This document shows positions 1 through 37,648 of a DNA stretch of 37,648 nucleotides, one piece after another. Location: the NCBI GenBank assembly GCA_964500865.1, contig CAZCQJ010000004.1:21377-59024 (forward strand), written 5' to 3'. The notes beneath the pieces were generated by a model. The model saw only the letters and a program-made list of their open reading frames with translations, did no database searches and was not told the DNA's origin. Source of the DNA: an uncultured Bdellovibrionales bacterium. GTDB lineage: Bacteria; Patescibacteriota; Minisyncoccia; Moranbacterales; UBA1568. A program made the position numbers and the translations under genes. Positions within the stretch are counted from its first letter, which is position 1; every line of letters begins with the position of its first letter.

Positions 1-141
1 GGAAAAATCGCCGGCACGGTAGTGGTGTCCAGCATGAGCTGTAGCCACAGTAATTCTGTGTCCCGCTGCCGCGCAGTACACAACATCGCTTGGCCGGCGC
101 TTCTGGTACTCTGGTATGGGCATTGATTGTGGTGTTTGCAT
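1..141 (-). CDS. hypothetical protein, N-terminal part only (continues past window start); micro-ORF D of a coupled chain
   Basis: ATG at 139-141 is preceded by GGAGGAAGTG and overlaps the TGA of the upstream micro-ORF (TGATG). The frame is open to position 1 (MQTPQSMPIPEYQKRRPSDVVYCAAAGHRITVATAHAGHHYRAGDF...). It is not in the ORF track because it is truncated and short. Confidence 0.3.
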   Translation of the reverse strand, partial: MQTPQSMPIPEYQKRRPSDVVYCAAAGHRITVATAHAGHHYRAGDFS

Positions 142-305
142 CACTTCCTCCTTTTCCTACCATTGGTGGCCGAGATTTTTCCCGACCGGTGTTTCGAACG
201 AGACGGTTTGCGTTCCTTCTTTGACGAAGGGATGAATGGCAGCGATGGCGGCTGATTCCTAAATGCAGCCATCAGGATCACCATTATACCTAGTGGGTAA
301 CGCAT
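141..305 (-). CDS. 54-aa small protein with a hydrophobic N-terminus and strongly basic tail (micro-ORF C)
   Basis: GGAGGAGAGTG lies immediately upstream of the ATG at 303-305. Translation: MRYPLGIMVILMAAFRNQPPSLPFIPSSKKERKPSRSKHRSGKISATNGRKRRK. Its tail is paralogous to micro-ORF A, with mostly synonymous codon differences. Confidence 0.5.
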   Translation of the reverse strand: MRYPLGIMVILMAAFRNQPPSLPFIPSSKKERKPSRSKHRSGKISATNGRKRRK

Positions 306-329
306 CACTCTCCTCCATCTTCCAAAAAC

Positions 330-509
330 TTACGCCGTGGCACGTATTTTGGCTTTGGTCCACAGGTGGGCCTTGCCAAGCCGGTGACATAAGCGCTGCA
401 CGCCTGGCAGACCTCGTTGAGCGAGAGACTGTATTATAGCCACATGAGCCTCATGTTCATGCGCTAACTTGGCACGCTGCATGAGCTCCCTTCTAGTAAC
501 TTTGCCCAT
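330..509 (-). CDS. 59-aa hypothetical protein (micro-ORF B)
   Basis: GGAAGGAG lies 8 nt upstream of the ATG at 507-509, and that ATG overlaps the TAA of micro-ORF A (TAATG). Translation: MGKVTRRELMQRAKLAHEHEAHVAIIQSLAQRGLPGVQRLCHRLGKAHLWTKAKIRATA. Confidence 0.4.
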   Translation of the reverse strand: MGKVTRRELMQRAKLAHEHEAHVAIIQSLAQRGLPGVQRLCHRLGKAHLWTKAKIRATA

Positions 510-667
510 TATCGCGACTCCTTCCTTCGTTTACCGTGGGTATCCGAGACCTTCCCAGAACGAAACTTTGAGCGACTCTGCTGTTTGGCGTCTGACTTTT
601 TGTTGCTTCTATATCTCCTTCCGGGTGGCTGTTTCTTTCTCTGGATTCTCCTTCTCAAGAGACGCAT
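509..667 (-). CDS. 52-aa highly basic small protein (micro-ORF A)
   Basis: An internal ATG at 665-667 of track ORF 509..730 is preceded by AGGAGGG. Translation: MRLLRRRIQRKKQPPGRRYRSNKKSDAKQQSRSKFRSGKVSDTHGKRRKESR. It starts 15 nt after the yidD stop. Confidence 0.45.
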   Translation of the reverse strand: MRLLRRRIQRKKQPPGRRYRSNKKSDAKQQSRSKFRSGKVSDTHGKRRKESR

Positions 668-681
668 GCTTAAACCCTCCT

Positions 682-921
682 CTACTCTTCTGGCACAGGA
701 TCGTGCCCACCTGGGTGCCAAGGATGACAACGCAAAAAGCGTCTTACTCCCATACTGCTCCCACGCATAACGCCAAAACGCTCGATAGCGGTATACGTGT
801 AAGCACTACAACTTGGGTAAAAGCGGCACACCCGAAAACCCGTCACTTTCCCCACGAATCCGTGATCCAGCGAAAGGGTCTTTTGGTACCAGCGAATACA
901 CAAGAGAATGAGCTGCTTCAT
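682..921 (-). CDS. yidD: membrane protein insertion efficiency factor YidD
   Basis: Contains the YidD signature [19 protein letters not shown]...[14 protein letters not shown]. The family-typical start is MKQLILL (ATG 919-921); the track ORF extends to 951. Confidence 0.85.
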
Positions 922-929
922 ATACCAAC

Positions 930-958
930 ACCCTACTCCCCCTCTCCGCATCTGTCAA
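930..958 (-). promoter_or_regulatory. sigma70-like promoter for yidD (TTGACA-17 nt-TAGGGT); the ATG lies only 8 nt after the -10
   Basis: On the reverse complement, TTGACA is at 953-958, the spacer is 17 nt and TAGGGT is at 930-935. The short distance to the ATG implies a leaderless or near-leaderless mRNA. Confidence 0.4.
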
Positions 959-969
959 TCCTTATTCTG

Positions 970-978
970 TGGTATAAT
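970..978 (+). promoter_or_regulatory. extended -10 promoter element (TGgTATAAT) upstream of the corA-like gene
   Basis: tgGTATAAT is at 970-978, about 30 nt upstream of the ATG at 1008. Confidence 0.4.
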
Positions 979-1007
979 ACCTAAAAAACTGCTCACCAAA
1001 AGAACCT

Positions 1008-1913
1008 ATGATGCACCTGCAACACAAAACTATTTCGTGGCTCGACTTCGAAGACATTAACCCAAGTGATATTGAATACCTGCACGAAACCTTTGATATT
1101 CATCCTCTGGCACTGGAGGAGCTCATGGTCCCAAGCTACCAGCCAAAAGTTATTCAGTACGAAAACAATCTCTTCTTTTCGATTCATGTGCCCTTGTTTG
1201 ATGCCGACCAACGCACCACTTTTCCGGGTGAGCTCGACATTATCCTAACGAAAGACGCCCTGATTACCAGCCACAAGCATAGTATTTACCAGATTAGTAA
1301 CCTCTTCCAGCAAATCTCTGGTAGCGAAAATCTCAAAAAAGAGTATCTCGATACAACACCTATCTTTTTGCTGCACCATATTCTTGATGTTCTGTTTAAA
1401 TCCTGCTTTAAACGTCTCAACAACATTGGTGACAAACTCCTCTTCGTGGAACAAGAAGTTTTCCGTGGGCACGAAAAAGCCATGGTATACGAAATCTCCA
1501 TCCTCAAGCGTGACATCTTAAACTTCCGCCGTACCCTTAAACCTCAGCGCTCTATTTTAGAGTCACTCATTAATAAGGAACACCCCTTTATTCCACCCGA
1601 AGTCAAACTCTACTTTCAAGACCTCATCGGTACCAACGTGCGTTTATGGAATATTTTAGAAAGTCAAAAAGAAACCATCGAGGCACTCGAAGGCACCAAT
1701 AACTCCCTGCTCTCGTATAAGCTCTCGAACACCATGAAGGTCCTCACGATCTTCTCAGCTATCGCTCTGCCAATGTCTATCTATACCAACCTGCTCGCCA
1801 TGACGGCGAATATTCCTTTCGGACATTTACCAAAAGCCTTCTGGATTCACACCGCCATCACTCTGGTCTTCGGACTTATTACCGCTATCTTCTTCCGTCT
1901 TAAACGCCTCTAA
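1008..1913 (+). CDS. corA: CorA-family divalent cation transporter with a non-canonical signature (AMT instead of GMN)
   Basis: Shows CorA architecture, with an N-terminal cytoplasmic domain and two C-terminal TM helices. MKVLTIFSAIALPMSIYTNLLAMTANIPFG aligns to the CorA MKVLTI...P......YGMNF region. Confidence 0.75.
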   Translation: MMHLQHKTISWLDFEDINPSDIEYLHETFDIHPLALEELMVPSYQPKVIQYENNLFFSIHVPLFDADQRTTFPGELDIILTKDALITSHKHSIYQISNLFQQISGSENLKKEYLDTTPIFLLHHILDVLFKSCFKRLNNIGDKLLFVEQEVFRGHEKAMVYEISILKRDILNFRRTLKPQRSILESLINKEHPFIPPEVKLYFQDLIGTNVRLWNILESQKETIEALEGTNNSLLSYKLSNTMKVLTIFSAIALPMSIYTNLLAMTANIPFGHLPKAFWIHTAITLVFGLITAIFFRLKRL

Positions 1914-1916
1914 CCT

Positions 1917-3329
1917 ATGCAGCTCCACAATACGCTTGCCAAGAACAAACAAGAATTTACACCGATTCACAAGGGTAAGGTGGGGCTCTATACCTGTGGG
2001 CCAACCGTGTATGACTTCGCGCATATCGGTAACTGGCGTGCCTATATTTTTGCCGACACTCTGCGCCGTGTTTTAGAATTCAGCGGTTACGAAGTACGTC
2101 ACATAACAAACATTACCGACGTTGGCCACCTAACTGCCGATGACATTGCCCAGGGCGACAGCGGTGATGACAAAATTATCAAAAAAGCACTGGCCGAAAA
2201 AAAGACTCCGTCAGAGATCGCCGACTTTTACGAAGACTATTTTCATAGTGGCAGCGCGGCGCTTAATATTCTACCCTCGCACTACTACCCACGGGCCACA
2301 GCCCATATCCCACAGATTATTAAGATGGTCGAAGAGCTGATCGAAAATGGCCACGCCTACGTGGTAAACGGCGCCGTGTTTTACGACGTCACCAGTTTTA
2401 CTGCCTACGGAAACCTCTCAGGGAACACCCTCGAAAACCTGAAAAATGGCGCCCGCCTCGAGGAGCACCCCGACAAAAGAAACCCCTGGGATTTTGCCCT
2501 GTGGCTCCCCGCCCCCAAAGAGCACCTGATGCGCTGGCAGAGCCCTTGGAGCGAAGGCTACCCTGGCTGGCATATAGAATGTAGCGCTATGAGCCAGGAA
2601 TACCTGGGTGACATTTTTGATATCCATACCGGTGGCGAAGATCATATCTTCCCCCACCACGAAGCCGAAATCGCCCAAACGTGCGGTGTCACGCATAAGC
2701 AGATAATGGCCAACTTTTTTGTTCACCTGCGGCATAAGCTGATCGATGGACAAAAGATGAGTAAATCGAAAGGCAACTTTTACACCCTCGAAGACATTTA
2801 CGCCAAGGGTTTTGACGCCATGGATTTACGTATGGTTTTTCTGCAAGCCAACTACCGCAGCCAGATGAACTTTACCTGGGAATCGCTCGAGCAAGCCCAG
2901 AAGAATAAGCTGTCCCTTTTTGCAGTCGCTGCCCGCCTCGGTGTACTGAAAGTCACCGAACGCCTCGGTGAACGCGGAGTAACGAGTGCCCGACTCGCAC
3001 CGCTCCTCGAGGCACTCCAAGATGACCTCAATACTCCTTTGGCACTCGCGCTGGCGCTCGAACTAGCCACCGAAGACAACAAGTCCCTCGATGCCAGAGA
3101 AGCAGCTACTACCGAGCAGCGTACTCTGTGGCAGGCCATTTTCTTCCTCTTTGGGCTTCGCTACGAACCGCTCGTTATCCCAGAGGCCGTAACCGCTTTG
3201 GCTGAGGCACGCCAAGCTGCTCGGGCTGCCAAAGACTTTGCCGAAAGCGATGCTTTGCGTGACCAAATCGCTGCCGCCGGCTACTGTGTTAAATATACCG
3301 CCACTGGCTACGAAATTACCAAACTCTAG
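1917..3329 (+). CDS. cysS: cysteine--tRNA ligase
   Basis: Has the class I HIGH motif (FAHIGN) and KMSKS, and an N-terminus typical of CysRS (GLYTCGPTVYD). Length is 470 aa. Confidence 0.95.
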   Translation: MQLHNTLAKNKQEFTPIHKGKVGLYTCGPTVYDFAHIGNWRAYIFADTLRRVLEFSGYEVRHITNITDVGHLTADDIAQGDSGDDKIIKKALAEKKTPSEIADFYEDYFHSGSAALNILPSHYYPRATAHIPQIIKMVEELIENGHAYVVNGAVFYDVTSFTAYGNLSGNTLENLKNGARLEEHPDKRNPWDFALWLPAPKEHLMRWQSPWSEGYPGWHIECSAMSQEYLGDIFDIHTGGEDHIFPHHEAEIAQTCGVTHKQIMANFFVHLRHKLIDGQKMSKSKGNFYTLEDIYAKGFDAMDLRMVFLQANYRSQMNFTWESLEQAQKNKLSLFAVAARLGVLKVTERLGERGVTSARLAPLLEALQDDLNTPLALALALELATEDNKSLDAREAATTEQRTLWQAIFFLFGLRYEPLVIPEAVTALAEARQAARAAKDFAESDALRDQIAAAGYCVKYTATGYEITKL

Positions 3330-3330
3330 A

Positions 3331-3373
3331 TAATACAAAAAACTACTCGGCCCCCATTTGGGAACCGAGTAGC
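3331..3373. repeat. copy 1 of the conserved 3' cassette flank (contains the terminator hairpin)
   Basis: 3333-3369 is identical to 4033-4069 (37 nt). Confidence 0.9.
3336..3372 (-). terminator. rho-independent terminator of cassette gene 1; it also abuts the cysS stop codon
   Basis: Perfect 8-bp stem CTACTCGG/CCGAGTAG (3343-3350 / 3365-3372), followed on the minus strand by TTTTTTG. Confidence 0.75.
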
Positions 3374-3384
3374 GAGTAAACAAC

Positions 3385-3963
3385 CTAGATAAAGCGACGC
3401 ACAATAAAGCGACGCTGTTTTGTGATGAATATCTCATCCCCTGGTAGACAGATCCTCAGATATCGACGCACAAGCGATACGTCGTGTTGCTCTTCAAAAA
3501 AGTAGCAACTCCCTACCAAAAGGTCCTCCTGAAAATACACAGTGACATCTTGCTGTGTCGCTTTTACGATATCCGCGGGTGTCTCAGTGGGTAACTGCCA
3601 GGGACGACATGGAGCTTCTTTTTCGATGCGCACCGTTTCTGGCTGATAGAGGCACGCTTCAAGTACAAGGAATACGTCCATGAAATAGCCAAGTTTATGG
3701 ACGGGTTGTTCTGCTCCACAGAGTTTCTCAAGGATCCGCCATTCTGGGATACTGACTAAATCGCTTTCGAAATCATAGATAGAAAAGTAATGTGGAATAT
3801 TTACGCCAGTAAACTTCTCTTCACCCAGCAACTTGTTCACAATGGAACGATCCGCACCAGGGATTAGCGTAATGTCTCGCAGCACATCTCGTGGCTTCAG
3901 CCATCTGCACTTAGGGAAAATAGTAAAATCACCCCGGTGCAGCAACTTAAATTCCTGTGACAT
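3385..3963 (-). CDS. hypothetical protein, cassette paralog 1 (no recognised domain)
   Basis: The track ORF is 3385..3975. The second ATG (3961-3963) has a GGAGAG Shine-Dalgarno 6 nt upstream and marks the exact end of the conserved flank. It is a distant paralog of 4095..4643. Confidence 0.7.
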   Translation of the reverse strand: MSQEFKLLHRGDFTIFPKCRWLKPRDVLRDITLIPGADRSIVNKLLGEEKFTGVNIPHYFSIYDFESDLVSIPEWRILEKLCGAEQPVHKLGYFMDVFLVLEACLYQPETVRIEKEAPCRPWQLPTETPADIVKATQQDVTVYFQEDLLVGSCYFFEEQHDVSLVRRYLRICLPGDEIFITKQRRFIVRRFI

Positions 3964-4030
3964 CTCACTCTCCATTGTTAAGTTTACGTTAGGCTTACTC
4001 TAGGCTTTTTTTCGTGCTCTGTCAATCGTA
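3961..4030. repeat. copy 1 of the conserved 5' cassette flank (promoter, 5'UTR, SD and ATG)
   Basis: 64 of 70 positions are identical to 4641-4710. Confidence 0.9.
3997..4025 (-). promoter_or_regulatory. sigma70-like promoter of cassette gene 1 (TTGACA-17 nt-TAGAGT)
   Basis: On the reverse complement, TTGACA is at 4020-4025 and TAGAGT at 3997-4002, with a 17-nt spacer. Confidence 0.6.
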
Positions 4031-4073
4031 CTATACAAAAAACTACTCGGCCCCCATTTGGGAACCGAGCAGC
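4031..4073. repeat. copy 2 of the conserved 3' cassette flank
   Basis: See 3331-3373. Confidence 0.9.
4036..4072 (-). terminator. rho-independent terminator of cassette gene 2
   Basis: Same hairpin as at 3343-3372. The single difference (4070 C) gives a G-U wobble in the minus-strand RNA and would be an A-C mismatch in the plus sense. A T-tract follows on the minus strand. Confidence 0.7.
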
Positions 4074-4094
4074 AGGGCAGACCACTGAGACCGA

Positions 4095-4643
4095 TTAGAC
4101 TGATGCAATAAAGAGGCGCTGCTTACGTGGCATATAGTGATCATCACCAATACCACGAGTACCGATGCGATAATAAAACTCTTCCTCTCCAGGTAGAGCA
4201 TCCTCTTCTATGCAGTATTCGATATCGACTGCATATACCACCATCCCAATCTGCACATAAAACGTATTCACTGAGTCTTCTTCTTCAAGAAGAACCCCGT
4301 GCAAACCATTGCGATGTGCCCAATAAATAAGAAGTGGTTCCCAGGGTGCCATGAAGCGCCCTCTTGGAAATAGTCTCATCTTCTCCCATTCCATGGGTCC
4401 ACGAACAAGTGTCTTTTGAGCAATATCAAAAAAGTCATATTGCCTTTGGGTCCGAATAGAAAGGTACACGCGATTAAGAGTATGCATTACTCGCTCATCA
4501 AACTCATCGCTTGAATAGAGCGGGAACTTTGCCCGCTGCCAAAAAAACATACGCGGAGAAAAGAATGACGTTCTTGGGTTTTTACGAAAAAATGTAAAGG
4601 TGCCCTGATGATGAATATCTCGCAGTGTCATAGTCCGCTTCAT
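4095..4643 (-). CDS. hypothetical protein, cassette paralog 2 (no recognised domain)
   Basis: The track ORF is 4095..4655, and the same SD/second-ATG argument applies as for paralog 1. It shares only short motifs with paralog 1 (HQGTFTFFRK, YDF...MEW, LPGEEEF...KQRLFI). Confidence 0.7.
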   Translation of the reverse strand: MKRTMTLRDIHHQGTFTFFRKNPRTSFFSPRMFFWQRAKFPLYSSDEFDERVMHTLNRVYLSIRTQRQYDFFDIAQKTLVRGPMEWEKMRLFPRGRFMAPWEPLLIYWAHRNGLHGVLLEEEDSVNTFYVQIGMVVYAVDIEYCIEEDALPGEEEFYYRIGTRGIGDDHYMPRKQRLFIASV

Positions 4644-4710
4644 CTCACTCTCCATAGTTAAGTTTACGTTAGCCTTACTCTAGGCTTTTTTTCGTGTCCT
4701 GTCAATGATA
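4641..4710. repeat. copy 2 of the conserved 5' cassette flank
   Basis: See 3961-4030. Confidence 0.9.
4677..4705 (-). promoter_or_regulatory. sigma70-like promoter of cassette gene 2 (TTGACA-17 nt-TAGAGT)
   Basis: On the reverse complement, TTGACA is at 4700-4705 and TAGAGT at 4677-4682. Confidence 0.6.
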
Positions 4711-4837
4711 AAGAACTTCTATTATCTACTGTGCTGTCCACAACTTACGCACAACTGGGTCAAATGAGGCGCTTCCCCCAGTAGCCAAAGCACGCTATAC
4801 TAGAAAGACAAATTCTTACTTTTTGACCCCGCTTTCT

Positions 4838-6202
4838 ATGGCCAAGCAATCCCTCGAGCACCTCCGCGTTCCACCCCACAGCCTCGAAGCCGAAATGTCA
4901 CTTTTGGGCTCTATTATGCTCGACAAAGACGCCATTATTAAGGTGGCCGACCTCGTACGTCCGGGTGATTTCTACAAAGAGGACCACAACTTTATTTACG
5001 AAACCATCCTCGAGCTCTACGAGAAGCGCGAGCCGATCGACGTGCTTTCGCTTTCGAACCGTATCGATGAAAAAAAACGTCTTGACGACGTAGGTGGCTC
5101 GAGCTACTTGGCGAGCCTTGTTAACTCGGTCCCGAGTGCCAGTAACATCGCTCACTACGCTAAGCTCGTTCAGCGTAAGGCGCTTTTGCGCCGCCTCATT
5201 GGCGCTGCCTCGAGTATCGTTGAAATGGGCTACGACGAAAGCGAAGATGTACAAAAAGTCCTCGACGAAGCCGAACAGAAACTCTTCGCGGTGTCTCAAA
5301 AATACATTAAGCAGGACTTCATCCCCATTAAATCTGTTTTGGAAACCGCCTTCGAACGCATCGATGAGCTCCACAAGAGCGATCAAAGTTTCCGTGGTAT
5401 TCCCTCAGGCTTTCCAGACCTCGACAACATGCTGGCTGGCTTCCAAAAATCAGATCTCCTTATTCTGGCCGCTCGTCCTTCAGTGGGTAAAACAACCTTT
5501 GCTCTTGATCTCGCACGTCAAATAGGACTCCACGCCAAGGTACCCGTGGGTATCTTCTCGCTCGAAATGGGTGCCGACCAGCTGGTCGACCGTATGCTCG
5601 CTGCTCAGTCTGGTGTTGACCTGTGGCGCCTTCGTACTGGTAAGCTCTCGAGCGAGGGGCCAGGGAACGACTTCGAGCGTATCTCGGACGCGATGGGTTC
5701 TCTTTCAGAAATCCCCCTCTTTATCGATGACTCGGGGTCGCTCAACATTATGGAAATGCGTACCATGGCACGACGTCTGCAGGCCGAGCATAACCTGGGT
5801 ATGATTATCGTCGACTACCTCCAGCTGATGGAAGGCCGCTCACGCAGTGGCGATAACCGCGTACAAGAAATCTCCGAAATTTCTCGTGGACTCAAGCAGC
5901 TGGCCCGCGAACTCAACATTCCTATCATTGCCCTCTCGCAGCTGTCTCGTGCGGTAGAATCACGTCCAGACCAGGTACCGAAGCTCTCTGACCTCCGCGA
6001 ATCGGGTTCTATTGAGCAGGATGCCGACGTGGTTATGTTCCTCTACCGTGAGGACCGCGTGAAGCCAGATACGCCAAACAAAAACATTGTTGATGTGATT
6101 ATCGCCAAGCACCGTAACGGTCCAGTTGGAAAAATCTCGCTCTACTTCGAGGACAATGCCACCACCTTTAAGTCTCTTGAACGCGTACGAAGCGACGACT
6201 AG
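4838..6202 (+). CDS. dnaB: replicative DNA helicase DnaB
   Basis: Contains PPHSLEAEMSLLGSIMLD at the N-terminus, Walker A (ARPSVGKT), and RecA-like C-terminal motifs. The track ORF starts at a TTG at 4823; the first ATG is at 4838. Confidence 0.95.
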   Translation: MAKQSLEHLRVPPHSLEAEMSLLGSIMLDKDAIIKVADLVRPGDFYKEDHNFIYETILELYEKREPIDVLSLSNRIDEKKRLDDVGGSSYLASLVNSVPSASNIAHYAKLVQRKALLRRLIGAASSIVEMGYDESEDVQKVLDEAEQKLFAVSQKYIKQDFIPIKSVLETAFERIDELHKSDQSFRGIPSGFPDLDNMLAGFQKSDLLILAARPSVGKTTFALDLARQIGLHAKVPVGIFSLEMGADQLVDRMLAAQSGVDLWRLRTGKLSSEGPGNDFERISDAMGSLSEIPLFIDDSGSLNIMEMRTMARRLQAEHNLGMIIVDYLQLMEGRSRSGDNRVQEISEISRGLKQLARELNIPIIALSQLSRAVESRPDQVPKLSDLRESGSIEQDADVVMFLYREDRVKPDTPNKNIVDVIIAKHRNGPVGKISLYFEDNATTFKSLERVRSDD

Positions 6203-6205
6203 TTT

Positions 6206-6793
6206 ATGAATTATCCGAAAGCCTTTCGTGATCTCATTGGGCACTTTAGCGCCCTCCCCTCTATCGGCCCCAAGGCAGCCGAGCGTATTGTGCTGTCGCT
6301 CTTTAAGCAGGACAACGAAAAGCTCCTTGCCTTTGCCGAGAGTCTCGAGGCCCTGCCAAAGCTCCAAACCTGCAGTCAGTGTTTTAATATTGCCGAGTCT
6401 ACACTCTGCGTTATCTGTAACGATGGCTCTCGTGATCACAGCACTATTTGCGTGGTCGAAGAGCCGCTCGACATTTTCGCCTTCGAGCGCCTCGGGAGTT
6501 ACCGCGGCGTCTACCATGTTTTGGGTGGTGTTTTAGAAGGCAACAAGGGTGACAGTTTTAAAAACCTCCGCATTCCAGAGCTTGCTTTACGCGCGAAAGA
6601 AGCCAGCGAAATTATTCTCGCCACCAATCCAACTGCCGAGGGTGACCTTACAGCTCTGACGATTACCGAAAAACTTGAGGACCTTCCGGTGACGGTTTCG
6701 CGCCTGGCCCGTGGCCTGACGAGCGGTGGTGATATTGAGTACGTCGACGAAATGACACTTCGTAGCGCTCTGAGTCATCGTGAAGTACTGTAG
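6206..6793 (+). CDS. recR: recombination protein RecR
   Basis: Has an HhH N-terminus (LPSIGPKAAERI), a C4 zinc finger (CSQC...CVIC) and a Toprim domain. Length is 195 aa. Confidence 0.95.
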   Translation: MNYPKAFRDLIGHFSALPSIGPKAAERIVLSLFKQDNEKLLAFAESLEALPKLQTCSQCFNIAESTLCVICNDGSRDHSTICVVEEPLDIFAFERLGSYRGVYHVLGGVLEGNKGDSFKNLRIPELALRAKEASEIILATNPTAEGDLTALTITEKLEDLPVTVSRLARGLTSGGDIEYVDEMTLRSALSHREVL

Positions 6794-6825
6794 TATAGAA
6801 AATTAAAAATAAGCGAAAAGAGAGG

Positions 6826-6858
6826 AAGGGCTGCCGCGAGCGTATCGCAGCAGCCCTT
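6826..6858. terminator. bidirectional terminator hairpin between convergent recR and the 64-aa gene
   Basis: 9-bp stem AAGGGCTGC/GCAGCCCTT. A T-rich run follows on the minus strand. Confidence 0.6.
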
Positions 6859-6883
6859 TATGCAGTCTCCATAATCGACGGAT

Positions 6884-7078
6884 TTATCGGCGAATCCGCT
6901 TGATCCCTTTGCGGGTGACGGCGAATCGCCCACCGTAGAAATGGTATCCTGGCTTTTGGATCTTCTTGGCGAGCTTCTTCATGCCCGGGAAACGATGTTC
7001 CTTTACCCATTTGGGCAAGGGAGCGCGCGGAGCCGACGAAGCATTAATCTTATCACAGAGATCCTTCATCTTGTTCAT
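6884..7078 (-). CDS. 64-aa basic hypothetical protein
   Basis: AAAGGAG SD lies about 10 nt upstream of the ATG. The gene has its own promoter (7177-7205) and terminator. No family recognised. Confidence 0.55.
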   Translation of the reverse strand: MNKMKDLCDKINASSAPRAPLPKWVKEHRFPGMKKLAKKIQKPGYHFYGGRFAVTRKGIKRIRR

Positions 7079-7176
7079 CTCTCAGTCTCCTTTCTTTTCT
7101 AGAGCCACTTTTCTAACTAGGAGATAGCCTTCGAACTTTTTACGGTGTCCATCGAGCCATTCTCCTTGGTGCCTTC

Positions 7177-7205
7177 ACCATACGCCCGAAAGAAAATAAA
7201 GTCAA
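7177..7205 (-). promoter_or_regulatory. sigma70-like promoter (TTGACT-17 nt-TATGGT) for the 64-aa gene
   Basis: On the reverse complement, TTGACT is at 7200-7205 and TATGGT at 7177-7182. This leaves a 5'UTR of about 95 nt. Confidence 0.45.
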
Positions 7206-7224
7206 ACGCTCTTCAATAGAAAAG

Positions 7225-7252
7225 AAAAAATCCCTCGTGTAAGGGATTTTTT
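7225..7252 (-). terminator. rho-independent terminator after rplU (A-tract/T-tract flanks make it potentially bidirectional)
   Basis: AAAAAATCCCT-cgtgta-AGGGATTTTTT. Confidence 0.7.
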
Positions 7253-7269
7253 GGGGTGAACTTTTTGGA

Positions 7270-7572
7270 TTAACCAATCTTGATAATTTCGAGCTGAGTG
7301 TATGGTTGACGGTGTCCAAAGCGAGTCAACTGACGCTTCTTCGCCTTAAACTTAATACCTGTTACCTTATCGTGACGTCCTTCGGCAACCACTTTGGCTT
7401 CAACGGTTTTGGTAAGCACAGGAGTTCCTACTTCAACCTGGTTCTCATCTCCGATAAATAGAGTTTCGAGCTGCAACACATCACCAACAGCAGCGGTCAA
7501 GCGCTCTACTTTAATTTTCTGGCCAGCAGCAACTTTGTATTGCTTACCACCAGTACGTACAATTGCAATCAT
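7270..7572 (-). CDS. rplU: 50S ribosomal protein L21
   Basis: MIAIVRTGGKQYKVAAGQKIKVERL... is typical of L21. Length is 100 aa. Confidence 0.95.
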   Translation of the reverse strand: MIAIVRTGGKQYKVAAGQKIKVERLTAAVGDVLQLETLFIGDENQVEVGTPVLTKTVEAKVVAEGRHDKVTGIKFKAKKRQLTRFGHRQPYTQLEIIKIG

Positions 7573-7583
7573 AGAATTTATCT

Positions 7584-7605
7584 AAAAAAGGCCCCGTATG
7601 AGACC
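7584..7605 (-). promoter_or_regulatory. terminator-like hairpin plus U-tract inside the rplU 5'UTR (candidate ribosomal-protein leader/attenuator)
   Basis: On the minus strand, GGTCTC-atac-GGGGCC followed by TTTTTT ends 11 nt before the rplU ATG. It lies downstream of the promoter at 7621-7649. Confidence 0.4.
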
Positions 7606-7620
7606 ATTCGTTACTTACAC

Positions 7621-7649
7621 AGTATACCGCGGAGACCAAGATTCGTCAA
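7621..7649 (-). promoter_or_regulatory. sigma70-like promoter for rplU (TTGACG-17 nt-TATACT)
   Basis: On the reverse complement, TTGACG is at 7644-7649 and TATACT at 7621-7626, with a 17-nt spacer. Confidence 0.55.
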
Positions 7650-7693
7650 GAGAATCACCCCGGAGGCCCCAAAAGAGCCTCCTTATAAGCAGA

Positions 7694-9589
7694 TTAGACC
7701 TCGGTATTCGGGACAAAAATACCCTTAATACGACGCACTCCTCGCGAAGAGGCCTCTTCTTTAGCGATGACAAACTTCCCAAACTCCCCTATCTCTTGGG
7801 TATTTTCCACATGGGGTCCACCACAAAGTTCTTGTGAATACACTGTCCCAGTAGTGTCAGCCACCCGGTATACCGTCACGTTTTCCGGGTATTTCTCCCA
7901 AAAGCTTCCTTCTACCCCATTAGCCTGCGCCTCATCCTTTGGCATTACTACTGTGCTTACAACGGCTCCAGCGGCGATCGCCTGGTTTACGTAGGCTTCC
8001 ACCCTATCAAGGATTTCGCGTTCTACCTTGGCACCATAGGTGAAGTCAAAACGTGTGCGTTCTTCGGTAATGTTACTTCCTGCCTGGTGAACTTCCTCGC
8101 CAAGTTCCTTACGGAGCGCAGCAAGCATTAAGTGGGTGGCGGTATGGAAGGCCGTGACTTTGGCGCTATGATCTGCCAGTCCACCTTTAAACTTACCCTC
8201 GCTCGCGGTCCGTGACAAAGCCTGATGCTGCTCGAATTCAGCATCGTATTCTTCGCGGATAAGCGTTATACCACGTTCAGCAGCGAGTTCCTCAGTCATT
8301 TCGTATGGGAATCCAAAACTCGAAAAAAGTACAAAGGCATCCCGCCCAGAGAAAGCACCGGTAGCCATTCGCTTCTCAAATTCTCGCAAACCCTTATCGA
8401 GGGTCTCACGGAACTTTGTTTCTTCTTCATTAATAGCGGCCTCGATAGCGGCCTGTTTCTGAATCAGTATTGGGTATGCATCGCCATAAGTAGTAACAAT
8501 CGATGACACTAACTTTGCAAGTGATAAGCGTGGTACACCAAGGGTATCCGCAAAACGTACTGCCCTGCGCAGTAAGCGACGGAGTACATACCCCTGATCA
8601 GTATTACTTGGTGTCACGCCGTCACTAAGTAAAAAGACACTGGCTCGCATATGATCTATAAGTACTCGGAATGCGTAAGTTTCTTTTTCGTCAGTGCCGT
8701 AGATCTTACCAGACAACGCTTCGATACTCTTGCGAATATCCGCAAAGATGTCGCCACGGAACATATCTGGTTCATTCAAAACAGCCGCCATCAAACGCTC
8801 TAGACCACCACCAAAATCAACATTCTGCTGAGTAAGTTTTTCAAAACCCCTTTCGGTACGCACGTACTCCATAAAGACATTATTTCCGATCTCCATAAAG
8901 CGACCACAGTCACAGTTCACGTGGCAGGGTTCGTCCTTCCAGGCAGATACTTCGTGCAGCCTAAGTTCTGCACCAAAATCCCAGAACATTTCTGTGTCTG
9001 GTCCACCTGGCTCGCCAACCGGCATGTTCCCTGGCACTCCCGCGCGACTCCACCAGTTCTTTTTTTCTCCGTAATAAAAAATATGTTGCCCTGGTAGAAT
9101 ACCATCTTGCTCTGGGTGCTCGCCAATCGTTACCTCCATCCCCTTCTCTGCGAAAAGCTTTTTCCAGAGTTCTGCTGATTCCGTGTCTTTTGGAATAGCA
9201 CCATCCTCACTTCCTTCAAAACAGGTAAACGAAAGTTTTGCCGGATTAAGACCGAGCTCCTCTGTTAAAAAGCACCACATAAAAGTGATCTGCTCTTGCT
9301 TAAAGTAATCACCAAAAGACCAGTTTCCGAGCATCTCAAAAAACGTCGTGTGACGGTTATCACCCACTTCTTCGATGTCTCCGGCGCGAAAGCACTTTTG
9401 AGAATCTGCAATACGCGTTCCCTCTGGATGCGACTGCCCCAAAAGATACGGCACAATAGGTTGCATGCCCGAACCCGTAAAAAGTGTTGTCGGGTCGTTC
9501 TCTGGCACAAGTGGTGCCGACGGCACAATGACATGACCTTGAGATGCGAAAAAATCAAGGTATTTCTGACGAATTTCTTGTGCAGACAT
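7694..9589 (-). CDS. alaS: alanine--tRNA ligase, short form lacking the C-terminal C-Ala domain
   Basis: N-terminus MSAQEIRQKYLDFFASQGHVIVPSAPLVP, editing-domain motifs HTATHL and CGGPHV. It ends shortly after GVRRIKG at 631 aa. Confidence 0.95.
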   Translation of the reverse strand: MSAQEIRQKYLDFFASQGHVIVPSAPLVPENDPTTLFTGSGMQPIVPYLLGQSHPEGTRIADSQKCFRAGDIEEVGDNRHTTFFEMLGNWSFGDYFKQEQITFMWCFLTEELGLNPAKLSFTCFEGSEDGAIPKDTESAELWKKLFAEKGMEVTIGEHPEQDGILPGQHIFYYGEKKNWWSRAGVPGNMPVGEPGGPDTEMFWDFGAELRLHEVSAWKDEPCHVNCDCGRFMEIGNNVFMEYVRTERGFEKLTQQNVDFGGGLERLMAAVLNEPDMFRGDIFADIRKSIEALSGKIYGTDEKETYAFRVLIDHMRASVFLLSDGVTPSNTDQGYVLRRLLRRAVRFADTLGVPRLSLAKLVSSIVTTYGDAYPILIQKQAAIEAAINEEETKFRETLDKGLREFEKRMATGAFSGRDAFVLFSSFGFPYEMTEELAAERGITLIREEYDAEFEQHQALSRTASEGKFKGGLADHSAKVTAFHTATHLMLAALRKELGEEVHQAGSNITEERTRFDFTYGAKVEREILDRVEAYVNQAIAAGAVVSTVVMPKDEAQANGVEGSFWEKYPENVTVYRVADTTGTVYSQELCGGPHVENTQEIGEFGKFVIAKEEASSRGVRRIKGIFVPNTEV

Positions 9590-9664
9590 AGTAAAAGAGA
9601 AACTAAAACAATTATACTTGTCTAGTGTACGAGATTTTTTTGCTTTTGTACAGCGCGATATCGC

Positions 9665-11689
9665 TTATTCAGTGATTTCGGTAAGCGTAATTTTCTCCAC
9701 ATTCCCAGGAATCCGCTTCAGGGCCCAGGACGGCCGAAAGGTTACCTCAAGATTCTTTACTTCTGGGTGTTTCTCGGTAACAAGAGTGAGCTGACTTGCT
9801 GACTTCCCAGCTAAGTCCTGTTTAAGGGTAGCAGCATTTAGTACGGCTACAAGCGAAGCATCAAGATGTGCTTTAAGCGAAGCGGTTCCTGCCTTTTCAT
9901 CTACGGTAAAATCGGTGAATGAGAGCTTCTGCTCCTTTGGAGCGAAAGTAATACCGTCGTAGTCTGTCTTCATGTTCTTTACCAGAAGCTTTTTGACGTC
10001 AGCTACATTGACCGTGTAGGCGGTCACTTTGTAGACTGCTGTATACGTATAATCTCCTGGAACCGAATTTGCCTTGGGCATATTTTGTTCAGAAACCATC
10101 TCGGTTACCAGGCCATCAGTAAAGGTATATTTTTCCGATCGCTCATCGTTCGTAATGCCATCAGTAAACTGAGTCTTAGCTGTTTCGGCTGCTCGTGAAC
10201 GAAGTGTTTCTTCATCAGCACGAATAAACGTAGCGCCGCTACCACTGGTAGCAACCGTTTGTCCTTCACCCCCTGTAATTTCTGTGGCAACCGTAGCGCT
10301 AAACTTCGCATACTTATCACTCCCTTTGAATCCAGGAATTGTGAATGTATCGCTACTCTTATTGTATTCGCTTCCACTCTTATCAGCAGAGACTTCTGCA
10401 GTAACACTACCGTTCCCCGGTACCGTTGTAGCCTTAGTGAGGCGATACACCTTTCCATCACTTGCCTCGAACCGTGTGGTTGAAACTAGTGTTTGTGCTT
10501 CACTACTGTAACTATTGGTAATGGTAAGTGTTCCCTTAGCCCGCCCGGCGACTGCGCTACTGCCCGCAACAGTACTTGGTGCACCACTTGCAATACCTGG
10601 AATACTCACACTTACTTCTTCTGTTCTTTTTTGTAAAGTAATATCACCACCACCCGTAAGTAACACGGTGTACGACTGATCGACAGCATCTTCTACAGTC
10701 TGAGCAACTACCTTTACTTCGGCTGATGGTAAGGTAAGAAACAAGAAAACCGCGATGCTCGTAAGAATCACTAAGGCCCCGAAGATAAAAAGTGCTAAAC
10801 GGAGCGTGCGACTTGCGGGTACATTGACGGGCGCTACCACTGACTCCTTCGGCGTAAAAGCGGTTTCCTGAGTAGCAAATACACCCCTTGCAGGCTTACC
10901 ACCCGCTGGATTCAATGGGGCAAAATCATGCACGGGTGGTTTTTTATGTTCTGGCGCGGCTGCCGGCATATCAGAAAAGTGCCTACTAGTCCCGAAAGGC
11001 ATCTCGTTTGCTGGTGGCACTTCTCGTGGAGCCACTTCTTCTACTATTCCATCGTCAACCTGAACTACCTGCTGACGTGCCTTTTCTGCTTCTTGGAAGC
11101 GTACTGAGTTTAGTCCTGGTGGTCGCTCTGGTGTGGCATTGCGAATCCGGAGTGTAGTTGTGGCAGCTGCAGCAGTAACTGGTGCTGCTACCTCTGAAGA
11201 CTCTTCCACAGCAGATTCCACTACCTGTTCTGCTGGCGCAGTAATATCCCCTATCTTTTTTGCTAGCGGCGCAGTATCTTCTCGAATGACATGAAACGTA
11301 CTACTCCCTATGTCGGCACTGCGTGGTCGGGCAATTGTAAGACTTTCGTCTGGGACAACCTGTGCCGCGACCTCTGGTGCTGCTATAGGCGCCTCAAAAG
11401 CACTCCCCGAAAACAAGTAGTTCTTCTGCTCAAAATCCTGCGTGTAAGGTAACGTACTAAACCCAAGTTTCTCTGCCAGACTCCGCGCGTTCTCGCTCTG
11501 ACTCACGATGATCATTTTCTTCTGTAATTTTTCTCCTTCGCGCGCGAGAAGCTTAAGGTTAATGATACTCTGCGTAACAGCAGACGTTTTTGGAAACACC
11601 AAAGTAACTTCAGATTCTTCCATGCTTCGCAAGCGAGCAATCACCGAGATAATCTCCTCGTCCGGAGCAATGTAAAGTGGGTGTACCAT
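9665..11689 (-). CDS. hypothetical bitopic membrane protein: small N-terminal cytoplasmic domain, A/P/E/V-rich linker, one TM helix and a Thr/Ser-rich extracytoplasmic domain
   Basis: 674-aa ORF with TM segment LRLALFIFGALVILTSIAVFLFLTL. It starts 5 nt after the ftsA-like stop. No family recognised. Confidence 0.7.
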   Translation of the reverse strand: MVHPLYIAPDEEIISVIARLRSMEESEVTLVFPKTSAVTQSIINLKLLAREGEKLQKKMIIVSQSENARSLAEKLGFSTLPYTQDFEQKNYLFSGSAFEAPIAAPEVAAQVVPDESLTIARPRSADIGSSTFHVIREDTAPLAKKIGDITAPAEQVVESAVEESSEVAAPVTAAAATTTLRIRNATPERPPGLNSVRFQEAEKARQQVVQVDDGIVEEVAPREVPPANEMPFGTSRHFSDMPAAAPEHKKPPVHDFAPLNPAGGKPARGVFATQETAFTPKESVVAPVNVPASRTLRLALFIFGALVILTSIAVFLFLTLPSAEVKVVAQTVEDAVDQSYTVLLTGGGDITLQKRTEEVSVSIPGIASGAPSTVAGSSAVAGRAKGTLTITNSYSSEAQTLVSTTRFEASDGKVYRLTKATTVPGNGSVTAEVSADKSGSEYNKSSDTFTIPGFKGSDKYAKFSATVATEITGGEGQTVATSGSGATFIRADEETLRSRAAETAKTQFTDGITNDERSEKYTFTDGLVTEMVSEQNMPKANSVPGDYTYTAVYKVTAYTVNVADVKKLLVKNMKTDYDGITFAPKEQKLSFTDFTVDEKAGTASLKAHLDASLVAVLNAATLKQDLAGKSASQLTLVTEKHPEVKNLEVTFRPSWALKRIPGNVEKITLTEITE

Positions 11690-11693
11690 ACGC

Positions 11694-12947
11694 TTATATA
11701 TTTTCTATTGAATGCTGAAGAATATTTGCAAGCACTTTTTCGCTATCGAGGTGATGAATAATGGCTAAGTTTACCAGGGCTACCGGAGTAATATCTTGGG
11801 GATTTACCAAGAGTCCGGTCTCATCCTGTACATGAATAATATCATGTGGCTGCAAGTAACTTACCACTGGTGTTTTCGCAAAAGGTAAAAAGTCCGTCCA
11901 GTCATGCGAGCCGAGCGCCTCCTGAATACCCGGCAAACCCGAACCACCACCACACAAAAATATGCGTGATGGCAACAGGTCTGTTTCGGCAAATTCGAGG
12001 AGCGAAAGTGTCACGCCGTCGAGCCAAATACGACAGTCATCCGCAAAAAATTCATGAAGTTGTTCTTGTTGAGCCAGTGGCAGTACCCCAGCAGCATAGT
12101 CGAGCTTGAGTTTTTCGGCTTCGTCGAAGGTTAAACGAAATTCAGCAGCAAGGCGTTTCGTAAAGGCACGACCACCCAAAGCAAACATCTTCGTGCCTTC
12201 GAGGCCACCACTCCGTACCACAGCAATATCGGTAGTACCGCCACCAATGTCAATAAATATAGCACTGAAGTCCATAATATCCTCGACGTCGAGCGAACGC
12301 GCTACAGCATACGGTTCCGCAGCCACCGAAAGCAGATCAAGATCAAGCTCACCCGCAATCGTCTCGAGCGCACCTAAGTGAATCATTGGTGCATAGGCAT
12401 TAAAAATACTCATCGAGACATCCTTCCCCTGAAAGTTCAGCGGATTCGAAATGCGGTACCCATCGATACGCACATCTACCATGGCTGCATTAATCAGTTT
12501 AATCTGAATGTCACTCTGATTCGTCTCCCAACTAATCTGCTTCAGGATACGCTCATAGGCTTTCTCCTGTACTTTTTGCATAATCATCCGTAGCTCCGGC
12601 ATAGCGATTTTCTGCTCTGGGTGAACGCGTTCGTAGTGCACTGTTGTTGTGGTCCCCTTAACAAGTTCGCCCGCAATACCCAAAATAGACTTCTTTACCT
12701 TTTTAACACCCGCCTGTGCTAAGGCATCAGCGATAGCGAGTTTCGAAGCAACGATTACCCCTTCGATGTCAGCGATAGCGCCACTCTGCATATTCCCCGG
12801 CTGCTGCTGCTGGCGAGCCACACCCAAAACCGTGGCATTGCGCTCCTCTTTGTCCAACGTAAAAATAAGCGCCTTTACCACTTCGGTTCCAATATCAAGC
12901 GCTAAAATATATTCTTCTTTTTCTTTGCCAAACGAAAACAGACCCAT
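11694..12947 (-). CDS. ftsA: actin-like ATPase, cell division protein FtsA-like
   Basis: Contains ASKHA motifs LALDIGTEVVKA and FIDIGGGTTDIAVV, and LGG..FT. Its 417-aa length fits FtsA better than PilM. Confidence 0.7.
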   Translation of the reverse strand: MGLFSFGKEKEEYILALDIGTEVVKALIFTLDKEERNATVLGVARQQQQPGNMQSGAIADIEGVIVASKLAIADALAQAGVKKVKKSILGIAGELVKGTTTTVHYERVHPEQKIAMPELRMIMQKVQEKAYERILKQISWETNQSDIQIKLINAAMVDVRIDGYRISNPLNFQGKDVSMSIFNAYAPMIHLGALETIAGELDLDLLSVAAEPYAVARSLDVEDIMDFSAIFIDIGGGTTDIAVVRSGGLEGTKMFALGGRAFTKRLAAEFRLTFDEAEKLKLDYAAGVLPLAQQEQLHEFFADDCRIWLDGVTLSLLEFAETDLLPSRIFLCGGGSGLPGIQEALGSHDWTDFLPFAKTPVVSYLQPHDIIHVQDETGLLVNPQDITPVALVNLAIIHHLDSEKVLANILQHSIENI

Positions 12948-12987
12948 GTTTTTCTTTTTCTTTTAGTATAGCACTTTTCCAGCTTGT

Positions 12988-14022
12988 TTACAGCTTCTCG
13001 GGCACCAAGTGAAGGATTGCCTGCGCAAGCTGCTCTTTCGTCAGAAGTCCTGCGTTACATCCGTAAAATTGCACCACTGACTGGCTCTCAGCTACTCCCT
13101 GTCGTAAAGCTATATCAAGACACTCCCCCTTTAAGAGGGCTCCAAAAAAGCCACTCCCGAAGGCATCACCAGCACCGGTAACGTCCACTACCTTGATATT
13201 TGGCATAATCCCCTAAAACCAACGCTCCTCTTTCGATGCACACCAGGCACCACGCCCTCCGTCGGTGATAGCCACCTGCTTCACACCAAGGTTAAGTAAA
13301 AATTCAAGCAAGAAGGTTTCTTGTAGTAATTGTTCCTTCGGCGTCTCTGGCTGCATATGGAGCACGAGCTCCAAGGCTTCGTCTTTATTCAAAATAAGCA
13401 CTTCGGTATGCCTCAGGAGGCGCACTATGAGCGCTGCATCCTCGTGCAGGTTGTGCTGACCCGGATTTACCGCCAGTCGAAAGTCTCTTGTTTTTTGAGC
13501 TGCCAAAATCGTTTCGATATTCTTCTGCCAAGGGCCATTGAGCGAACTAACAAAAATCCAGTCGGCATCGAGTGCTTCTTCGGCAACTGCCAATCGCTTG
13601 TTCGAATCTCGGTTATGAATAATCGTTCGTTCTCCACCTGGCAATAACACAATGATGGCCGAAACATCTGTCTTTGCATCAACGAGCTGCTGCACCAAAT
13701 CTGTTTCCACCCCATTCTTGTGGAGCTCATTCAAACAGAATCGTGCATTTTCGTCATGACCCACGCAGGTATACGCACTAGCGACAATGCCCTGCAGCGC
13801 CAGCCCCTGGGCTACGTTAGCTGCCACCCCACCAACAGCCATATGGATTTCATCAGCCAACACTTTCCCACCTAACTCAAAAGCAATTTTTTTTTGTGAC
13901 AATACATCATCGGGCGTATCGATAATCAGTCCTTCGTCGGTTGGGAAAAAGATATCGAGCGAGGTCGAACCGACACAGATAACCTGTTTGTGTTTTCGTT
14001 TTGGTTGCTTAGAAAATAACAT
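12988..14022 (-). pseudogene. PfkB-family carbohydrate kinase interrupted by one in-frame TAG (pieces 13213..14022 and 12988..13206)
   Basis: The N-terminal piece has a ribokinase-like fold. The C-terminal piece carries VVDVTGAGDAF. The pieces are in the same frame, separated only by TAG (13213-13215) plus GGG ATT. Confidence 0.8.
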
Positions 14023-14025
14023 ATT

Positions 14026-15294
14026 TTATACCGAAAGTTCCTGATAAATTTCTGAAAGACGATTGTATTTGGCGAGGCGTTCACCACGTGAGAGTGACCC
14101 GGTTTTAATATACTCAGCACCAGCAGCCACTGCGAGGTCAGCAATAAAGTCGTCACAGGTTTCGCCACTACGGTGAGACACCACCAGCTGCATATCGTGT
14201 TTTTTGGCCAGTGCCATACAGGCAATGGCCTCGAAGAGGGTTCCGATTTGATTTACCTTTACCAAAAGCGTATTACACGATCCCTCTTTGATGGCGGTCT
14301 GCAGACGCTCCACATTGGTCACCAGTAAATCATCCCCGATTATCAAAGCCTCCTTCGGCATCGCTTTCACAAATTCGTGCCAGCCAGCAAAGTCATCTTG
14401 GTGAAGCGGATCCTCGATCGAAAAAAGTGGATACCTATCCATCCATTCTTTGTACAGGTGAATCATCTGGTCGCGCTTCAGCGCAGCGCCTTCCGGGAGG
14501 AGTCGGTACACCTCGGCTTCAACATCATAAAAAGAGTCTGTCGCTGCATCGATATCATAAAAAATTTCTCGTCCTGGCTGGTAACCCGCAGCGCTCACGG
14601 CTTCGTTCAGGACCTCAAAAACAGCACTGTGTTCTGGTAGGCGAGGCGCAAAACCACCCTCATCACCAACATCAGTAGTAAAACCTTTCTGCTTCAGGAT
14701 CTTCTTGAGTGACTGAAAAATTTCACTCCCGGCCCGTAGTTGCTCTGGGTAACTCGCAATCCCCTTGGGCACCAACTTAAACTCCTGGACCGAAAGGCCA
14801 GAATCTGCGTGCGCCCCGCCGTTAATCACGTTAAACATCGGTACCGGGAACTGCCCCGGCGAAAGCGTGACCGCGTACGGGAATAGCGTGCGGAGGTACT
14901 GGTACAAAGGCTTCCCGCTACTCACGGCTGCTGCCCGAGCCACAGCGAGCGACACCGCCAAAAGAGCATTGGCCCCCAAGCGCGATTTATTCTTGGTGCC
15001 ATCGAGGATAATCATCGCTTCGTCGATGGCTCGCTGGTCGCTTGCTTCCATGCCCAAAACGGCCGAACGAATTTCGGTTTCTATATGCTGTACTGCGTTT
15101 AAAACTCCCTGCCCATGGTAACGGTGGGCGTCACCATCGCGGAGCTCCCAGGCCTCGTGCGCCCCGGTTGAAGCACCACTCGGAACACTGGCCGTGCCAC
15201 GACTACCATCATTCAAAGTAACGATAGCTTCTACGGTTGGATTTCCTCGTGAATCAAGAATCTCGCGCGCCGAAAGCGCAGTTATTGTTGCCAT
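14026..15294 (-). CDS. eno: enolase (phosphopyruvate hydratase)
   Basis: Contains MATITALSAREILDSRGNPTVEA... and SHRSGET. The track ORF extends 10 codons upstream to 15324. Confidence 0.95.
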   Translation of the reverse strand: MATITALSAREILDSRGNPTVEAIVTLNDGSRGTASVPSGASTGAHEAWELRDGDAHRYHGQGVLNAVQHIETEIRSAVLGMEASDQRAIDEAMIILDGTKNKSRLGANALLAVSLAVARAAAVSSGKPLYQYLRTLFPYAVTLSPGQFPVPMFNVINGGAHADSGLSVQEFKLVPKGIASYPEQLRAGSEIFQSLKKILKQKGFTTDVGDEGGFAPRLPEHSAVFEVLNEAVSAAGYQPGREIFYDIDAATDSFYDVEAEVYRLLPEGAALKRDQMIHLYKEWMDRYPLFSIEDPLHQDDFAGWHEFVKAMPKEALIIGDDLLVTNVERLQTAIKEGSCNTLLVKVNQIGTLFEAIACMALAKKHDMQLVVSHRSGETCDDFIADLAVAAGAEYIKTGSLSRGERLAKYNRLSEIYQELSV

Positions 15295-15337
15295 AAATGT
15301 TTGGTATTTGTATTTGTGAATCATTCACTGTACCTGT

Positions 15338-15366
15338 AGTATATCGCACCTTAGGCCGTGCTACAA
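15338..15366 (-). promoter_or_regulatory. sigma70-like promoter for eno (TTGTAG-17 nt-TATACT)
   Basis: On the reverse complement, TTGTAG is at 15361-15366 and TATACT at 15338-15343. Confidence 0.4.
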
Positions 15367-15402
15367 TAATCGTATTAACCCTTTGTTACCTTGCTTCGTT
15401 CG

Positions 15403-15427
15403 GAAACAAAAAATCTTTTTTTGTTTC
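15403..15427 (-). terminator. weak AT-rich hairpin downstream of pgk
   Basis: GAAACAAAAAA-tc-TTTTTTTGTTTC. It has only two G-C pairs, so termination efficiency is uncertain. Confidence 0.25.
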
Positions 15428-15520
15428 ACTCACTTCAGATGGTAATAAAAAGCAAAGAGGACTCACTGGCGCGATAGCAAACAAATCCCCTATCTATTGT
15501 TAGTTTTGAGGCTTACGTTG

Positions 15521-16573
15521 TTAGTAAGATTTTAGGGCTGATAGCCCTGGCATTGGCTCGCCAGCTAAAAAGGCGAGCATAGCGCCGCCGCCAGACGACA
15601 CCACATCGATAGTATGAAAAACACCTGCCTGCTGCAGCGCCAGGAGTGACTCCCCGCCCCCAGCAATCACGTGGGCGTCGCTGCCAGCCAGGGCTTTGGC
15701 AATAGCCATAGTACCCGTATCATAGGGCGCTTCTTCGAACTTCCCCAGAGGGCCATTCCATACAATGGTGCCCGCATTCTGGATATGCTCGGTGAATAAC
15801 CGCACGGTAGCATCACCAATGTCTAGGCGACTACTACTTCCACTTTCACTGTCATTCTCGTTCCGGTAATCTACTGGCAACAGCACATTTTCTTTTAGGG
15901 TAATGTTCTGGTCTACGGCTTCGTTCGCAATACGGCCACCCAAAAGCACGGTATCGTATTTTTTTTCAAATACGTGTATCAGCGGCAGCTTGGTCTCAAT
16001 TTTGGCGCCACCCAAAATGGCGAGGGCCGGGCGACCAGGGTGTTCCAGGGCTTCGGTAAGATCTTTTACTTCTTTGGCTAAATGCACACCTGCAACGCTG
16101 GGTAAAAACTTAGTAATCGCCGCGACCGACGCATGGGCCCGGTGACACACACTAAAGGCTTCGTTAACGTAGAGGTCAAAACCAGCGGCTAACTTTTTAG
16201 CAAATACTGGGTCGTTTATTTCTTCTTCTTTGTAAAAACGGACGTTCTCGAGCAGCGTAATACTCCCCGCCTGAAAAGCTGGTTTTTGGAGGGCGTCACC
16301 CAAAAAACGAACCGGGCGTTTTAAAACCGCTGTAAGGGGTGCTGTGAGTCCACGGGTCGAAAACTGCGGGTCGACTTTTCCTTCTGGCCGGCCAAAGTGC
16401 GTAAGGAGCGTTACGCTGGCACCCGGGAAACGCAAAATGGCATCGACGGATTCCTTCAGAAGCTGCAGCCGAAAGTTTTCGCTTGGGTCTGCAGCGTGCT
16501 CGAGTGAAATATTGCCGTCAAAACGAACAAGAACTTTTTTATTAGTACAGTCTGTAGCTTTCAAAAAATGCAT
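15521..16573 (-). CDS. pgk: phosphoglycerate kinase
   Basis: Contains VLVRFDGN, LLTHFGRPEG and GGGESL...GGGA. The likely start is MHFLKATD (ATG 16571-16573), because the longer track ORF would overlap mraY. Confidence 0.9.
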   Translation of the reverse strand: MHFLKATDCTNKKVLVRFDGNISLEHAADPSENFRLQLLKESVDAILRFPGASVTLLTHFGRPEGKVDPQFSTRGLTAPLTAVLKRPVRFLGDALQKPAFQAGSITLLENVRFYKEEEINDPVFAKKLAAGFDLYVNEAFSVCHRAHASVAAITKFLPSVAGVHLAKEVKDLTEALEHPGRPALAILGGAKIETKLPLIHVFEKKYDTVLLGGRIANEAVDQNITLKENVLLPVDYRNENDSESGSSSRLDIGDATVRLFTEHIQNAGTIVWNGPLGKFEEAPYDTGTMAIAKALAGSDAHVIAGGGESLLALQQAGVFHTIDVVSSGGGAMLAFLAGEPMPGLSALKSY

Positions 16574-16616
16574 AGTTTTTCTCTTTTCTGTTTTTGTCCA
16601 ACAGGATCCCTTGTAC

Positions 16617-17726
16617 TTACTTACCCATGCCCACAATGCCAATAATCACACCCAAAAGCGAGGTAATAGCGGTAAAGATCCAGGCGCGGGCCACAACTTT
16701 GGTTTCGGGCCAACCAAGCGCTTCAAAATGATGATGAATCGGAGCAGCCAAAAAGATCTTCCGCTTAAAAAAGCGTTTCGAAAATAACTGGAGAGCTGCA
16801 CTTCCGCTCTCAAGGCTATAGATAAGCACAATGATAAAAAAGACGAGAACGGAATTTGTGAGGAGCGCTACCACACCGAGAGTCGTTCCGAGTGAAATCG
16901 CACCAGTGTCCCCCATAAAAAAACGTGCTGGGTAGACATTAAACCACAGAAAAGCCAGGAGTGCTCCAGCGACTGCCGCACAAAAACTCGCCAGGTCTAC
17001 CTTGTTATGCATAAAAGCAATAAGAGCAAAAGACGAAAAGGCCATGGTGAGAACCCCTGCGTTCAGACCATCAAGCCCATCGGTTTCGTTCGACGAAATA
17101 GCCGAGAACAACACCACAAAGAGAAAAAGTGGTACGTACCACAGATTGATGGTTACATCCCCCACCGAAGGGATATGGAGACTGTCCCAACCGAGCTTGG
17201 CATAAAACCACCAAGCCCCTACTGCTGCGAGTATAAAAAGCCATCCAAAGCGAGTTGCAAAACGCATGCCTCCACCCTTATTACTCCCAATACCACGAAT
17301 CGTCATGTAGTCATCTGCAAGACCGAGGATACCCGCTGATACCAAAAAGAAAAGAGGGAGCCAAACCTGCTTACGACTCAAAAAATCGAGGCGCGCGATA
17401 AAGTTCGTATCGAGAAGCTCTGCTAAGTATGGAAATGTAAAGTGACCTGAAAGAGCGAGTATAAGGACAGATACCCAAACGATTACACCGCCCATCGAAG
17501 GTGTCCCTGTTTTATTTTTATGTAAAATACCCACCACTGTTGCCACTTGTCCGTCCACAGTTGTTTCTTTTTTCTGACGACTAAACTTGTATTTATAGAG
17601 TATACTCGTCCAGAAAGGCGTTATAGCCATGGCAAGAACAAACGCCAAAAATCCCGTCACAAGTACTTTAAGAATATTTACCACTAAGGGGATATTCTGA
17701 ATATTCGCCAGGGGGACAAGTTCCAT
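16617..17726 (-). CDS. mraY: phospho-N-acetylmuramoyl-pentapeptide transferase MraY
   Basis: Contains KNKTGTPSMGG, LADDY, NETDGLDGL and APIHHHFE. The likely start is MELVPLAN (ATG 17724-17726), just after the upstream stop codon. Confidence 0.92.
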   Translation of the reverse strand: MELVPLANIQNIPLVVNILKVLVTGFLAFVLAMAITPFWTSILYKYKFSRQKKETTVDGQVATVVGILHKNKTGTPSMGGVIVWVSVLILALSGHFTFPYLAELLDTNFIARLDFLSRKQVWLPLFFLVSAGILGLADDYMTIRGIGSNKGGGMRFATRFGWLFILAAVGAWWFYAKLGWDSLHIPSVGDVTINLWYVPLFLFVVLFSAISSNETDGLDGLNAGVLTMAFSSFALIAFMHNKVDLASFCAAVAGALLAFLWFNVYPARFFMGDTGAISLGTTLGVVALLTNSVLVFFIIVLIYSLESGSAALQLFSKRFFKRKIFLAAPIHHHFEALGWPETKVVARAWIFTAITSLLGVIIGIVGMGK

Positions 17727-17736
17727 AATAAAAATT

Positions 17737-18720
17737 TTATAGCCATTTAAAAGCAGTGAAGGCCCAATCAAACACTGTTCGAATATCATCCCAGCGAGTT
17801 GGGTCATTAAGGAGTACAGCAATAACCTTTCGGTCACCATCTTGCCCCACCGAAAGCAATGAGTAACCCGCAAGCGGCGTGAAACCGGTTTTAGCACCAA
17901 ACATTCGACTGTACTGCCCCAAGAGCTGATTCGTATTAAATACCTGGTGTTCGTAGGCACCATCCACAGAAGTAAACGTTGTATTCTGCCTCTGCATAAT
18001 ACTCCAGAGTAACGGATACTTCAATGCTGCCTGCACAATTTGCGCCACATCGTATGCTGACGAGTAACAATTTTCCGCACCAGTGTCTGGCTCTAGGCCG
18101 TTCGGTGTGCAAAAGTGAGTATTCTGGAGACCCATCTCAGCAGCTCGTTTATTCATGAGCCCAACAAAATCATCCGTATTACCGCTAATATGCTTTGCGA
18201 TGAGTACCGCAGCATCGTTAGCGCTATTCATAAGCATGGCCGCAAGCAAATCTTTCAGATATACTTTTTCGCCCGGTACTAATGTTTGGTGCTGACACGA
18301 TCCAGAATTCCCACAACCAATAGTCGTACCGTCTTGATGAATCGACTCTTCGTCTGCTACTACAATGTCATTCAGATTCTTCCCAGATTCCATCAAAAGA
18401 AGCGCCGTCATGATCTTGGTGAGCGAAGCAATCTGACGCTGATCATGTTCGTGAGTGGCATAGAGAACAGATCCGGAAGTCGCGTCCATCACAAAGGCTG
18501 CATGTGCATTTGGCACCGCAAAAGTATCGGTAAACGACCTTACTGGAACAGGCACGGTAGCTGAGGTACGCCTTTCTTCTGGTAAGATGAGCGCTACTGC
18601 CGGAAGCTCGCTCGACTGCTTTTGCCGAGGAAAGAACTTCTCAAAGAGATCTGGTCCCCACTGCCACGCAATTGCACCAGCGAGTACCACAAAAATAAAA
18701 ATACCGTACTGCCTACGCAT
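17737..18720 (-). CDS. serine-type D-Ala-D-Ala carboxypeptidase (peptidase S11, PBP5-like)
   Basis: Contains SLTK (SxxK), SAN (SxN) and KTG motifs, plus an N-terminal signal anchor MRRQYGIFIFVVLAGAIA. The track ORF extends to 18765. Confidence 0.85.
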   Translation of the reverse strand: MRRQYGIFIFVVLAGAIAWQWGPDLFEKFFPRQKQSSELPAVALILPEERRTSATVPVPVRSFTDTFAVPNAHAAFVMDATSGSVLYATHEHDQRQIASLTKIMTALLLMESGKNLNDIVVADEESIHQDGTTIGCGNSGSCQHQTLVPGEKVYLKDLLAAMLMNSANDAAVLIAKHISGNTDDFVGLMNKRAAEMGLQNTHFCTPNGLEPDTGAENCYSSAYDVAQIVQAALKYPLLWSIMQRQNTTFTSVDGAYEHQVFNTNQLLGQYSRMFGAKTGFTPLAGYSLLSVGQDGDRKVIAVLLNDPTRWDDIRTVFDWAFTAFKWL

Positions 18721-19333
18721 GAGGTTCTGTTTCGCTGGTCTTCTCGGTTGCCTCTGGCTGAGCATTTATGTCAGCTGCTTTATCTGCCAATACCAAACGT
18801 TGCAGGCGTTCATCGTGGCGAAGCGATTCATATGCAGGAAGTTCTTCGATACGGCCAATACCCAGCGTTGTTAGAAAGTCGACACTTGGTTCGTAGACAT
18901 ACCCCCTTGCATCGCGCGGATTCCCCGATCGATGCACCAGGCCACGGAGCGAAAGATTACGTAAACTAAAGCTTGAGTTCACTCCACGAATAGCATCAAT
19001 ATCGGCGCGGGCTACCGGCGCCAAATAGGCCACCAGTGCCAAAACCTCGAGCGCCGCCTTACTTAGGGACTCCTGGAGCTCACCTTTTGCAAGGGTTTCG
19101 AGGTACCCAGTATATTCTGGAGCTACCCCGAGGCGCACCAACTTAGTATCCTCGATCAACACGAGTCCGCCACTACGCGTCGCAAGAGTTTCTCGGTAGG
19201 CTACCAAAACCTGCGTAAGTTCTTCATTCGAAAGGTTCAGAATCTTTTTGAGAGATTCTCGTGTCATTGCTTCGCCACTCACAAAAAGCATAGCTTCGAG
19301 CGGAGCGATAAATGCTTGTGTATCAAATGCCAT
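18713..19333 (-). CDS. scpB: segregation and condensation protein B
   Basis: Contains LEAMLFVSGEAMTRESL and a winged-helix repeat pattern. It is adjacent to scpA. Confidence 0.9.
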   Translation of the reverse strand: MAFDTQAFIAPLEAMLFVSGEAMTRESLKKILNLSNEELTQVLVAYRETLATRSGGLVLIEDTKLVRLGVAPEYTGYLETLAKGELQESLSKAALEVLALVAYLAPVARADIDAIRGVNSSFSLRNLSLRGLVHRSGNPRDARGYVYEPSVDFLTTLGIGRIEELPAYESLRHDERLQRLVLADKAADINAQPEATEKTSETEPHA

Positions 19334-19337
19334 ACGG

Positions 19338-20042
19338 TTACACTTTATGAATAGTAATATCGGTAAATAATTCTTGCTGCTCTACCCGGACAAACTTTTG
19401 TTTAATGAGTTCGAGAAGCGCCAGAAAGGAAACTATTACCTCTTCTTTCTCGCCCTTTGCCATCATGTCTCGAAAGAGCATGGTGCCACGCTGAGCGATG
19501 GTATCCTGAACTTCGGCAATACGGCGTTCGAGCGACACGATTTTTCGCAGAGTTTCTTGCGGAAGCACTACTTCTTTTTCAATAGCACCTAAGAACCCGA
19601 GGAGTGTTTCGTGGAGCACTTCTTTGGTAACGTCTTTTGGCGGATAATAGAGGTCGGTCACTCCAAGATAACTCTCTCGCACCCCAATACTCTTTCCAGC
19701 TACCATAACCCCTCGTAAATTTTCAGCTGCCTGCTTGAAGGTTGCGTAGAGCTCTAACTGAAGCTGTAGGTCAACTATTGCTTCTTCCTCGCTTTCGGTA
19801 AATGTCAGAATTGGCAGCAGGGCGCGTGACTTAATAAGAATAAGCTTCGCTGCTACCGCCAAGAAACTCGCCAAGTCCTCGAGCGGGATATCCTGCCGAG
19901 CCTCCATGTACCCCAAATACTGGTCCGCAATACTGGCCAGTGAAATCTCCGTGATAGAGAGCTGTTCTTTCTCGATAAACGAAAGCAGAAGGTCCAGAGG
20001 ACCTTCGAAGGTATCAAGTTGTACGGTATAGGTCTCCTGCAT
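19338..20042 (-). CDS. scpA: segregation and condensation protein A
   Basis: Contains LDTFEGPLDLLLSFIEKEQLSITEISLASIADQYL. ATG at 20040-20042; the track ORF starts at a TTG at 20060. Confidence 0.9.
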   Translation of the reverse strand: MQETYTVQLDTFEGPLDLLLSFIEKEQLSITEISLASIADQYLGYMEARQDIPLEDLASFLAVAAKLILIKSRALLPILTFTESEEEAIVDLQLQLELYATFKQAAENLRGVMVAGKSIGVRESYLGVTDLYYPPKDVTKEVLHETLLGFLGAIEKEVVLPQETLRKIVSLERRIAEVQDTIAQRGTMLFRDMMAKGEKEEVIVSFLALLELIKQKFVRVEQQELFTDITIHKV

Positions 20043-20060
20043 ACTGCCAGTATACCACAA

Positions 20061-21227
20061 CTACCGAGCCTCATCTTGGCCATCATGGATAAATAACGTA
20101 CTCACAAAAGCGACTCCTAATACCCCGGCCGTTGCGTAAAAAATACTCGAAAAAGGCAATATCGCCAGAAGCCCACTTGCCACCCCTGTTGCCACAATAC
20201 TGGCCAGTGGCAGTGAAGTGCGGAACAGCGCAATTACATCCACCTCGTTGGCTCGTACATGCCGGTAGAAATACGTGTCCTTCAGGACCTCGAGCCCAGC
20301 AATCCCAATGCGCGACACAAATAAAAGGAGCGTCCAGACCAAGAAAGAAGACCCGCTAAGAAGAGCCACGCCAATCGTTGTCACTACGCTAATAGTAAGC
20401 GCCAGGAGAAGTACTGTCCGTTCGTTTCGCTTTTTATCTGCCAGGTAACCCAGCGGATATTCAACAAACAAAAATGGAAGAAGCATGATCGTAAACATAG
20501 TCCCAATTTCTGGCCAGGAGAATCCCTGCTCCAAAAGATACAGCGGCATGTAAATAATCATCACCGCGTAAAAGAAGTACAGTGCAAACGAGAGAATGTA
20601 AGCATGCCAGAGCGCTGGTCGAACACGCATTACAGATAGCGCATGCCAAAAAGATACCCGAGGGAGTACCTGCTTTGGAATATCCCGAAATGCCACCAAA
20701 CAAAAGAGGAATAGCAGACAATAAAAAACTAACGTAAGCAGAAAGACACCACTAAAAGAATATTCCTCGAGTACCAAGGTCGAGGCAAGTGGCGCCAGGA
20801 GCACACCAAGATTCATAAGGGTCAAGCCCAGGCCCCGAATCCTTCCAGTTTCACTCTCGCGAGAAAACTCCTCCAAAAGCACATCGAAAAGTGCCCAGAT
20901 AATGAGCGCATTAATAATAAAGAAAAGCAGTACGAATATCGTGCCCACCGACGGTGTTAATACCGTCAAAAGCGTCACCAAAAGTATCGAGGCTACCAGA
21001 AAGAAAAAGAGTGTCTCTGCAATACCAAGACGCTTAACAATAGGCTGCAAGAAAAAGAGTATCCCAAGCGTTACCACATAGACCACACTATAGAAAAAGC
21101 CAATGTTGTCCGAGTGCATCACCTCTGCAAAATACGACGAGGTAATATACACGTAAAAGGTATCGATAAAACCAAAGAGGAGGAGTGCTCCATTCACTAA
21201 GGCAATTTTTTTTTGAATCTTTCTCAT
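20061..21227 (-). CDS. MFS-type transporter
   Basis: 388 aa with about 12 hydrophobic segments and a basic loop (KRLG) after TM2. Confidence 0.7.
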   Translation of the reverse strand: MRKIQKKIALVNGALLLFGFIDTFYVYITSSYFAEVMHSDNIGFFYSVVYVVTLGILFFLQPIVKRLGIAETLFFFLVASILLVTLLTVLTPSVGTIFVLLFFIINALIIWALFDVLLEEFSRESETGRIRGLGLTLMNLGVLLAPLASTLVLEEYSFSGVFLLTLVFYCLLFLFCLVAFRDIPKQVLPRVSFWHALSVMRVRPALWHAYILSFALYFFYAVMIIYMPLYLLEQGFSWPEIGTMFTIMLLPFLFVEYPLGYLADKKRNERTVLLLALTISVVTTIGVALLSGSSFLVWTLLLFVSRIGIAGLEVLKDTYFYRHVRANEVDVIALFRTSLPLASIVATGVASGLLAILPFSSIFYATAGVLGVAFVSTLFIHDGQDEAR

Positions 21228-21256
21228 CTGACCTTTTTGTTTTTTCCCGCTATTTC

Positions 21257-21715
21257 TTATTGTACGCTCCCCGCCTCATACCCACGAGCTACTGCTTCGT
21301 CGGCGCTCGTAAAACAAACGAGATTTTCTGGCTTAATGCGCTTGGCGCTCCCGCTCGTTGGTAAATGGTACTTCGTTGAATTCTTACTCCCCACAAAGGC
21401 ACAGTCTGTTGGGGTACTCGCAACAAGCTCCCCTACGAAGGCCTTCGCTACAGCGCCATCTTTTGAACCACTCAAGGGCTCTATGGCCGGCAGCTCGCCA
21501 TCGCTCTCGGTTGCCACCACTTCAATATGCAGAGCATCATGTTTCTCGATATTCTGCCAGTACCAGCCGCTCAAAAAGCCTATAATCACCAGGAGGGCTC
21601 CTCCCGCAAAATACCCACTCCCCGCCCGCAGGGCCTCGCGTTCCCTTTGGTAAGGGCTTATACTGGCCTCTTTCTGGTTTTCGTGTCTATTTTCAGGAGC
21701 ACTTTTTTGTTTCAT
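21257..21715 (-). CDS. membrane-anchored hypothetical protein with a C-terminal sunset/Ada-N-like motif
   Basis: Has one TM helix (GGALLVIIGFLSGWYW). The C-terminal KYHLPTSGSAKRIKPENLVCFTSADEAVARGYE resembles the (I)YH.PG......N.V.F.S..EA...GY domain. Confidence 0.55.
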   Translation of the reverse strand: MKQKSAPENRHENQKEASISPYQREREALRAGSGYFAGGALLVIIGFLSGWYWQNIEKHDALHIEVVATESDGELPAIEPLSGSKDGAVAKAFVGELVASTPTDCAFVGSKNSTKYHLPTSGSAKRIKPENLVCFTSADEAVARGYEAGSVQ

Positions 21716-21725
21716 AAAACCCGTA

Positions 21726-21753
21726 TTGACAAATCTCTTGTTTTTGCTATACT
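21726..21753 (+). promoter_or_regulatory. sigma70-like promoter for rpmA (TTGACA-16 nt-TATACT)
   Basis: TTGACA at 21726-21731 and TATACT at 21748-21753. Confidence 0.55.
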
Positions 21754-21810
21754 TTTTCAGTATACATTTTCTTCCAGAAAATGCTATTTTTTCTTAAGAA
21801 GTAAAGCACT

Positions 21811-22092
21811 ATGGCACACAGAAAAGCCGGTGGGTCTACCAGACTCGGTCGCGATTCCATCTCAAAACGCCTGGGAGTCAAGATCTACGGTAATCAAAAG
21901 GTTGAAGCAGGCAACATTATCATTCGTCAGCGTGGTACCAAATATCACCCAGGAACCAACGTTCGTCGCGGTGAAGACGATACCCTCTACTCTGTTATCG
22001 ACGGTATTGTCCGTTTCCACAGCAAGAAGGTCCGCAGTTTCACTGGCAAACTCGTTTCTCGTATGTTTGTTCATGTAGACAGCAAAGCGTAA
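21811..22092 (+). CDS. rpmA: 50S ribosomal protein L27
   Basis: [24 protein letters not shown]... is the canonical L27 N-terminus. Confidence 0.95.
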
Positions 22093-22104
22093 AGCTTTCT
22101 CTTT

Positions 22105-22141
22105 AAAAAAATCCCTAAGGGTTTCCCTCGGGGATTTTTTT
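22105..22141 (+). terminator. rho-independent terminator after rpmA
   Basis: AAAAAATCCC...GGGGATTTTTTT hairpin with a T-tract. Confidence 0.7.
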
Positions 22142-22315
22142 GTTGATAGATCCACTACTGAAATGCTTGAGCCACATGCGGATTTGTCCTTACGTGAGTG
22201 ACTCATGCTTTTGTTTCATGGTTACTTTGGCTAGCCCTACTGCTCCTCGTGGTAGTCCTTGATGACCAACCACCGTACAGGCGCTGATGCCAACGAGTAA
22301 CCGCGTAAAGAAAAA

Positions 22316-22356
22316 CCCTCAGCGAGCCATCGTGCTCCTGGGGGTCTTCTTTTTTT
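22316..22356. terminator. bidirectional terminator-like hairpin downstream of the S41 protease gene
   Basis: Outer stem CCCTCA...TGGGGG plus inner GAGC/GCTC pairs. TCTTCTTTTTTT follows on the plus strand and GGGTTTTTCTTT follows on the minus strand. Confidence 0.5.
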
Positions 22357-22374
22357 ATACTCTTTTGTACTGCC

Positions 22375-23691
22375 CTACTTCTCCAGGCTCTTTAGTACCT
22401 CGACTGCTTTGTCGTACTGCGGATCACGTTTGGCGTTAAAGTCATCCCTCGTAAGGCCTACTTTTTCGTCTGGGGAAATTCCAACCTTGTTAATCTGATT
22501 TCCCTTTGGCGTCAGCCAGCGGGCCACCGTAATCTTTACCGAAGTATCTTTCGAAACCGGGATAAGCTCCTGGACCGAACCTTTTCCGAACGAAGTCTCA
22601 CCCACAATGCGTACGTTATCTTTATTTTCACGCAGGGCACCAGCCAGGATTTCCGAAGCACTGGCGCTCCCCTGGTTAATCAGGATAATAATAGGTGACT
22701 TGATAGCGAGGTCATGAGCCTCTGATTTGAGCTGAATACGATTTGCCTGAGCGTCTTCTTCTTGCACTACCACCGTACCAGCCGGCAGAAAATAGCTCGC
22801 CAGGTCTACCGCTTCCGTCAGGAGTCCTCCAGGATTATTACGAAGATCGAGAATAATTCCCTTAGTACTAGTATCAGCAGCTACTTTTTGAATAGCCTCC
22901 TCAAACTCTTTTCCTGTGTCTTCACCAAAACGACTCACGCGGAGGAGCTGAATACCGTCACCCTTACTTTCCAAGCGAACACTCTTTACCAAAATAGTGC
23001 CACGGCGTACGGTAATGTCGTGAGTTGTCTCCTCACCCTCTGAGTACAGCGTTAAGGTAACATTAGTATCCTTTGGACCACGAATCTTATCGACTGCCTG
23101 CTCGAGCGTAAGCGCTTCGGTAGATTCTCCATTTACTTTAAGTACCCTATCGCCAGCGCGTACGCCAGCAGCCTCAGCCGGCATACCTTCGAGTGGTGCC
23201 ACAATAGTAATCATGCCATCACGTAGTGCCATTTCGGCCCCAATCCCCTCGAATACGCCCTGTATATCTTCCTGAAAAGATTTTTGTTCTTGTGGGGTAA
23301 AGAAAGTAGTGTATGGGTCGCCACTGGCCTCGAGCATACCTTTAATGGCGCCGTAAAAAAGCTTCTGGGCATCGAGATTCTCGTGGTCAACATATTTTTG
23401 GCCCAGCAAGTCCCAGACTTTCCAAAAAAGTGAGAAGTCAATACGTTTGCCAGCGTCCGTCCCTGAAAAGTTTACTTCTCGCGGATTCAGAATATCCCCA
23501 CTTCCGTTACCACTCTTTTCTGAAGCATGTTTTTCGTACAGGTACCCCCCACTAAAACCAATGATTAAAATAATAAGGGCTGATAAAAACTGACTCTTCT
23601 GCGGAAACGCACGAGTCATTCTATTTGTTACCTGACCATCAATACCAGATTCAAGTGCTTCTTGTTTTTGTTCGTGTGTTTCTTCAGACAT
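22375..23691 (-). CDS. S41-family carboxyl-terminal processing protease with a PDZ domain
   Basis: Has an N-terminal TM helix, a PDZ domain (GDRVLKVNGES) and the catalytic region LINQGSASASEILAGAL. Confidence 0.9.
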   Translation of the reverse strand: MSEETHEQKQEALESGIDGQVTNRMTRAFPQKSQFLSALIILIIGFSGGYLYEKHASEKSGNGSGDILNPREVNFSGTDAGKRIDFSLFWKVWDLLGQKYVDHENLDAQKLFYGAIKGMLEASGDPYTTFFTPQEQKSFQEDIQGVFEGIGAEMALRDGMITIVAPLEGMPAEAAGVRAGDRVLKVNGESTEALTLEQAVDKIRGPKDTNVTLTLYSEGEETTHDITVRRGTILVKSVRLESKGDGIQLLRVSRFGEDTGKEFEEAIQKVAADTSTKGIILDLRNNPGGLLTEAVDLASYFLPAGTVVVQEEDAQANRIQLKSEAHDLAIKSPIIILINQGSASASEILAGALRENKDNVRIVGETSFGKGSVQELIPVSKDTSVKITVARWLTPKGNQINKVGISPDEKVGLTRDDFNAKRDPQYDKAVEVLKSLEK

Positions 23692-23694
23692 GAC

Positions 23695-24540
23695 TTATAT
23701 ATTTCGTGGATTTTTTTTATGACGGTACTTCCAAAAATACTTTACCGCACTCTCTATATGGTACCACGTTAGCCTGTTCGATAGCAGTGCTCGAATCACG
23801 CCTCCACGAGCACTCCCCTTAGCATGATAATGATATATAGTAACTTCCGGATAATACACTACCGAAAGTCCTACCTCCCAAAAACGTCGACACCAATCGA
23901 CGTCCTCCATATACATAAAGAAGTGTTCGTCCATGAGACCTACTTTTTCGAGTGCCCTGTCGCGTTCCACAAACAAAGCGGAGCCCATTACCCAATCAAC
24001 TTCAGTTGGCTTCGTGAATGATTCTGAATCTAGCGTAAACCAGGCAATATGTTTTTTACCCCACGGAGTTTTTCCTAAAAATGTGCGTCTGTACACAATG
24101 GTCATCGGATGATAAAAACGAAAAGCGGATTTTTGTGGCGAACCATTAAAATGCAGCTGACGTGGAGAAACTATTCCTACCGAAGGATTCTCACAGAGAA
24201 AGTCTCTGAGTACCTCAATGACTCCCTCTGTTAGGAGTACATCGCTATTAATTGCTAGCACGTATTTCCCTCTTGCCTCTAGAAGCGAGGTATTGAATAA
24301 GTGCTTAAAGCCAACATTCTCGGTAAACGGAAAAAAGCGCACTTCCGGAAACTCCTGCGCCATCAAAATCCGCGTGTCATCTTCGGTTGCCGAGTCACAT
24401 ACCAATACCTCGTAGTCGAGGGTTGACGTGACCATTGCCTTTTGAATTGACTGCAAACACTGCCGGAGTAATCCCGGGTTCTTGTAGCCATTAATTGCTA
24501 TGGTTACCTCTTTTGAAACAGGTTGGTGAGCGTGAATCAC
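23695..24540 (-). CDS. glycosyltransferase family 2
   Basis: GT-A fold with DSATEDD, an acidic motif MEDVDW, and rhamnosyltransferase-like length (281 aa). Confidence 0.8.
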   Translation of the reverse strand: MIHAHQPVSKEVTIAINGYKNPGLLRQCLQSIQKAMVTSTLDYEVLVCDSATEDDTRILMAQEFPEVRFFPFTENVGFKHLFNTSLLEARGKYVLAINSDVLLTEGVIEVLRDFLCENPSVGIVSPRQLHFNGSPQKSAFRFYHPMTIVYRRTFLGKTPWGKKHIAWFTLDSESFTKPTEVDWVMGSALFVERDRALEKVGLMDEHFFMYMEDVDWCRRFWEVGLSVVYYPEVTIYHYHAKGSARGGVIRALLSNRLTWYHIESAVKYFWKYRHKKNPRNI

Positions 24541-24548
24541 AAGAAATA

Positions 24549-25757
24549 CTATTGAAGCGAATTACGGAAGAGCTCTTGAATTTTCTGGTAGTTGTCTCCT
24601 ACTGGCAACAATATATATCCATGTTCTTTGGTAACCTCAGGAGCATACAACAGACTCCTTGGGCCATCGGCGTCGAGCACCTCGTTCTTTGGCTTTACGT
24701 CACCTGTCTCTCTGTACAGATCATAAAAACGCTTCATCTCCCATCCCTGAAGATTCATCTCCACATTGTCTCCGAGCGTCTGAAGAAGCGCATTAATACG
24801 GCCAAAGTCAGAGACCGTACCAACCGAAAGCGCCTTGTTCTTTATCGATTCAATTACCTGCTGCTGACGCTTCGCGCGCTCAAAATCGTTCGTCTGGTAA
24901 CGGGCACGAGCATAACAAAGAGCCTTGTCACCATCGAGTTTATTTACCCCTGCAGGAAGGGAAAATTCACCTCCACATTCAACGTTCTTGTTGTAACAGA
25001 GCGGATAGGACTTTGCAATATAGCGAGTACCGTTTTTCCGGGTATAGTATTTGTGCTCGTACTGAACAGGATTTGTTGGGACGGTGAACACATACGAATC
25101 ACATACCTGCGGCTCCTGAAACTGCACTCCTTCCGTAAACGGCTCTTCGAGGGTGACCTCTACTCCGTCAAGTGCGTTTACAAGATCTTTAAACCCCTGA
25201 AAGTTAATTTTCACAGCGTATGGGATCTTCTGTCCGGTAATCTCTCCAACCACCGTCTGCATAGCTTCCATTCCACTGCCCTTTCCCTTTTCTTCTCCAA
25301 GAGCATGCACCGCGTTAATCTTACGCTGCTCATTAGTGCCTGGCACTGTTACATACAAATCTCGTGGAATAGAAATGATCGAAGCTTTTGCAGTGTCTTG
25401 ATCGTTTTGTTTCGGATGGAGCGATACTACCATGATGGTATCAGCGAGCGTTCCCCCATTTGGATCATCAGCTCCACGCATACCCAAGAGCAAGATATTA
25501 ATACGGCCCTCATCCTCCCCCTCAAGTTTACTCCCTACTCCGGGAAGCGAACGCACGAGGCTCGATAAAATATTTGCATTTCCACCAGTAATCTTATGGA
25601 GAACATATCCTGTCTTCACAGCAAAAAAACCTCCAAAAAGAAGAAAAAAAACACCGAGGCCGATAAGGATCTTTCCCCAACGCTTTTTATACCAGCGGTC
25701 CACACTCTCGTGTTTTTGAAGGGTCCTGTGTACTACTTTTCGATCAAATTTTTGCAT
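24549..25757 (-). CDS. LytR-CpsA-Psr (LCP) family glycopolymer transferase
   Basis: Has an N-terminal TM helix, then INILLLGMRG...ADTIMVVSL...SIPRDLYV. Confidence 0.88.
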   Translation of the reverse strand: MQKFDRKVVHRTLQKHESVDRWYKKRWGKILIGLGVFFLLFGGFFAVKTGYVLHKITGGNANILSSLVRSLPGVGSKLEGEDEGRINILLLGMRGADDPNGGTLADTIMVVSLHPKQNDQDTAKASIISIPRDLYVTVPGTNEQRKINAVHALGEEKGKGSGMEAMQTVVGEITGQKIPYAVKINFQGFKDLVNALDGVEVTLEEPFTEGVQFQEPQVCDSYVFTVPTNPVQYEHKYYTRKNGTRYIAKSYPLCYNKNVECGGEFSLPAGVNKLDGDKALCYARARYQTNDFERAKRQQQVIESIKNKALSVGTVSDFGRINALLQTLGDNVEMNLQGWEMKRFYDLYRETGDVKPKNEVLDADGPRSLLYAPEVTKEHGYILLPVGDNYQKIQELFRNSLQ

Positions 25758-25775
25758 AAAAATACTCTTCTTGCC

Positions 25776-26930
25776 TTACCGTTTATTCTCACCTGCAAGC
25801 CAACTATATTCTTTGGCTAACTTGGTAGCGCTTAACGACCAAGAAAAACGCTTAATACAAGCCTTAACATGTTCCTCTGCTCGCTTGGGCGCAACAGAAG
25901 TACTATACAAGATTTCGGCGGTTTTTGCAACGTTATCTAGTGGAAAATATGTAACACATTCGCCACCAACTTCGCGGTGCACTAGAGTATCCGAAGCTAC
26001 CACACGTACGCCCTGACTTAATGCTTCGAGCAACGGGAGTCCGAATCCTTCGTAGAGTGACGGAAATGCAAAAAGCTCTGCTCCCGCATATATAAGCGAC
26101 AAATCTTCTGCAGCAATGTATCCCGGAAAAATAACGCTCGACTGCAAACCTAACCGAGTAATCACTTCATCAATACGAGTATCGAAGTGATGTCCGTCTC
26201 GGCGACCCACGAGCACCAACTTTACTTCTGGGTGACTTGCTCTTACTGCTGCAAAAGTTTCTAAAAGGAACGGTATATTTTTACGCGGCTGAAGAGTCCC
26301 TACGTAGAGCCAGTAGACCTTGGGCAACCCGTAACGCTTTTTTATCTCTCCTATGACGCGCTCATCTTTCACTAGCAGTTGCTGAAAATCATCTGCCAGG
26401 GCATTATGAATCACCGTAATGTGCTCAGGTGGTACAGCATACACCTCGGTGATTTCTTGCTTCGTAAATTCTGAAGGCGTAATAATGTGGGCCCGTCGCA
26501 AGGTACGTGGAATCAGAAGCCACAAGAAAAACCGGTCCTTAAGACCAATCAGTTTTGGGTACCGAGCAAAAGAAATGTCATGAATATGCGCTGCAACAGT
26601 GAGTTTTTTAGGCAGCCAAAATGGCAGAATGTACTGCGTGTGCAAGACGTCGATATCTTTCCGTTTTCGTAAAAAGAGCGGGAGTGTGACTGCGTTCCAC
26701 CAAAACCGATTCTGCGGACCAAAATTCTCTATACGTACCCAGGTCATTTCTTCTGTAACTCCAAGTCGCGTCATTGCCTCGGCTAATTCTTTCTCGGTCT
26801 TGTTGGTTAAAAGTATATACCGGTGCTCTCGATGCTCAGCCACAAGTTTTTTGGTAAGCTCAAAAAAAACGGTTTCATCGCCGGTGCGTTTGTTCCCAAT
26901 TACTCGAATATCAATTGCTACTGTCGCCAT
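25776..26930 (-). CDS. glycosyltransferase family 4 (GT-B)
   Basis: Contains PSLYEGFGLPLLEALSQGVRVVASD (EX7E region). Confidence 0.85.
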   Translation of the reverse strand: MATVAIDIRVIGNKRTGDETVFFELTKKLVAEHREHRYILLTNKTEKELAEAMTRLGVTEEMTWVRIENFGPQNRFWWNAVTLPLFLRKRKDIDVLHTQYILPFWLPKKLTVAAHIHDISFARYPKLIGLKDRFFLWLLIPRTLRRAHIITPSEFTKQEITEVYAVPPEHITVIHNALADDFQQLLVKDERVIGEIKKRYGLPKVYWLYVGTLQPRKNIPFLLETFAAVRASHPEVKLVLVGRRDGHHFDTRIDEVITRLGLQSSVIFPGYIAAEDLSLIYAGAELFAFPSLYEGFGLPLLEALSQGVRVVASDTLVHREVGGECVTYFPLDNVAKTAEILYSTSVAPKRAEEHVKACIKRFSWSLSATKLAKEYSWLAGENKR

Positions 26931-28528
26931 AATTTTTGTACTGATAAAGAAGATGCAAAAAAGTATCCTACGAAAACAAGGTACAAGAAAAAGCTCCCGA
27001 GAAACATTCCGGCATTAAACAGGTTGAATACCGTTATACCAACCCAGGTGGCGCCAATCATGCAGAGTACAAAATCTGTTTCATCAGAAAGAGACTTCTC
27101 CTTTCCTTGAGAACGGTACAGCTGCTCCACAAACAGTACCGGCACCGCAAGCCAAAACACTAAAAACAGAAGCAGCCCAACAATCCCCCCGAAAAGCCAC
27201 ACCTCTAGAAAGAGATTACTACTGTTGAGTCCGGCTCCTCGGCCATCGATACCAAAAAGACTTGTGCTGACACCTGGACCAACACCAAAGAGCACATGTT
27301 TCCGAAGCACCTCGGCGCTTTTTTGGTAAATCGTTTTACGGATCGAAACATTCGGATCCGGTCGCTCCACCGTGTGAATAATTTTTCCTTCGGCTACACG
27401 CGCTACCTGTTCTTCGAGCGTAATATGCTGACAACCGTAGGCGTTTAATTCTTCTACATTTACAATCTGCTGTGGCACCGCTCGATCGTCCATACAAGCA
27501 ATGGTAATTTCCTGTTTTCCTCCGGTGCTCTGGAAGCGCTCGTCCAGCTGGAAGCGCGTCAGATGAAGCCCCGTAACAAGAAGGAGCGACAAAGTACACA
27601 TCACAGCAACAAAAATCCCCCATCGTAAAAATACTGAGCGACGTAATAAAAGTACACTCGCAGTCAGCGTGAGTCCGCCACACAAAAACCCAAGCCATGC
27701 ACTTCGACTCACTGTAATAATCAGAGCGGTTGTGAGAAGCGTACCAAGACTAAACAGTAGCACCTGCTGCAAACGGGAACGCATAAAAACTGCCTGGCAG
27801 AGCACTACCAGCAGAGCAAAGAGCAAAAAGAAGCCCAGCCAATCAGCCTCTGGGAATACACTGTTTGGTCGGCCCGGCATCACCATCTGAGTAACCCAGC
27901 TTTTTTCAAAGGCAACCGCCTGATAGAGTCCGTACCCCGCCACCACACTACTACTTACTAAAAACACCTGCACTGTTTGCCAAAAATGCCTTGGTCGCAC
28001 CACAAATATTCTCCCTAGCACATAAATCATTCCGAAAGAAAGAAAAATGAAAAGCTGCCGATACCCCGACGCACCCAACTCATTTACCCAAACAGAAACT
28101 ACCGTAGCGAAAAATAATCCTACCAGAGCACCATCAAACCAACGAAGTCTTGGGATCCGTTTACTTCCCTGTAAGATGAAAAGAAGCGTTACTAACGAAA
28201 GAATCACTGCAAGCCACTGATACAAACGAAGCTCTACTCCTGGAACCGGCACCGCGACAATCGGTAATTCAAAGGGCAAAAAAAATACCAACGCCAACCA
28301 AAAAAAGTGAGGTCGGTACACGCTAAATAAAAAAATGAGTACCGAATAAAACGCAACATACTCGACTGGCAGTGGGAATACAGAAAAAAATGAGAGTCCA
28401 ATGATAAGACACCCGAGTACAGACACCCCGAGTACAAACCACTGATCCTTTTTTTGAAGCACTCCTTCGAACCAAGCCAAAGCCTCCTGAACAAACACGC
28501 GAAACTCTGCTAAAAATTGCTGTAGCAT
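26918..28528 (-). CDS. O-antigen ligase/polymerase-like (Wzy_C-type) polytopic membrane protein
   Basis: Has at least 10 TM segments with one large extracytoplasmic loop, followed by LFGVGPG. The likely start is MLQQFLAEF (ATG 28526-28528), just after the upstream GT4 stop. Confidence 0.7.
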   Translation of the reverse strand: MLQQFLAEFRVFVQEALAWFEGVLQKKDQWFVLGVSVLGCLIIGLSFFSVFPLPVEYVAFYSVLIFLFSVYRPHFFWLALVFFLPFELPIVAVPVPGVELRLYQWLAVILSLVTLLFILQGSKRIPRLRWFDGALVGLFFATVVSVWVNELGASGYRQLFIFLSFGMIYVLGRIFVVRPRHFWQTVQVFLVSSSVVAGYGLYQAVAFEKSWVTQMVMPGRPNSVFPEADWLGFFLLFALLVVLCQAVFMRSRLQQVLLFSLGTLLTTALIITVSRSAWLGFLCGGLTLTASVLLLRRSVFLRWGIFVAVMCTLSLLLVTGLHLTRFQLDERFQSTGGKQEITIACMDDRAVPQQIVNVEELNAYGCQHITLEEQVARVAEGKIIHTVERPDPNVSIRKTIYQKSAEVLRKHVLFGVGPGVSTSLFGIDGRGAGLNSSNLFLEVWLFGGIVGLLLFLVFWLAVPVLFVEQLYRSQGKEKSLSDETDFVLCMIGATWVGITVFNLFNAGMFLGSFFLYLVFVGYFFASSLSVQKLWRQ

Positions 28529-28532
28529 AGAA

Positions 28533-29687
28533 TTATCCTTTCTTTGTATTGTACCCCATAACTTCTTTCGTGAACTGCTCCCAACGAAACTGCTTCGCAA
28601 AGAGCTTGCGAGCAGCCCTTACTTCTGGTGATTCTTGGGCACTCGCTGCAAAAGCTGCCTCGAGAGATTCTCGTGTTAGGGCTTTCACGTGAGTCGTCAC
28701 GGCGCCACCCACTTCTTTAAGCGAAGAGTTATCCAGCGTAAGTGTTGCCGTCCCCTGACTGAGCGCTTCGAGTACCGGCATACCAAAACCCTCGTAGAGC
28801 GACGGGAATACAAAAAGCCGAGCTCCAGCATACAGCGCAGGTAAATCTTCTGTTGGCACAAATCCCAAAAGCTTCACGCTGTCTGTCAAACCAAGTTCTT
28901 TAATTAGCTCCGTTACATGAGTAGCTAGTGTATTTTTTGAACCATGAAGCTTTCCCGAAAGCACGAGAGTTGGCACATTTTCTGTAGCTTCTTTCCAGAA
29001 TTTATAGACCCGTAGAAGTCCGTCTATATTTTTGCGTATTTCAAAACCTCCCCCGGTATACAAGTACCCCGGCGTAAGCTGGTATTTGCTCAGCGTGTCT
29101 GCTTCGTACCCTTGGCTATGCTCCATAAAAAAGAGCGGGTTAATACTCGGGTACGCTACCGTAATATTTTCGGGTGGCAATAAAAGAAGTTCCACTATGT
29201 CATTTTTGGTTGCCTGCGAAACCGCTACTACTGCACCTGCCTTACAGATAGCCCGCTTCGTAAGAGACCAGTGTATTTTTTGACGCCAGTTTCCCCGGTA
29301 TGCCGGAAACCTCTCCGGGATCATATCATGCACCACCATCGTATGCCGCACTATTTTTGGAAGCACGGTAACACACTGATAGAGGGAGATAAAATGCGCT
29401 ACCCTGTATTTCTTTACCGCCAGCGGCAACTGCAGGTATTCCCACAGAAACTTCCGGATAAGATCATCGCGCTGCCACCAAGGACGTAACACTACAAAGG
29501 TAATACCTGGTAGCTCCTCATCGGCCAAGGCCACCCGCTCATCGGTAAAAATAAGTATCGTCGCTGGTGACACTTCCTTCGTATTCGCAGCAGCCAGGGT
29601 GCGCAGAAAAAACAAGGTTACCTCGCCAATGCCGGTACCTGGTTTCCGTAAAAAGAGGCCGTTAATGCCTATTGTAGATATATCCAT
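28533..29687 (-). CDS. glycosyltransferase family 4 (GT-B)
   Basis: Contains PSLYEGFGMPVLEALSQGTATL. The likely start is MDISTIGINGLFL (ATG 29685-29687), 8 nt after a -10 box. Confidence 0.85.
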   Translation of the reverse strand: MDISTIGINGLFLRKPGTGIGEVTLFFLRTLAAANTKEVSPATILIFTDERVALADEELPGITFVVLRPWWQRDDLIRKFLWEYLQLPLAVKKYRVAHFISLYQCVTVLPKIVRHTMVVHDMIPERFPAYRGNWRQKIHWSLTKRAICKAGAVVAVSQATKNDIVELLLLPPENITVAYPSINPLFFMEHSQGYEADTLSKYQLTPGYLYTGGGFEIRKNIDGLLRVYKFWKEATENVPTLVLSGKLHGSKNTLATHVTELIKELGLTDSVKLLGFVPTEDLPALYAGARLFVFPSLYEGFGMPVLEALSQGTATLTLDNSSLKEVGGAVTTHVKALTRESLEAAFAASAQESPEVRAARKLFAKQFRWEQFTKEVMGYNTKKG

Positions 29688-29695
29688 ATACAGCC

Positions 29696-29723
29696 AGTAT
29701 ACCAGCATTTTTCCTATTGACAA
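29696..29723 (-). promoter_or_regulatory. sigma70-like promoter (TTGTCA-16 nt-TATACT) for the minus-strand glycan operon; near-leaderless
   Basis: On the reverse complement, TTGTCA is at 29718-29723 and TATACT at 29696-29701. The ATG lies 8 nt downstream of the -10. Confidence 0.5.
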
Positions 29724-29745
29724 ACCCTTCTTTTTTTGCTATAAT
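29717..29745 (+). promoter_or_regulatory. perfect consensus sigma70 promoter (TTGACA-17 nt-TATAAT) for the beta-barrel-like gene
   Basis: TTGACA at 29717-29722 and TATAAT at 29740-29745. Its -35 overlaps the -35 of the divergent promoter. Confidence 0.7.
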
Positions 29746-29826
29746 CGGCTGTTGAGTTGCTTTCCGCACCTTAACGGTTTTTTGGGGATATTTCCCCCTA
29801 ATCGCGCAACAACAGGAGGATTTCTC

Positions 29827-30492
29827 ATGCGCAAGATTGTTCTTTTCACGCTCGCGGCTTCGGCTACAGTAGCGCTCCCCGCTGCTGCTCAGGCTGAAGT
29901 GTCTGGTTCGACAGCTATGCACACCGGTCACTTTTTTGACGACTTGTTCGTCTCAACGACGACGCCATCAGTTACGGCCGGCGTGACCGTCACAAAAGAT
30001 AACTGCAGCGGGGCGGCTTGGGGGTTGCACGCCGCAAACCCCAACGATGACCGCGGCTGGGAGGTTGACCTCACAGCCAGCTGTGACTTTCAGTTGGCAA
30101 AAAAAACCAGCGTGACTGTTACCACCGAGCGATATCTTATCGCTGGGCCTGACATAACGGTTGCGGAAATCGGCCTGACACAAACCATCGACGAAAAAAG
30201 CAGCGTGACCCTTACGGGCACCCACTATGCTGTCGACGGACCGGCCAAAGATGCAAATCGCATCCAAGTCAGCTACGATCGCTCTCTTGCTGACAGCAAG
30301 TTCGATCTCGGCGTAGCCGCCACCTGGGAAACCGGGTTCGACTCGCCAGATATTGTAACTGCCAAGGCGAGCGTCACCTGGCATGCTACGGACCGCCTTT
30401 CTCTTGGTGTCACTGGGATTATCCCTGTGATGAAGAAGGGCTGGGATGAACGTAAAAGTCGCGTGATGGCGAGCGTCACCTGGAGCTTCTAA
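29827..30492 (+). CDS. secreted protein with outer-membrane beta-barrel-like features
   Basis: AGGAGG SD at 29815-29820, 6 nt upstream of the ATG. Signal peptide MRKIVLFTLAASATVALPAAAQA. About 10-12 strands with alternating hydrophobic residues, and a C-terminal ...ASVTWSF. The track ORF 29599.. has a spurious upstream extension. Confidence 0.7.
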   Translation: MRKIVLFTLAASATVALPAAAQAEVSGSTAMHTGHFFDDLFVSTTTPSVTAGVTVTKDNCSGAAWGLHAANPNDDRGWEVDLTASCDFQLAKKTSVTVTTERYLIAGPDITVAEIGLTQTIDEKSSVTLTGTHYAVDGPAKDANRIQVSYDRSLADSKFDLGVAATWETGFDSPDIVTAKASVTWHATDRLSLGVTGIIPVMKKGWDERKSRVMASVTWSF

Positions 30493-30505
30493 AGCTCCGA
30501 AAAGT

Positions 30506-30545
30506 GCCAGGGAACCAAACGGATCCCTGGCCTTTTTTCTTTTTC
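30506..30545 (+). terminator. rho-independent terminator after the beta-barrel-like gene
   Basis: GCCAGGGA-aaccaaacgga-TCCCTGGC followed by CTTTTTTCTTTTT. Confidence 0.8.
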
Positions 30546-30662
30546 TCCATTCTCTGCAAACCATATTGTCAACATTTCCTTCCTTGAATTATCCTCCCCT
30601 GGCTTTTTTTGTGGCTTTTTTTTATACTATAGGGGTTATACTTGATTTATTTCTCTTTATTT

Positions 30663-31952
30663 ATGGAACAAACAAAAACCGTTAGTGTTATTGGTTTAGG
30701 GTATGTTGGACTCCCCTTAGCCGTGCGTTGCCAGGAGCGCGGCTACCAAACTATTGGCCTCGATATCGACGAAGCCAAGATGGCACTTCTGCGAGACGGG
30801 AAAAATCCTTTTCAGGATGACTACATCGACGAAAATCTTTCGCGTTACCCACTCACTACCCTTACTACCAATGCCGCAGATATCGCTGCTGCTGATATTC
30901 ATATCATTGCGGTACCAACACCGGTTGATGCGCAACGCCACCCAGATCTTACCCCGGTGATTAAGGCGTCAGAAACCGTAGCGCAGTACGCAAAAAAAGG
31001 ATCCCTCGTTATTCTAGAATCGACCGTGAACCCGTACGTTTCTGAGGAAGTCGTGAAGCCTATTTTCGAACGGGCCGGTTTTACGATTGGCAAAGACCTC
31101 TATATTAGTCACTGCCCTGAGCGCATTAACCCGGGTGACCCACAGTGGAATGTGACCAATATTCCTCGTGTGGTTGGTTCATTTGATAAAACAGGGCTCA
31201 ATATGTCGCTCGAATTCTACCGCTCTATTGTTGATGCCGAGATTCGCCCGATGCGTCACATCCGCGAAGCAGAGGCTGTCAAGATTCTCGAGAATTCTTT
31301 CCGCAATATTAATATCGCCTTCGTAAACGAAATTGCGCGGTCTTTCGACAAAATGGATATTGATGTTAAAGATGTTATTGATGGAGCTGCTACCAAGCCA
31401 TTCGCTTTTATGGCTCACTACCCTTCGTGTGGTGTGGGTGGTCATTGTATTCCAGTTGACCCACACTACTTGGTAGAGCGAGCCAAAGAAAGTGGCTTTC
31501 ATCACGATTTCCTGAGTCTTGCTATCCGCACTAACGACGAAATGCCAGCCTACACCGTAGAGCGTCTTCAGGATGCCATGAACGAAATGGCACTTCCTGT
31601 GAAAGGAAAAACTGTTGGTGTTTTGGGTCTATCGTACAAGGCTAATGTTGCCGACTTACGTGAATCCCCTGCTGAAATTCTCATCGAAGAACTTAAGGCT
31701 CACCATGCAACGGTAGTAACTTTTGATCCGCTTATTCCAGAGCACTCTTCAGAAAAATCTCTGGCTGATTTCCTAGCAAAGTGTGACGCTGTTATCCTCG
31801 CTACCAATCACAAGGTCTTCATCGAAGAACTTACACCAGAGCTCATCATTGAAAATAACATCAAAGCTTTTGTCGATGGCAAGAACTGTCTCGACCGCGA
31901 CGCCTTCATGGCACACGCCGAGCACTTCATCTACCGTGGTATTGGCCGTTAA
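30663..31952 (+). CDS. nucleotide-sugar dehydrogenase (UDP-glucose/GDP-mannose dehydrogenase family)
   Basis: Has a Rossmann fold (VIGLGYVGLPLA) and the catalytic Cys region CGVGGHCIPVDP. ATG at 30663; the track ORF begins at a TTG at 30642. Confidence 0.9.
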   Translation: MEQTKTVSVIGLGYVGLPLAVRCQERGYQTIGLDIDEAKMALLRDGKNPFQDDYIDENLSRYPLTTLTTNAADIAAADIHIIAVPTPVDAQRHPDLTPVIKASETVAQYAKKGSLVILESTVNPYVSEEVVKPIFERAGFTIGKDLYISHCPERINPGDPQWNVTNIPRVVGSFDKTGLNMSLEFYRSIVDAEIRPMRHIREAEAVKILENSFRNINIAFVNEIARSFDKMDIDVKDVIDGAATKPFAFMAHYPSCGVGGHCIPVDPHYLVERAKESGFHHDFLSLAIRTNDEMPAYTVERLQDAMNEMALPVKGKTVGVLGLSYKANVADLRESPAEILIEELKAHHATVVTFDPLIPEHSSEKSLADFLAKCDAVILATNHKVFIEELTPELIIENNIKAFVDGKNCLDRDAFMAHAEHFIYRGIGR

Positions 31953-31961
31953 TCCAACTCT

Positions 31962-32204
31962 ATGTTGTTTCTCATTATTCGTCTCGCTATTTGGCTTGCT
32001 GGTTTAGTGGTCGTTCTCTATTTTGTCCTAAACTTTTTTGGGTACACCATTAACCAAGATTATTTCCTCGATAACAAAACTGCCTGCCAAGAGGCTCTTC
32101 TACAGTGTCAAAAAGACTTGGTGCGGACCGGCGTAGAAGGCGCTAAGGAAACCTGCTCACTCAATTGTCTAGACCCAAATATTCTCATTCAAAAAAAGAA
32201 CTAG
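31962..32204 (+). CDS. 80-aa small membrane protein with a four-Cys extracytoplasmic tail
   Basis: N-terminal TM helix LAIWLAGLVVVLYFVLNFF. It is tightly linked to the dehydrogenase gene and is followed by a terminator. Confidence 0.5.
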   Translation: MLFLIIRLAIWLAGLVVVLYFVLNFFGYTINQDYFLDNKTACQEALLQCQKDLVRTGVEGAKETCSLNCLDPNILIQKKN

Positions 32205-32212
32205 CCTTGCTC

Positions 32213-32252
32213 CCACCCGATTGTCCTATTGTACTCGGGTGGCTCTTTTTTT
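32213..32252 (+). terminator. rho-independent terminator
   Basis: CCACCCGA...TCGGGTGG 8-bp stem followed by CTCTTTTTTT. Confidence 0.75.
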
Positions 32253-32326
32253 AGTGGTATACTGTAAGTACCCTTTCTTTTCTAGTGTTTTCTAGGTAAG
32301 GGCGTTATATGTTATCTCTTTATTTT

Positions 32327-33277
32327 ATGCGTCTCATCGTAAACCTGCCCGCTTTTAACGAAGCCGAAAAAATTGCCGAAACTATTCAGCGTATCCCACG
32401 TTCGTTCCCTGGTATCAGCGAAGTATTCGTGCAAGTCATTGACGATGGATCACAAGACAAAACTCTGGCCGAAGCTAAGCGTGCCCAGGCAGATTTTATT
32501 TACTCAAACGGAGTCAACCGTGGCGTCGGAAAAACCTTCCGTCACGCAGTAGAGCGCGCCCTCGAAAACGGCGCCGACATTATGGTAAACATGGATGCCG
32601 ATGGACAGTTTGAACCAAAAGATATCGAAAAGCTGATTGCGCCCATTCTGGCAAATCAGTTTGACATAGTGAGCGCCGACCGATTTGATCATCTGGCTGC
32701 AAAAAATATCCCCTTCCTTAAGGATGTCTTGAATCGTCTTGCTGCCAAGCTTATCGGGAGTTTTATGAATGAGAATATTAAAGACCTCACCTGTGGTTTC
32801 CGCGCCTATAACCGGGAAACCCTTTTGCGCTTGAACCTCCCTGGCGACTATACCTACACCCAAGAAACTATTATTGATGCTCTTGGGAAAGACCTCAAGA
32901 TTACCTGGGTCCCTGTAGAAGTTACCTATTACGCCGGCCGCAAATCACGTGTCGTAAAAACTATCTGGAGCTATGTGAACAACAGTTTCCGCATTATCAT
33001 AAGGGCCATCCGTGACGTGCGACCTATGAAATTTTTTGGTATCCCTGGCCTCCTGCTGATTGCGCTTGGTCTCTTCGGATTTACTGTCTTCTTAGTGCTG
33101 TATGCTCAGTCATTTAAAATTACGCCTTACCGTAACTACCTCTGGTTTAGTGGTGCCGCTTTCTTTGTTGGTCTTCAGTTTTTTGTCTTTGCCCTCATTG
33201 CAGACACCATTCGCTCGAGCCGCCGCCTAACAGAAGAAGTCCTCTATCAAATGAAGAAGGACCGTTACCAAAAATAG
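32327..33277 (+). CDS. GT2 polyprenyl-phosphate glycosyltransferase (GtrB/ArnC/DPM1-like) with C-terminal TM helices
   Basis: Contains LPAFNEAE, VIDDGSQDKT and DADGQF, with two C-terminal TM helices. The likely start is MRLIVNLPAFNE. Confidence 0.85.
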   Translation: MRLIVNLPAFNEAEKIAETIQRIPRSFPGISEVFVQVIDDGSQDKTLAEAKRAQADFIYSNGVNRGVGKTFRHAVERALENGADIMVNMDADGQFEPKDIEKLIAPILANQFDIVSADRFDHLAAKNIPFLKDVLNRLAAKLIGSFMNENIKDLTCGFRAYNRETLLRLNLPGDYTYTQETIIDALGKDLKITWVPVEVTYYAGRKSRVVKTIWSYVNNSFRIIIRAIRDVRPMKFFGIPGLLLIALGLFGFTVFLVLYAQSFKITPYRNYLWFSGAAFFVGLQFFVFALIADTIRSSRRLTEEVLYQMKKDRYQK

Positions 33278-33289
33278 TGGCCTTATACG

Positions 33290-35056
33290 ATGCCCTTCAA
33301 AGAACCCTTCCAACCAGCTACTCAGGAAAAACCTTCTCTCAAAAAAGAAACTGGGGAGCGTTTAGATTTTCCTAAAGAAATGTACGCTGTGTCTGGATTT
33401 GATGAACCAAATTTTGCACACTACGAAAGAAGTAAACGATTCGATAAAGCTATCGAGGAAGAGGTCTCTTATTTAGAAATAGCTCTATCAAGAGCAGATC
33501 AAGAATCCCTCTATGCAATTATTGCAAATAGACATGGAAGTGGCCGTATACAACTTAAAGCACTCCAAGAAGCCGCTCATTCATCTCCACCAGAAACCTT
33601 CCGTTGGTTTGCAAAACAGGCACTTCTCAAGGGAAGCGCCGAGGAGAAATCTTTTATTCTTTCCGTCATGGACAGATTCTCTCCGGAGGAACGGACAGAG
33701 ATCATGCTCTATTTTACCGAAACGCCGAATGACCCTCCTTTTGTAAAGGATGCATTCATAAATGCACGATTACTTGATGTAAAAGAGGAAGAACGTAGCG
33801 CTTTTGTTCAAACGCTCCTAAACTCACCTACTATCGCAACTCGTCTAGCTGCGATAGACTATTTACGCCTTGTTCCTAAAGACAAACAACTAAAACTTAT
33901 TTACAGCCTTTTATCTACTGAGAACGAAAAAATACGAGCTGAAGCATTTAAAAAAATAAATCTACTTCCCAAGACGAAAGAAGGCTCCCGATTACAACGT
34001 ATTTTTGCTCCTTTTTTTAAACTCATTTCTCAGTTACCCGATACAACCCGAGAGGATTTTCTCTTAAAGACATTTCGGGCATCAAACTCCGAAGAAGCTC
34101 AAAAGGCAGCTCTGCAAAATCTTCGCTACAGCGCTGGATATCTGAGCCCTAAATCAAAAGATGTCTACAAGGCCGCTTTAAAATCAAGATTTCCATTCAT
34201 TCGAAAATCAGCCATTCGGTATGCCCTACTTAACCATCCAGGTGCCTTTAACGAAGATAAGCTCCTTGCCTCCCTACAGAAGGACTCTACTATAGAAGTC
34301 AGGGCAGTAGCCGTAGATCTTACCTACATCCAGCTATGGCATAAAGGGCCTGAATACCAGGAAGAATTAGTCGCTCTTATTCGAAAAAACCTACAATCAA
34401 AAGAAATTGAACTTCAACAAGGCGCTGCCAAAAGTATATTCCGAATTAATGATCTTAAAATCCGTAAGGAGCTCCTCGCAGAAAATCCAGATATCTCCCC
34501 TTTCTTTGTTCAGTCTCCTCTTTATAACAAACACGAAACCCTCTCTTCAGAAAGATTTGAGCGCGCTGATTTTGAAAAAGACGGATCAAAAACAACTCTC
34601 CTCGGTGGAAGCCTAAAAAACCTACTTATTATTCGTCACATAAATGCAGAGAGTTTTCTTAGCTGGAAAAAAGCTTACGAAAACCATTCTGCCTGGCAAA
34701 AAGCTGGCTTCGATTATGTACCCATGGAACCAATCCAGTCATACCAGTTTGATGCATCAATTGGTCAGGTAAGAGTAGCCTCCGGAGTACTTGATATGAG
34801 TTTTGGTCAGTGGAAACGCCTTGCAATGGACACGCCCGAACATCTCCATGAGCTAGAAGAAAAGCAGGCTACAATCCTAGAGACACTCTCTTTGCTCGGA
34901 GTCATTCACGGTCATGCTCATAATGAAAACTTTGTCCTGCGGTTTTTTAGAAATCCAGATGGATCCGTTGACTTTGACCGCTGTCCACGTATTTACATTA
35001 TTGATTTTGACCAATCTAAAAGTTCTCGCGATAAAACTCCCCACTCAAATTCTTAA
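33290..35056 (+). CDS. hypothetical protein: HEAT/ARM-like repeats plus a C-terminal atypical protein-kinase-like domain
   Basis: Repeated ..IR..A...L.. helices (IRAEAFKKI, IRKSAIRYAL, VRAVAVDL). The C-terminus has GVIHGHAHNENFVL and IYIIDFDQSK, resembling the HGDxHxxN / IDFD motifs of Kdo/WaaP/RIO-like kinases. GC content is markedly lower than in neighbouring genes. Confidence 0.6.
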   Translation: MPFKEPFQPATQEKPSLKKETGERLDFPKEMYAVSGFDEPNFAHYERSKRFDKAIEEEVSYLEIALSRADQESLYAIIANRHGSGRIQLKALQEAAHSSPPETFRWFAKQALLKGSAEEKSFILSVMDRFSPEERTEIMLYFTETPNDPPFVKDAFINARLLDVKEEERSAFVQTLLNSPTIATRLAAIDYLRLVPKDKQLKLIYSLLSTENEKIRAEAFKKINLLPKTKEGSRLQRIFAPFFKLISQLPDTTREDFLLKTFRASNSEEAQKAALQNLRYSAGYLSPKSKDVYKAALKSRFPFIRKSAIRYALLNHPGAFNEDKLLASLQKDSTIEVRAVAVDLTYIQLWHKGPEYQEELVALIRKNLQSKEIELQQGAAKSIFRINDLKIRKELLAENPDISPFFVQSPLYNKHETLSSERFERADFEKDGSKTTLLGGSLKNLLIIRHINAESFLSWKKAYENHSAWQKAGFDYVPMEPIQSYQFDASIGQVRVASGVLDMSFGQWKRLAMDTPEHLHELEEKQATILETLSLLGVIHGHAHNENFVLRFFRNPDGSVDFDRCPRIYIIDFDQSKSSRDKTPHSNS

Positions 35057-35072
35057 TTGTTCAAAAAATTCC

Positions 35073-36149
35073 ATGAAACTTCTTTTTATTTCGCGGGCCT
35101 ACCCACCGGTGGTAGGTGGCATCGAGAATCATAACTACGAGCTCGCGCGGCATTTCCCTCATGTTGCCGAAACGACACTCCTCGTAAATACTCATGGGAA
35201 AAAATTCCTCCCCTTCTTTTTGCCGTATGCCCTGATAAAAACAGTGCTCACTGCAAGGCGTTACGATGCTATTTTATTTGGCGACGGTGTGCTTTCGGTA
35301 ATTGGTTTTTTCGTAAAACTCTTTTCACCCAAAGTTCGGGTTGCTTCGGTTGTCCATGGACTCGATATCACCTACGGCCAAACGCTCTTCATCTATCGTT
35401 TTTTCTGGGTGAATATTTTCCTCCCTTCGCTCGATCAGCTTCTGGCCGTAAGCCAGGAAACGAAAAATATCGCCATTCAAAATGGGCTCGACGAAAAACG
35501 GGTTACTGTTATTCCGAATGGCACCTCTGTAGAGGCTACCCCCGAACGCTACTCACGCCAGGATCTTTTAACGCTCTTAGGGCAACCCGAAAAAGAGCAG
35601 GTATTTCTACTAACCAATGGCCGCCTCGCGAAACGCAAGGGCGCAGCCTGGTTTATTCATAATGTCCTTGGTACCCTGCCGCCAAATATTCACTATATTC
35701 TCTCTGGTGCCGGCCCCGAAGAAGCCAATGTAAAAGCAGCTATTGCTGAGCATGGCCTAGCAGATCGCGTTACGCTCCTGGGGCGAACTTCGGACGAAAC
35801 AAAAAGTCTGCTACTGCATACAGCCGATATCTTTATCCAACCAAACATCGTGGTACCTGGTGACATGGAGGGCTTTGGTATTGCGGTTATCGAAGCAGCT
35901 GCCTGTGCCCGTCCCATCCTCGCAAGTAACATCGAAGGACTCAAGGATGCCCTCGCTAACAGCGCCGTTGGTATTCCGCTGCCGAGTGGCAATACTTCTG
36001 CCTGGCGCGACGCCATTCTTGATCTCGCAAGAGACAGCGAAAAACGGGCACGTCTTGGCGCAGCGGCACAAAAATATACCCGGGAACATTTTTCTTGGGA
36101 CACCATCGTAAAAACCTACGTCGAAACCCTTCAAAAACCGCTTACTTAG
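35073..36149 (+). CDS. glycosyltransferase family 4 (GT-B)
   Basis: Contains MKLLFISRAYPPVVGGIENH and EGFGIAVIEAAACARPILASN. The track ORF 34914.. has an upstream extension that overlaps the previous gene. Confidence 0.85.
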   Translation: MKLLFISRAYPPVVGGIENHNYELARHFPHVAETTLLVNTHGKKFLPFFLPYALIKTVLTARRYDAILFGDGVLSVIGFFVKLFSPKVRVASVVHGLDITYGQTLFIYRFFWVNIFLPSLDQLLAVSQETKNIAIQNGLDEKRVTVIPNGTSVEATPERYSRQDLLTLLGQPEKEQVFLLTNGRLAKRKGAAWFIHNVLGTLPPNIHYILSGAGPEEANVKAAIAEHGLADRVTLLGRTSDETKSLLLHTADIFIQPNIVVPGDMEGFGIAVIEAAACARPILASNIEGLKDALANSAVGIPLPSGNTSAWRDAILDLARDSEKRARLGAAAQKYTREHFSWDTIVKTYVETLQKPLT

Positions 36150-36210
36150 AGCTCAGCAGAAGGATCACTGCGATGCTTATAATCTGTGGTAAAATAGAGG
36201 TATTCATTTT

Positions 36211-37648
36211 ATGACTACCTCTCTTTTTTTCTCATTATTTTTCTTCTTCCTTTCGCTGGGTATTGGATTTTTCCTCCCAGGGTTTTTGGTGTTCAAGGCT
36301 CTTCAAAAAGATGCTGGGTTTCCGGCACTTGTTACTTTCCTTCTCTCCTTTGGGTTAAGTCTTTTCTTTCTCGATGCCAGCCTCCTCTTTTTGGGAAATA
36401 TCCCCGTGGCACTTACTGCCACGAACATCGCTCTTTGGTATGCAGCTCTCTTGTTGCCACTCGCTTTTTTTGTTTGGCGCAAAAACGCTTTTATAAATAC
36501 AGCCCCTTTGAAAGCGCCACGAATACTCGCCTCCAAAAAAGATCTTGCTCTTGCCGCGCTGATTCTTATAACTCTTTTCTTTGTCAAAAGTTTTTACCTG
36601 GCTGGCACCATACTGCCAACAGCTACTGACTTAGGGCATCACCTATACTGGTCACAGGCTATCAGTACTACTCATATACTACCAGAGTATGCTAAGCAGG
36701 ATATTCTGGTTTCATCAGAGAACCACTACTCCCTAGGAGATCCAGAGCCTATAGCTGATTTTATTATTGGCGAACACTTACCACTTGCCTTCCTCCAGAT
36801 ATTTATTGGATTTTCATACACCAGCGCCTTCCCGATACTCTTTCTCTTTTTACTCAACCTCTTGTCAGTACTTGCCCTGGCAGCACTAGCATACACCATA
36901 ACGACGAGTCTCTTAAAAACTTTTCCGGGCACTTCGCTCAAGCCAGGAGCGATTTTCTTGGCAGCTCTCTTTTTATTTGGTATCTTGTTTTCGCTTGCCT
37001 CACCAGAAATGAAATTCGTCAGTGGCGGAGTAATCGGAAATCTCTTTGGGAATCTTTTCATCCCACTTATTCTTCTGTGTCTTCTACGTACCCTTGTCGA
37101 AAAAAATGCATCTCTCCTTGGTATCACCTTTCTACTACTCGCAACACTAGCCTATACACATCATCTTTCGACGTTTATTCTGCTCTATATTTTCGCTGCT
37201 TTTTTTGTGGTAAGTCTTTTCTTTTTGGGTAAAAGCACCCTCGCTACTTACCAGTCCTGGCTCAAACTCCTCTTACGGCCTGCGGCCTTTCTTCCTCTGG
37301 TAGCTATTCTTTTATTCGCTGGCTTCGTAGCGCTCCCTACATACCTCGAAACCCACGCGGTAAGCACTGCTGTTGGAACCCCCACCAAAGGGACACGCAC
37401 CGGACTCACCCTGTCCGAACTCACTGCTTCAAACAGCGCTTTCAAAGTTGGCACAAGTTTCTTTGCGCTACTTTTCATCCTGGTACTTCCGCGGCTTCGT
37501 AAAACTGTTCCTGGCATACTTCTCTTCTCTTATGGTAGCGTCCTTTTGCTTATGGCACTCTTCCCGGCAGCTCTCTATGTCAATATTCCTTCGGCCCGTA
37601 TCGCAAACTACACGAGCTTTCCACTAGGACTCCTCGCACTCTTTGCAG
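36211..37648 (+). CDS. large polytopic integral membrane protein, partial (continues past window end); possibly a GT-C-like glycosyltransferase or polymerase
   Basis: I translated this by hand. The ATG at 36211 is preceded by AGAGG, and the frame is open for 479 codons to the window edge with about 12 or more hydrophobic segments (MTTSLFFSLFFFFLSLGIGFFLPGF...TDLGHHLYW...). It is absent from the track because no stop codon falls inside the window. Track ORFs 36303..36587, 36726..37127 and 37248..37517 are its antisense shadows. Confidence 0.75.
   Translation, partial: MTTSLFFSLFFFFLSLGIGFFLPGFLVFKALQKDAGFPALVTFLLSFGLSLFFLDASLLFLGNIPVALTATNIALWYAALLLPLAFFVWRKNAFINTAPLKAPRILASKKDLALAALILITLFFVKSFYLAGTILPTATDLGHHLYWSQAISTTHILPEYAKQDILVSSENHYSLGDPEPIADFIIGEHLPLAFLQIFIGFSYTSAFPILFLFLLNLLSVLALAALAYTITTSLLKTFPGTSLKPGAIFLAALFLFGILFSLASPEMKFVSGGVIGNLFGNLFIPLILLCLLRTLVEKNASLLGITFLLLATLAYTHHLSTFILLYIFAAFFVVSLFFLGKSTLATYQSWLKLLLRPAAFLPLVAILLFAGFVALPTYLETHAVSTAVGTPTKGTRTGLTLSELTASNSAFKVGTSFFALLFILVLPRLRKTVPGILLFSYGSVLLLMALFPAALYVNIPSARIANYTSFPLGLLALFA

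Follow-up and report, generated by a model that had tools for sequence, protein, structure and literature searches.

The short interval downstream of yidD in this genome raises the question of whether it holds genes at all and, if so, what they could be doing next to a heat-shock operon. The window, by which we mean the whole stretch of 37,648 nucleotides that was analysed, covers positions 21377-59024 of contig C4 in an assembly of 760 kb (26 contigs, 93% complete, 47.6% GC), and its first letter lies directly after a scaffold gap of 10 N. Translation table 11 reads the long genes of the window normally. On the minus strand, yidD (682-921; Pfam YidD, E = 9.7e-26; TIGR00278, E = 1e-22) is the first gene of the operon and is adjoined by the divergently oriented corA. 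Beyond the gap follow, still on the minus strand and in this order, a CIRCE-like inverted repeat, hrcA, grpE and dnaK; the repeat overlaps an 11/12 sigma-70 promoter (TTGACA-17-TATACT) of hrcA.

An earlier reading made from the letters of the window, here called the sequence-only reading, had expected yidC to come after yidD. This expectation does not apply to the clade, in which the conserved neighbour is hrcA. The yidC and rpmH genes are found side by side on contig C3 (rpmH at C3:57107-57238, E = 2e-20), so that yidD stands apart from the classical operon, with no gene lacking behind it. The reading that we favour, with some reservation, is that the interval is a polycistronic operon of small proteins, located in a hypervariable slot between yidD and CIRCE/hrcA-grpE-dnaK that is typical of this Moranbacteria family.

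Layout of the four small reading frames

Four consecutive ORFs, A (509-667), B (330-509), C (141-305) and D (1-141), occupy the minus strand between yidD and the gap, and the coordinates first proposed for them all hold. Each has a Shine-Dalgarno (SD) sequence, AGGAG or GGAGG, 5-8 nt ahead of its ATG. Two of the junctions are overlapping stop-start codons, TAATG for A/B and TGATG for C/D, and B and C are spaced by 24 nt. As had been noticed before, the SD of the next gene is located within the tail coding sequence of the gene upstream; its purine-rich letters themselves encode the last K/R/G/E residues of that tail. The stop-start overlaps thus give the layout of translational coupling that the sequence-only reading described. 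B and D would then be translated by termination-reinitiation after A and C, so that how much is made of each downstream protein would depend on the polybasic gene in front of it. All four genes are probably transcribed from the yidD promoter, and a consensus scan of the stretch found neither an internal promoter nor a terminator.

How unusual such an arrangement is can be judged against the rest of the genome. Strong SD sequences followed by ATG occur at 276 sites genome-wide, and 49 of them head ORFs of 45-99 aa (0.032 per kb per strand). At this rate about 0.02 such small ORFs would be expected in 0.68 kb, compared with the four observed. None of the four matched a described family in Pfam, NCBIfam, PHROGs, PADLOC, PDB or Rfam, in agreement with the sequence-only reading, and the searches of A-D against Pfam, NCBIfam, PHROGs and PADLOC returned sub-threshold noise only. 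In an exact look-up, A, B, C and yidD with its present start were absent from the public collection.

In a codon-usage frame test, the frames of A and C did not come out ahead, and the outcome for B and D was ambiguous. Since this test likewise misses about one third of the conserved four-cysteine (Cys4) ORFs described below, we count it as weak evidence against coding. Contigs from two metatranscriptome runs cover only hrcA and yidD/corA, at 90-95% identity; they belong to another species with a different slot and are therefore uninformative on the expression of A-D. The locus is present in roughly 14 wastewater and activated-sludge runs. A metagenome scan with yidD found no close relative (best 65% identity), and hence no orthologs of A-D and no sequence to bridge the scaffold gap.

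Two paralogous polybasic peptides

A and C resemble each other in size and charge. A (52 aa, pI 12.0, 22 K+R out of 52) has AGGAGG 8 nt upstream and a stop that overlaps the start of B. C (54 aa, pI 12.0) consists of a hydrophobic N-terminus, a QPP motif and a polybasic tail, and its stop overlaps the start of D; an alternative start of C, a GTG one codon upstream at 308, is possible. The tails align as SRSK[FH]RSGK[VI]S.T.G over a block of 15 codons, located at 533-577 in A and at 159-203 in C, both on the minus strand.

The pattern of differences within this block is informative. Eight of the first nine tail codons differ synonymously only, just as the sequence-only reading reported, including a serine encoded by AGT in one copy and TCT in the other, a switch within a six-fold codon set. 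The whole block has 17 nucleotide differences (4, 3 and 10 at the three codon positions), and 11 of its 15 residues are identical. Seventeen randomly placed differences reach that identity in a fraction of 3.5e-5 of permutation trials, and the remaining five frames of the block give at most 9/14 identities. BLASTP aligns A with C at E = 2.6e-6, and C used as the query in a six-frame search of the 760-kb genome finds A only (E = 1.3e-4). Over the whole alignment, dN/dS is ∼0.18 and dS is saturated. The permutation and BLASTP results show, at the level of sequence, that A and C are paralogs retained by selection on the peptide, as had been claimed. We would like to point out that they represent a clean case in which a short unannotated peptide pair is shown to be under protein-level selection from sequence alone.

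Beyond each other, A and C have no relatives in any collection searched. C alone gave no candidate in an index of 5.8e9 proteins and no usable match in the ESM Atlas; a search with the tail pattern, which covered 185,579 species genomes as well as viral contigs, confirmed no relative; and orthologs of A, B and C were found neither in 107 genomes of the family nor in the 185,579 species genomes or 5.8e9 protein clusters. A match of A to Phage_tail_S (E = 0.029) was taken as noise.

The composition of the two peptides suggests how they could act. With a pI of 12, A and C would act via the conserved tail by binding a polyanion, which could be nucleic acid, the ribosome or the inner face of the membrane. 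The hydrophobic N-terminus that had been noted in C is present, but it is merely ∼13 residues long, and a hydrophobic segment is absent from A. Membrane targeting of C is possible: the short segment could anchor the peptide and leave its tail in the cytoplasm, in line with the well-established positive-inside rule. A and C may also be partners of the Cys4 protein.

D and the four-cysteine mini-protein family

D, of which the first 47 codons are present, encodes a Cys4 mini-protein and is open at the edge of the window. It was rightly described as partial, but the cause is the 10-N scaffold gap and not the choice of window alone. A wastewater contig of run X3 reaches 122 nt past the gap, and its last 30 letters add ten codons to D, without a stop and so far without a cysteine; a C-terminal cysteine triad would lie further on. 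A search of the rest of the assembly did not turn up this extension.

Several comparisons place D in the family. Aligned by hhalign to the Cys4 profile A4, D gives a probability of 86.8% (E = 4.3e-6) over residues 16-45, and profile A2, which was built without D, finds D genome-wide at E = 1e-4. D is 55% identical to the copy in genome G121 and carries the N-terminal half of the family, namely a hydrophobic pair, a cysteine, a small-residue/Gly turn, a hairpin and a helix. D also has the position of the family: it lies 540 nt downstream of yidD and abuts the gap beyond which CIRCE/hrcA follows. These profile matches show that D is a member of a clade-restricted and undescribed family of four-cysteine mini-proteins.

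Clustering of the slot ORFs placed D in one large group, of 26 members, and gave several related groups besides. Alignments A1, A2 and A4 keep three or all four of the cysteines without exception, and any remaining cysteine is at least 90% conserved. A short subfamily has the spacing C-x24-C-x2-C-x5-C, with invariant C13, C38, C41 and C47, and the subgroup of D has a C-x2-C-x2-C ending that is seen in orthologs of D. Extrapolating from the family, D would bind a metal centre via one N-terminal cysteine and a C-terminal triad, and the cysteine spacings of both groups would favour an Fe-S cluster over zinc. A second match to the cysteine motif, at C3:15678-15740, is weak, lies within overlapping junk ORFs and was discarded.

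The family is small and its distribution is narrow. There were 11 matches among 5.8e9 proteins and 30 in an exhaustive HMMER search of 1.84e9 representatives, all of them 59-125 aa long. Carriers belong to two genera of a single Moranbacteria family (20 of 88 genomes); 213 genomes from eleven other families of the order yielded no match. In the 50 genus genomes and the four second-genus matches that were examined, all matches lie between yidD and hrcA, often as tandem paralogs within the slot, and the family is under purifying selection in relatives. It has no match in Pfam or among PDB sequences or folds. The AlphaFold model of a 59-aa member is a compact hairpin plus helices (pLDDT 79.7); a first model, of an 88-aa ortholog of D, was poor (pLDDT 57.9). 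A fold search with the 59-aa model by Foldseek returned nothing at E <= 0.001, and the best match in a wide VIA-align search had a Z of 2.6.

B is the gene with the least certainty of the four. It encodes a His-rich peptide of 59 aa (5 His, pI 11.6) with AGGAG 8 nt upstream, and it is an orphan, with no homologs among slot ORFs, profiles or large protein sets and no usable match in the ESM Atlas. One base of a GGG run in B (368-370) is absent in the wastewater contig of run X3. This deletion shifts the last 13 codons of B and results in a 67-aa form, the stop of which overlaps the start of C as TGATG. A contig from run X1, the likely source run, agrees with the window at this position; both contigs have a depth below 5. 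We considered B as a degenerate Cys4 gene, and the profiles give no support (hhalign probability of 0.07% with A4 and 0.17% with A5). They also do not back a Smith-Waterman match of B (z = 7.1) to the P-G-x4-C region of one Cys4 member, and a likeness by eye to ORFs of genomes G114, G122 and G023 is not supported by BLASTP. As a result, the proposal of a duplicated two-gene module is retained for A and C, which are paralogs, but not for B and D, which are unrelated (against A4, hhalign gives 0.07% for B and 87% for D).

Comparison of relatives shows what is conserved around D and what is not. A DNA search in 40 relatives found conservation limited to yidD. The order yidD-then-hrcA is kept at 43 of the 47 yidD loci recovered from 50 genus genomes, and the interval between the two genes ranges from 302 to 2332 nt with 0-6 SD-led small ORFs, whose junctions are overlapping or at most 30 nt in 48 of 65 cases. 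Orthologous pairs of slot ORFs have dN/dS values of 0.04-0.5; together with the protein-level constraint on A and C and the family membership of D, these values support the earlier assertion that we are looking at real genes. By a rough classification, a basic ORF lies directly before a Cys4 ORF at 10 junctions, and G023 and G011 have the order basic-Cys4-basic-Cys4, which echoes A-B-C-D. Many relatives have only one of the two kinds, either Cys4 genes or basic peptides.

Polybasic ORFs of similar composition are also present in the slots of other species. Those of G121 and G022 form a related pair (E = 3.7e-6), C matches the G121 ORF weakly (E = 0.11), and the peptides of G011 and G002 have signal-like N-termini. 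A polybasic profile, A3, retrieved from the genus and from the big index only its training members or close relatives of the G011/G002 peptides. The polybasic gene of G121 is an insertion of ∼170 nt that is absent from the sister species G007, which suggests that polybasic genes come and go quickly. The arrays of G121 and G007 are closed by a terminator-like hairpin plus T-run, as read by eye in the alignment. Taken together, the genome comparisons show that the slot as a whole is hypervariable, clade-specific and bounded by conserved flanks. CPR genomes are tiny, yet this clade maintains and diversifies an array of mini-proteins at a fixed spot adjacent to the heat-shock operon, which argues for a function that is under selection and has been missed by standard annotation.

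Possible roles and comparison with known systems

The main rival to a polycistronic small-protein operon is that only D is functional, and that A, B and C are young ORFs of fast turnover, either proto-genes or decaying copies, that persist mainly because their translation brings ribosomes to the next start, while the peptides themselves do nothing. We give this alternative a modest chance of being right. It would explain why A, B and C are orphans with atypical codon usage, why a strain indel is seen in B, and why a polybasic gene was gained or lost between the sister species G121 and G007. That the last K/R/G/E residues of the tails are encoded by the purine-rich SD of the next gene also fits with it. 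Against it stands the A/C block upstream of the SD: its DNA is saturated with changes, yet its amino acids are kept, which mere coupling of translation would not demand. Moreover, all four ORFs have strong SDs, which are rare in the genome.

Assuming that the array is indeed an operon of small proteins, what could it do? We can offer only a speculative answer, one with a small chance of being correct. The slot could encode a two-part sensor-regulator, in which the Cys4 mini-protein carries an Fe-S cluster in a WhiB-cluster-like manner and the polybasic peptide provides a nucleic-acid-binding tail in trans, so that redox or metal status is linked to stress-gene control in CPR bacteria. The link to stress genes is suggested by the location of the pair directly upstream of the CIRCE/hrcA heat-shock operon, and the ratio in which the two parts are produced would be set by stop-start coupling. 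If true, this would be a class of regulator without a described relative.

It is quite improbable that A/B and C/D are toxin-antidote or peptide-immunity pairs, for example a secreted or membrane-active cationic peptide together with a protective partner. Such pairs are suggested by the fact that the genes are small, paired and coupled at a variable locus, and by the signal- or anchor-like hydrophobic N-termini that precede the cationic tail in the peptides of C, G121 and G011. However, the hydrophobic segment is absent from A, B shows no relation to D, and many relatives possess one kind of gene but not the other. Dense positive charge right after a hydrophobic segment would also disfavour Sec export, by the same positive-inside rule. 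The suggestion of toxicity and rescue in the sequence-only reading finds no support: searches of Pfam, NCBIfam, PADLOC and PHROGs matched A-D to no family of toxins, antitoxins or defence proteins.

We regard it as very improbable that the small cysteine-bearing ORFs and their neighbours are precursors of RiPPs of the SCIFF/ranthipeptide kind. The small products, the C-terminal cysteine clusters in the family of D and the hypervariable locus would be in keeping with this idea, but in ∼47 genomes the slot and its flanks contain no gene for a maturase, protease or transporter. Only small ORFs separate yidD from hrcA, and these two are the flanks at every locus from which both could be recovered. 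In addition, the family is modelled as a compact hairpin-plus-helices domain (pLDDT 79.7), and its four conserved cysteines are as expected for a metal site.

That the region is non-coding, with accidental ORFs in a structured RNA or a decayed larger gene, is largely refuted and deserves hardly any credit: the lack of a long ORF, the absence of the exact A, B, C and yidD sequences from the public collection and the weak codon test are outweighed by the lack of an Rfam match (gathering score or E <= 1), a fold z-score of -0.02 that indicates no excess RNA structure, the lack of an alternative long frame on either strand, the enrichment of SD-led ORFs, the synonymous pattern of A and C and the family membership of D.

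What the small-protein operon would mean depends on the chemistry of D. If the Cys4 protein binds an Fe-S cluster or zinc and has the polybasic peptides as partners, the locus would represent a new small regulatory or protective module from an uncultivated phylum. Otherwise, it is a natural example of the birth, duplication and loss of small genes in a conserved slot.

Among known systems, the Cys4 family most resembles WhiB-like (Wbl) proteins, the [4Fe-4S] proteins of Actinobacteria and actinophages (PF02467). Both are small and have an N-terminal cysteine followed ∼24-28 residues later by C-x2-C-x5-C. The short subfamily meets the WhiB-type spacing C-x(14-29)-C-x2-C-x5-C, and its frequent C-x2-C-P-[AV]-R-x2-C recalls both WhiB and the Fe-S loop of MutY, whereas the subgroup of D has C-x2-C-x2-C instead. 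WhiB and MutY are the top matches among PDB sequences, at non-significant values (E = 0.6-0.8). The Pfam WhiB model hits 2 of 21 Cys4 members, with a best E of 0.066 that fails to reach the gathering cut-off; in the 50 genus genomes it gives no hit over the cut-off and none in the slot, and the Corynebacterium glutamicum control was positive. WhiB is absent both from the 30 matches of the exhaustive profile search and from the list of weak fold matches, the best of which has a Z of 2.6. Unlike WhiB, the family has no G[VI]WGG turn and no basic C-terminal tail (in alignment A4, no more than 19 residues, typically 10-15, follow the last cysteine), and its hosts belong to a CPR phylum and not to Actinobacteria. 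As the Pfam, profile and motif tests all fail, the Cys4 family is not a member of WhiB; at most, it may work like one.

The polybasic peptides invite two other comparisons. Hok, Fst and TisB are type I toxins controlled by antisense RNA, and, like these and other small membrane proteins with an N-terminal anchor, the peptides of C, G121 and G011 are ∼55-67 aa long with a hydrophobic N-terminus and a charged tail. The array differs in having strong SDs, operonic coupling and no family match; A has no hydrophobic part, and the conservation between A and C resides in the tail rather than in the hydrophobic segment. In length (∼50 aa), pI (∼12) and location beside yidD, A and C also resemble bL34, the gene of which usually adjoins rnpA-yidD-yidC. 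Neither is bL34: they have no match to PF00468 at E <= 10, and the genuine rpmH lies beside yidC on contig C3.

The slot itself recalls the minimal mobile elements of Neisseria, which are hypervariable gene slots between conserved flanks. In the same way, the yidD and hrcA flanks are conserved and the number and kind of small genes between them vary by species. In contrast to the Neisseria elements, however, the content of the yidD-hrcA slot is dominated by one paralogous family that is restricted to this one slot.

Small-ORF families of the yidD-hrcA slot

The hypervariable interval between yidD and hrcA, which in relatives of the Moranbacteria genome studied here (G000) is filled with small ORFs led by Shine-Dalgarno (SD) sequences, has a second conserved family in addition to its four-cysteine (Cys4) mini-proteins. 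This is a 69-aa ORF with the start ATGCCACCGC and a basic tail, found at locus L069 of G121 and at L054 of its sister species G007, with 75% identity and a dN/dS of 0.16 between the two. The first slot ORFs of two further genomes, G114 and G122, are related to it (E ~2e-5).

Some Cys4 proteins (P0018, P0021, and that at oriented interval 1087-1551 of L059 in G112) have two Cys4 domains within one protein of 121-154 aa, which is consistent with a tandem duplication followed by fusion.

Across both strands of the whole G000 genome, sites combining a strong SD (AGGAG or GGAGG) with ATG are rare (n=276), and only 84 of these 276 head ORFs of at least 100 aa; all small ORFs of the slot, in G000 and in relatives, have this combination. 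The GC content of the slot (window 1-680) is 52%, higher than the genome's 47.6%.

Polybasic peptides

The G121 gene for a polybasic, signal-like peptide (L069:574-774) lies inside an insertion of ~170 nt that is missing from G007, while the rest of the interval is 72% identical. A QPP or PP(G) motif is common to the polybasic peptides, namely the window's paralogous A (minus strand, 509-667; residues 13-16) and C (minus strand, 141-305; residues 18-20) and those of G022 and G121. Since PPG-type motifs are known to stall ribosomes in an EF-P-dependent manner, one idea, and no more than that, is that they might influence the coupling of the following gene.

Flanks of the slot

Just past the 10-N gap that precedes position 1 of the window, at L002:9953-9990, a CIRCE-like inverted repeat (AGCACTC-N9-GAGTGCT) overlaps the promoter ahead of hrcA-grpE-dnaK (TTGACA-17-TATACT, scoring 11/12), and this overlap before hrcA is also kept in G121 and G007. 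That yidD has split off in this clade from the classical rpmH-rnpA-yidD-yidC cluster is indicated by rpmH and yidC, which adjoin each other on another contig than yidD (G000:C3:55945-57238).

Follow-up and report, generated by a model that had tools for sequence, protein, structure and literature searches.

The genome of an uncultured Bdellovibrionales bacterium (GCA_964500865.1) is very probably translated by table 11, the standard bacterial code, with UGA as a genuine stop codon that would be read by an intact, autoregulated RF2 and is strongly under-used (5-7% of stops). On this reading of the sequence table 11 is correct for annotating the genome and recoding is needless. The genome measures 0.76 Mb at 47.6% GC, and the assembly is 93% complete, in 26 contigs. 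The starting point was a stretch of 37,648 nucleotides of one contig (CAZCQJ010000004.1:21377-59024), here called the window, in which positions are counted from the first letter and strands are given as + or -.

Genes in the window were called with a dicodon model for which ORFs of at least 350 aa from the same genome served as the training set. This caller found 34 complete genes, 20 ending in TAA, 14 in TAG and none in TGA, and missed one real gene because of a 70-nt overlap, that of an S11 D-Ala-D-Ala carboxypeptidase (17737-18765, -, TAA; PF00768, E 1.7e-57; coding score 112). The total for the window is 35 complete genes, with TAA 21, TAG 14 and TGA 0. A first-pass annotation of the same DNA had counted TAA 21, TAG 13 and TGA 0 and had stated that TGA never appears in frame. 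The absence of TGA stops was reproduced (0 of 35), the counts match exactly if a split PfkB gene is taken as one gene, and none of the window genes showed a TGA in frame. Complete Pfam domains were found in 27 of the 38 window ORFs submitted.

At the left end of the window lie yidD (682-921, -, TAG; PF01809, E 9.7e-26), a corA-like gene (1008-1913, +, TAA; PF01544, profile 2-291 of 292; gene call) and cysS (1917-3329, +, TAG; PF01406 and CysS_C; gene call). A plus-strand ORF overlapping yidD (469-984) was rejected, with no Pfam match and a score of -61.5. Two minus-strand ORFs without a family, of 196 aa (3385-3975, TAG; coding score 41.5, no Pfam match) and 186 aa (4095-4655, TAA; coding score 49.0), precede dnaB (4823-6202, +, TAG; PF03796 and PF00772), which is 80-85% identical to most of 49 congeners, and recR (6206-6793, +, TAG; Toprim_4 and RecR domains). 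Beyond a weakly called 64-aa ORF (6884-7078, -, TAA; score 12.1, no Pfam match), the minus strand carries rplU, encoding L21 (7270-7572, TAA; PF00829, profile 1-99 of 99), alaS (7694-9589, TAA; PF01411 and PF07973), the gene of a 674-aa protein without an assigned family (9665-11689, TAA; score 320) and an ftsA-like gene (11694-12947, TAA; PF14450). An in-frame TAG (13213-13215) divides the PfkB kinase gene into an N-terminal piece (13213-14022, -, TAG; PF00294, profile 24-240 of 302) and, 6 nt on in the same frame, a C-terminal piece (12988-13206, -, TAA; PF00294, profile 247-299 of 302), and alignments of 11 congener genes span this TAG.

Also on the minus strand are eno (14026-15324, TAA; Enolase_N and Enolase_C) and pgk (15521-16642; PF00162), which ends in TAA here and in TGA in 6 of 9 congener orthologues. 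They are followed by a Glycos_transf_4 (MraY/WecA-like) gene (16617-17807, -, TAA; PF00953; gene call), scpB (18713-19333, -, TAG; PF04079), scpA (19338-20060, -, TAA; PF02616), an MFS transporter gene (20061-21227, -, TAG; PF07690) and a 152-aa ORF conserved in congeners (21257-21715, -, TAA; score 52.5). Past rpmA, which encodes L27 (21811-22092, +, TAA; PF01016), come minus-strand genes for an S41 protease (22375-23691, TAG; PF03572 and PDZ), a GT2 glycosyltransferase (23695-24540, TAA; PF00535), an LCP (LytR_cpsA_psr) protein (24549-25757, TAG; PF03816), a GT4 glycosyltransferase (25776-26930, TAA; PF00534 and PF13439), a Wzy_C O-antigen-ligase-like protein (26918-28528, TAG; PF04932) and another GT4 glycosyltransferase (28533-29723, TAA; PF00534). 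The right end is read from the plus strand: a 246-aa ORF with a signal-peptide-like start (29752-30492, TAA; score 70.7), a UDP-glucose/GDP-mannose dehydrogenase gene (30642-31952, TAA; PF03721, PF00984 and PF03720), an 80-aa ORF (31962-32204, TAG; score 31.5), a GT2 glycosyltransferase gene (32309-33277, TAG; PF00535), the gene of a 588-aa HEAT-repeat protein (33290-35056, TAA; PF13646) and a GT4 glycosyltransferase gene (35073-36149, TAG; PF00534; gene call). Two ORFs in the window do end in TGA, both with negative coding scores. One of them, called micro-ORF C in the first-pass annotation (141-308, -, 55 codons, TGA at 141-143), is not a gene (coding score -11.5), and the other (29968-30564, -) is spurious, scoring -10.4 with no Pfam match and lying antisense to the 246-aa ORF.

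The chance of finding no TGA among 34 stops is 5e-4 at a generic TGA rate of 20% and 1e-4 at the pooled rate of the congeners (23.4%), so the proposal that the absence goes beyond chance holds against those two rates. It does not hold against the genome's own rate (4.9-6.8%), at which the probability for 34-35 genes is about 0.09-0.18. Only about 1 in 16 genes ends in TGA genome-wide, and a 35-gene run without TGA is therefore unremarkable. The window fairly represents a trait of the whole genome, a local anomaly is rejected, and zero TGA stops in 35 genes is weak evidence on the genetic code.

Across the genome, 50 of 736 genes end in TGA by the dicodon model and 46 of 736 by a codon model (6.2-6.8%), against 224 in TAG, about 4.5 TAG to one TGA; these counts, like all others here, come from home-made simple gene callers rather than Prodigal or PGAP. 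Among genes that align with a congener homologue to both C-termini, 11 of 226 (4.9%) end in TGA. TGA is truly under-used in this genome, and the suggestion that it is disfavoured as a stop is supported genome-wide. The TGA-ending genes are spread over 20 of the 26 contigs. Of the 20 TGA-ending ORFs with the best scores, 18 have Pfam domains, and the last domains of IleRS, a class II aaRS, a Mur ligase, MurG, RsmH, MnmA and an aminotransferase are complete 1-22 residues before the TGA; IleRS, MurG, RsmH and MnmA are full length. TGA-ending calls have a lower coding score per codon (0.35 vs 0.46-0.47), and part of them may be false calls or foreign genes.

Depletion of TGA is confined to the termination position itself. 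TGA makes up 230 of 630 next in-frame downstream stops (36.5%) as opposed to 50 of 736 true stops (Fisher p = 1e-43), it outnumbers TAG in intergenic DNA (3306 vs 2908), and it is the commonest stop trinucleotide genome-wide or off frame (22251 vs 14755 for TAG). The TGA stops that remain are enriched 5-fold where a gene overlaps the one that follows: 17 of 50 lie in such overlaps, mostly as ATGA or GTGA, compared with 43 of 686 TAA and TAG stops together (p = 4e-8), although start-codon errors could alter these overlap counts. In such overlaps the start codon of the downstream gene constrains the TGA stop, and the residual TGA stops would be those locked in there. Whether selection at the level of termination drives the depletion is close to an even bet. 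In the proposed mechanism, UGA would be the leakiest stop codon and RF2 supply would be kept low by the factor's own frameshift feedback; leaky UGA and low RF2 could then lead to replacement of unconstrained TGA stops by TAA and TAG in a long-branch lineage.

The most serious alternative, which we consider possible but unlikely, keeps the standard code and an intact RF2 and attributes low TGA to mutation pressure and drift on a long branch, with no selection on termination. This genome does sit on a long branch of the genus (distance ratio about 1.5), one transition suffices to turn TGA into TAA, and the TGA share varies widely and continuously, over 10-44% in the genus and 3-46% in the phylum. 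The parts of Ho and Hurst (PMC8789281) drawn on here indicate that trends in stop usage can be explained without release factors, and that a difference between stop sites and 'neutral' sites alone is no proof of selection. Weighing against neutrality are the abundance of TGA away from termination sites, the concentration of the remaining TGA stops in overlaps, and the roughly 23% TGA that 47.6% GC predicts within the genus.

A stronger claim is that the lineage is actively purging unconstrained TGA stops by termination selection while RF2 and its UGA-sensing feedback are kept. We regard this as a long shot. If true, the genome would offer a snapshot, at mid GC and within a genus, of how codon capture begins in a phylum of which other classes later reassigned UGA, and GC pressure would not be needed to start codon capture.

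Seventeen congeners were sampled with the same light caller, 40-100 kb each. Their TGA share ranges from 10.3 to 43.9% (pooled 266 of 1139, 23.4%), and none of the 18 genus members sampled is lower than this genome, which lies 2.0 SD (linear) or 2.9 SD (logit) below the genus, with the sampled relatives being non-independent. Matched homologues end in TGA in 11 of 226 cases here vs 38 of 226 in congeners; TGA is found in this genome alone in 7 pairs and in the congener alone in 34 (p = 2.5e-5). Orthologues of the window genes in 10 congeners have TGA stops in 29 of 168 cases. The lowest congeners, G263 (10.3%) and G015 (13.2%), do not differ significantly from this genome, and in a phylum-wide sample of 30 genomes 7-8 are also at or below 10% TGA, so a special lineage event is unneeded. 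Altogether, TGA usage varies up to 9-fold among the species of one genus at similar GC, a useful natural data set for asking whether release-factor supply shapes the choice of stop codon or is shaped by it. That TGA usage is really normal, the low figure having arisen from sparse sampling or from the gene calling, is very improbable: the window supplies just 35 genes and home-made callers were used, but two scoring models and the homology-validated subset agree (6.8%, 6.2% and 4.9%), the light caller that yields 10-44% in congeners recovers the full-genome figure from three 20-kb subsamples of this genome, and TGA-ending genes are found on most contigs.

The first-pass annotation had read the pattern as UGA decoding by RF2 lost or disfavoured, with RF1 doing the work. 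A search for prfB and prfA found both. prfB lies on the same contig, 11 kb upstream of the window (C4:10085-11119, minus strand), and scores 454.8 bits on the genome and 424.7 bits on a 310-aa +1-frame ORF against TIGR00020 (NCBIfam; cut-off 370). Its +1 frameshift site can be read in the sequence (ATG..CTT TGA C, then the +1 frame), and CTT TGA C is kept in 21 of 21 genomes: this one, 11 congeners and 9 of the same order. The conceptual 360-aa RF2 retains both the decoding tripeptide SPF (residue 197) and the catalytic GGQ motif (residue 242). prfA (453 bits) and the gene of the release-factor methylase PrmC (TIGR03534, 213 bits vs a cut-off of 199) are also present, and judged by sequence RF2, RF1 and PrmC all look functional. 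The divergence of RF2 is not accelerated (distance ratio 1.41 vs a median of 1.47 for 18 other proteins, encoded in the window). An intact prfB together with a normal TGA frequency had been named as the mark of a sampling fluke; of the two, only the intact prfB is found here, the TGA frequency lying outside the normal range.

Loss or near loss of UGA decoding by RF2, with TGA unassigned as in codon capture and RF1 terminating everything, is scarcely credible in view of these results. It would account for the lack of TGA-ending window genes and the genome-wide excess of TAG over TGA, and the failure to find a tRNA with anticodon UCA fits an unassigned codon rather than a reassigned one. Yet prfB is intact, above cut-off and with both motifs retained, and the UGA-dependent frameshift site is kept here and in 20 of 20 relatives. 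The codon-capture stage envisaged earlier would lead one to expect near-extinction of the codon, contradicted by the 46-50 TGA stops that persist, full-length essential genes included, and a decaying decoding factor, contradicted by the RF2 distance ratio and the intact frameshift site.

The standard code is further supported by the coding sequences themselves. When 1009 congener genes were used as tblastn queries, of which 667 had matches, no credible in-frame TGA was found in 808 HSPs covering 270,453 aligned residues, nor were there internal stops in rpoB or rpoC, which bears out the view that TGA is not a frequent sense codon. No tRNA with anticodon UCA was found among 36 tRNAs (ARAGORN and Rfam RF00005) in an assembly that lacks tRNA-Trp, tRNA-Phe and tRNA-Asn. 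In nearly all TGA-ending genes the coding score 3' of the TGA lies below or close to zero. Reassignment of TGA to an amino acid (Trp in code 4, Gly in code 25), which would explain why it is never a stop in the window, has next to no chance of being right. In its favour, UGA is read as Gly in other classes of the same phylum (PMC8629427, in the portion used) and the missing tRNA-Trp leaves the Trp anticodon unread. Against it, the conserved genes aligned have no in-frame TGA, RF2 is present, conserved proteins stop exactly at TGA, and of 91 neighbouring gene pairs in the same frame with a single stop between them, only 2 have TGA there.

As described in the portion used of Shulgina and Eddy 2021 (PMC8629427), the code 25 lineages Gracilibacteria and Absconditabacteria, which belong to the same small-genome radiation as this bacterium, and the code 4 Mycoplasmatales have lost prfB, carry tRNA-UCA and have TGA inside conserved genes; this genome keeps prfB, has no tRNA-UCA among the 36 tRNAs found and has no TGA in conserved genes. 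The codon-capture model, as given there, includes an earlier stage with rare TGA. Further likenesses appear in an mBio 2025 paper (PMC12421855, in the portion used). Acholeplasmataceae and phytoplasmas also have reduced genomes, the standard code, a retained prfB and rare TGA; their low GC favours TAA and their prfB is without the frameshift motif, whereas this genome has 47.6% GC and keeps the motif. Flavobacterium johnsoniae is a likeness among standard-code bacteria in which demand for RF2 is low: about 7% of its stops are RF2-specific and prfB with its programmed +1 frameshift is kept, and that paper ties frameshift retention to low TGA usage, a link that this genome fits with 6-7% TGA and a kept site. 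F. johnsoniae comes from a different phylum, its genome is larger, and unlike in that comparison the low TGA usage here stands out within the bacterium's own genus. The SD-like element 5' of the prfB slippery site is CAGGAA or CAGGAC within a conserved hairpin, compared with the consensus AGGGGG.

The source genome, the uncultured Bdellovibrionales assembly GCA_964500865.1, uses the ordinary genetic code with a strong bias in stop-codon usage. Among members of its genus this bias is extreme, but within the phylum it is nothing exceptional. The window is G000:C4:21377-59024, G000 being the source genome, whose assembly has 759,934 bp in 26 contigs at 47.6% GC, and is rated 93% complete with 0.58% contamination. 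All stop counts come from home-made gene callers. The main caller is a dicodon log-odds model, self-trained on 242 of the genome's ORFs of at least 350 aa, which takes the best-scoring start in each stop-delimited frame and settles overlaps greedily. A second caller, a simpler codon-usage model, was run genome-wide on the same assembly.

Within the window, the dicodon caller found 34 genes (TAA 20, TAG 14, TGA 0), most of them backed by Pfam. Pfam also added an S11 peptidase gene at 17737-18765, which ends in TAA and was missed by the caller because of a 70-nt overlap, bringing the window to 35 complete genes (TAA 21, TAG 14, TGA 0). The first-pass annotation had counted 21 TAA, 13 TAG and no TGA stops; its figures are reproduced when the two pieces of the PfkB kinase gene count as one, and its zero for TGA holds across all 35 genes. 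Two minus-strand ORFs in the window do end in TGA, but neither is a gene: “micro-ORF C” (141-308) has a coding score of -11.5, and the ORF at 29968-30564, on the strand opposite an ORF scoring +70.7, has a score of -10.4. Positions 1-681 of the window belong to a stretch of some 750 bp that is bounded by yidD and an hrcA-like gene (C4:20536-21309, minus strand, on the window's contig) and holds no credible gene. Minus-strand ORFs of at least 15 codons in this stretch all have low or negative coding scores, and Rfam has no match at gathering score in window 1-681.

TGA stops are rare throughout the genome. The dicodon caller gave 736 genes, of which 462 end in TAA, 224 in TAG and 50 in TGA (6.8%), and genes of at least 300 aa gave 184, 82 and 15. 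The codon-usage caller gave 466, 224 and 46 (6.2%). When the count was confined to the 226 genes whose alignment with a homologue from a sampled congener reaches both C-termini, the numbers were 160, 55 and 11 (4.9%). At these rates a set of 34-35 genes would lack TGA stops with a probability of 0.09-0.18, and the TGA-ending genes are spread over 20 of the 26 contigs. The window represents its genome fairly, and a local anomaly is rejected.

The first-pass annotation had proposed that UGA decoding by RF2 was lost or disfavoured and UGA left as an unassigned codon. Loss of RF2 and an unassigned UGA are refuted by an intact prfB with its frameshift site and by conserved proteins that end at TGA. 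The genome-wide census (46-50 TGA of 736) bore out the rarity. The prfB gene lies on the same contig, 11 kb upstream of the window (C4:10085-11119, minus strand), and reaches 454.8 bits, where the cut-off is 370. Its DNA has a 19-codon leader in frame 0, then CTT TGA C, then the RF2 body in the +1 frame, which is the classical programmed frameshift by which RF2 senses its own UGA activity. In the conceptual protein the SPF motif is at residue 197 and the GGQ motif at residue 242. The prfA gene is also present (453 bits), and the adjacent gene encodes PrmC, the glutamine methyltransferase of release factors (TIGR03534, 213 bits; cut-off 199).

The frameshift site is found in 21 of 21 genomes, comprising the source genome, 11 congeners and nine others of the same order. 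Of 41 close relatives, 36 have a prfB above cut-off; in a wider set of 201 genomes from across the phylum, 188 do. The latter tally takes in one unpublished genome, G189, which is not above cut-off and contributes to no other result. Several of the 13 misses were examined: three are short RF2s, one is an RF2 split at contig ends, and one has a congener with a full prfB.

ARAGORN and Rfam found no tRNA with anticodon UCA among the genome's 36 tRNAs, in an assembly that also lacks a tRNA-Trp. In doubtful genomes, Shulgina and Eddy (PMC8629427), in the portion of the paper available, ruled UGA a stop from the presence of RF2 by TIGR00020 and the absence of a tRNA-UCA, the same two criteria as were used here. 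Neither program found tRNA-Trp, tRNA-Phe or tRNA-Asn in the 93%-complete assembly. With relaxed settings, ARAGORN gave a candidate tRNA-Phe(GAA), interrupted by an intron of 241 nt, at C3:37230-37543, within a real tRNA cluster. The tRNA-Arg genes have GCG and UCG anticodons and none has ACG, which fits the pattern described as a CPR trait in the available part of PMC8629427. The assignment to CPR/Patescibacteria leans in part on this tRNA set and on the genome size; a protein-atlas query with DnaB yielded no informative taxa, and a genome scan with RF2 brought up chiefly distant phyla, with a “Candidatus Moraniibacteriota” MAG as top match (62% identity). Contig C11 carries a Met-Met-Ile tRNA set in two inverted copies. 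A TAG-suppressor “tRNA-Pyl(cta)” at window 30452-30543 came from relaxed-threshold ARAGORN, among 196 mostly absurd calls, and was rejected because Rfam has no tRNA there, either at gathering score or at E up to 10.

TGA also behaves as a working stop. Pfam domains are carried by 18 of the 20 best-scoring TGA-ending ORFs, and the final domain runs to its profile end, with 1-22 residues left before the TGA, in IleRS, a class II aminoacyl-tRNA synthetase, a Mur ligase, MurG, RsmH, MnmA, an aminotransferase and further proteins. Beyond the TGA, almost all 50 genes show negative or near-zero coding potential; the few positive scores are same-frame neighbours, plus one ORF running off a contig end. 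In-frame stops were screened with tblastn, using 1009 called genes from 17 congeners as queries; 667 of them gave matches, for a total of 808 HSPs and 270,453 aligned residues. No credible in-frame TGA was found in conserved genes over these residues. Each apparent case came from a single mis-called antisense query, rich in all three stops, and the only in-frame stop backed by more than one query was a TAG in a PfkB gene (11 queries). An earlier screen with every congener ORF of at least 120 aa was swamped by antisense ORFs, and was redone on called genes only. The rpoB and rpoC genes have no internal stops.

In one TGA-ending ORF of 249 aa (G000:C2:61783-62535, minus strand, in the source genome), the N-terminal dimerisation domain (PF02812) is all that is present of a Glu/Leu/Phe/Val dehydrogenase. 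This gene is probably truncated or split, because the catalytic C-terminal domain is absent from the ORF.

Decay or acceleration of RF2 was ruled out by comparison with other proteins. RF2 of the source genome is 53-59% identical to those of congeners, which are 58-80% identical among themselves. Its ratio of genome-to-congener over congener-to-congener distance is 1.41. The same ratio for 18 window proteins has a median of 1.47 (range 0.97-1.92). The genome is simply a long branch, and RF2 carries no sign of relaxed constraint.

That TGA is disfavoured as a stop was upheld, and it is truly under-used: its share is 4.9-6.8% in the source genome versus 23.4% (266 of 1139) pooled over 17 congeners. 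The congeners, mutually non-independent samples of 40-100 kb each read with a light caller, range from 10.3 to 43.9%; as calibration, three 20-kb subsamples of the source genome gave that caller 1-5 TGA stops per 49-66 genes. Fifteen of the 17 differ from the source genome at p < 0.05 (uncorrected Fisher), while the two lowest do not. Orthologues of window genes in 10 congeners end in TGA in 29 of 168 cases, and those of pgk in six of nine. In a paired test over the 226 aligned genes, TGA stood in the source genome alone in 7 pairs and in the congener alone in 34 (p = 2.5e-5). A within-genus regression on GC gives an expected TGA share of 22.7% at 47.6% GC, and the genome falls below it by 2.0 SD, or 2.9 SD on the logit scale. 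Its share is the lowest among 18 genus genomes, at the end of a continuum.

Samples of 20-60 kb from each of 30 genomes across the phylum gave TGA shares from 3% to 46%. Seven were below 10% and an eighth was at 10.2%, and TAG exceeded TGA in 21. In this phylum it is common for TGA to be low and outnumbered by TAG. We came across no paper that gives stop-codon shares for Patescibacteria, and the accessible part of PMC10746230 reports none. Retention of prfB under such usage has been described elsewhere. As far as its available text goes, an mBio 2025 prfB survey (PMC12421855) has the frameshift motif retained where RF2-specific stop usage is low, with 7% such usage in Flavobacterium johnsoniae, and has prfB retained in Acholeplasmataceae despite rare TGA.

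The depletion is specific to real stops. TGA is the most frequent stop trinucleotide over all frames of the genome (22,251 versus 14,755 for TAG), and intergenic DNA has 3306 TGA versus 2908 TAG. The first in-frame stop downstream of the real one is TGA in 230 of 630 cases (36.5%), whereas only 6.8% of real stops are TGA (Fisher p = 1e-43). TGA stops overlap the downstream gene in 17 of 50 cases, including 11 4-nt ATGA or GTGA overlaps, versus 43 of 686 for TAA and TAG (p = 4e-8). This loss at stops and retention in overlaps points to termination-level selection, or to co-adaptation with release-factor supply: TGA would be cleared from termination sites unless a neighbouring start codon fixes it in place. 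According to the part of Ho and Hurst (PMC8789281) available, site contrasts of this kind are no proof of selection. A possible excess of back-up stops after TGA (next in-frame stop at a median of 11 codons versus 15-20, p = 0.037) was too weak for use.

The in-frame TAG found by the screen lies at 13213-13215 in a PfkB-family sugar kinase gene (window 12988-14022, minus strand). The part before the TAG matches Pfam profile positions 24-240 and the part behind it 247-299; the two share a reading frame and are separated by 6 nt, and 11 congener genes span the site as one ORF. The TAG may reflect a nonsense mutation or pseudogene, a variant within the population that entered the assembly, or a site of read-through. 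A second in-frame TAG in a conserved gene, outside the window, is at 46887-46889 in G000:C3:46080-47771 (plus strand), which encodes a Wzy-like membrane protein with repeated “VPRGTF / CSTWN” segments; an alignment with one gene of a congener runs across this TAG (26.6% identity, 414 aa).

Relatives of the same class in other orders have release factors of 252-257 residues (G159:C2:79167-79901, G267:C4:15869-16576, G196:C19:7775-8527 and G196:C2:30245-31006). They match the RF1 and RF2 models only from about position 100-110, and so lack the N-terminal domain. In one of these genomes, G159, rated 100% complete, no prfB was found, although TGA ends 50 of its 280 called genes. A full prfB (405.6 bits) is present in its congener G267, so the absence is most likely an assembly gap, which deflates the case for an RF2-less relative.

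A 6-bp hairpin lies upstream of the prfB CTT TGA slippery site, with its 3' end 4 nt away (locus L001:2498-2545, minus strand, on the window's contig about 11 kb upstream of the window). The available text of the prfB survey (PMC12421855) contains neither “hairpin” nor “secondary structure”, and its lone “stem-loop” is in the title of a dnaX reference. In alignment A1 all 21 genomes of the genus and order keep the hairpin: 120 of 120 cells are paired and four of six pairs have compensatory double changes, a level attained by 0 of 500 shuffles; slid controls gave 24-55% pairing. The peptide encoded there varies among genomes, and the 3' arm contains an SD-like element, CAGGAC or CGGGAC, unlike the AGGGGG consensus.

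What the first reader, a model, noticed from the sequence alone, without database searches (positions are those of the whole stretch)
3331..4710. Two tandem gene cassettes with near-identical regulatory flanks and almost unrecognisably diverged coding sequence
Two minus-strand genes (3385..3963 and 4095..4643) sit between cysS and dnaB. Their 5' regions, 3961-4030 and 4641-4710, match at 64 of 70 positions. Each 5' region contains a TTGACA-17 nt-TAGAGT promoter, the whole 5'UTR, a GGAGAG Shine-Dalgarno and the ATG. Their 3' regions share a 37-nt identical core (3333-3369 = 4033-4069) that folds into an 8-bp-stem terminator. Nucleotide homology stops abruptly at the start codon and resumes only in the last few codons. 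The proteins share only scattered motifs: HRGDFTIFPK/HQGTFTFFRK, YDF...(P/M)EW, and LPG[DE]E.F...KQR.FI. Regulatory DNA conserved far better than the ORF it controls is the reverse of the normal pattern. This points either to cassette exchange by recombination at conserved flanks, or to strong diversifying selection on the ORF. Such patterns are typical of immunity, defence or host-interaction paralog arrays. The single stem difference (3370 T versus 4070 C) is a G-U wobble only in the minus-strand RNA, which supports hairpin function in that orientation. I recognise no domain in either protein.
Basis: partly seen in the sequence, partly recalled or inferred. Interest (0 to 1): 0.7.

Follow-up and report, generated by a model that had tools for sequence, protein, structure and literature searches.

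The report
Swappable orphan-gene cassettes in Moranbacteria
Two small genes of unknown function sit side by side in an uncultivated Candidatus Moranbacteria genome, each with its own near-identical promoter and terminator, and comparison with related genomes shows that these shared flanks act as homology arms through which very different versions of the gene are swapped, stacked or lost.

Summary
Window 3961-4030 matches 4641-4710 at 64 of 70 positions, and 3333-3373 matches 4033-4073 at 40 of 41. The two ORFs between them share about 20-27% amino-acid identity and their synonymous sites are saturated. They are distant homologues (hhalign 95.7%, E 1e-8) in a tiny orphan family of about a dozen proteins. 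No Pfam, PADLOC, PHROGs, NCBIfam, PDB or Foldseek match was found.

Every member with genomic context lies in one chromosomal slot, dnaB|cysS, in Candidatus Moranbacteria. Relatives carry A only, B only, or B+A, all with the same promoter, leader and terminator. A contig 96-98% identical to the window has a 52%-identical A allele. Identity collapses from codon 17 to the stop codon, where dS is 1.66 against 0.04-0.17 in neighbouring genes.

This indicates cassette exchange by homologous recombination at the conserved flanks. It resembles minimal mobile elements or idiomorphs and is not in-place diversifying selection (omega 0.12-0.41). The genes are dispensable: frameshifted, IS-disrupted and absent copies all occur. 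Their function is unknown. A conflict or immunity role is only an inference. The pattern is a new example of a known evolutionary kind. Interest is moderate.

The parts
1917..3329 (+). cysS (cysteinyl-tRNA synthetase). This is the conserved right-hand border of the slot and converges on cassette A. Its last ~60 nt carry 4-5 substitutions private to the window.
   Evidence: The ORF is listed. The ortholog in L002 hits Pfam tRNA-synt_1e and CysS_C. The private substitutions are visible in the five-genome alignment.
3333..3373 (-). Intrinsic terminator of cassette A. The hairpin spans 3342-3373 with a 14-bp stem that includes two G.U pairs and an AAAU loop, followed by a U6 tail. This is the 3' homology arm.
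   Evidence: The core is identical in the 8 copies where it is fully present, and in the part of the L003 copy on its contig (exact-match counts).
3385..3963 (-). Gene A, allele class A1, 192 aa. It encodes a soluble, acidic orphan protein. Codons 1-16 belong to the shared 5' arm. Codon 17 to the stop is the hyper-divergent core.
3964..4030 (-). Promoter and leader of cassette A: -35 TTGACA at 4025-4020, -10 TAGAGT at 4002-3997, an unstructured ~27-nt leader, and Shine-Dalgarno GGAGAG at 3973-3968. This is the 5' homology arm.
4033..4073 (-). Intrinsic terminator of cassette B. It is the same hairpin as in cassette A, with one A-U pair changed to G.U. It abuts the promoter of cassette A, and this point is the tandem junction.
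4095..4643 (-). Gene B, allele class B, 182 aa. It is a distant homologue of A with the same predicted beta-alpha-alpha-beta-alpha-alpha-beta4 layout. It has a hypervariable patch at 4561-4600 (codons 18-27).
4644..4710 (-). Promoter and leader of cassette B: -35 at 4705-4700, -10 at 4682-4677, and Shine-Dalgarno GGAGAG at 4653-4648. A palindrome AGCCT-N6-AGGCT spans the -10 hexamer.
4838..6202 (+). dnaB (replicative helicase). This is the conserved left-hand border of the slot and is transcribed divergently from cassette B.

Best explanation
The two genes are alternative versions (allele classes A and B) of one orphan, lineage-restricted protein family. In a subclade of Candidatus Moranbacteria (Patescibacteria/CPR) this family always occupies the chromosomal slot between dnaB and cysS.

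Each version is a self-contained monocistronic unit:
- a sigma-70-type promoter;
- a short unstructured leader with a GGAG ribosome-binding site;
- an ORF of about 185 aa;
- a strong intrinsic terminator.

Within the closely related genomes, all versions share two stretches: the promoter, leader and first 16 codons on one side, and the terminator on the other. The ORF core exists in at least three deeply diverged classes (A1, A2, B) whose synonymous sites are saturated.

The shared stretches work as homology arms. Recombination in them replaces one core by another between genomes. This is shown by the window and L001. Recombination between arms of neighbouring or incoming units produces tandem (B+A) or single (A-only, B-only) states. 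This step is inferred.

The near-identity of the two flank pairs in the window therefore reflects continuing recombinational homogenisation, together with purifying selection on a working promoter and terminator. It does not reflect a recent duplication, nor selection acting only on the ORF. DNA probably enters by natural transformation. This is inferred, because competence has been shown only in another Patescibacteria group.

The proteins are soluble, acidic alpha/beta proteins without a recognisable domain or fold. They evolve several-fold faster than their neighbours and are dispensable. My best guess, which is inference only and has roughly a one-in-four chance, is an accessory conflict-type role such as immunity or defence. 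Old allele classes in such a role would be kept by balancing or frequency-dependent selection.
For: Observation.
- The flank repeats are real and unique to this locus.
- The promoter and terminator are predicted on the minus strand. The hairpin folds at -25.4 kcal/mol with z = -5.4, and the leader is unstructured.

Homology and family size.
- The A and B profiles align over their full length (hhalign 95.7%, E 1e-8).
- The family is tiny: 6 clusters among 1.84 billion representatives and 10 proteins among 5.8 billion.

The slot.
- Every member with context lies next to dnaB and/or cysS: L001, L002, L003, L004, L005, L086, L087/L088, L089, L090, L093.
- The states observed are A only (L002), dnaB next to A (L003), B only with the same flanks (L087/L088), and B+A (window, L001).

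Allele replacement.
- The window and L001 are 96-98.4% identical over about 8 kb. There is no nucleotide match from window 3912 to 3383.
- Sliding identity falls from 95-100% to about 55% between roughly 3920 and 3375, then returns to 97%.
- dS of gene A between the window and L001 is 1.66. For dnaB, recR and alaS it is 0.17, 0.11 and 0.04. Gene B has dS 0.157, which fits vertical descent.
- In A1-versus-A2 comparisons the first 16 codons have dS 0.10-0.40 and the rest is saturated (dS 2.0 or not computable).
- The A allele of L001 groups with that of L002 (dS 0.52) even though the L001 genome groups with the window.
- The window carries private substitutions in the last 60 nt of cysS. This suggests that the imported tract runs past the terminator.
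- The B allele of L087 ends in the A-type 3' sequence GCGCTGAAT, which is a mosaic.

Flank homogenisation.
- Paralogous flanks within a genome differ at 2-4 of 66 positions. This is no more than orthologous flanks differ between species (5-6 of 66).
- One site (GTAAAC versus GTACAC) agrees between the two copies within each genome.
- In more distant genomes the unit keeps its architecture but has unrelated promoter and terminator sequences, so the sequence itself is not functionally fixed.

Dispensability.
- The same 1-nt frameshift occurs in two assemblies (L087, L088), and restoring one T gives a full ORF.
- L093 has an IS-type insertion truncating the gene.
- The slot is empty in L009 and holds unrelated ORFs in L007 and L010.

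Other.
- Omega is 0.12-0.41, against 0.09 or less in neighbouring genes.
- Natural competence in Patescibacteria is reported in PMC10633639.
Against: - All sequences are metagenome contigs. The claim that one background carries two alleles rests on two assemblies. A chimeric join at the shared arms cannot be excluded without the reads.
- Only about a dozen sequences exist. This rules out formal recombination or phylogenetic-incongruence tests, site-model dN/dS, and any test for balancing selection.
- The data do not separate inter-genomic exchange from intra-genomic gene conversion plus differential loss as the source of the flank identity.
- Purifying selection on the promoter and hairpin alone could account for part of the conservation.
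- Competence and recombination have not been shown in Moranbacteria.
- The functional guess has no direct support. There is no partner gene, no domain and no fold match. The structure models are of low to moderate confidence (pLDDT 46 for A, 70 for B).
Confidence: 0.7

Rival explanations
1. An ancient tandem duplication (B then A) was followed by concerted evolution. Intragenomic gene conversion keeps only the promoter/leader and terminator alike, while selection keeps the ORFs apart. A-only and B-only genomes arose by deletion between the direct repeats.
For: - The tandem junction is identical in the window and L001.
- One flank site (GTAAAC versus GTACAC) agrees between the two copies within each genome.
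- Direct repeats of 66 and 41 nt would allow loop-out deletions that leave exactly the observed single-copy states.
- Both types are old. Divergent A-type and B-type genes are found in more distant genomes.
Against: - This cannot explain the A1 to A2 replacement in a 96-98% identical background, where dS is 1.66 against 0.04-0.17 in neighbours. That still needs an import from another lineage.
- It needs several independent losses.
- It overlaps with the main explanation, since both rely on recombination in the flanks, and the present data do not fully separate the two.
Confidence: 0.2
2. A recent local duplication was followed by very fast in-place divergence of the ORFs under diversifying (positive) selection, while the flanks stayed as they were.
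For: - dN is raised: omega is 0.41 for B between the window and L001, against 0.09 or less for neighbours.
- B has a patch with 8 non-synonymous changes in codons 18-27.
Against: - Synonymous sites between A and B are saturated (pS 0.80), as are those between A1 and A2 (pS 0.67-0.73). The flanks differ by only 2-9%.
- Positive selection does not speed up synonymous change.
- Omega is below 1 in all pairs.
- Single-copy genomes carry either type with the same flanks.
Confidence: 0.03
3. The pattern is a metagenome assembly artefact. Contigs from co-occurring related species were joined at the shared promoter or terminator sequence, creating a false tandem or a false allele in a given background.
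For: - The shared arms hold exact matches of 37 nt and more between cassettes and between species, which short-read graphs can mis-thread.
- One JGI sample (3300045394) contains both a B-only contig and an A-type contig.
Against: - The B+A tandem with the same junction was assembled independently in the window and in JGI contig L001.
- Single-copy loci are spanned from dnaB to cysS in one contig, in L002 and L087.
- Even if one contig were chimeric, the existence of A1, A2 and B cores behind identical flanks in closely related genomes would remain.
Confidence: 0.05
4. The flanks are a generic intergenic repeat (REP- or MITE-like), or site-specific recombination sites of an integron-like cassette system.
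For: The terminator is an imperfect inverted repeat at each cassette boundary. IS elements are seen in the slot in L089 and L093.
Against: - There are no further copies in the window or in about 90 fetched Patescibacteria loci outside this slot, and none in IMG/VR or the metagenome collection.
- No integrase or recombinase gene lies in the neighbourhood.
- The cassettes carry their own promoters, unlike integron cassettes.
- The replacement breakpoints fall in extended homology (codon ~17 and the terminator/cysS end), not at a fixed core site.
Confidence: 0.02

Closest known systems
Minimal mobile elements (MMEs) of Neisseria (Saunders & Snyder 2002; Snyder et al. 2007; definition quoted in PMC3082526)
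   Same: A fixed slot lies between two conserved genes (dnaB and cysS). Different genomes hold different whole-gene cassettes there. The cassettes are exchanged by homologous recombination, with no mobility gene of their own.
   Different: - The alternative cassettes here are distant homologues (allele classes of one family), not unrelated genes.
- The homology arms include the cassette's own promoter, leader, first 16 codons and terminator, which also allows cassettes to stack in tandem.
- The host is an uncultivated CPR bacterium in which transformation has not been shown.
Idiomorph-like or allelic-replacement loci with a hypervariable core between conserved flanks, for example the Staphylococcus aureus agr specificity groups and pneumococcal mosaic loci (from my own knowledge, not tested here)
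   Same: Discrete, deeply diverged allele classes are older than the species that carry them. They sit at one locus with sharp identity breakpoints and are exchanged by recombination in the conserved flanks.
   Different: The function and the interaction partner are known for those systems. Here they are unknown, and two classes can co-occur in tandem.
Orphan immunity-gene arrays of polymorphic toxin systems (CDI, Rhs, T6SS) (from my own knowledge)
   Same: Both involve small, soluble, fast-evolving, highly diverse cytoplasmic proteins arranged in tandem, with repeated conserved inter-cassette sequence that promotes recombination.
   Different: No toxin gene or toxin C-terminal fragment is adjacent. 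There is no match to any immunity family in Pfam or to PADLOC models. Each gene has its own promoter and terminator.
Integron gene cassettes
   Same: Both are modular single-gene units bounded by a repeated imperfect inverted repeat, and both are stackable in tandem.
   Different: There is no intI integrase and no attC core sites. The cassettes carry their own promoters. The breakpoints lie in extended homology, not at a specific site.
Concerted evolution of non-coding flanks in tandem paralogues by gene conversion
   Same: Flanks within one genome are as similar as, or more similar than, orthologous flanks between species. One site co-varies within each genome.
   Different: Conversion alone does not explain the import of a foreign A core into a near-identical genome.

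Membership tests
Minimal mobile element (MME) | The region is bounded by two genes that are conserved across strains | tested here: met
   dnaB and/or cysS flank the family in every locus with context.
Minimal mobile element (MME) | [quoted passage not shown] | tested here: met
   The observed states are A1, A2, A3, B, B+A, empty, and unrelated ORFs. One caveat applies: most of the alternatives are distant homologues rather than unrelated genes.
Minimal mobile element (MME) | Cassettes are incorporated by homologous recombination, with no mobility genes of their own | tested here: inconclusive
   The breakpoints lie in homologous flanks, and dS of the core is ten times that of the neighbours. 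No integrase or transposase is present in the window locus. The recombination event itself is inferred, not observed.
Integron gene cassette | An attC recombination site and an intI integrase, with promoterless cassettes | tested here: not met
   No integrase lies nearby. Each unit has its own TTGACA-17-TAGAGT promoter. By eye, the hairpin lacks GTTRRRY core sites.
Polymorphic-toxin immunity protein / orphan immunity array | An adjacent toxin gene or toxin C-terminal remnant, or membership of a known immunity family | tested here: not met
   The neighbours are cysS, dnaB, recR and corA. No Pfam hit was found at E up to 10 for any of 12 members beyond two isolated chance-level matches.
Known anti-phage defence systems (PADLOC-DB) | A match to a defence-protein model | tested here: not met
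   Neither protein matched any family at E up to 10.
Phage-derived gene (moron) | Homologues in phage genomes or prophage context | tested here: not met
   PHROGs gave only chance-level hits. No relatives or flank matches were found in IMG/VR. No Foldseek BFVD match reached E <= 0.001. The surrounding genes are housekeeping genes.
Rho-independent (intrinsic) terminator | A G+C-rich hairpin directly followed by a U tract on the transcribed strand | tested here: met
   The stem is 14 bp with 8 G-C pairs, the loop is AAAU, and a U6 tail follows. The fold is -25.4 kcal/mol with z = -5.4, and it is weaker and lacks a T tract on the other strand. Termination itself was not measured.
Sigma-70-type promoter | -35 and -10 hexamers at 16-18 nt spacing upstream of the gene | tested here: met
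   TTGACA-17-TAGAGT matches 10/12 consensus positions in both units and is conserved in all close relatives. Transcription start sites cannot be tested with these tools.
Known RNA family in the flanks (riboswitch, sRNA, leader) | A match to an Rfam covariance model, or a significantly stable leader fold | tested here: not met
   No Rfam match was found at the gathering threshold in the window, or at E <= 1 in 3200-4900. The leader fold has z = 0.08 and -1.06.

The most novel reading that the evidence does not exclude
The dnaB|cysS slot of these Moranbacteria may hold a balanced, trans-species polymorphic recognition or immunity determinant built on a protein fold not yet seen. Allele classes A1, A2, A3 and B would be kept for longer than species lifetimes by frequency-dependent selection, for example from phages, competing epibionts or the host cell. 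They would be shuffled between species by transformation, using the cassette's own promoter and terminator as portable homology arms. This would make the locus the first self/non-self or conflict locus described in this CPR lineage, and a natural marker of gene flow among uncultivated species.
Probability: 0.15. Interest if true: 0.75.

Novelty: new member of a known kind. Interest (0 to 1): 0.42.

Why it matters
- It gives sequence-level evidence that homologous recombination moves genes between uncultivated Candidatus Moranbacteria whose housekeeping genes are about 86-92% identical at the nucleotide level. Recombination and competence have been shown experimentally only in Saccharibacteria.
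- It defines a compact natural 'landing pad': a promoter arm, an exchangeable ORF and a terminator arm between two essential genes. This could guide genetic-tool design for CPR bacteria.
- It flags a very small orphan protein family with old allele classes, fast protein evolution and repeated inactivation. This profile is typical of conflict genes, so the family is a candidate for unknown biology in a group where most accessory genes are unannotated.
- If the function turns out to be mundane, the locus is still a clean textbook example of why regulatory flanks can look more conserved than the gene they control.

Tried and rejected
Domain and structure searches that found nothing.
- Pfam, PADLOC, PHROGs and NCBIfam scans of both proteins and of all 12 family members gave nothing beyond isolated chance-level hits.
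- Profile searches of PDB sequences gave only GLD-2 poly(A) polymerase at E 0.054 for the mixed profile. The subfamily profiles gave nothing. The family lacks the nucleotidyltransferase GS...DxD motif, so I treat this hit as noise.
- The AlphaFold2 model of A was too poor to use (pLDDT 46).
- The model of B (pLDDT 70, pTM 0.69) had no Foldseek match in PDB or BFVD at E <= 0.001 (best 0.24 and 0.033), with TM-scores of at most about 0.33 normalised to the query.

Searches for more members that found nothing.
- The exact terminator pattern in metagenome contigs and in viral contigs gave 0 matches.
- Peptide-pattern scans with the A-type profile in GTDB genomes and with the B-type profile in metagenome contigs confirmed no relatives.
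- Scans of IMG/VR with both profiles found nothing.

Other negative checks.
- The small slot ORFs of more distant Moranbacteria (L007, L010) are not homologous to the family by hhalign.
- Rfam found nothing in the window or in the locus.
- A riboswitch or structured-leader reading is rejected because the leader is unstructured.
- The generic-repeat, integron and phage-moron readings are rejected (see the rival explanations and the membership tests).
- A literature search for hypervariable loci in Moranbacteria found nothing relevant.
Full report
**1. The observation**

On the minus strand, window 3961-4030 and 4641-4710 match at 64 of 70 positions. Window 3333-3369 and 4033-4069 are identical. 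The repeat finder reports them as a 66-nt family at 94% identity (spacing 680 nt) and a 41-nt family at 98% identity (spacing 700 nt). Along the 700-nt diagonal there is no other similarity between the units.

Neither block has a third copy in the 37.6-kb window at up to 3 mismatches, and shuffles give 0 expected matches. Each 5' block contains TTGACA-17-TAGAGT. Each 3' block is a terminator-like hairpin followed by a T run, in both cases on the minus strand.

- It has a 14-bp stem with two G.U pairs and an AAAU loop.
- It folds at -25.4 kcal/mol with z = -5.4.
- The opposite strand folds less well (-18.5 kcal/mol, with an internal loop) and has no T tract.

The leaders have no significant structure (z = 0.08 and -1.06). 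No Rfam family matches.

The ORFs are 3385-3963 (A) and 4095-4643 (B), between cysS (1917-3329) and dnaB (4838-6202). The mechanical ORF list extends both by 'MESE'. Two relatives (L005, L093) read AATAGGAGTTCA(A)GGATG at this point and lack the upstream ATG.

**2. The proteins**

BLASTP finds only the N-terminus (E 0.001). With relatives added, the A-type and B-type profiles align end to end (hhalign 95.7%, E 1e-8). They share these motifs:
- H-x-G-x-F-T;
- W-x-x-P-R;
- an invariant Asp in (Y/F)D(F/I/V);
- E-W;
- Y-(F/V)-Q;
- G-D;
- (K/H)QRxF(I/V).

The two AlphaFold2 models give the same order of secondary-structure elements. A carries an extra ~20-residue insert. Only the B model is usable (pLDDT 70, pTM 0.69). 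It has no convincing Foldseek neighbour in PDB or BFVD.

No Pfam, PADLOC, PHROGs, NCBIfam or PDB-sequence match exists for any member. The proteins are soluble with pI 4.7-7.9, mostly acidic, and have no hydrophobic segment.

The family is extremely small. It comprises 6 clusters among 1.84 billion representative proteins and 10 proteins among 5.8 billion. Further scans of GTDB genomes, metagenome contigs and IMG/VR found nothing.

**3. Organism and locus**

The window's DnaB is 75-79% identical to that of Candidatus Moranbacteria MAGs. The rest of the window is ordinary chromosomal core:
- alaS, rplU, recR and an FtsA-like gene;
- enolase and PGK;
- ScpA/B;
- cell-envelope glycosyltransferases.

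Every family member for which DNA context could be fetched lies in the same slot, next to dnaB and/or cysS.

| Locus | Content of the slot |
|---|---|
| window, L001 | dnaB-B-A-cysS |
| L002 | dnaB-A-cysS |
| L003 | dnaB-A |
| L005 | A-cysS |
| L087/L088 | dnaB-B-cysS |
| L086, L090 | dnaB-B-cysS in more distant genomes |
| L004 | B-cysS |
| L089 | divergent A-type, then an IS200-family transposase gene, then cysS |
| L093 | dnaB-A, cut off by an insertion |

Still more distant Moranbacteria have an empty slot (L009) or unrelated small ORFs (L007, L010).

**4. The flanks across genomes**

All close relatives use the same promoter, leader and terminator sequences, whether they carry A, B or both. 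The terminator core is present in eight copies and in part of a ninth (L003), drawn from six or more genomes. It varies at one position only. The housekeeping genes of these genomes are only 86-92% identical to the window at the nucleotide level.

Outside this slot the two motifs occur in none of the roughly 90 loci held. In the more distant genomes the unit keeps its design of one promoter-like site and one hairpin plus T tract, but with unrelated sequences. The particular sequence is therefore not required for function. This makes recombinational homogenisation a better explanation of its invariance in the close clade than sequence-specific constraint alone.

Flanks of the two cassettes within a genome differ at 2-4 of 66 positions. 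Orthologous flanks between species differ at 5-6 of 66. One site (GTAAAC versus GTACAC) agrees between both copies within each of the two tandem genomes.

**5. The decisive comparison: window versus L001**

The JGI contig L001 is 96-98.4% identical to the window over about 8 kb. There is no nucleotide match between window 3912 and 3383. In 40-nt bins, identity is 95-100% outside gene A apart from the divergent patches in B noted below, about 55% from roughly 3920 to 3375, and 97% again afterwards.

Nei-Gojobori estimates for the window against L001:

| Gene | dS | omega |
|---|---|---|
| A | 1.66 | 0.24 |
| dnaB | 0.17 | not above 0.09 |
| recR | 0.11 | not above 0.09 |
| alaS | 0.04 | not above 0.09 |
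| B | 0.157 (dN 0.064) | 0.41 |

A tenfold excess of synonymous change confined to one ORF cannot come from selection on the protein. It means that one of the two genomes acquired a different, old allele.

Further points:
- In A1-versus-A2 comparisons the first 16 codons have dS 0.10-0.40 and the rest is saturated. The 5' boundary of the exchangeable core is therefore near codon 17.
- The A allele of L001 is close to that of L002 (dS 0.52), a genome only 82-91% identical to the window in blastn alignments of the shared region. The window's allele is closest to that of L003 (81% amino-acid identity, dS 0.73).
- The window has 4-5 private substitutions in the last ~60 nt of cysS compared with L001, L002, L005 and L087. 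This suggests that the window is the recombinant and that the imported tract runs past the terminator.
- The B allele of L087 ends in the A-type 3' sequence GCGCTGAAT, which is a mosaic junction inside the last codons.
- B itself behaves as vertically inherited but fast-evolving. Against L087, with the frameshift repaired, dS is 0.72 and dN is 0.17.
- B has a cluster of 8 non-synonymous changes in codons 18-27 between the window and L001.

**6. Interpretation**

The pattern of flanks conserved better than the ORF is real. It arises because the flanks are shared homology arms of an exchangeable cassette, and the ORF cores are old allele classes (A1, A2, A3, B).

What is shown:
- common flanks around different cores in single and tandem states;
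- a core replacement between near-identical genomes, with breakpoints in the arms.

What is inferred:
- that the exchange proceeds by homologous recombination after DNA uptake (natural competence is documented for Saccharibacteria, PMC10633639);
- that tandem and single states interconvert by recombination between arms;
- that allele classes persist through balancing selection.

The alternative of ancient tandem duplication, flank-restricted gene conversion and differential loss can explain the paralogous flank identity. It cannot explain the A1/A2 replacement. I give it 0.2 as the main source of flank identity.

In-place diversifying selection is contradicted by the saturated synonymous sites and by omega below 1.

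A chimeric assembly cannot be excluded for a single contig. However, the tandem was assembled twice independently, and the single-copy loci are spanned in one contig each.

The generic-repeat, integron and phage-moron readings fail their tests.

**7. Function**

Function is unknown. The units look built for autonomous expression, with a near-consensus promoter, a good ribosome-binding site and a strong terminator.

The genes are dispensable:
- The same 1-nt deletion in a T run splits B in two assemblies from different samples, and restoring one T gives a full ORF.
- An insertion carrying a transposase-like ORF truncates the A-type gene in L093.
- The slot is empty in L009 and holds unrelated ORFs in L007 and L010.

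Fast protein evolution, old allele classes, tandem stacking and repeated loss are the usual signature of conflict genes such as immunity, defence or partner recognition. No partner gene, domain or fold supports any specific role. I put about 0.25 on a conflict-type role and leave the rest open.

**8. Comparison with known systems**

The closest description is the minimal mobile element of Neisseria. This is a slot between two conserved genes that holds different whole-gene cassettes, exchanged by homologous recombination (definition in PMC3082526). Two of its three defining features are met here, and the third is inferred rather than shown.

The locus differs from an MME in three ways:
- The alternatives are distant homologues.
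- The arms are the cassette's own regulatory elements plus 16 codons.
- Cassettes can stack in tandem.

It also resembles idiomorph-like loci with hypervariable cores, such as agr specificity groups, and orphan immunity arrays. Those comparisons rest on my own knowledge. Integron cassettes are excluded.

**9. Verdict**

This is a new example of a known evolutionary kind. It involves a new orphan protein family in an under-studied phylum. Interest is moderate (0.42).

Noticed in passing
L093 780-1500 (JGI 3300045394): A third A-type allele (P0009) sits behind the same promoter. It is cut off at codon 152 by AT-rich foreign DNA. The opposite strand of that DNA carries a Cys-rich transposase-like ORF, so an IS element probably inserted into the cassette. 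The same sample also yields the B-only contig L088.
   Followed up: partly
L087 300-320 and L088 (two JGI samples): The single B-type gene has a T6 run where the window has T7. This splits it into 55-aa and 99-aa ORFs in both assemblies, and restoring one T gives a full 182-aa ORF. It is probably a real pseudogene, though a shared homopolymer sequencing error is possible. cysS in L087 is also called in two pieces.
   Followed up: partly
window 4561-4600 (gene B, codons 18-27): This 40-nt patch is only 62% identical to L001, while the rest of B is about 95% identical. It holds 8 non-synonymous changes in 10 codons. The window resembles L087 here, so L001 carries the odd version. This could be a micro-conversion or a multi-nucleotide mutation event.
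   Followed up: partly
window 4671-4686 (and 3991-4006): A palindrome AGCCT-N6-AGGCT spans the -10 hexamer of cassette B and of both L001 cassettes. On the plus strand it scores as a small hairpin followed by a T run. In the window's cassette A it is broken (AGCCT...AGCCT). It may be an operator or may be incidental.
   Followed up: no
window 3270-3329 (3' end of cysS): The window has 4-5 substitutions that none of L001, L002, L005 or L087 share. This is consistent with an imported tract that extends beyond the cassette into cysS.
   Followed up: partly
L089 1057-1781: An IS200/IS605-type Y1 transposase gene and an 84-aa ORF lie between a very divergent A-type gene (P0012) and cysS. The slot also collects mobile elements.
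   Followed up: no
window 9665-11689: This 674-aa protein has only weak sub-threshold Baseplate_J and GlxA beta-barrel hits and lies next to an FtsA-like gene. Part of it has no nucleotide match to L002 (L002 1152-1817), although the flanking parts are 82-84% identical. It is a second locally divergent segment.
   Followed up: no
window 6800-7270: The small-ORF region between recR and rplU differs between relatives: the called ORF is 74 aa in L001 and 120 aa in L002. It also includes a short stretch where the window-L001 alignment breaks (around window 7001).
   Followed up: no
window 4031-4032 junction; L003 735-750: The tandem junction reads TTTTTTGTAT|AGTACGATTGACA. The tail of the terminator (TTGTA) resembles the sequence just upstream of the -35 hexamer in single-copy relatives (for example L003 CTTGTAGGATTGACA). 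This could be a microhomology that mediated the tandem join. The idea is speculative.
   Followed up: no
window 22375-36149: This is a large cluster of cell-envelope genes: several GT1, GT2 and GT4 glycosyltransferases, a Wzy_C O-antigen-ligase-like protein, LytR_cpsA_psr, UDP-glucose dehydrogenase and an S41 protease. It is unrelated to the finding.
   Followed up: no
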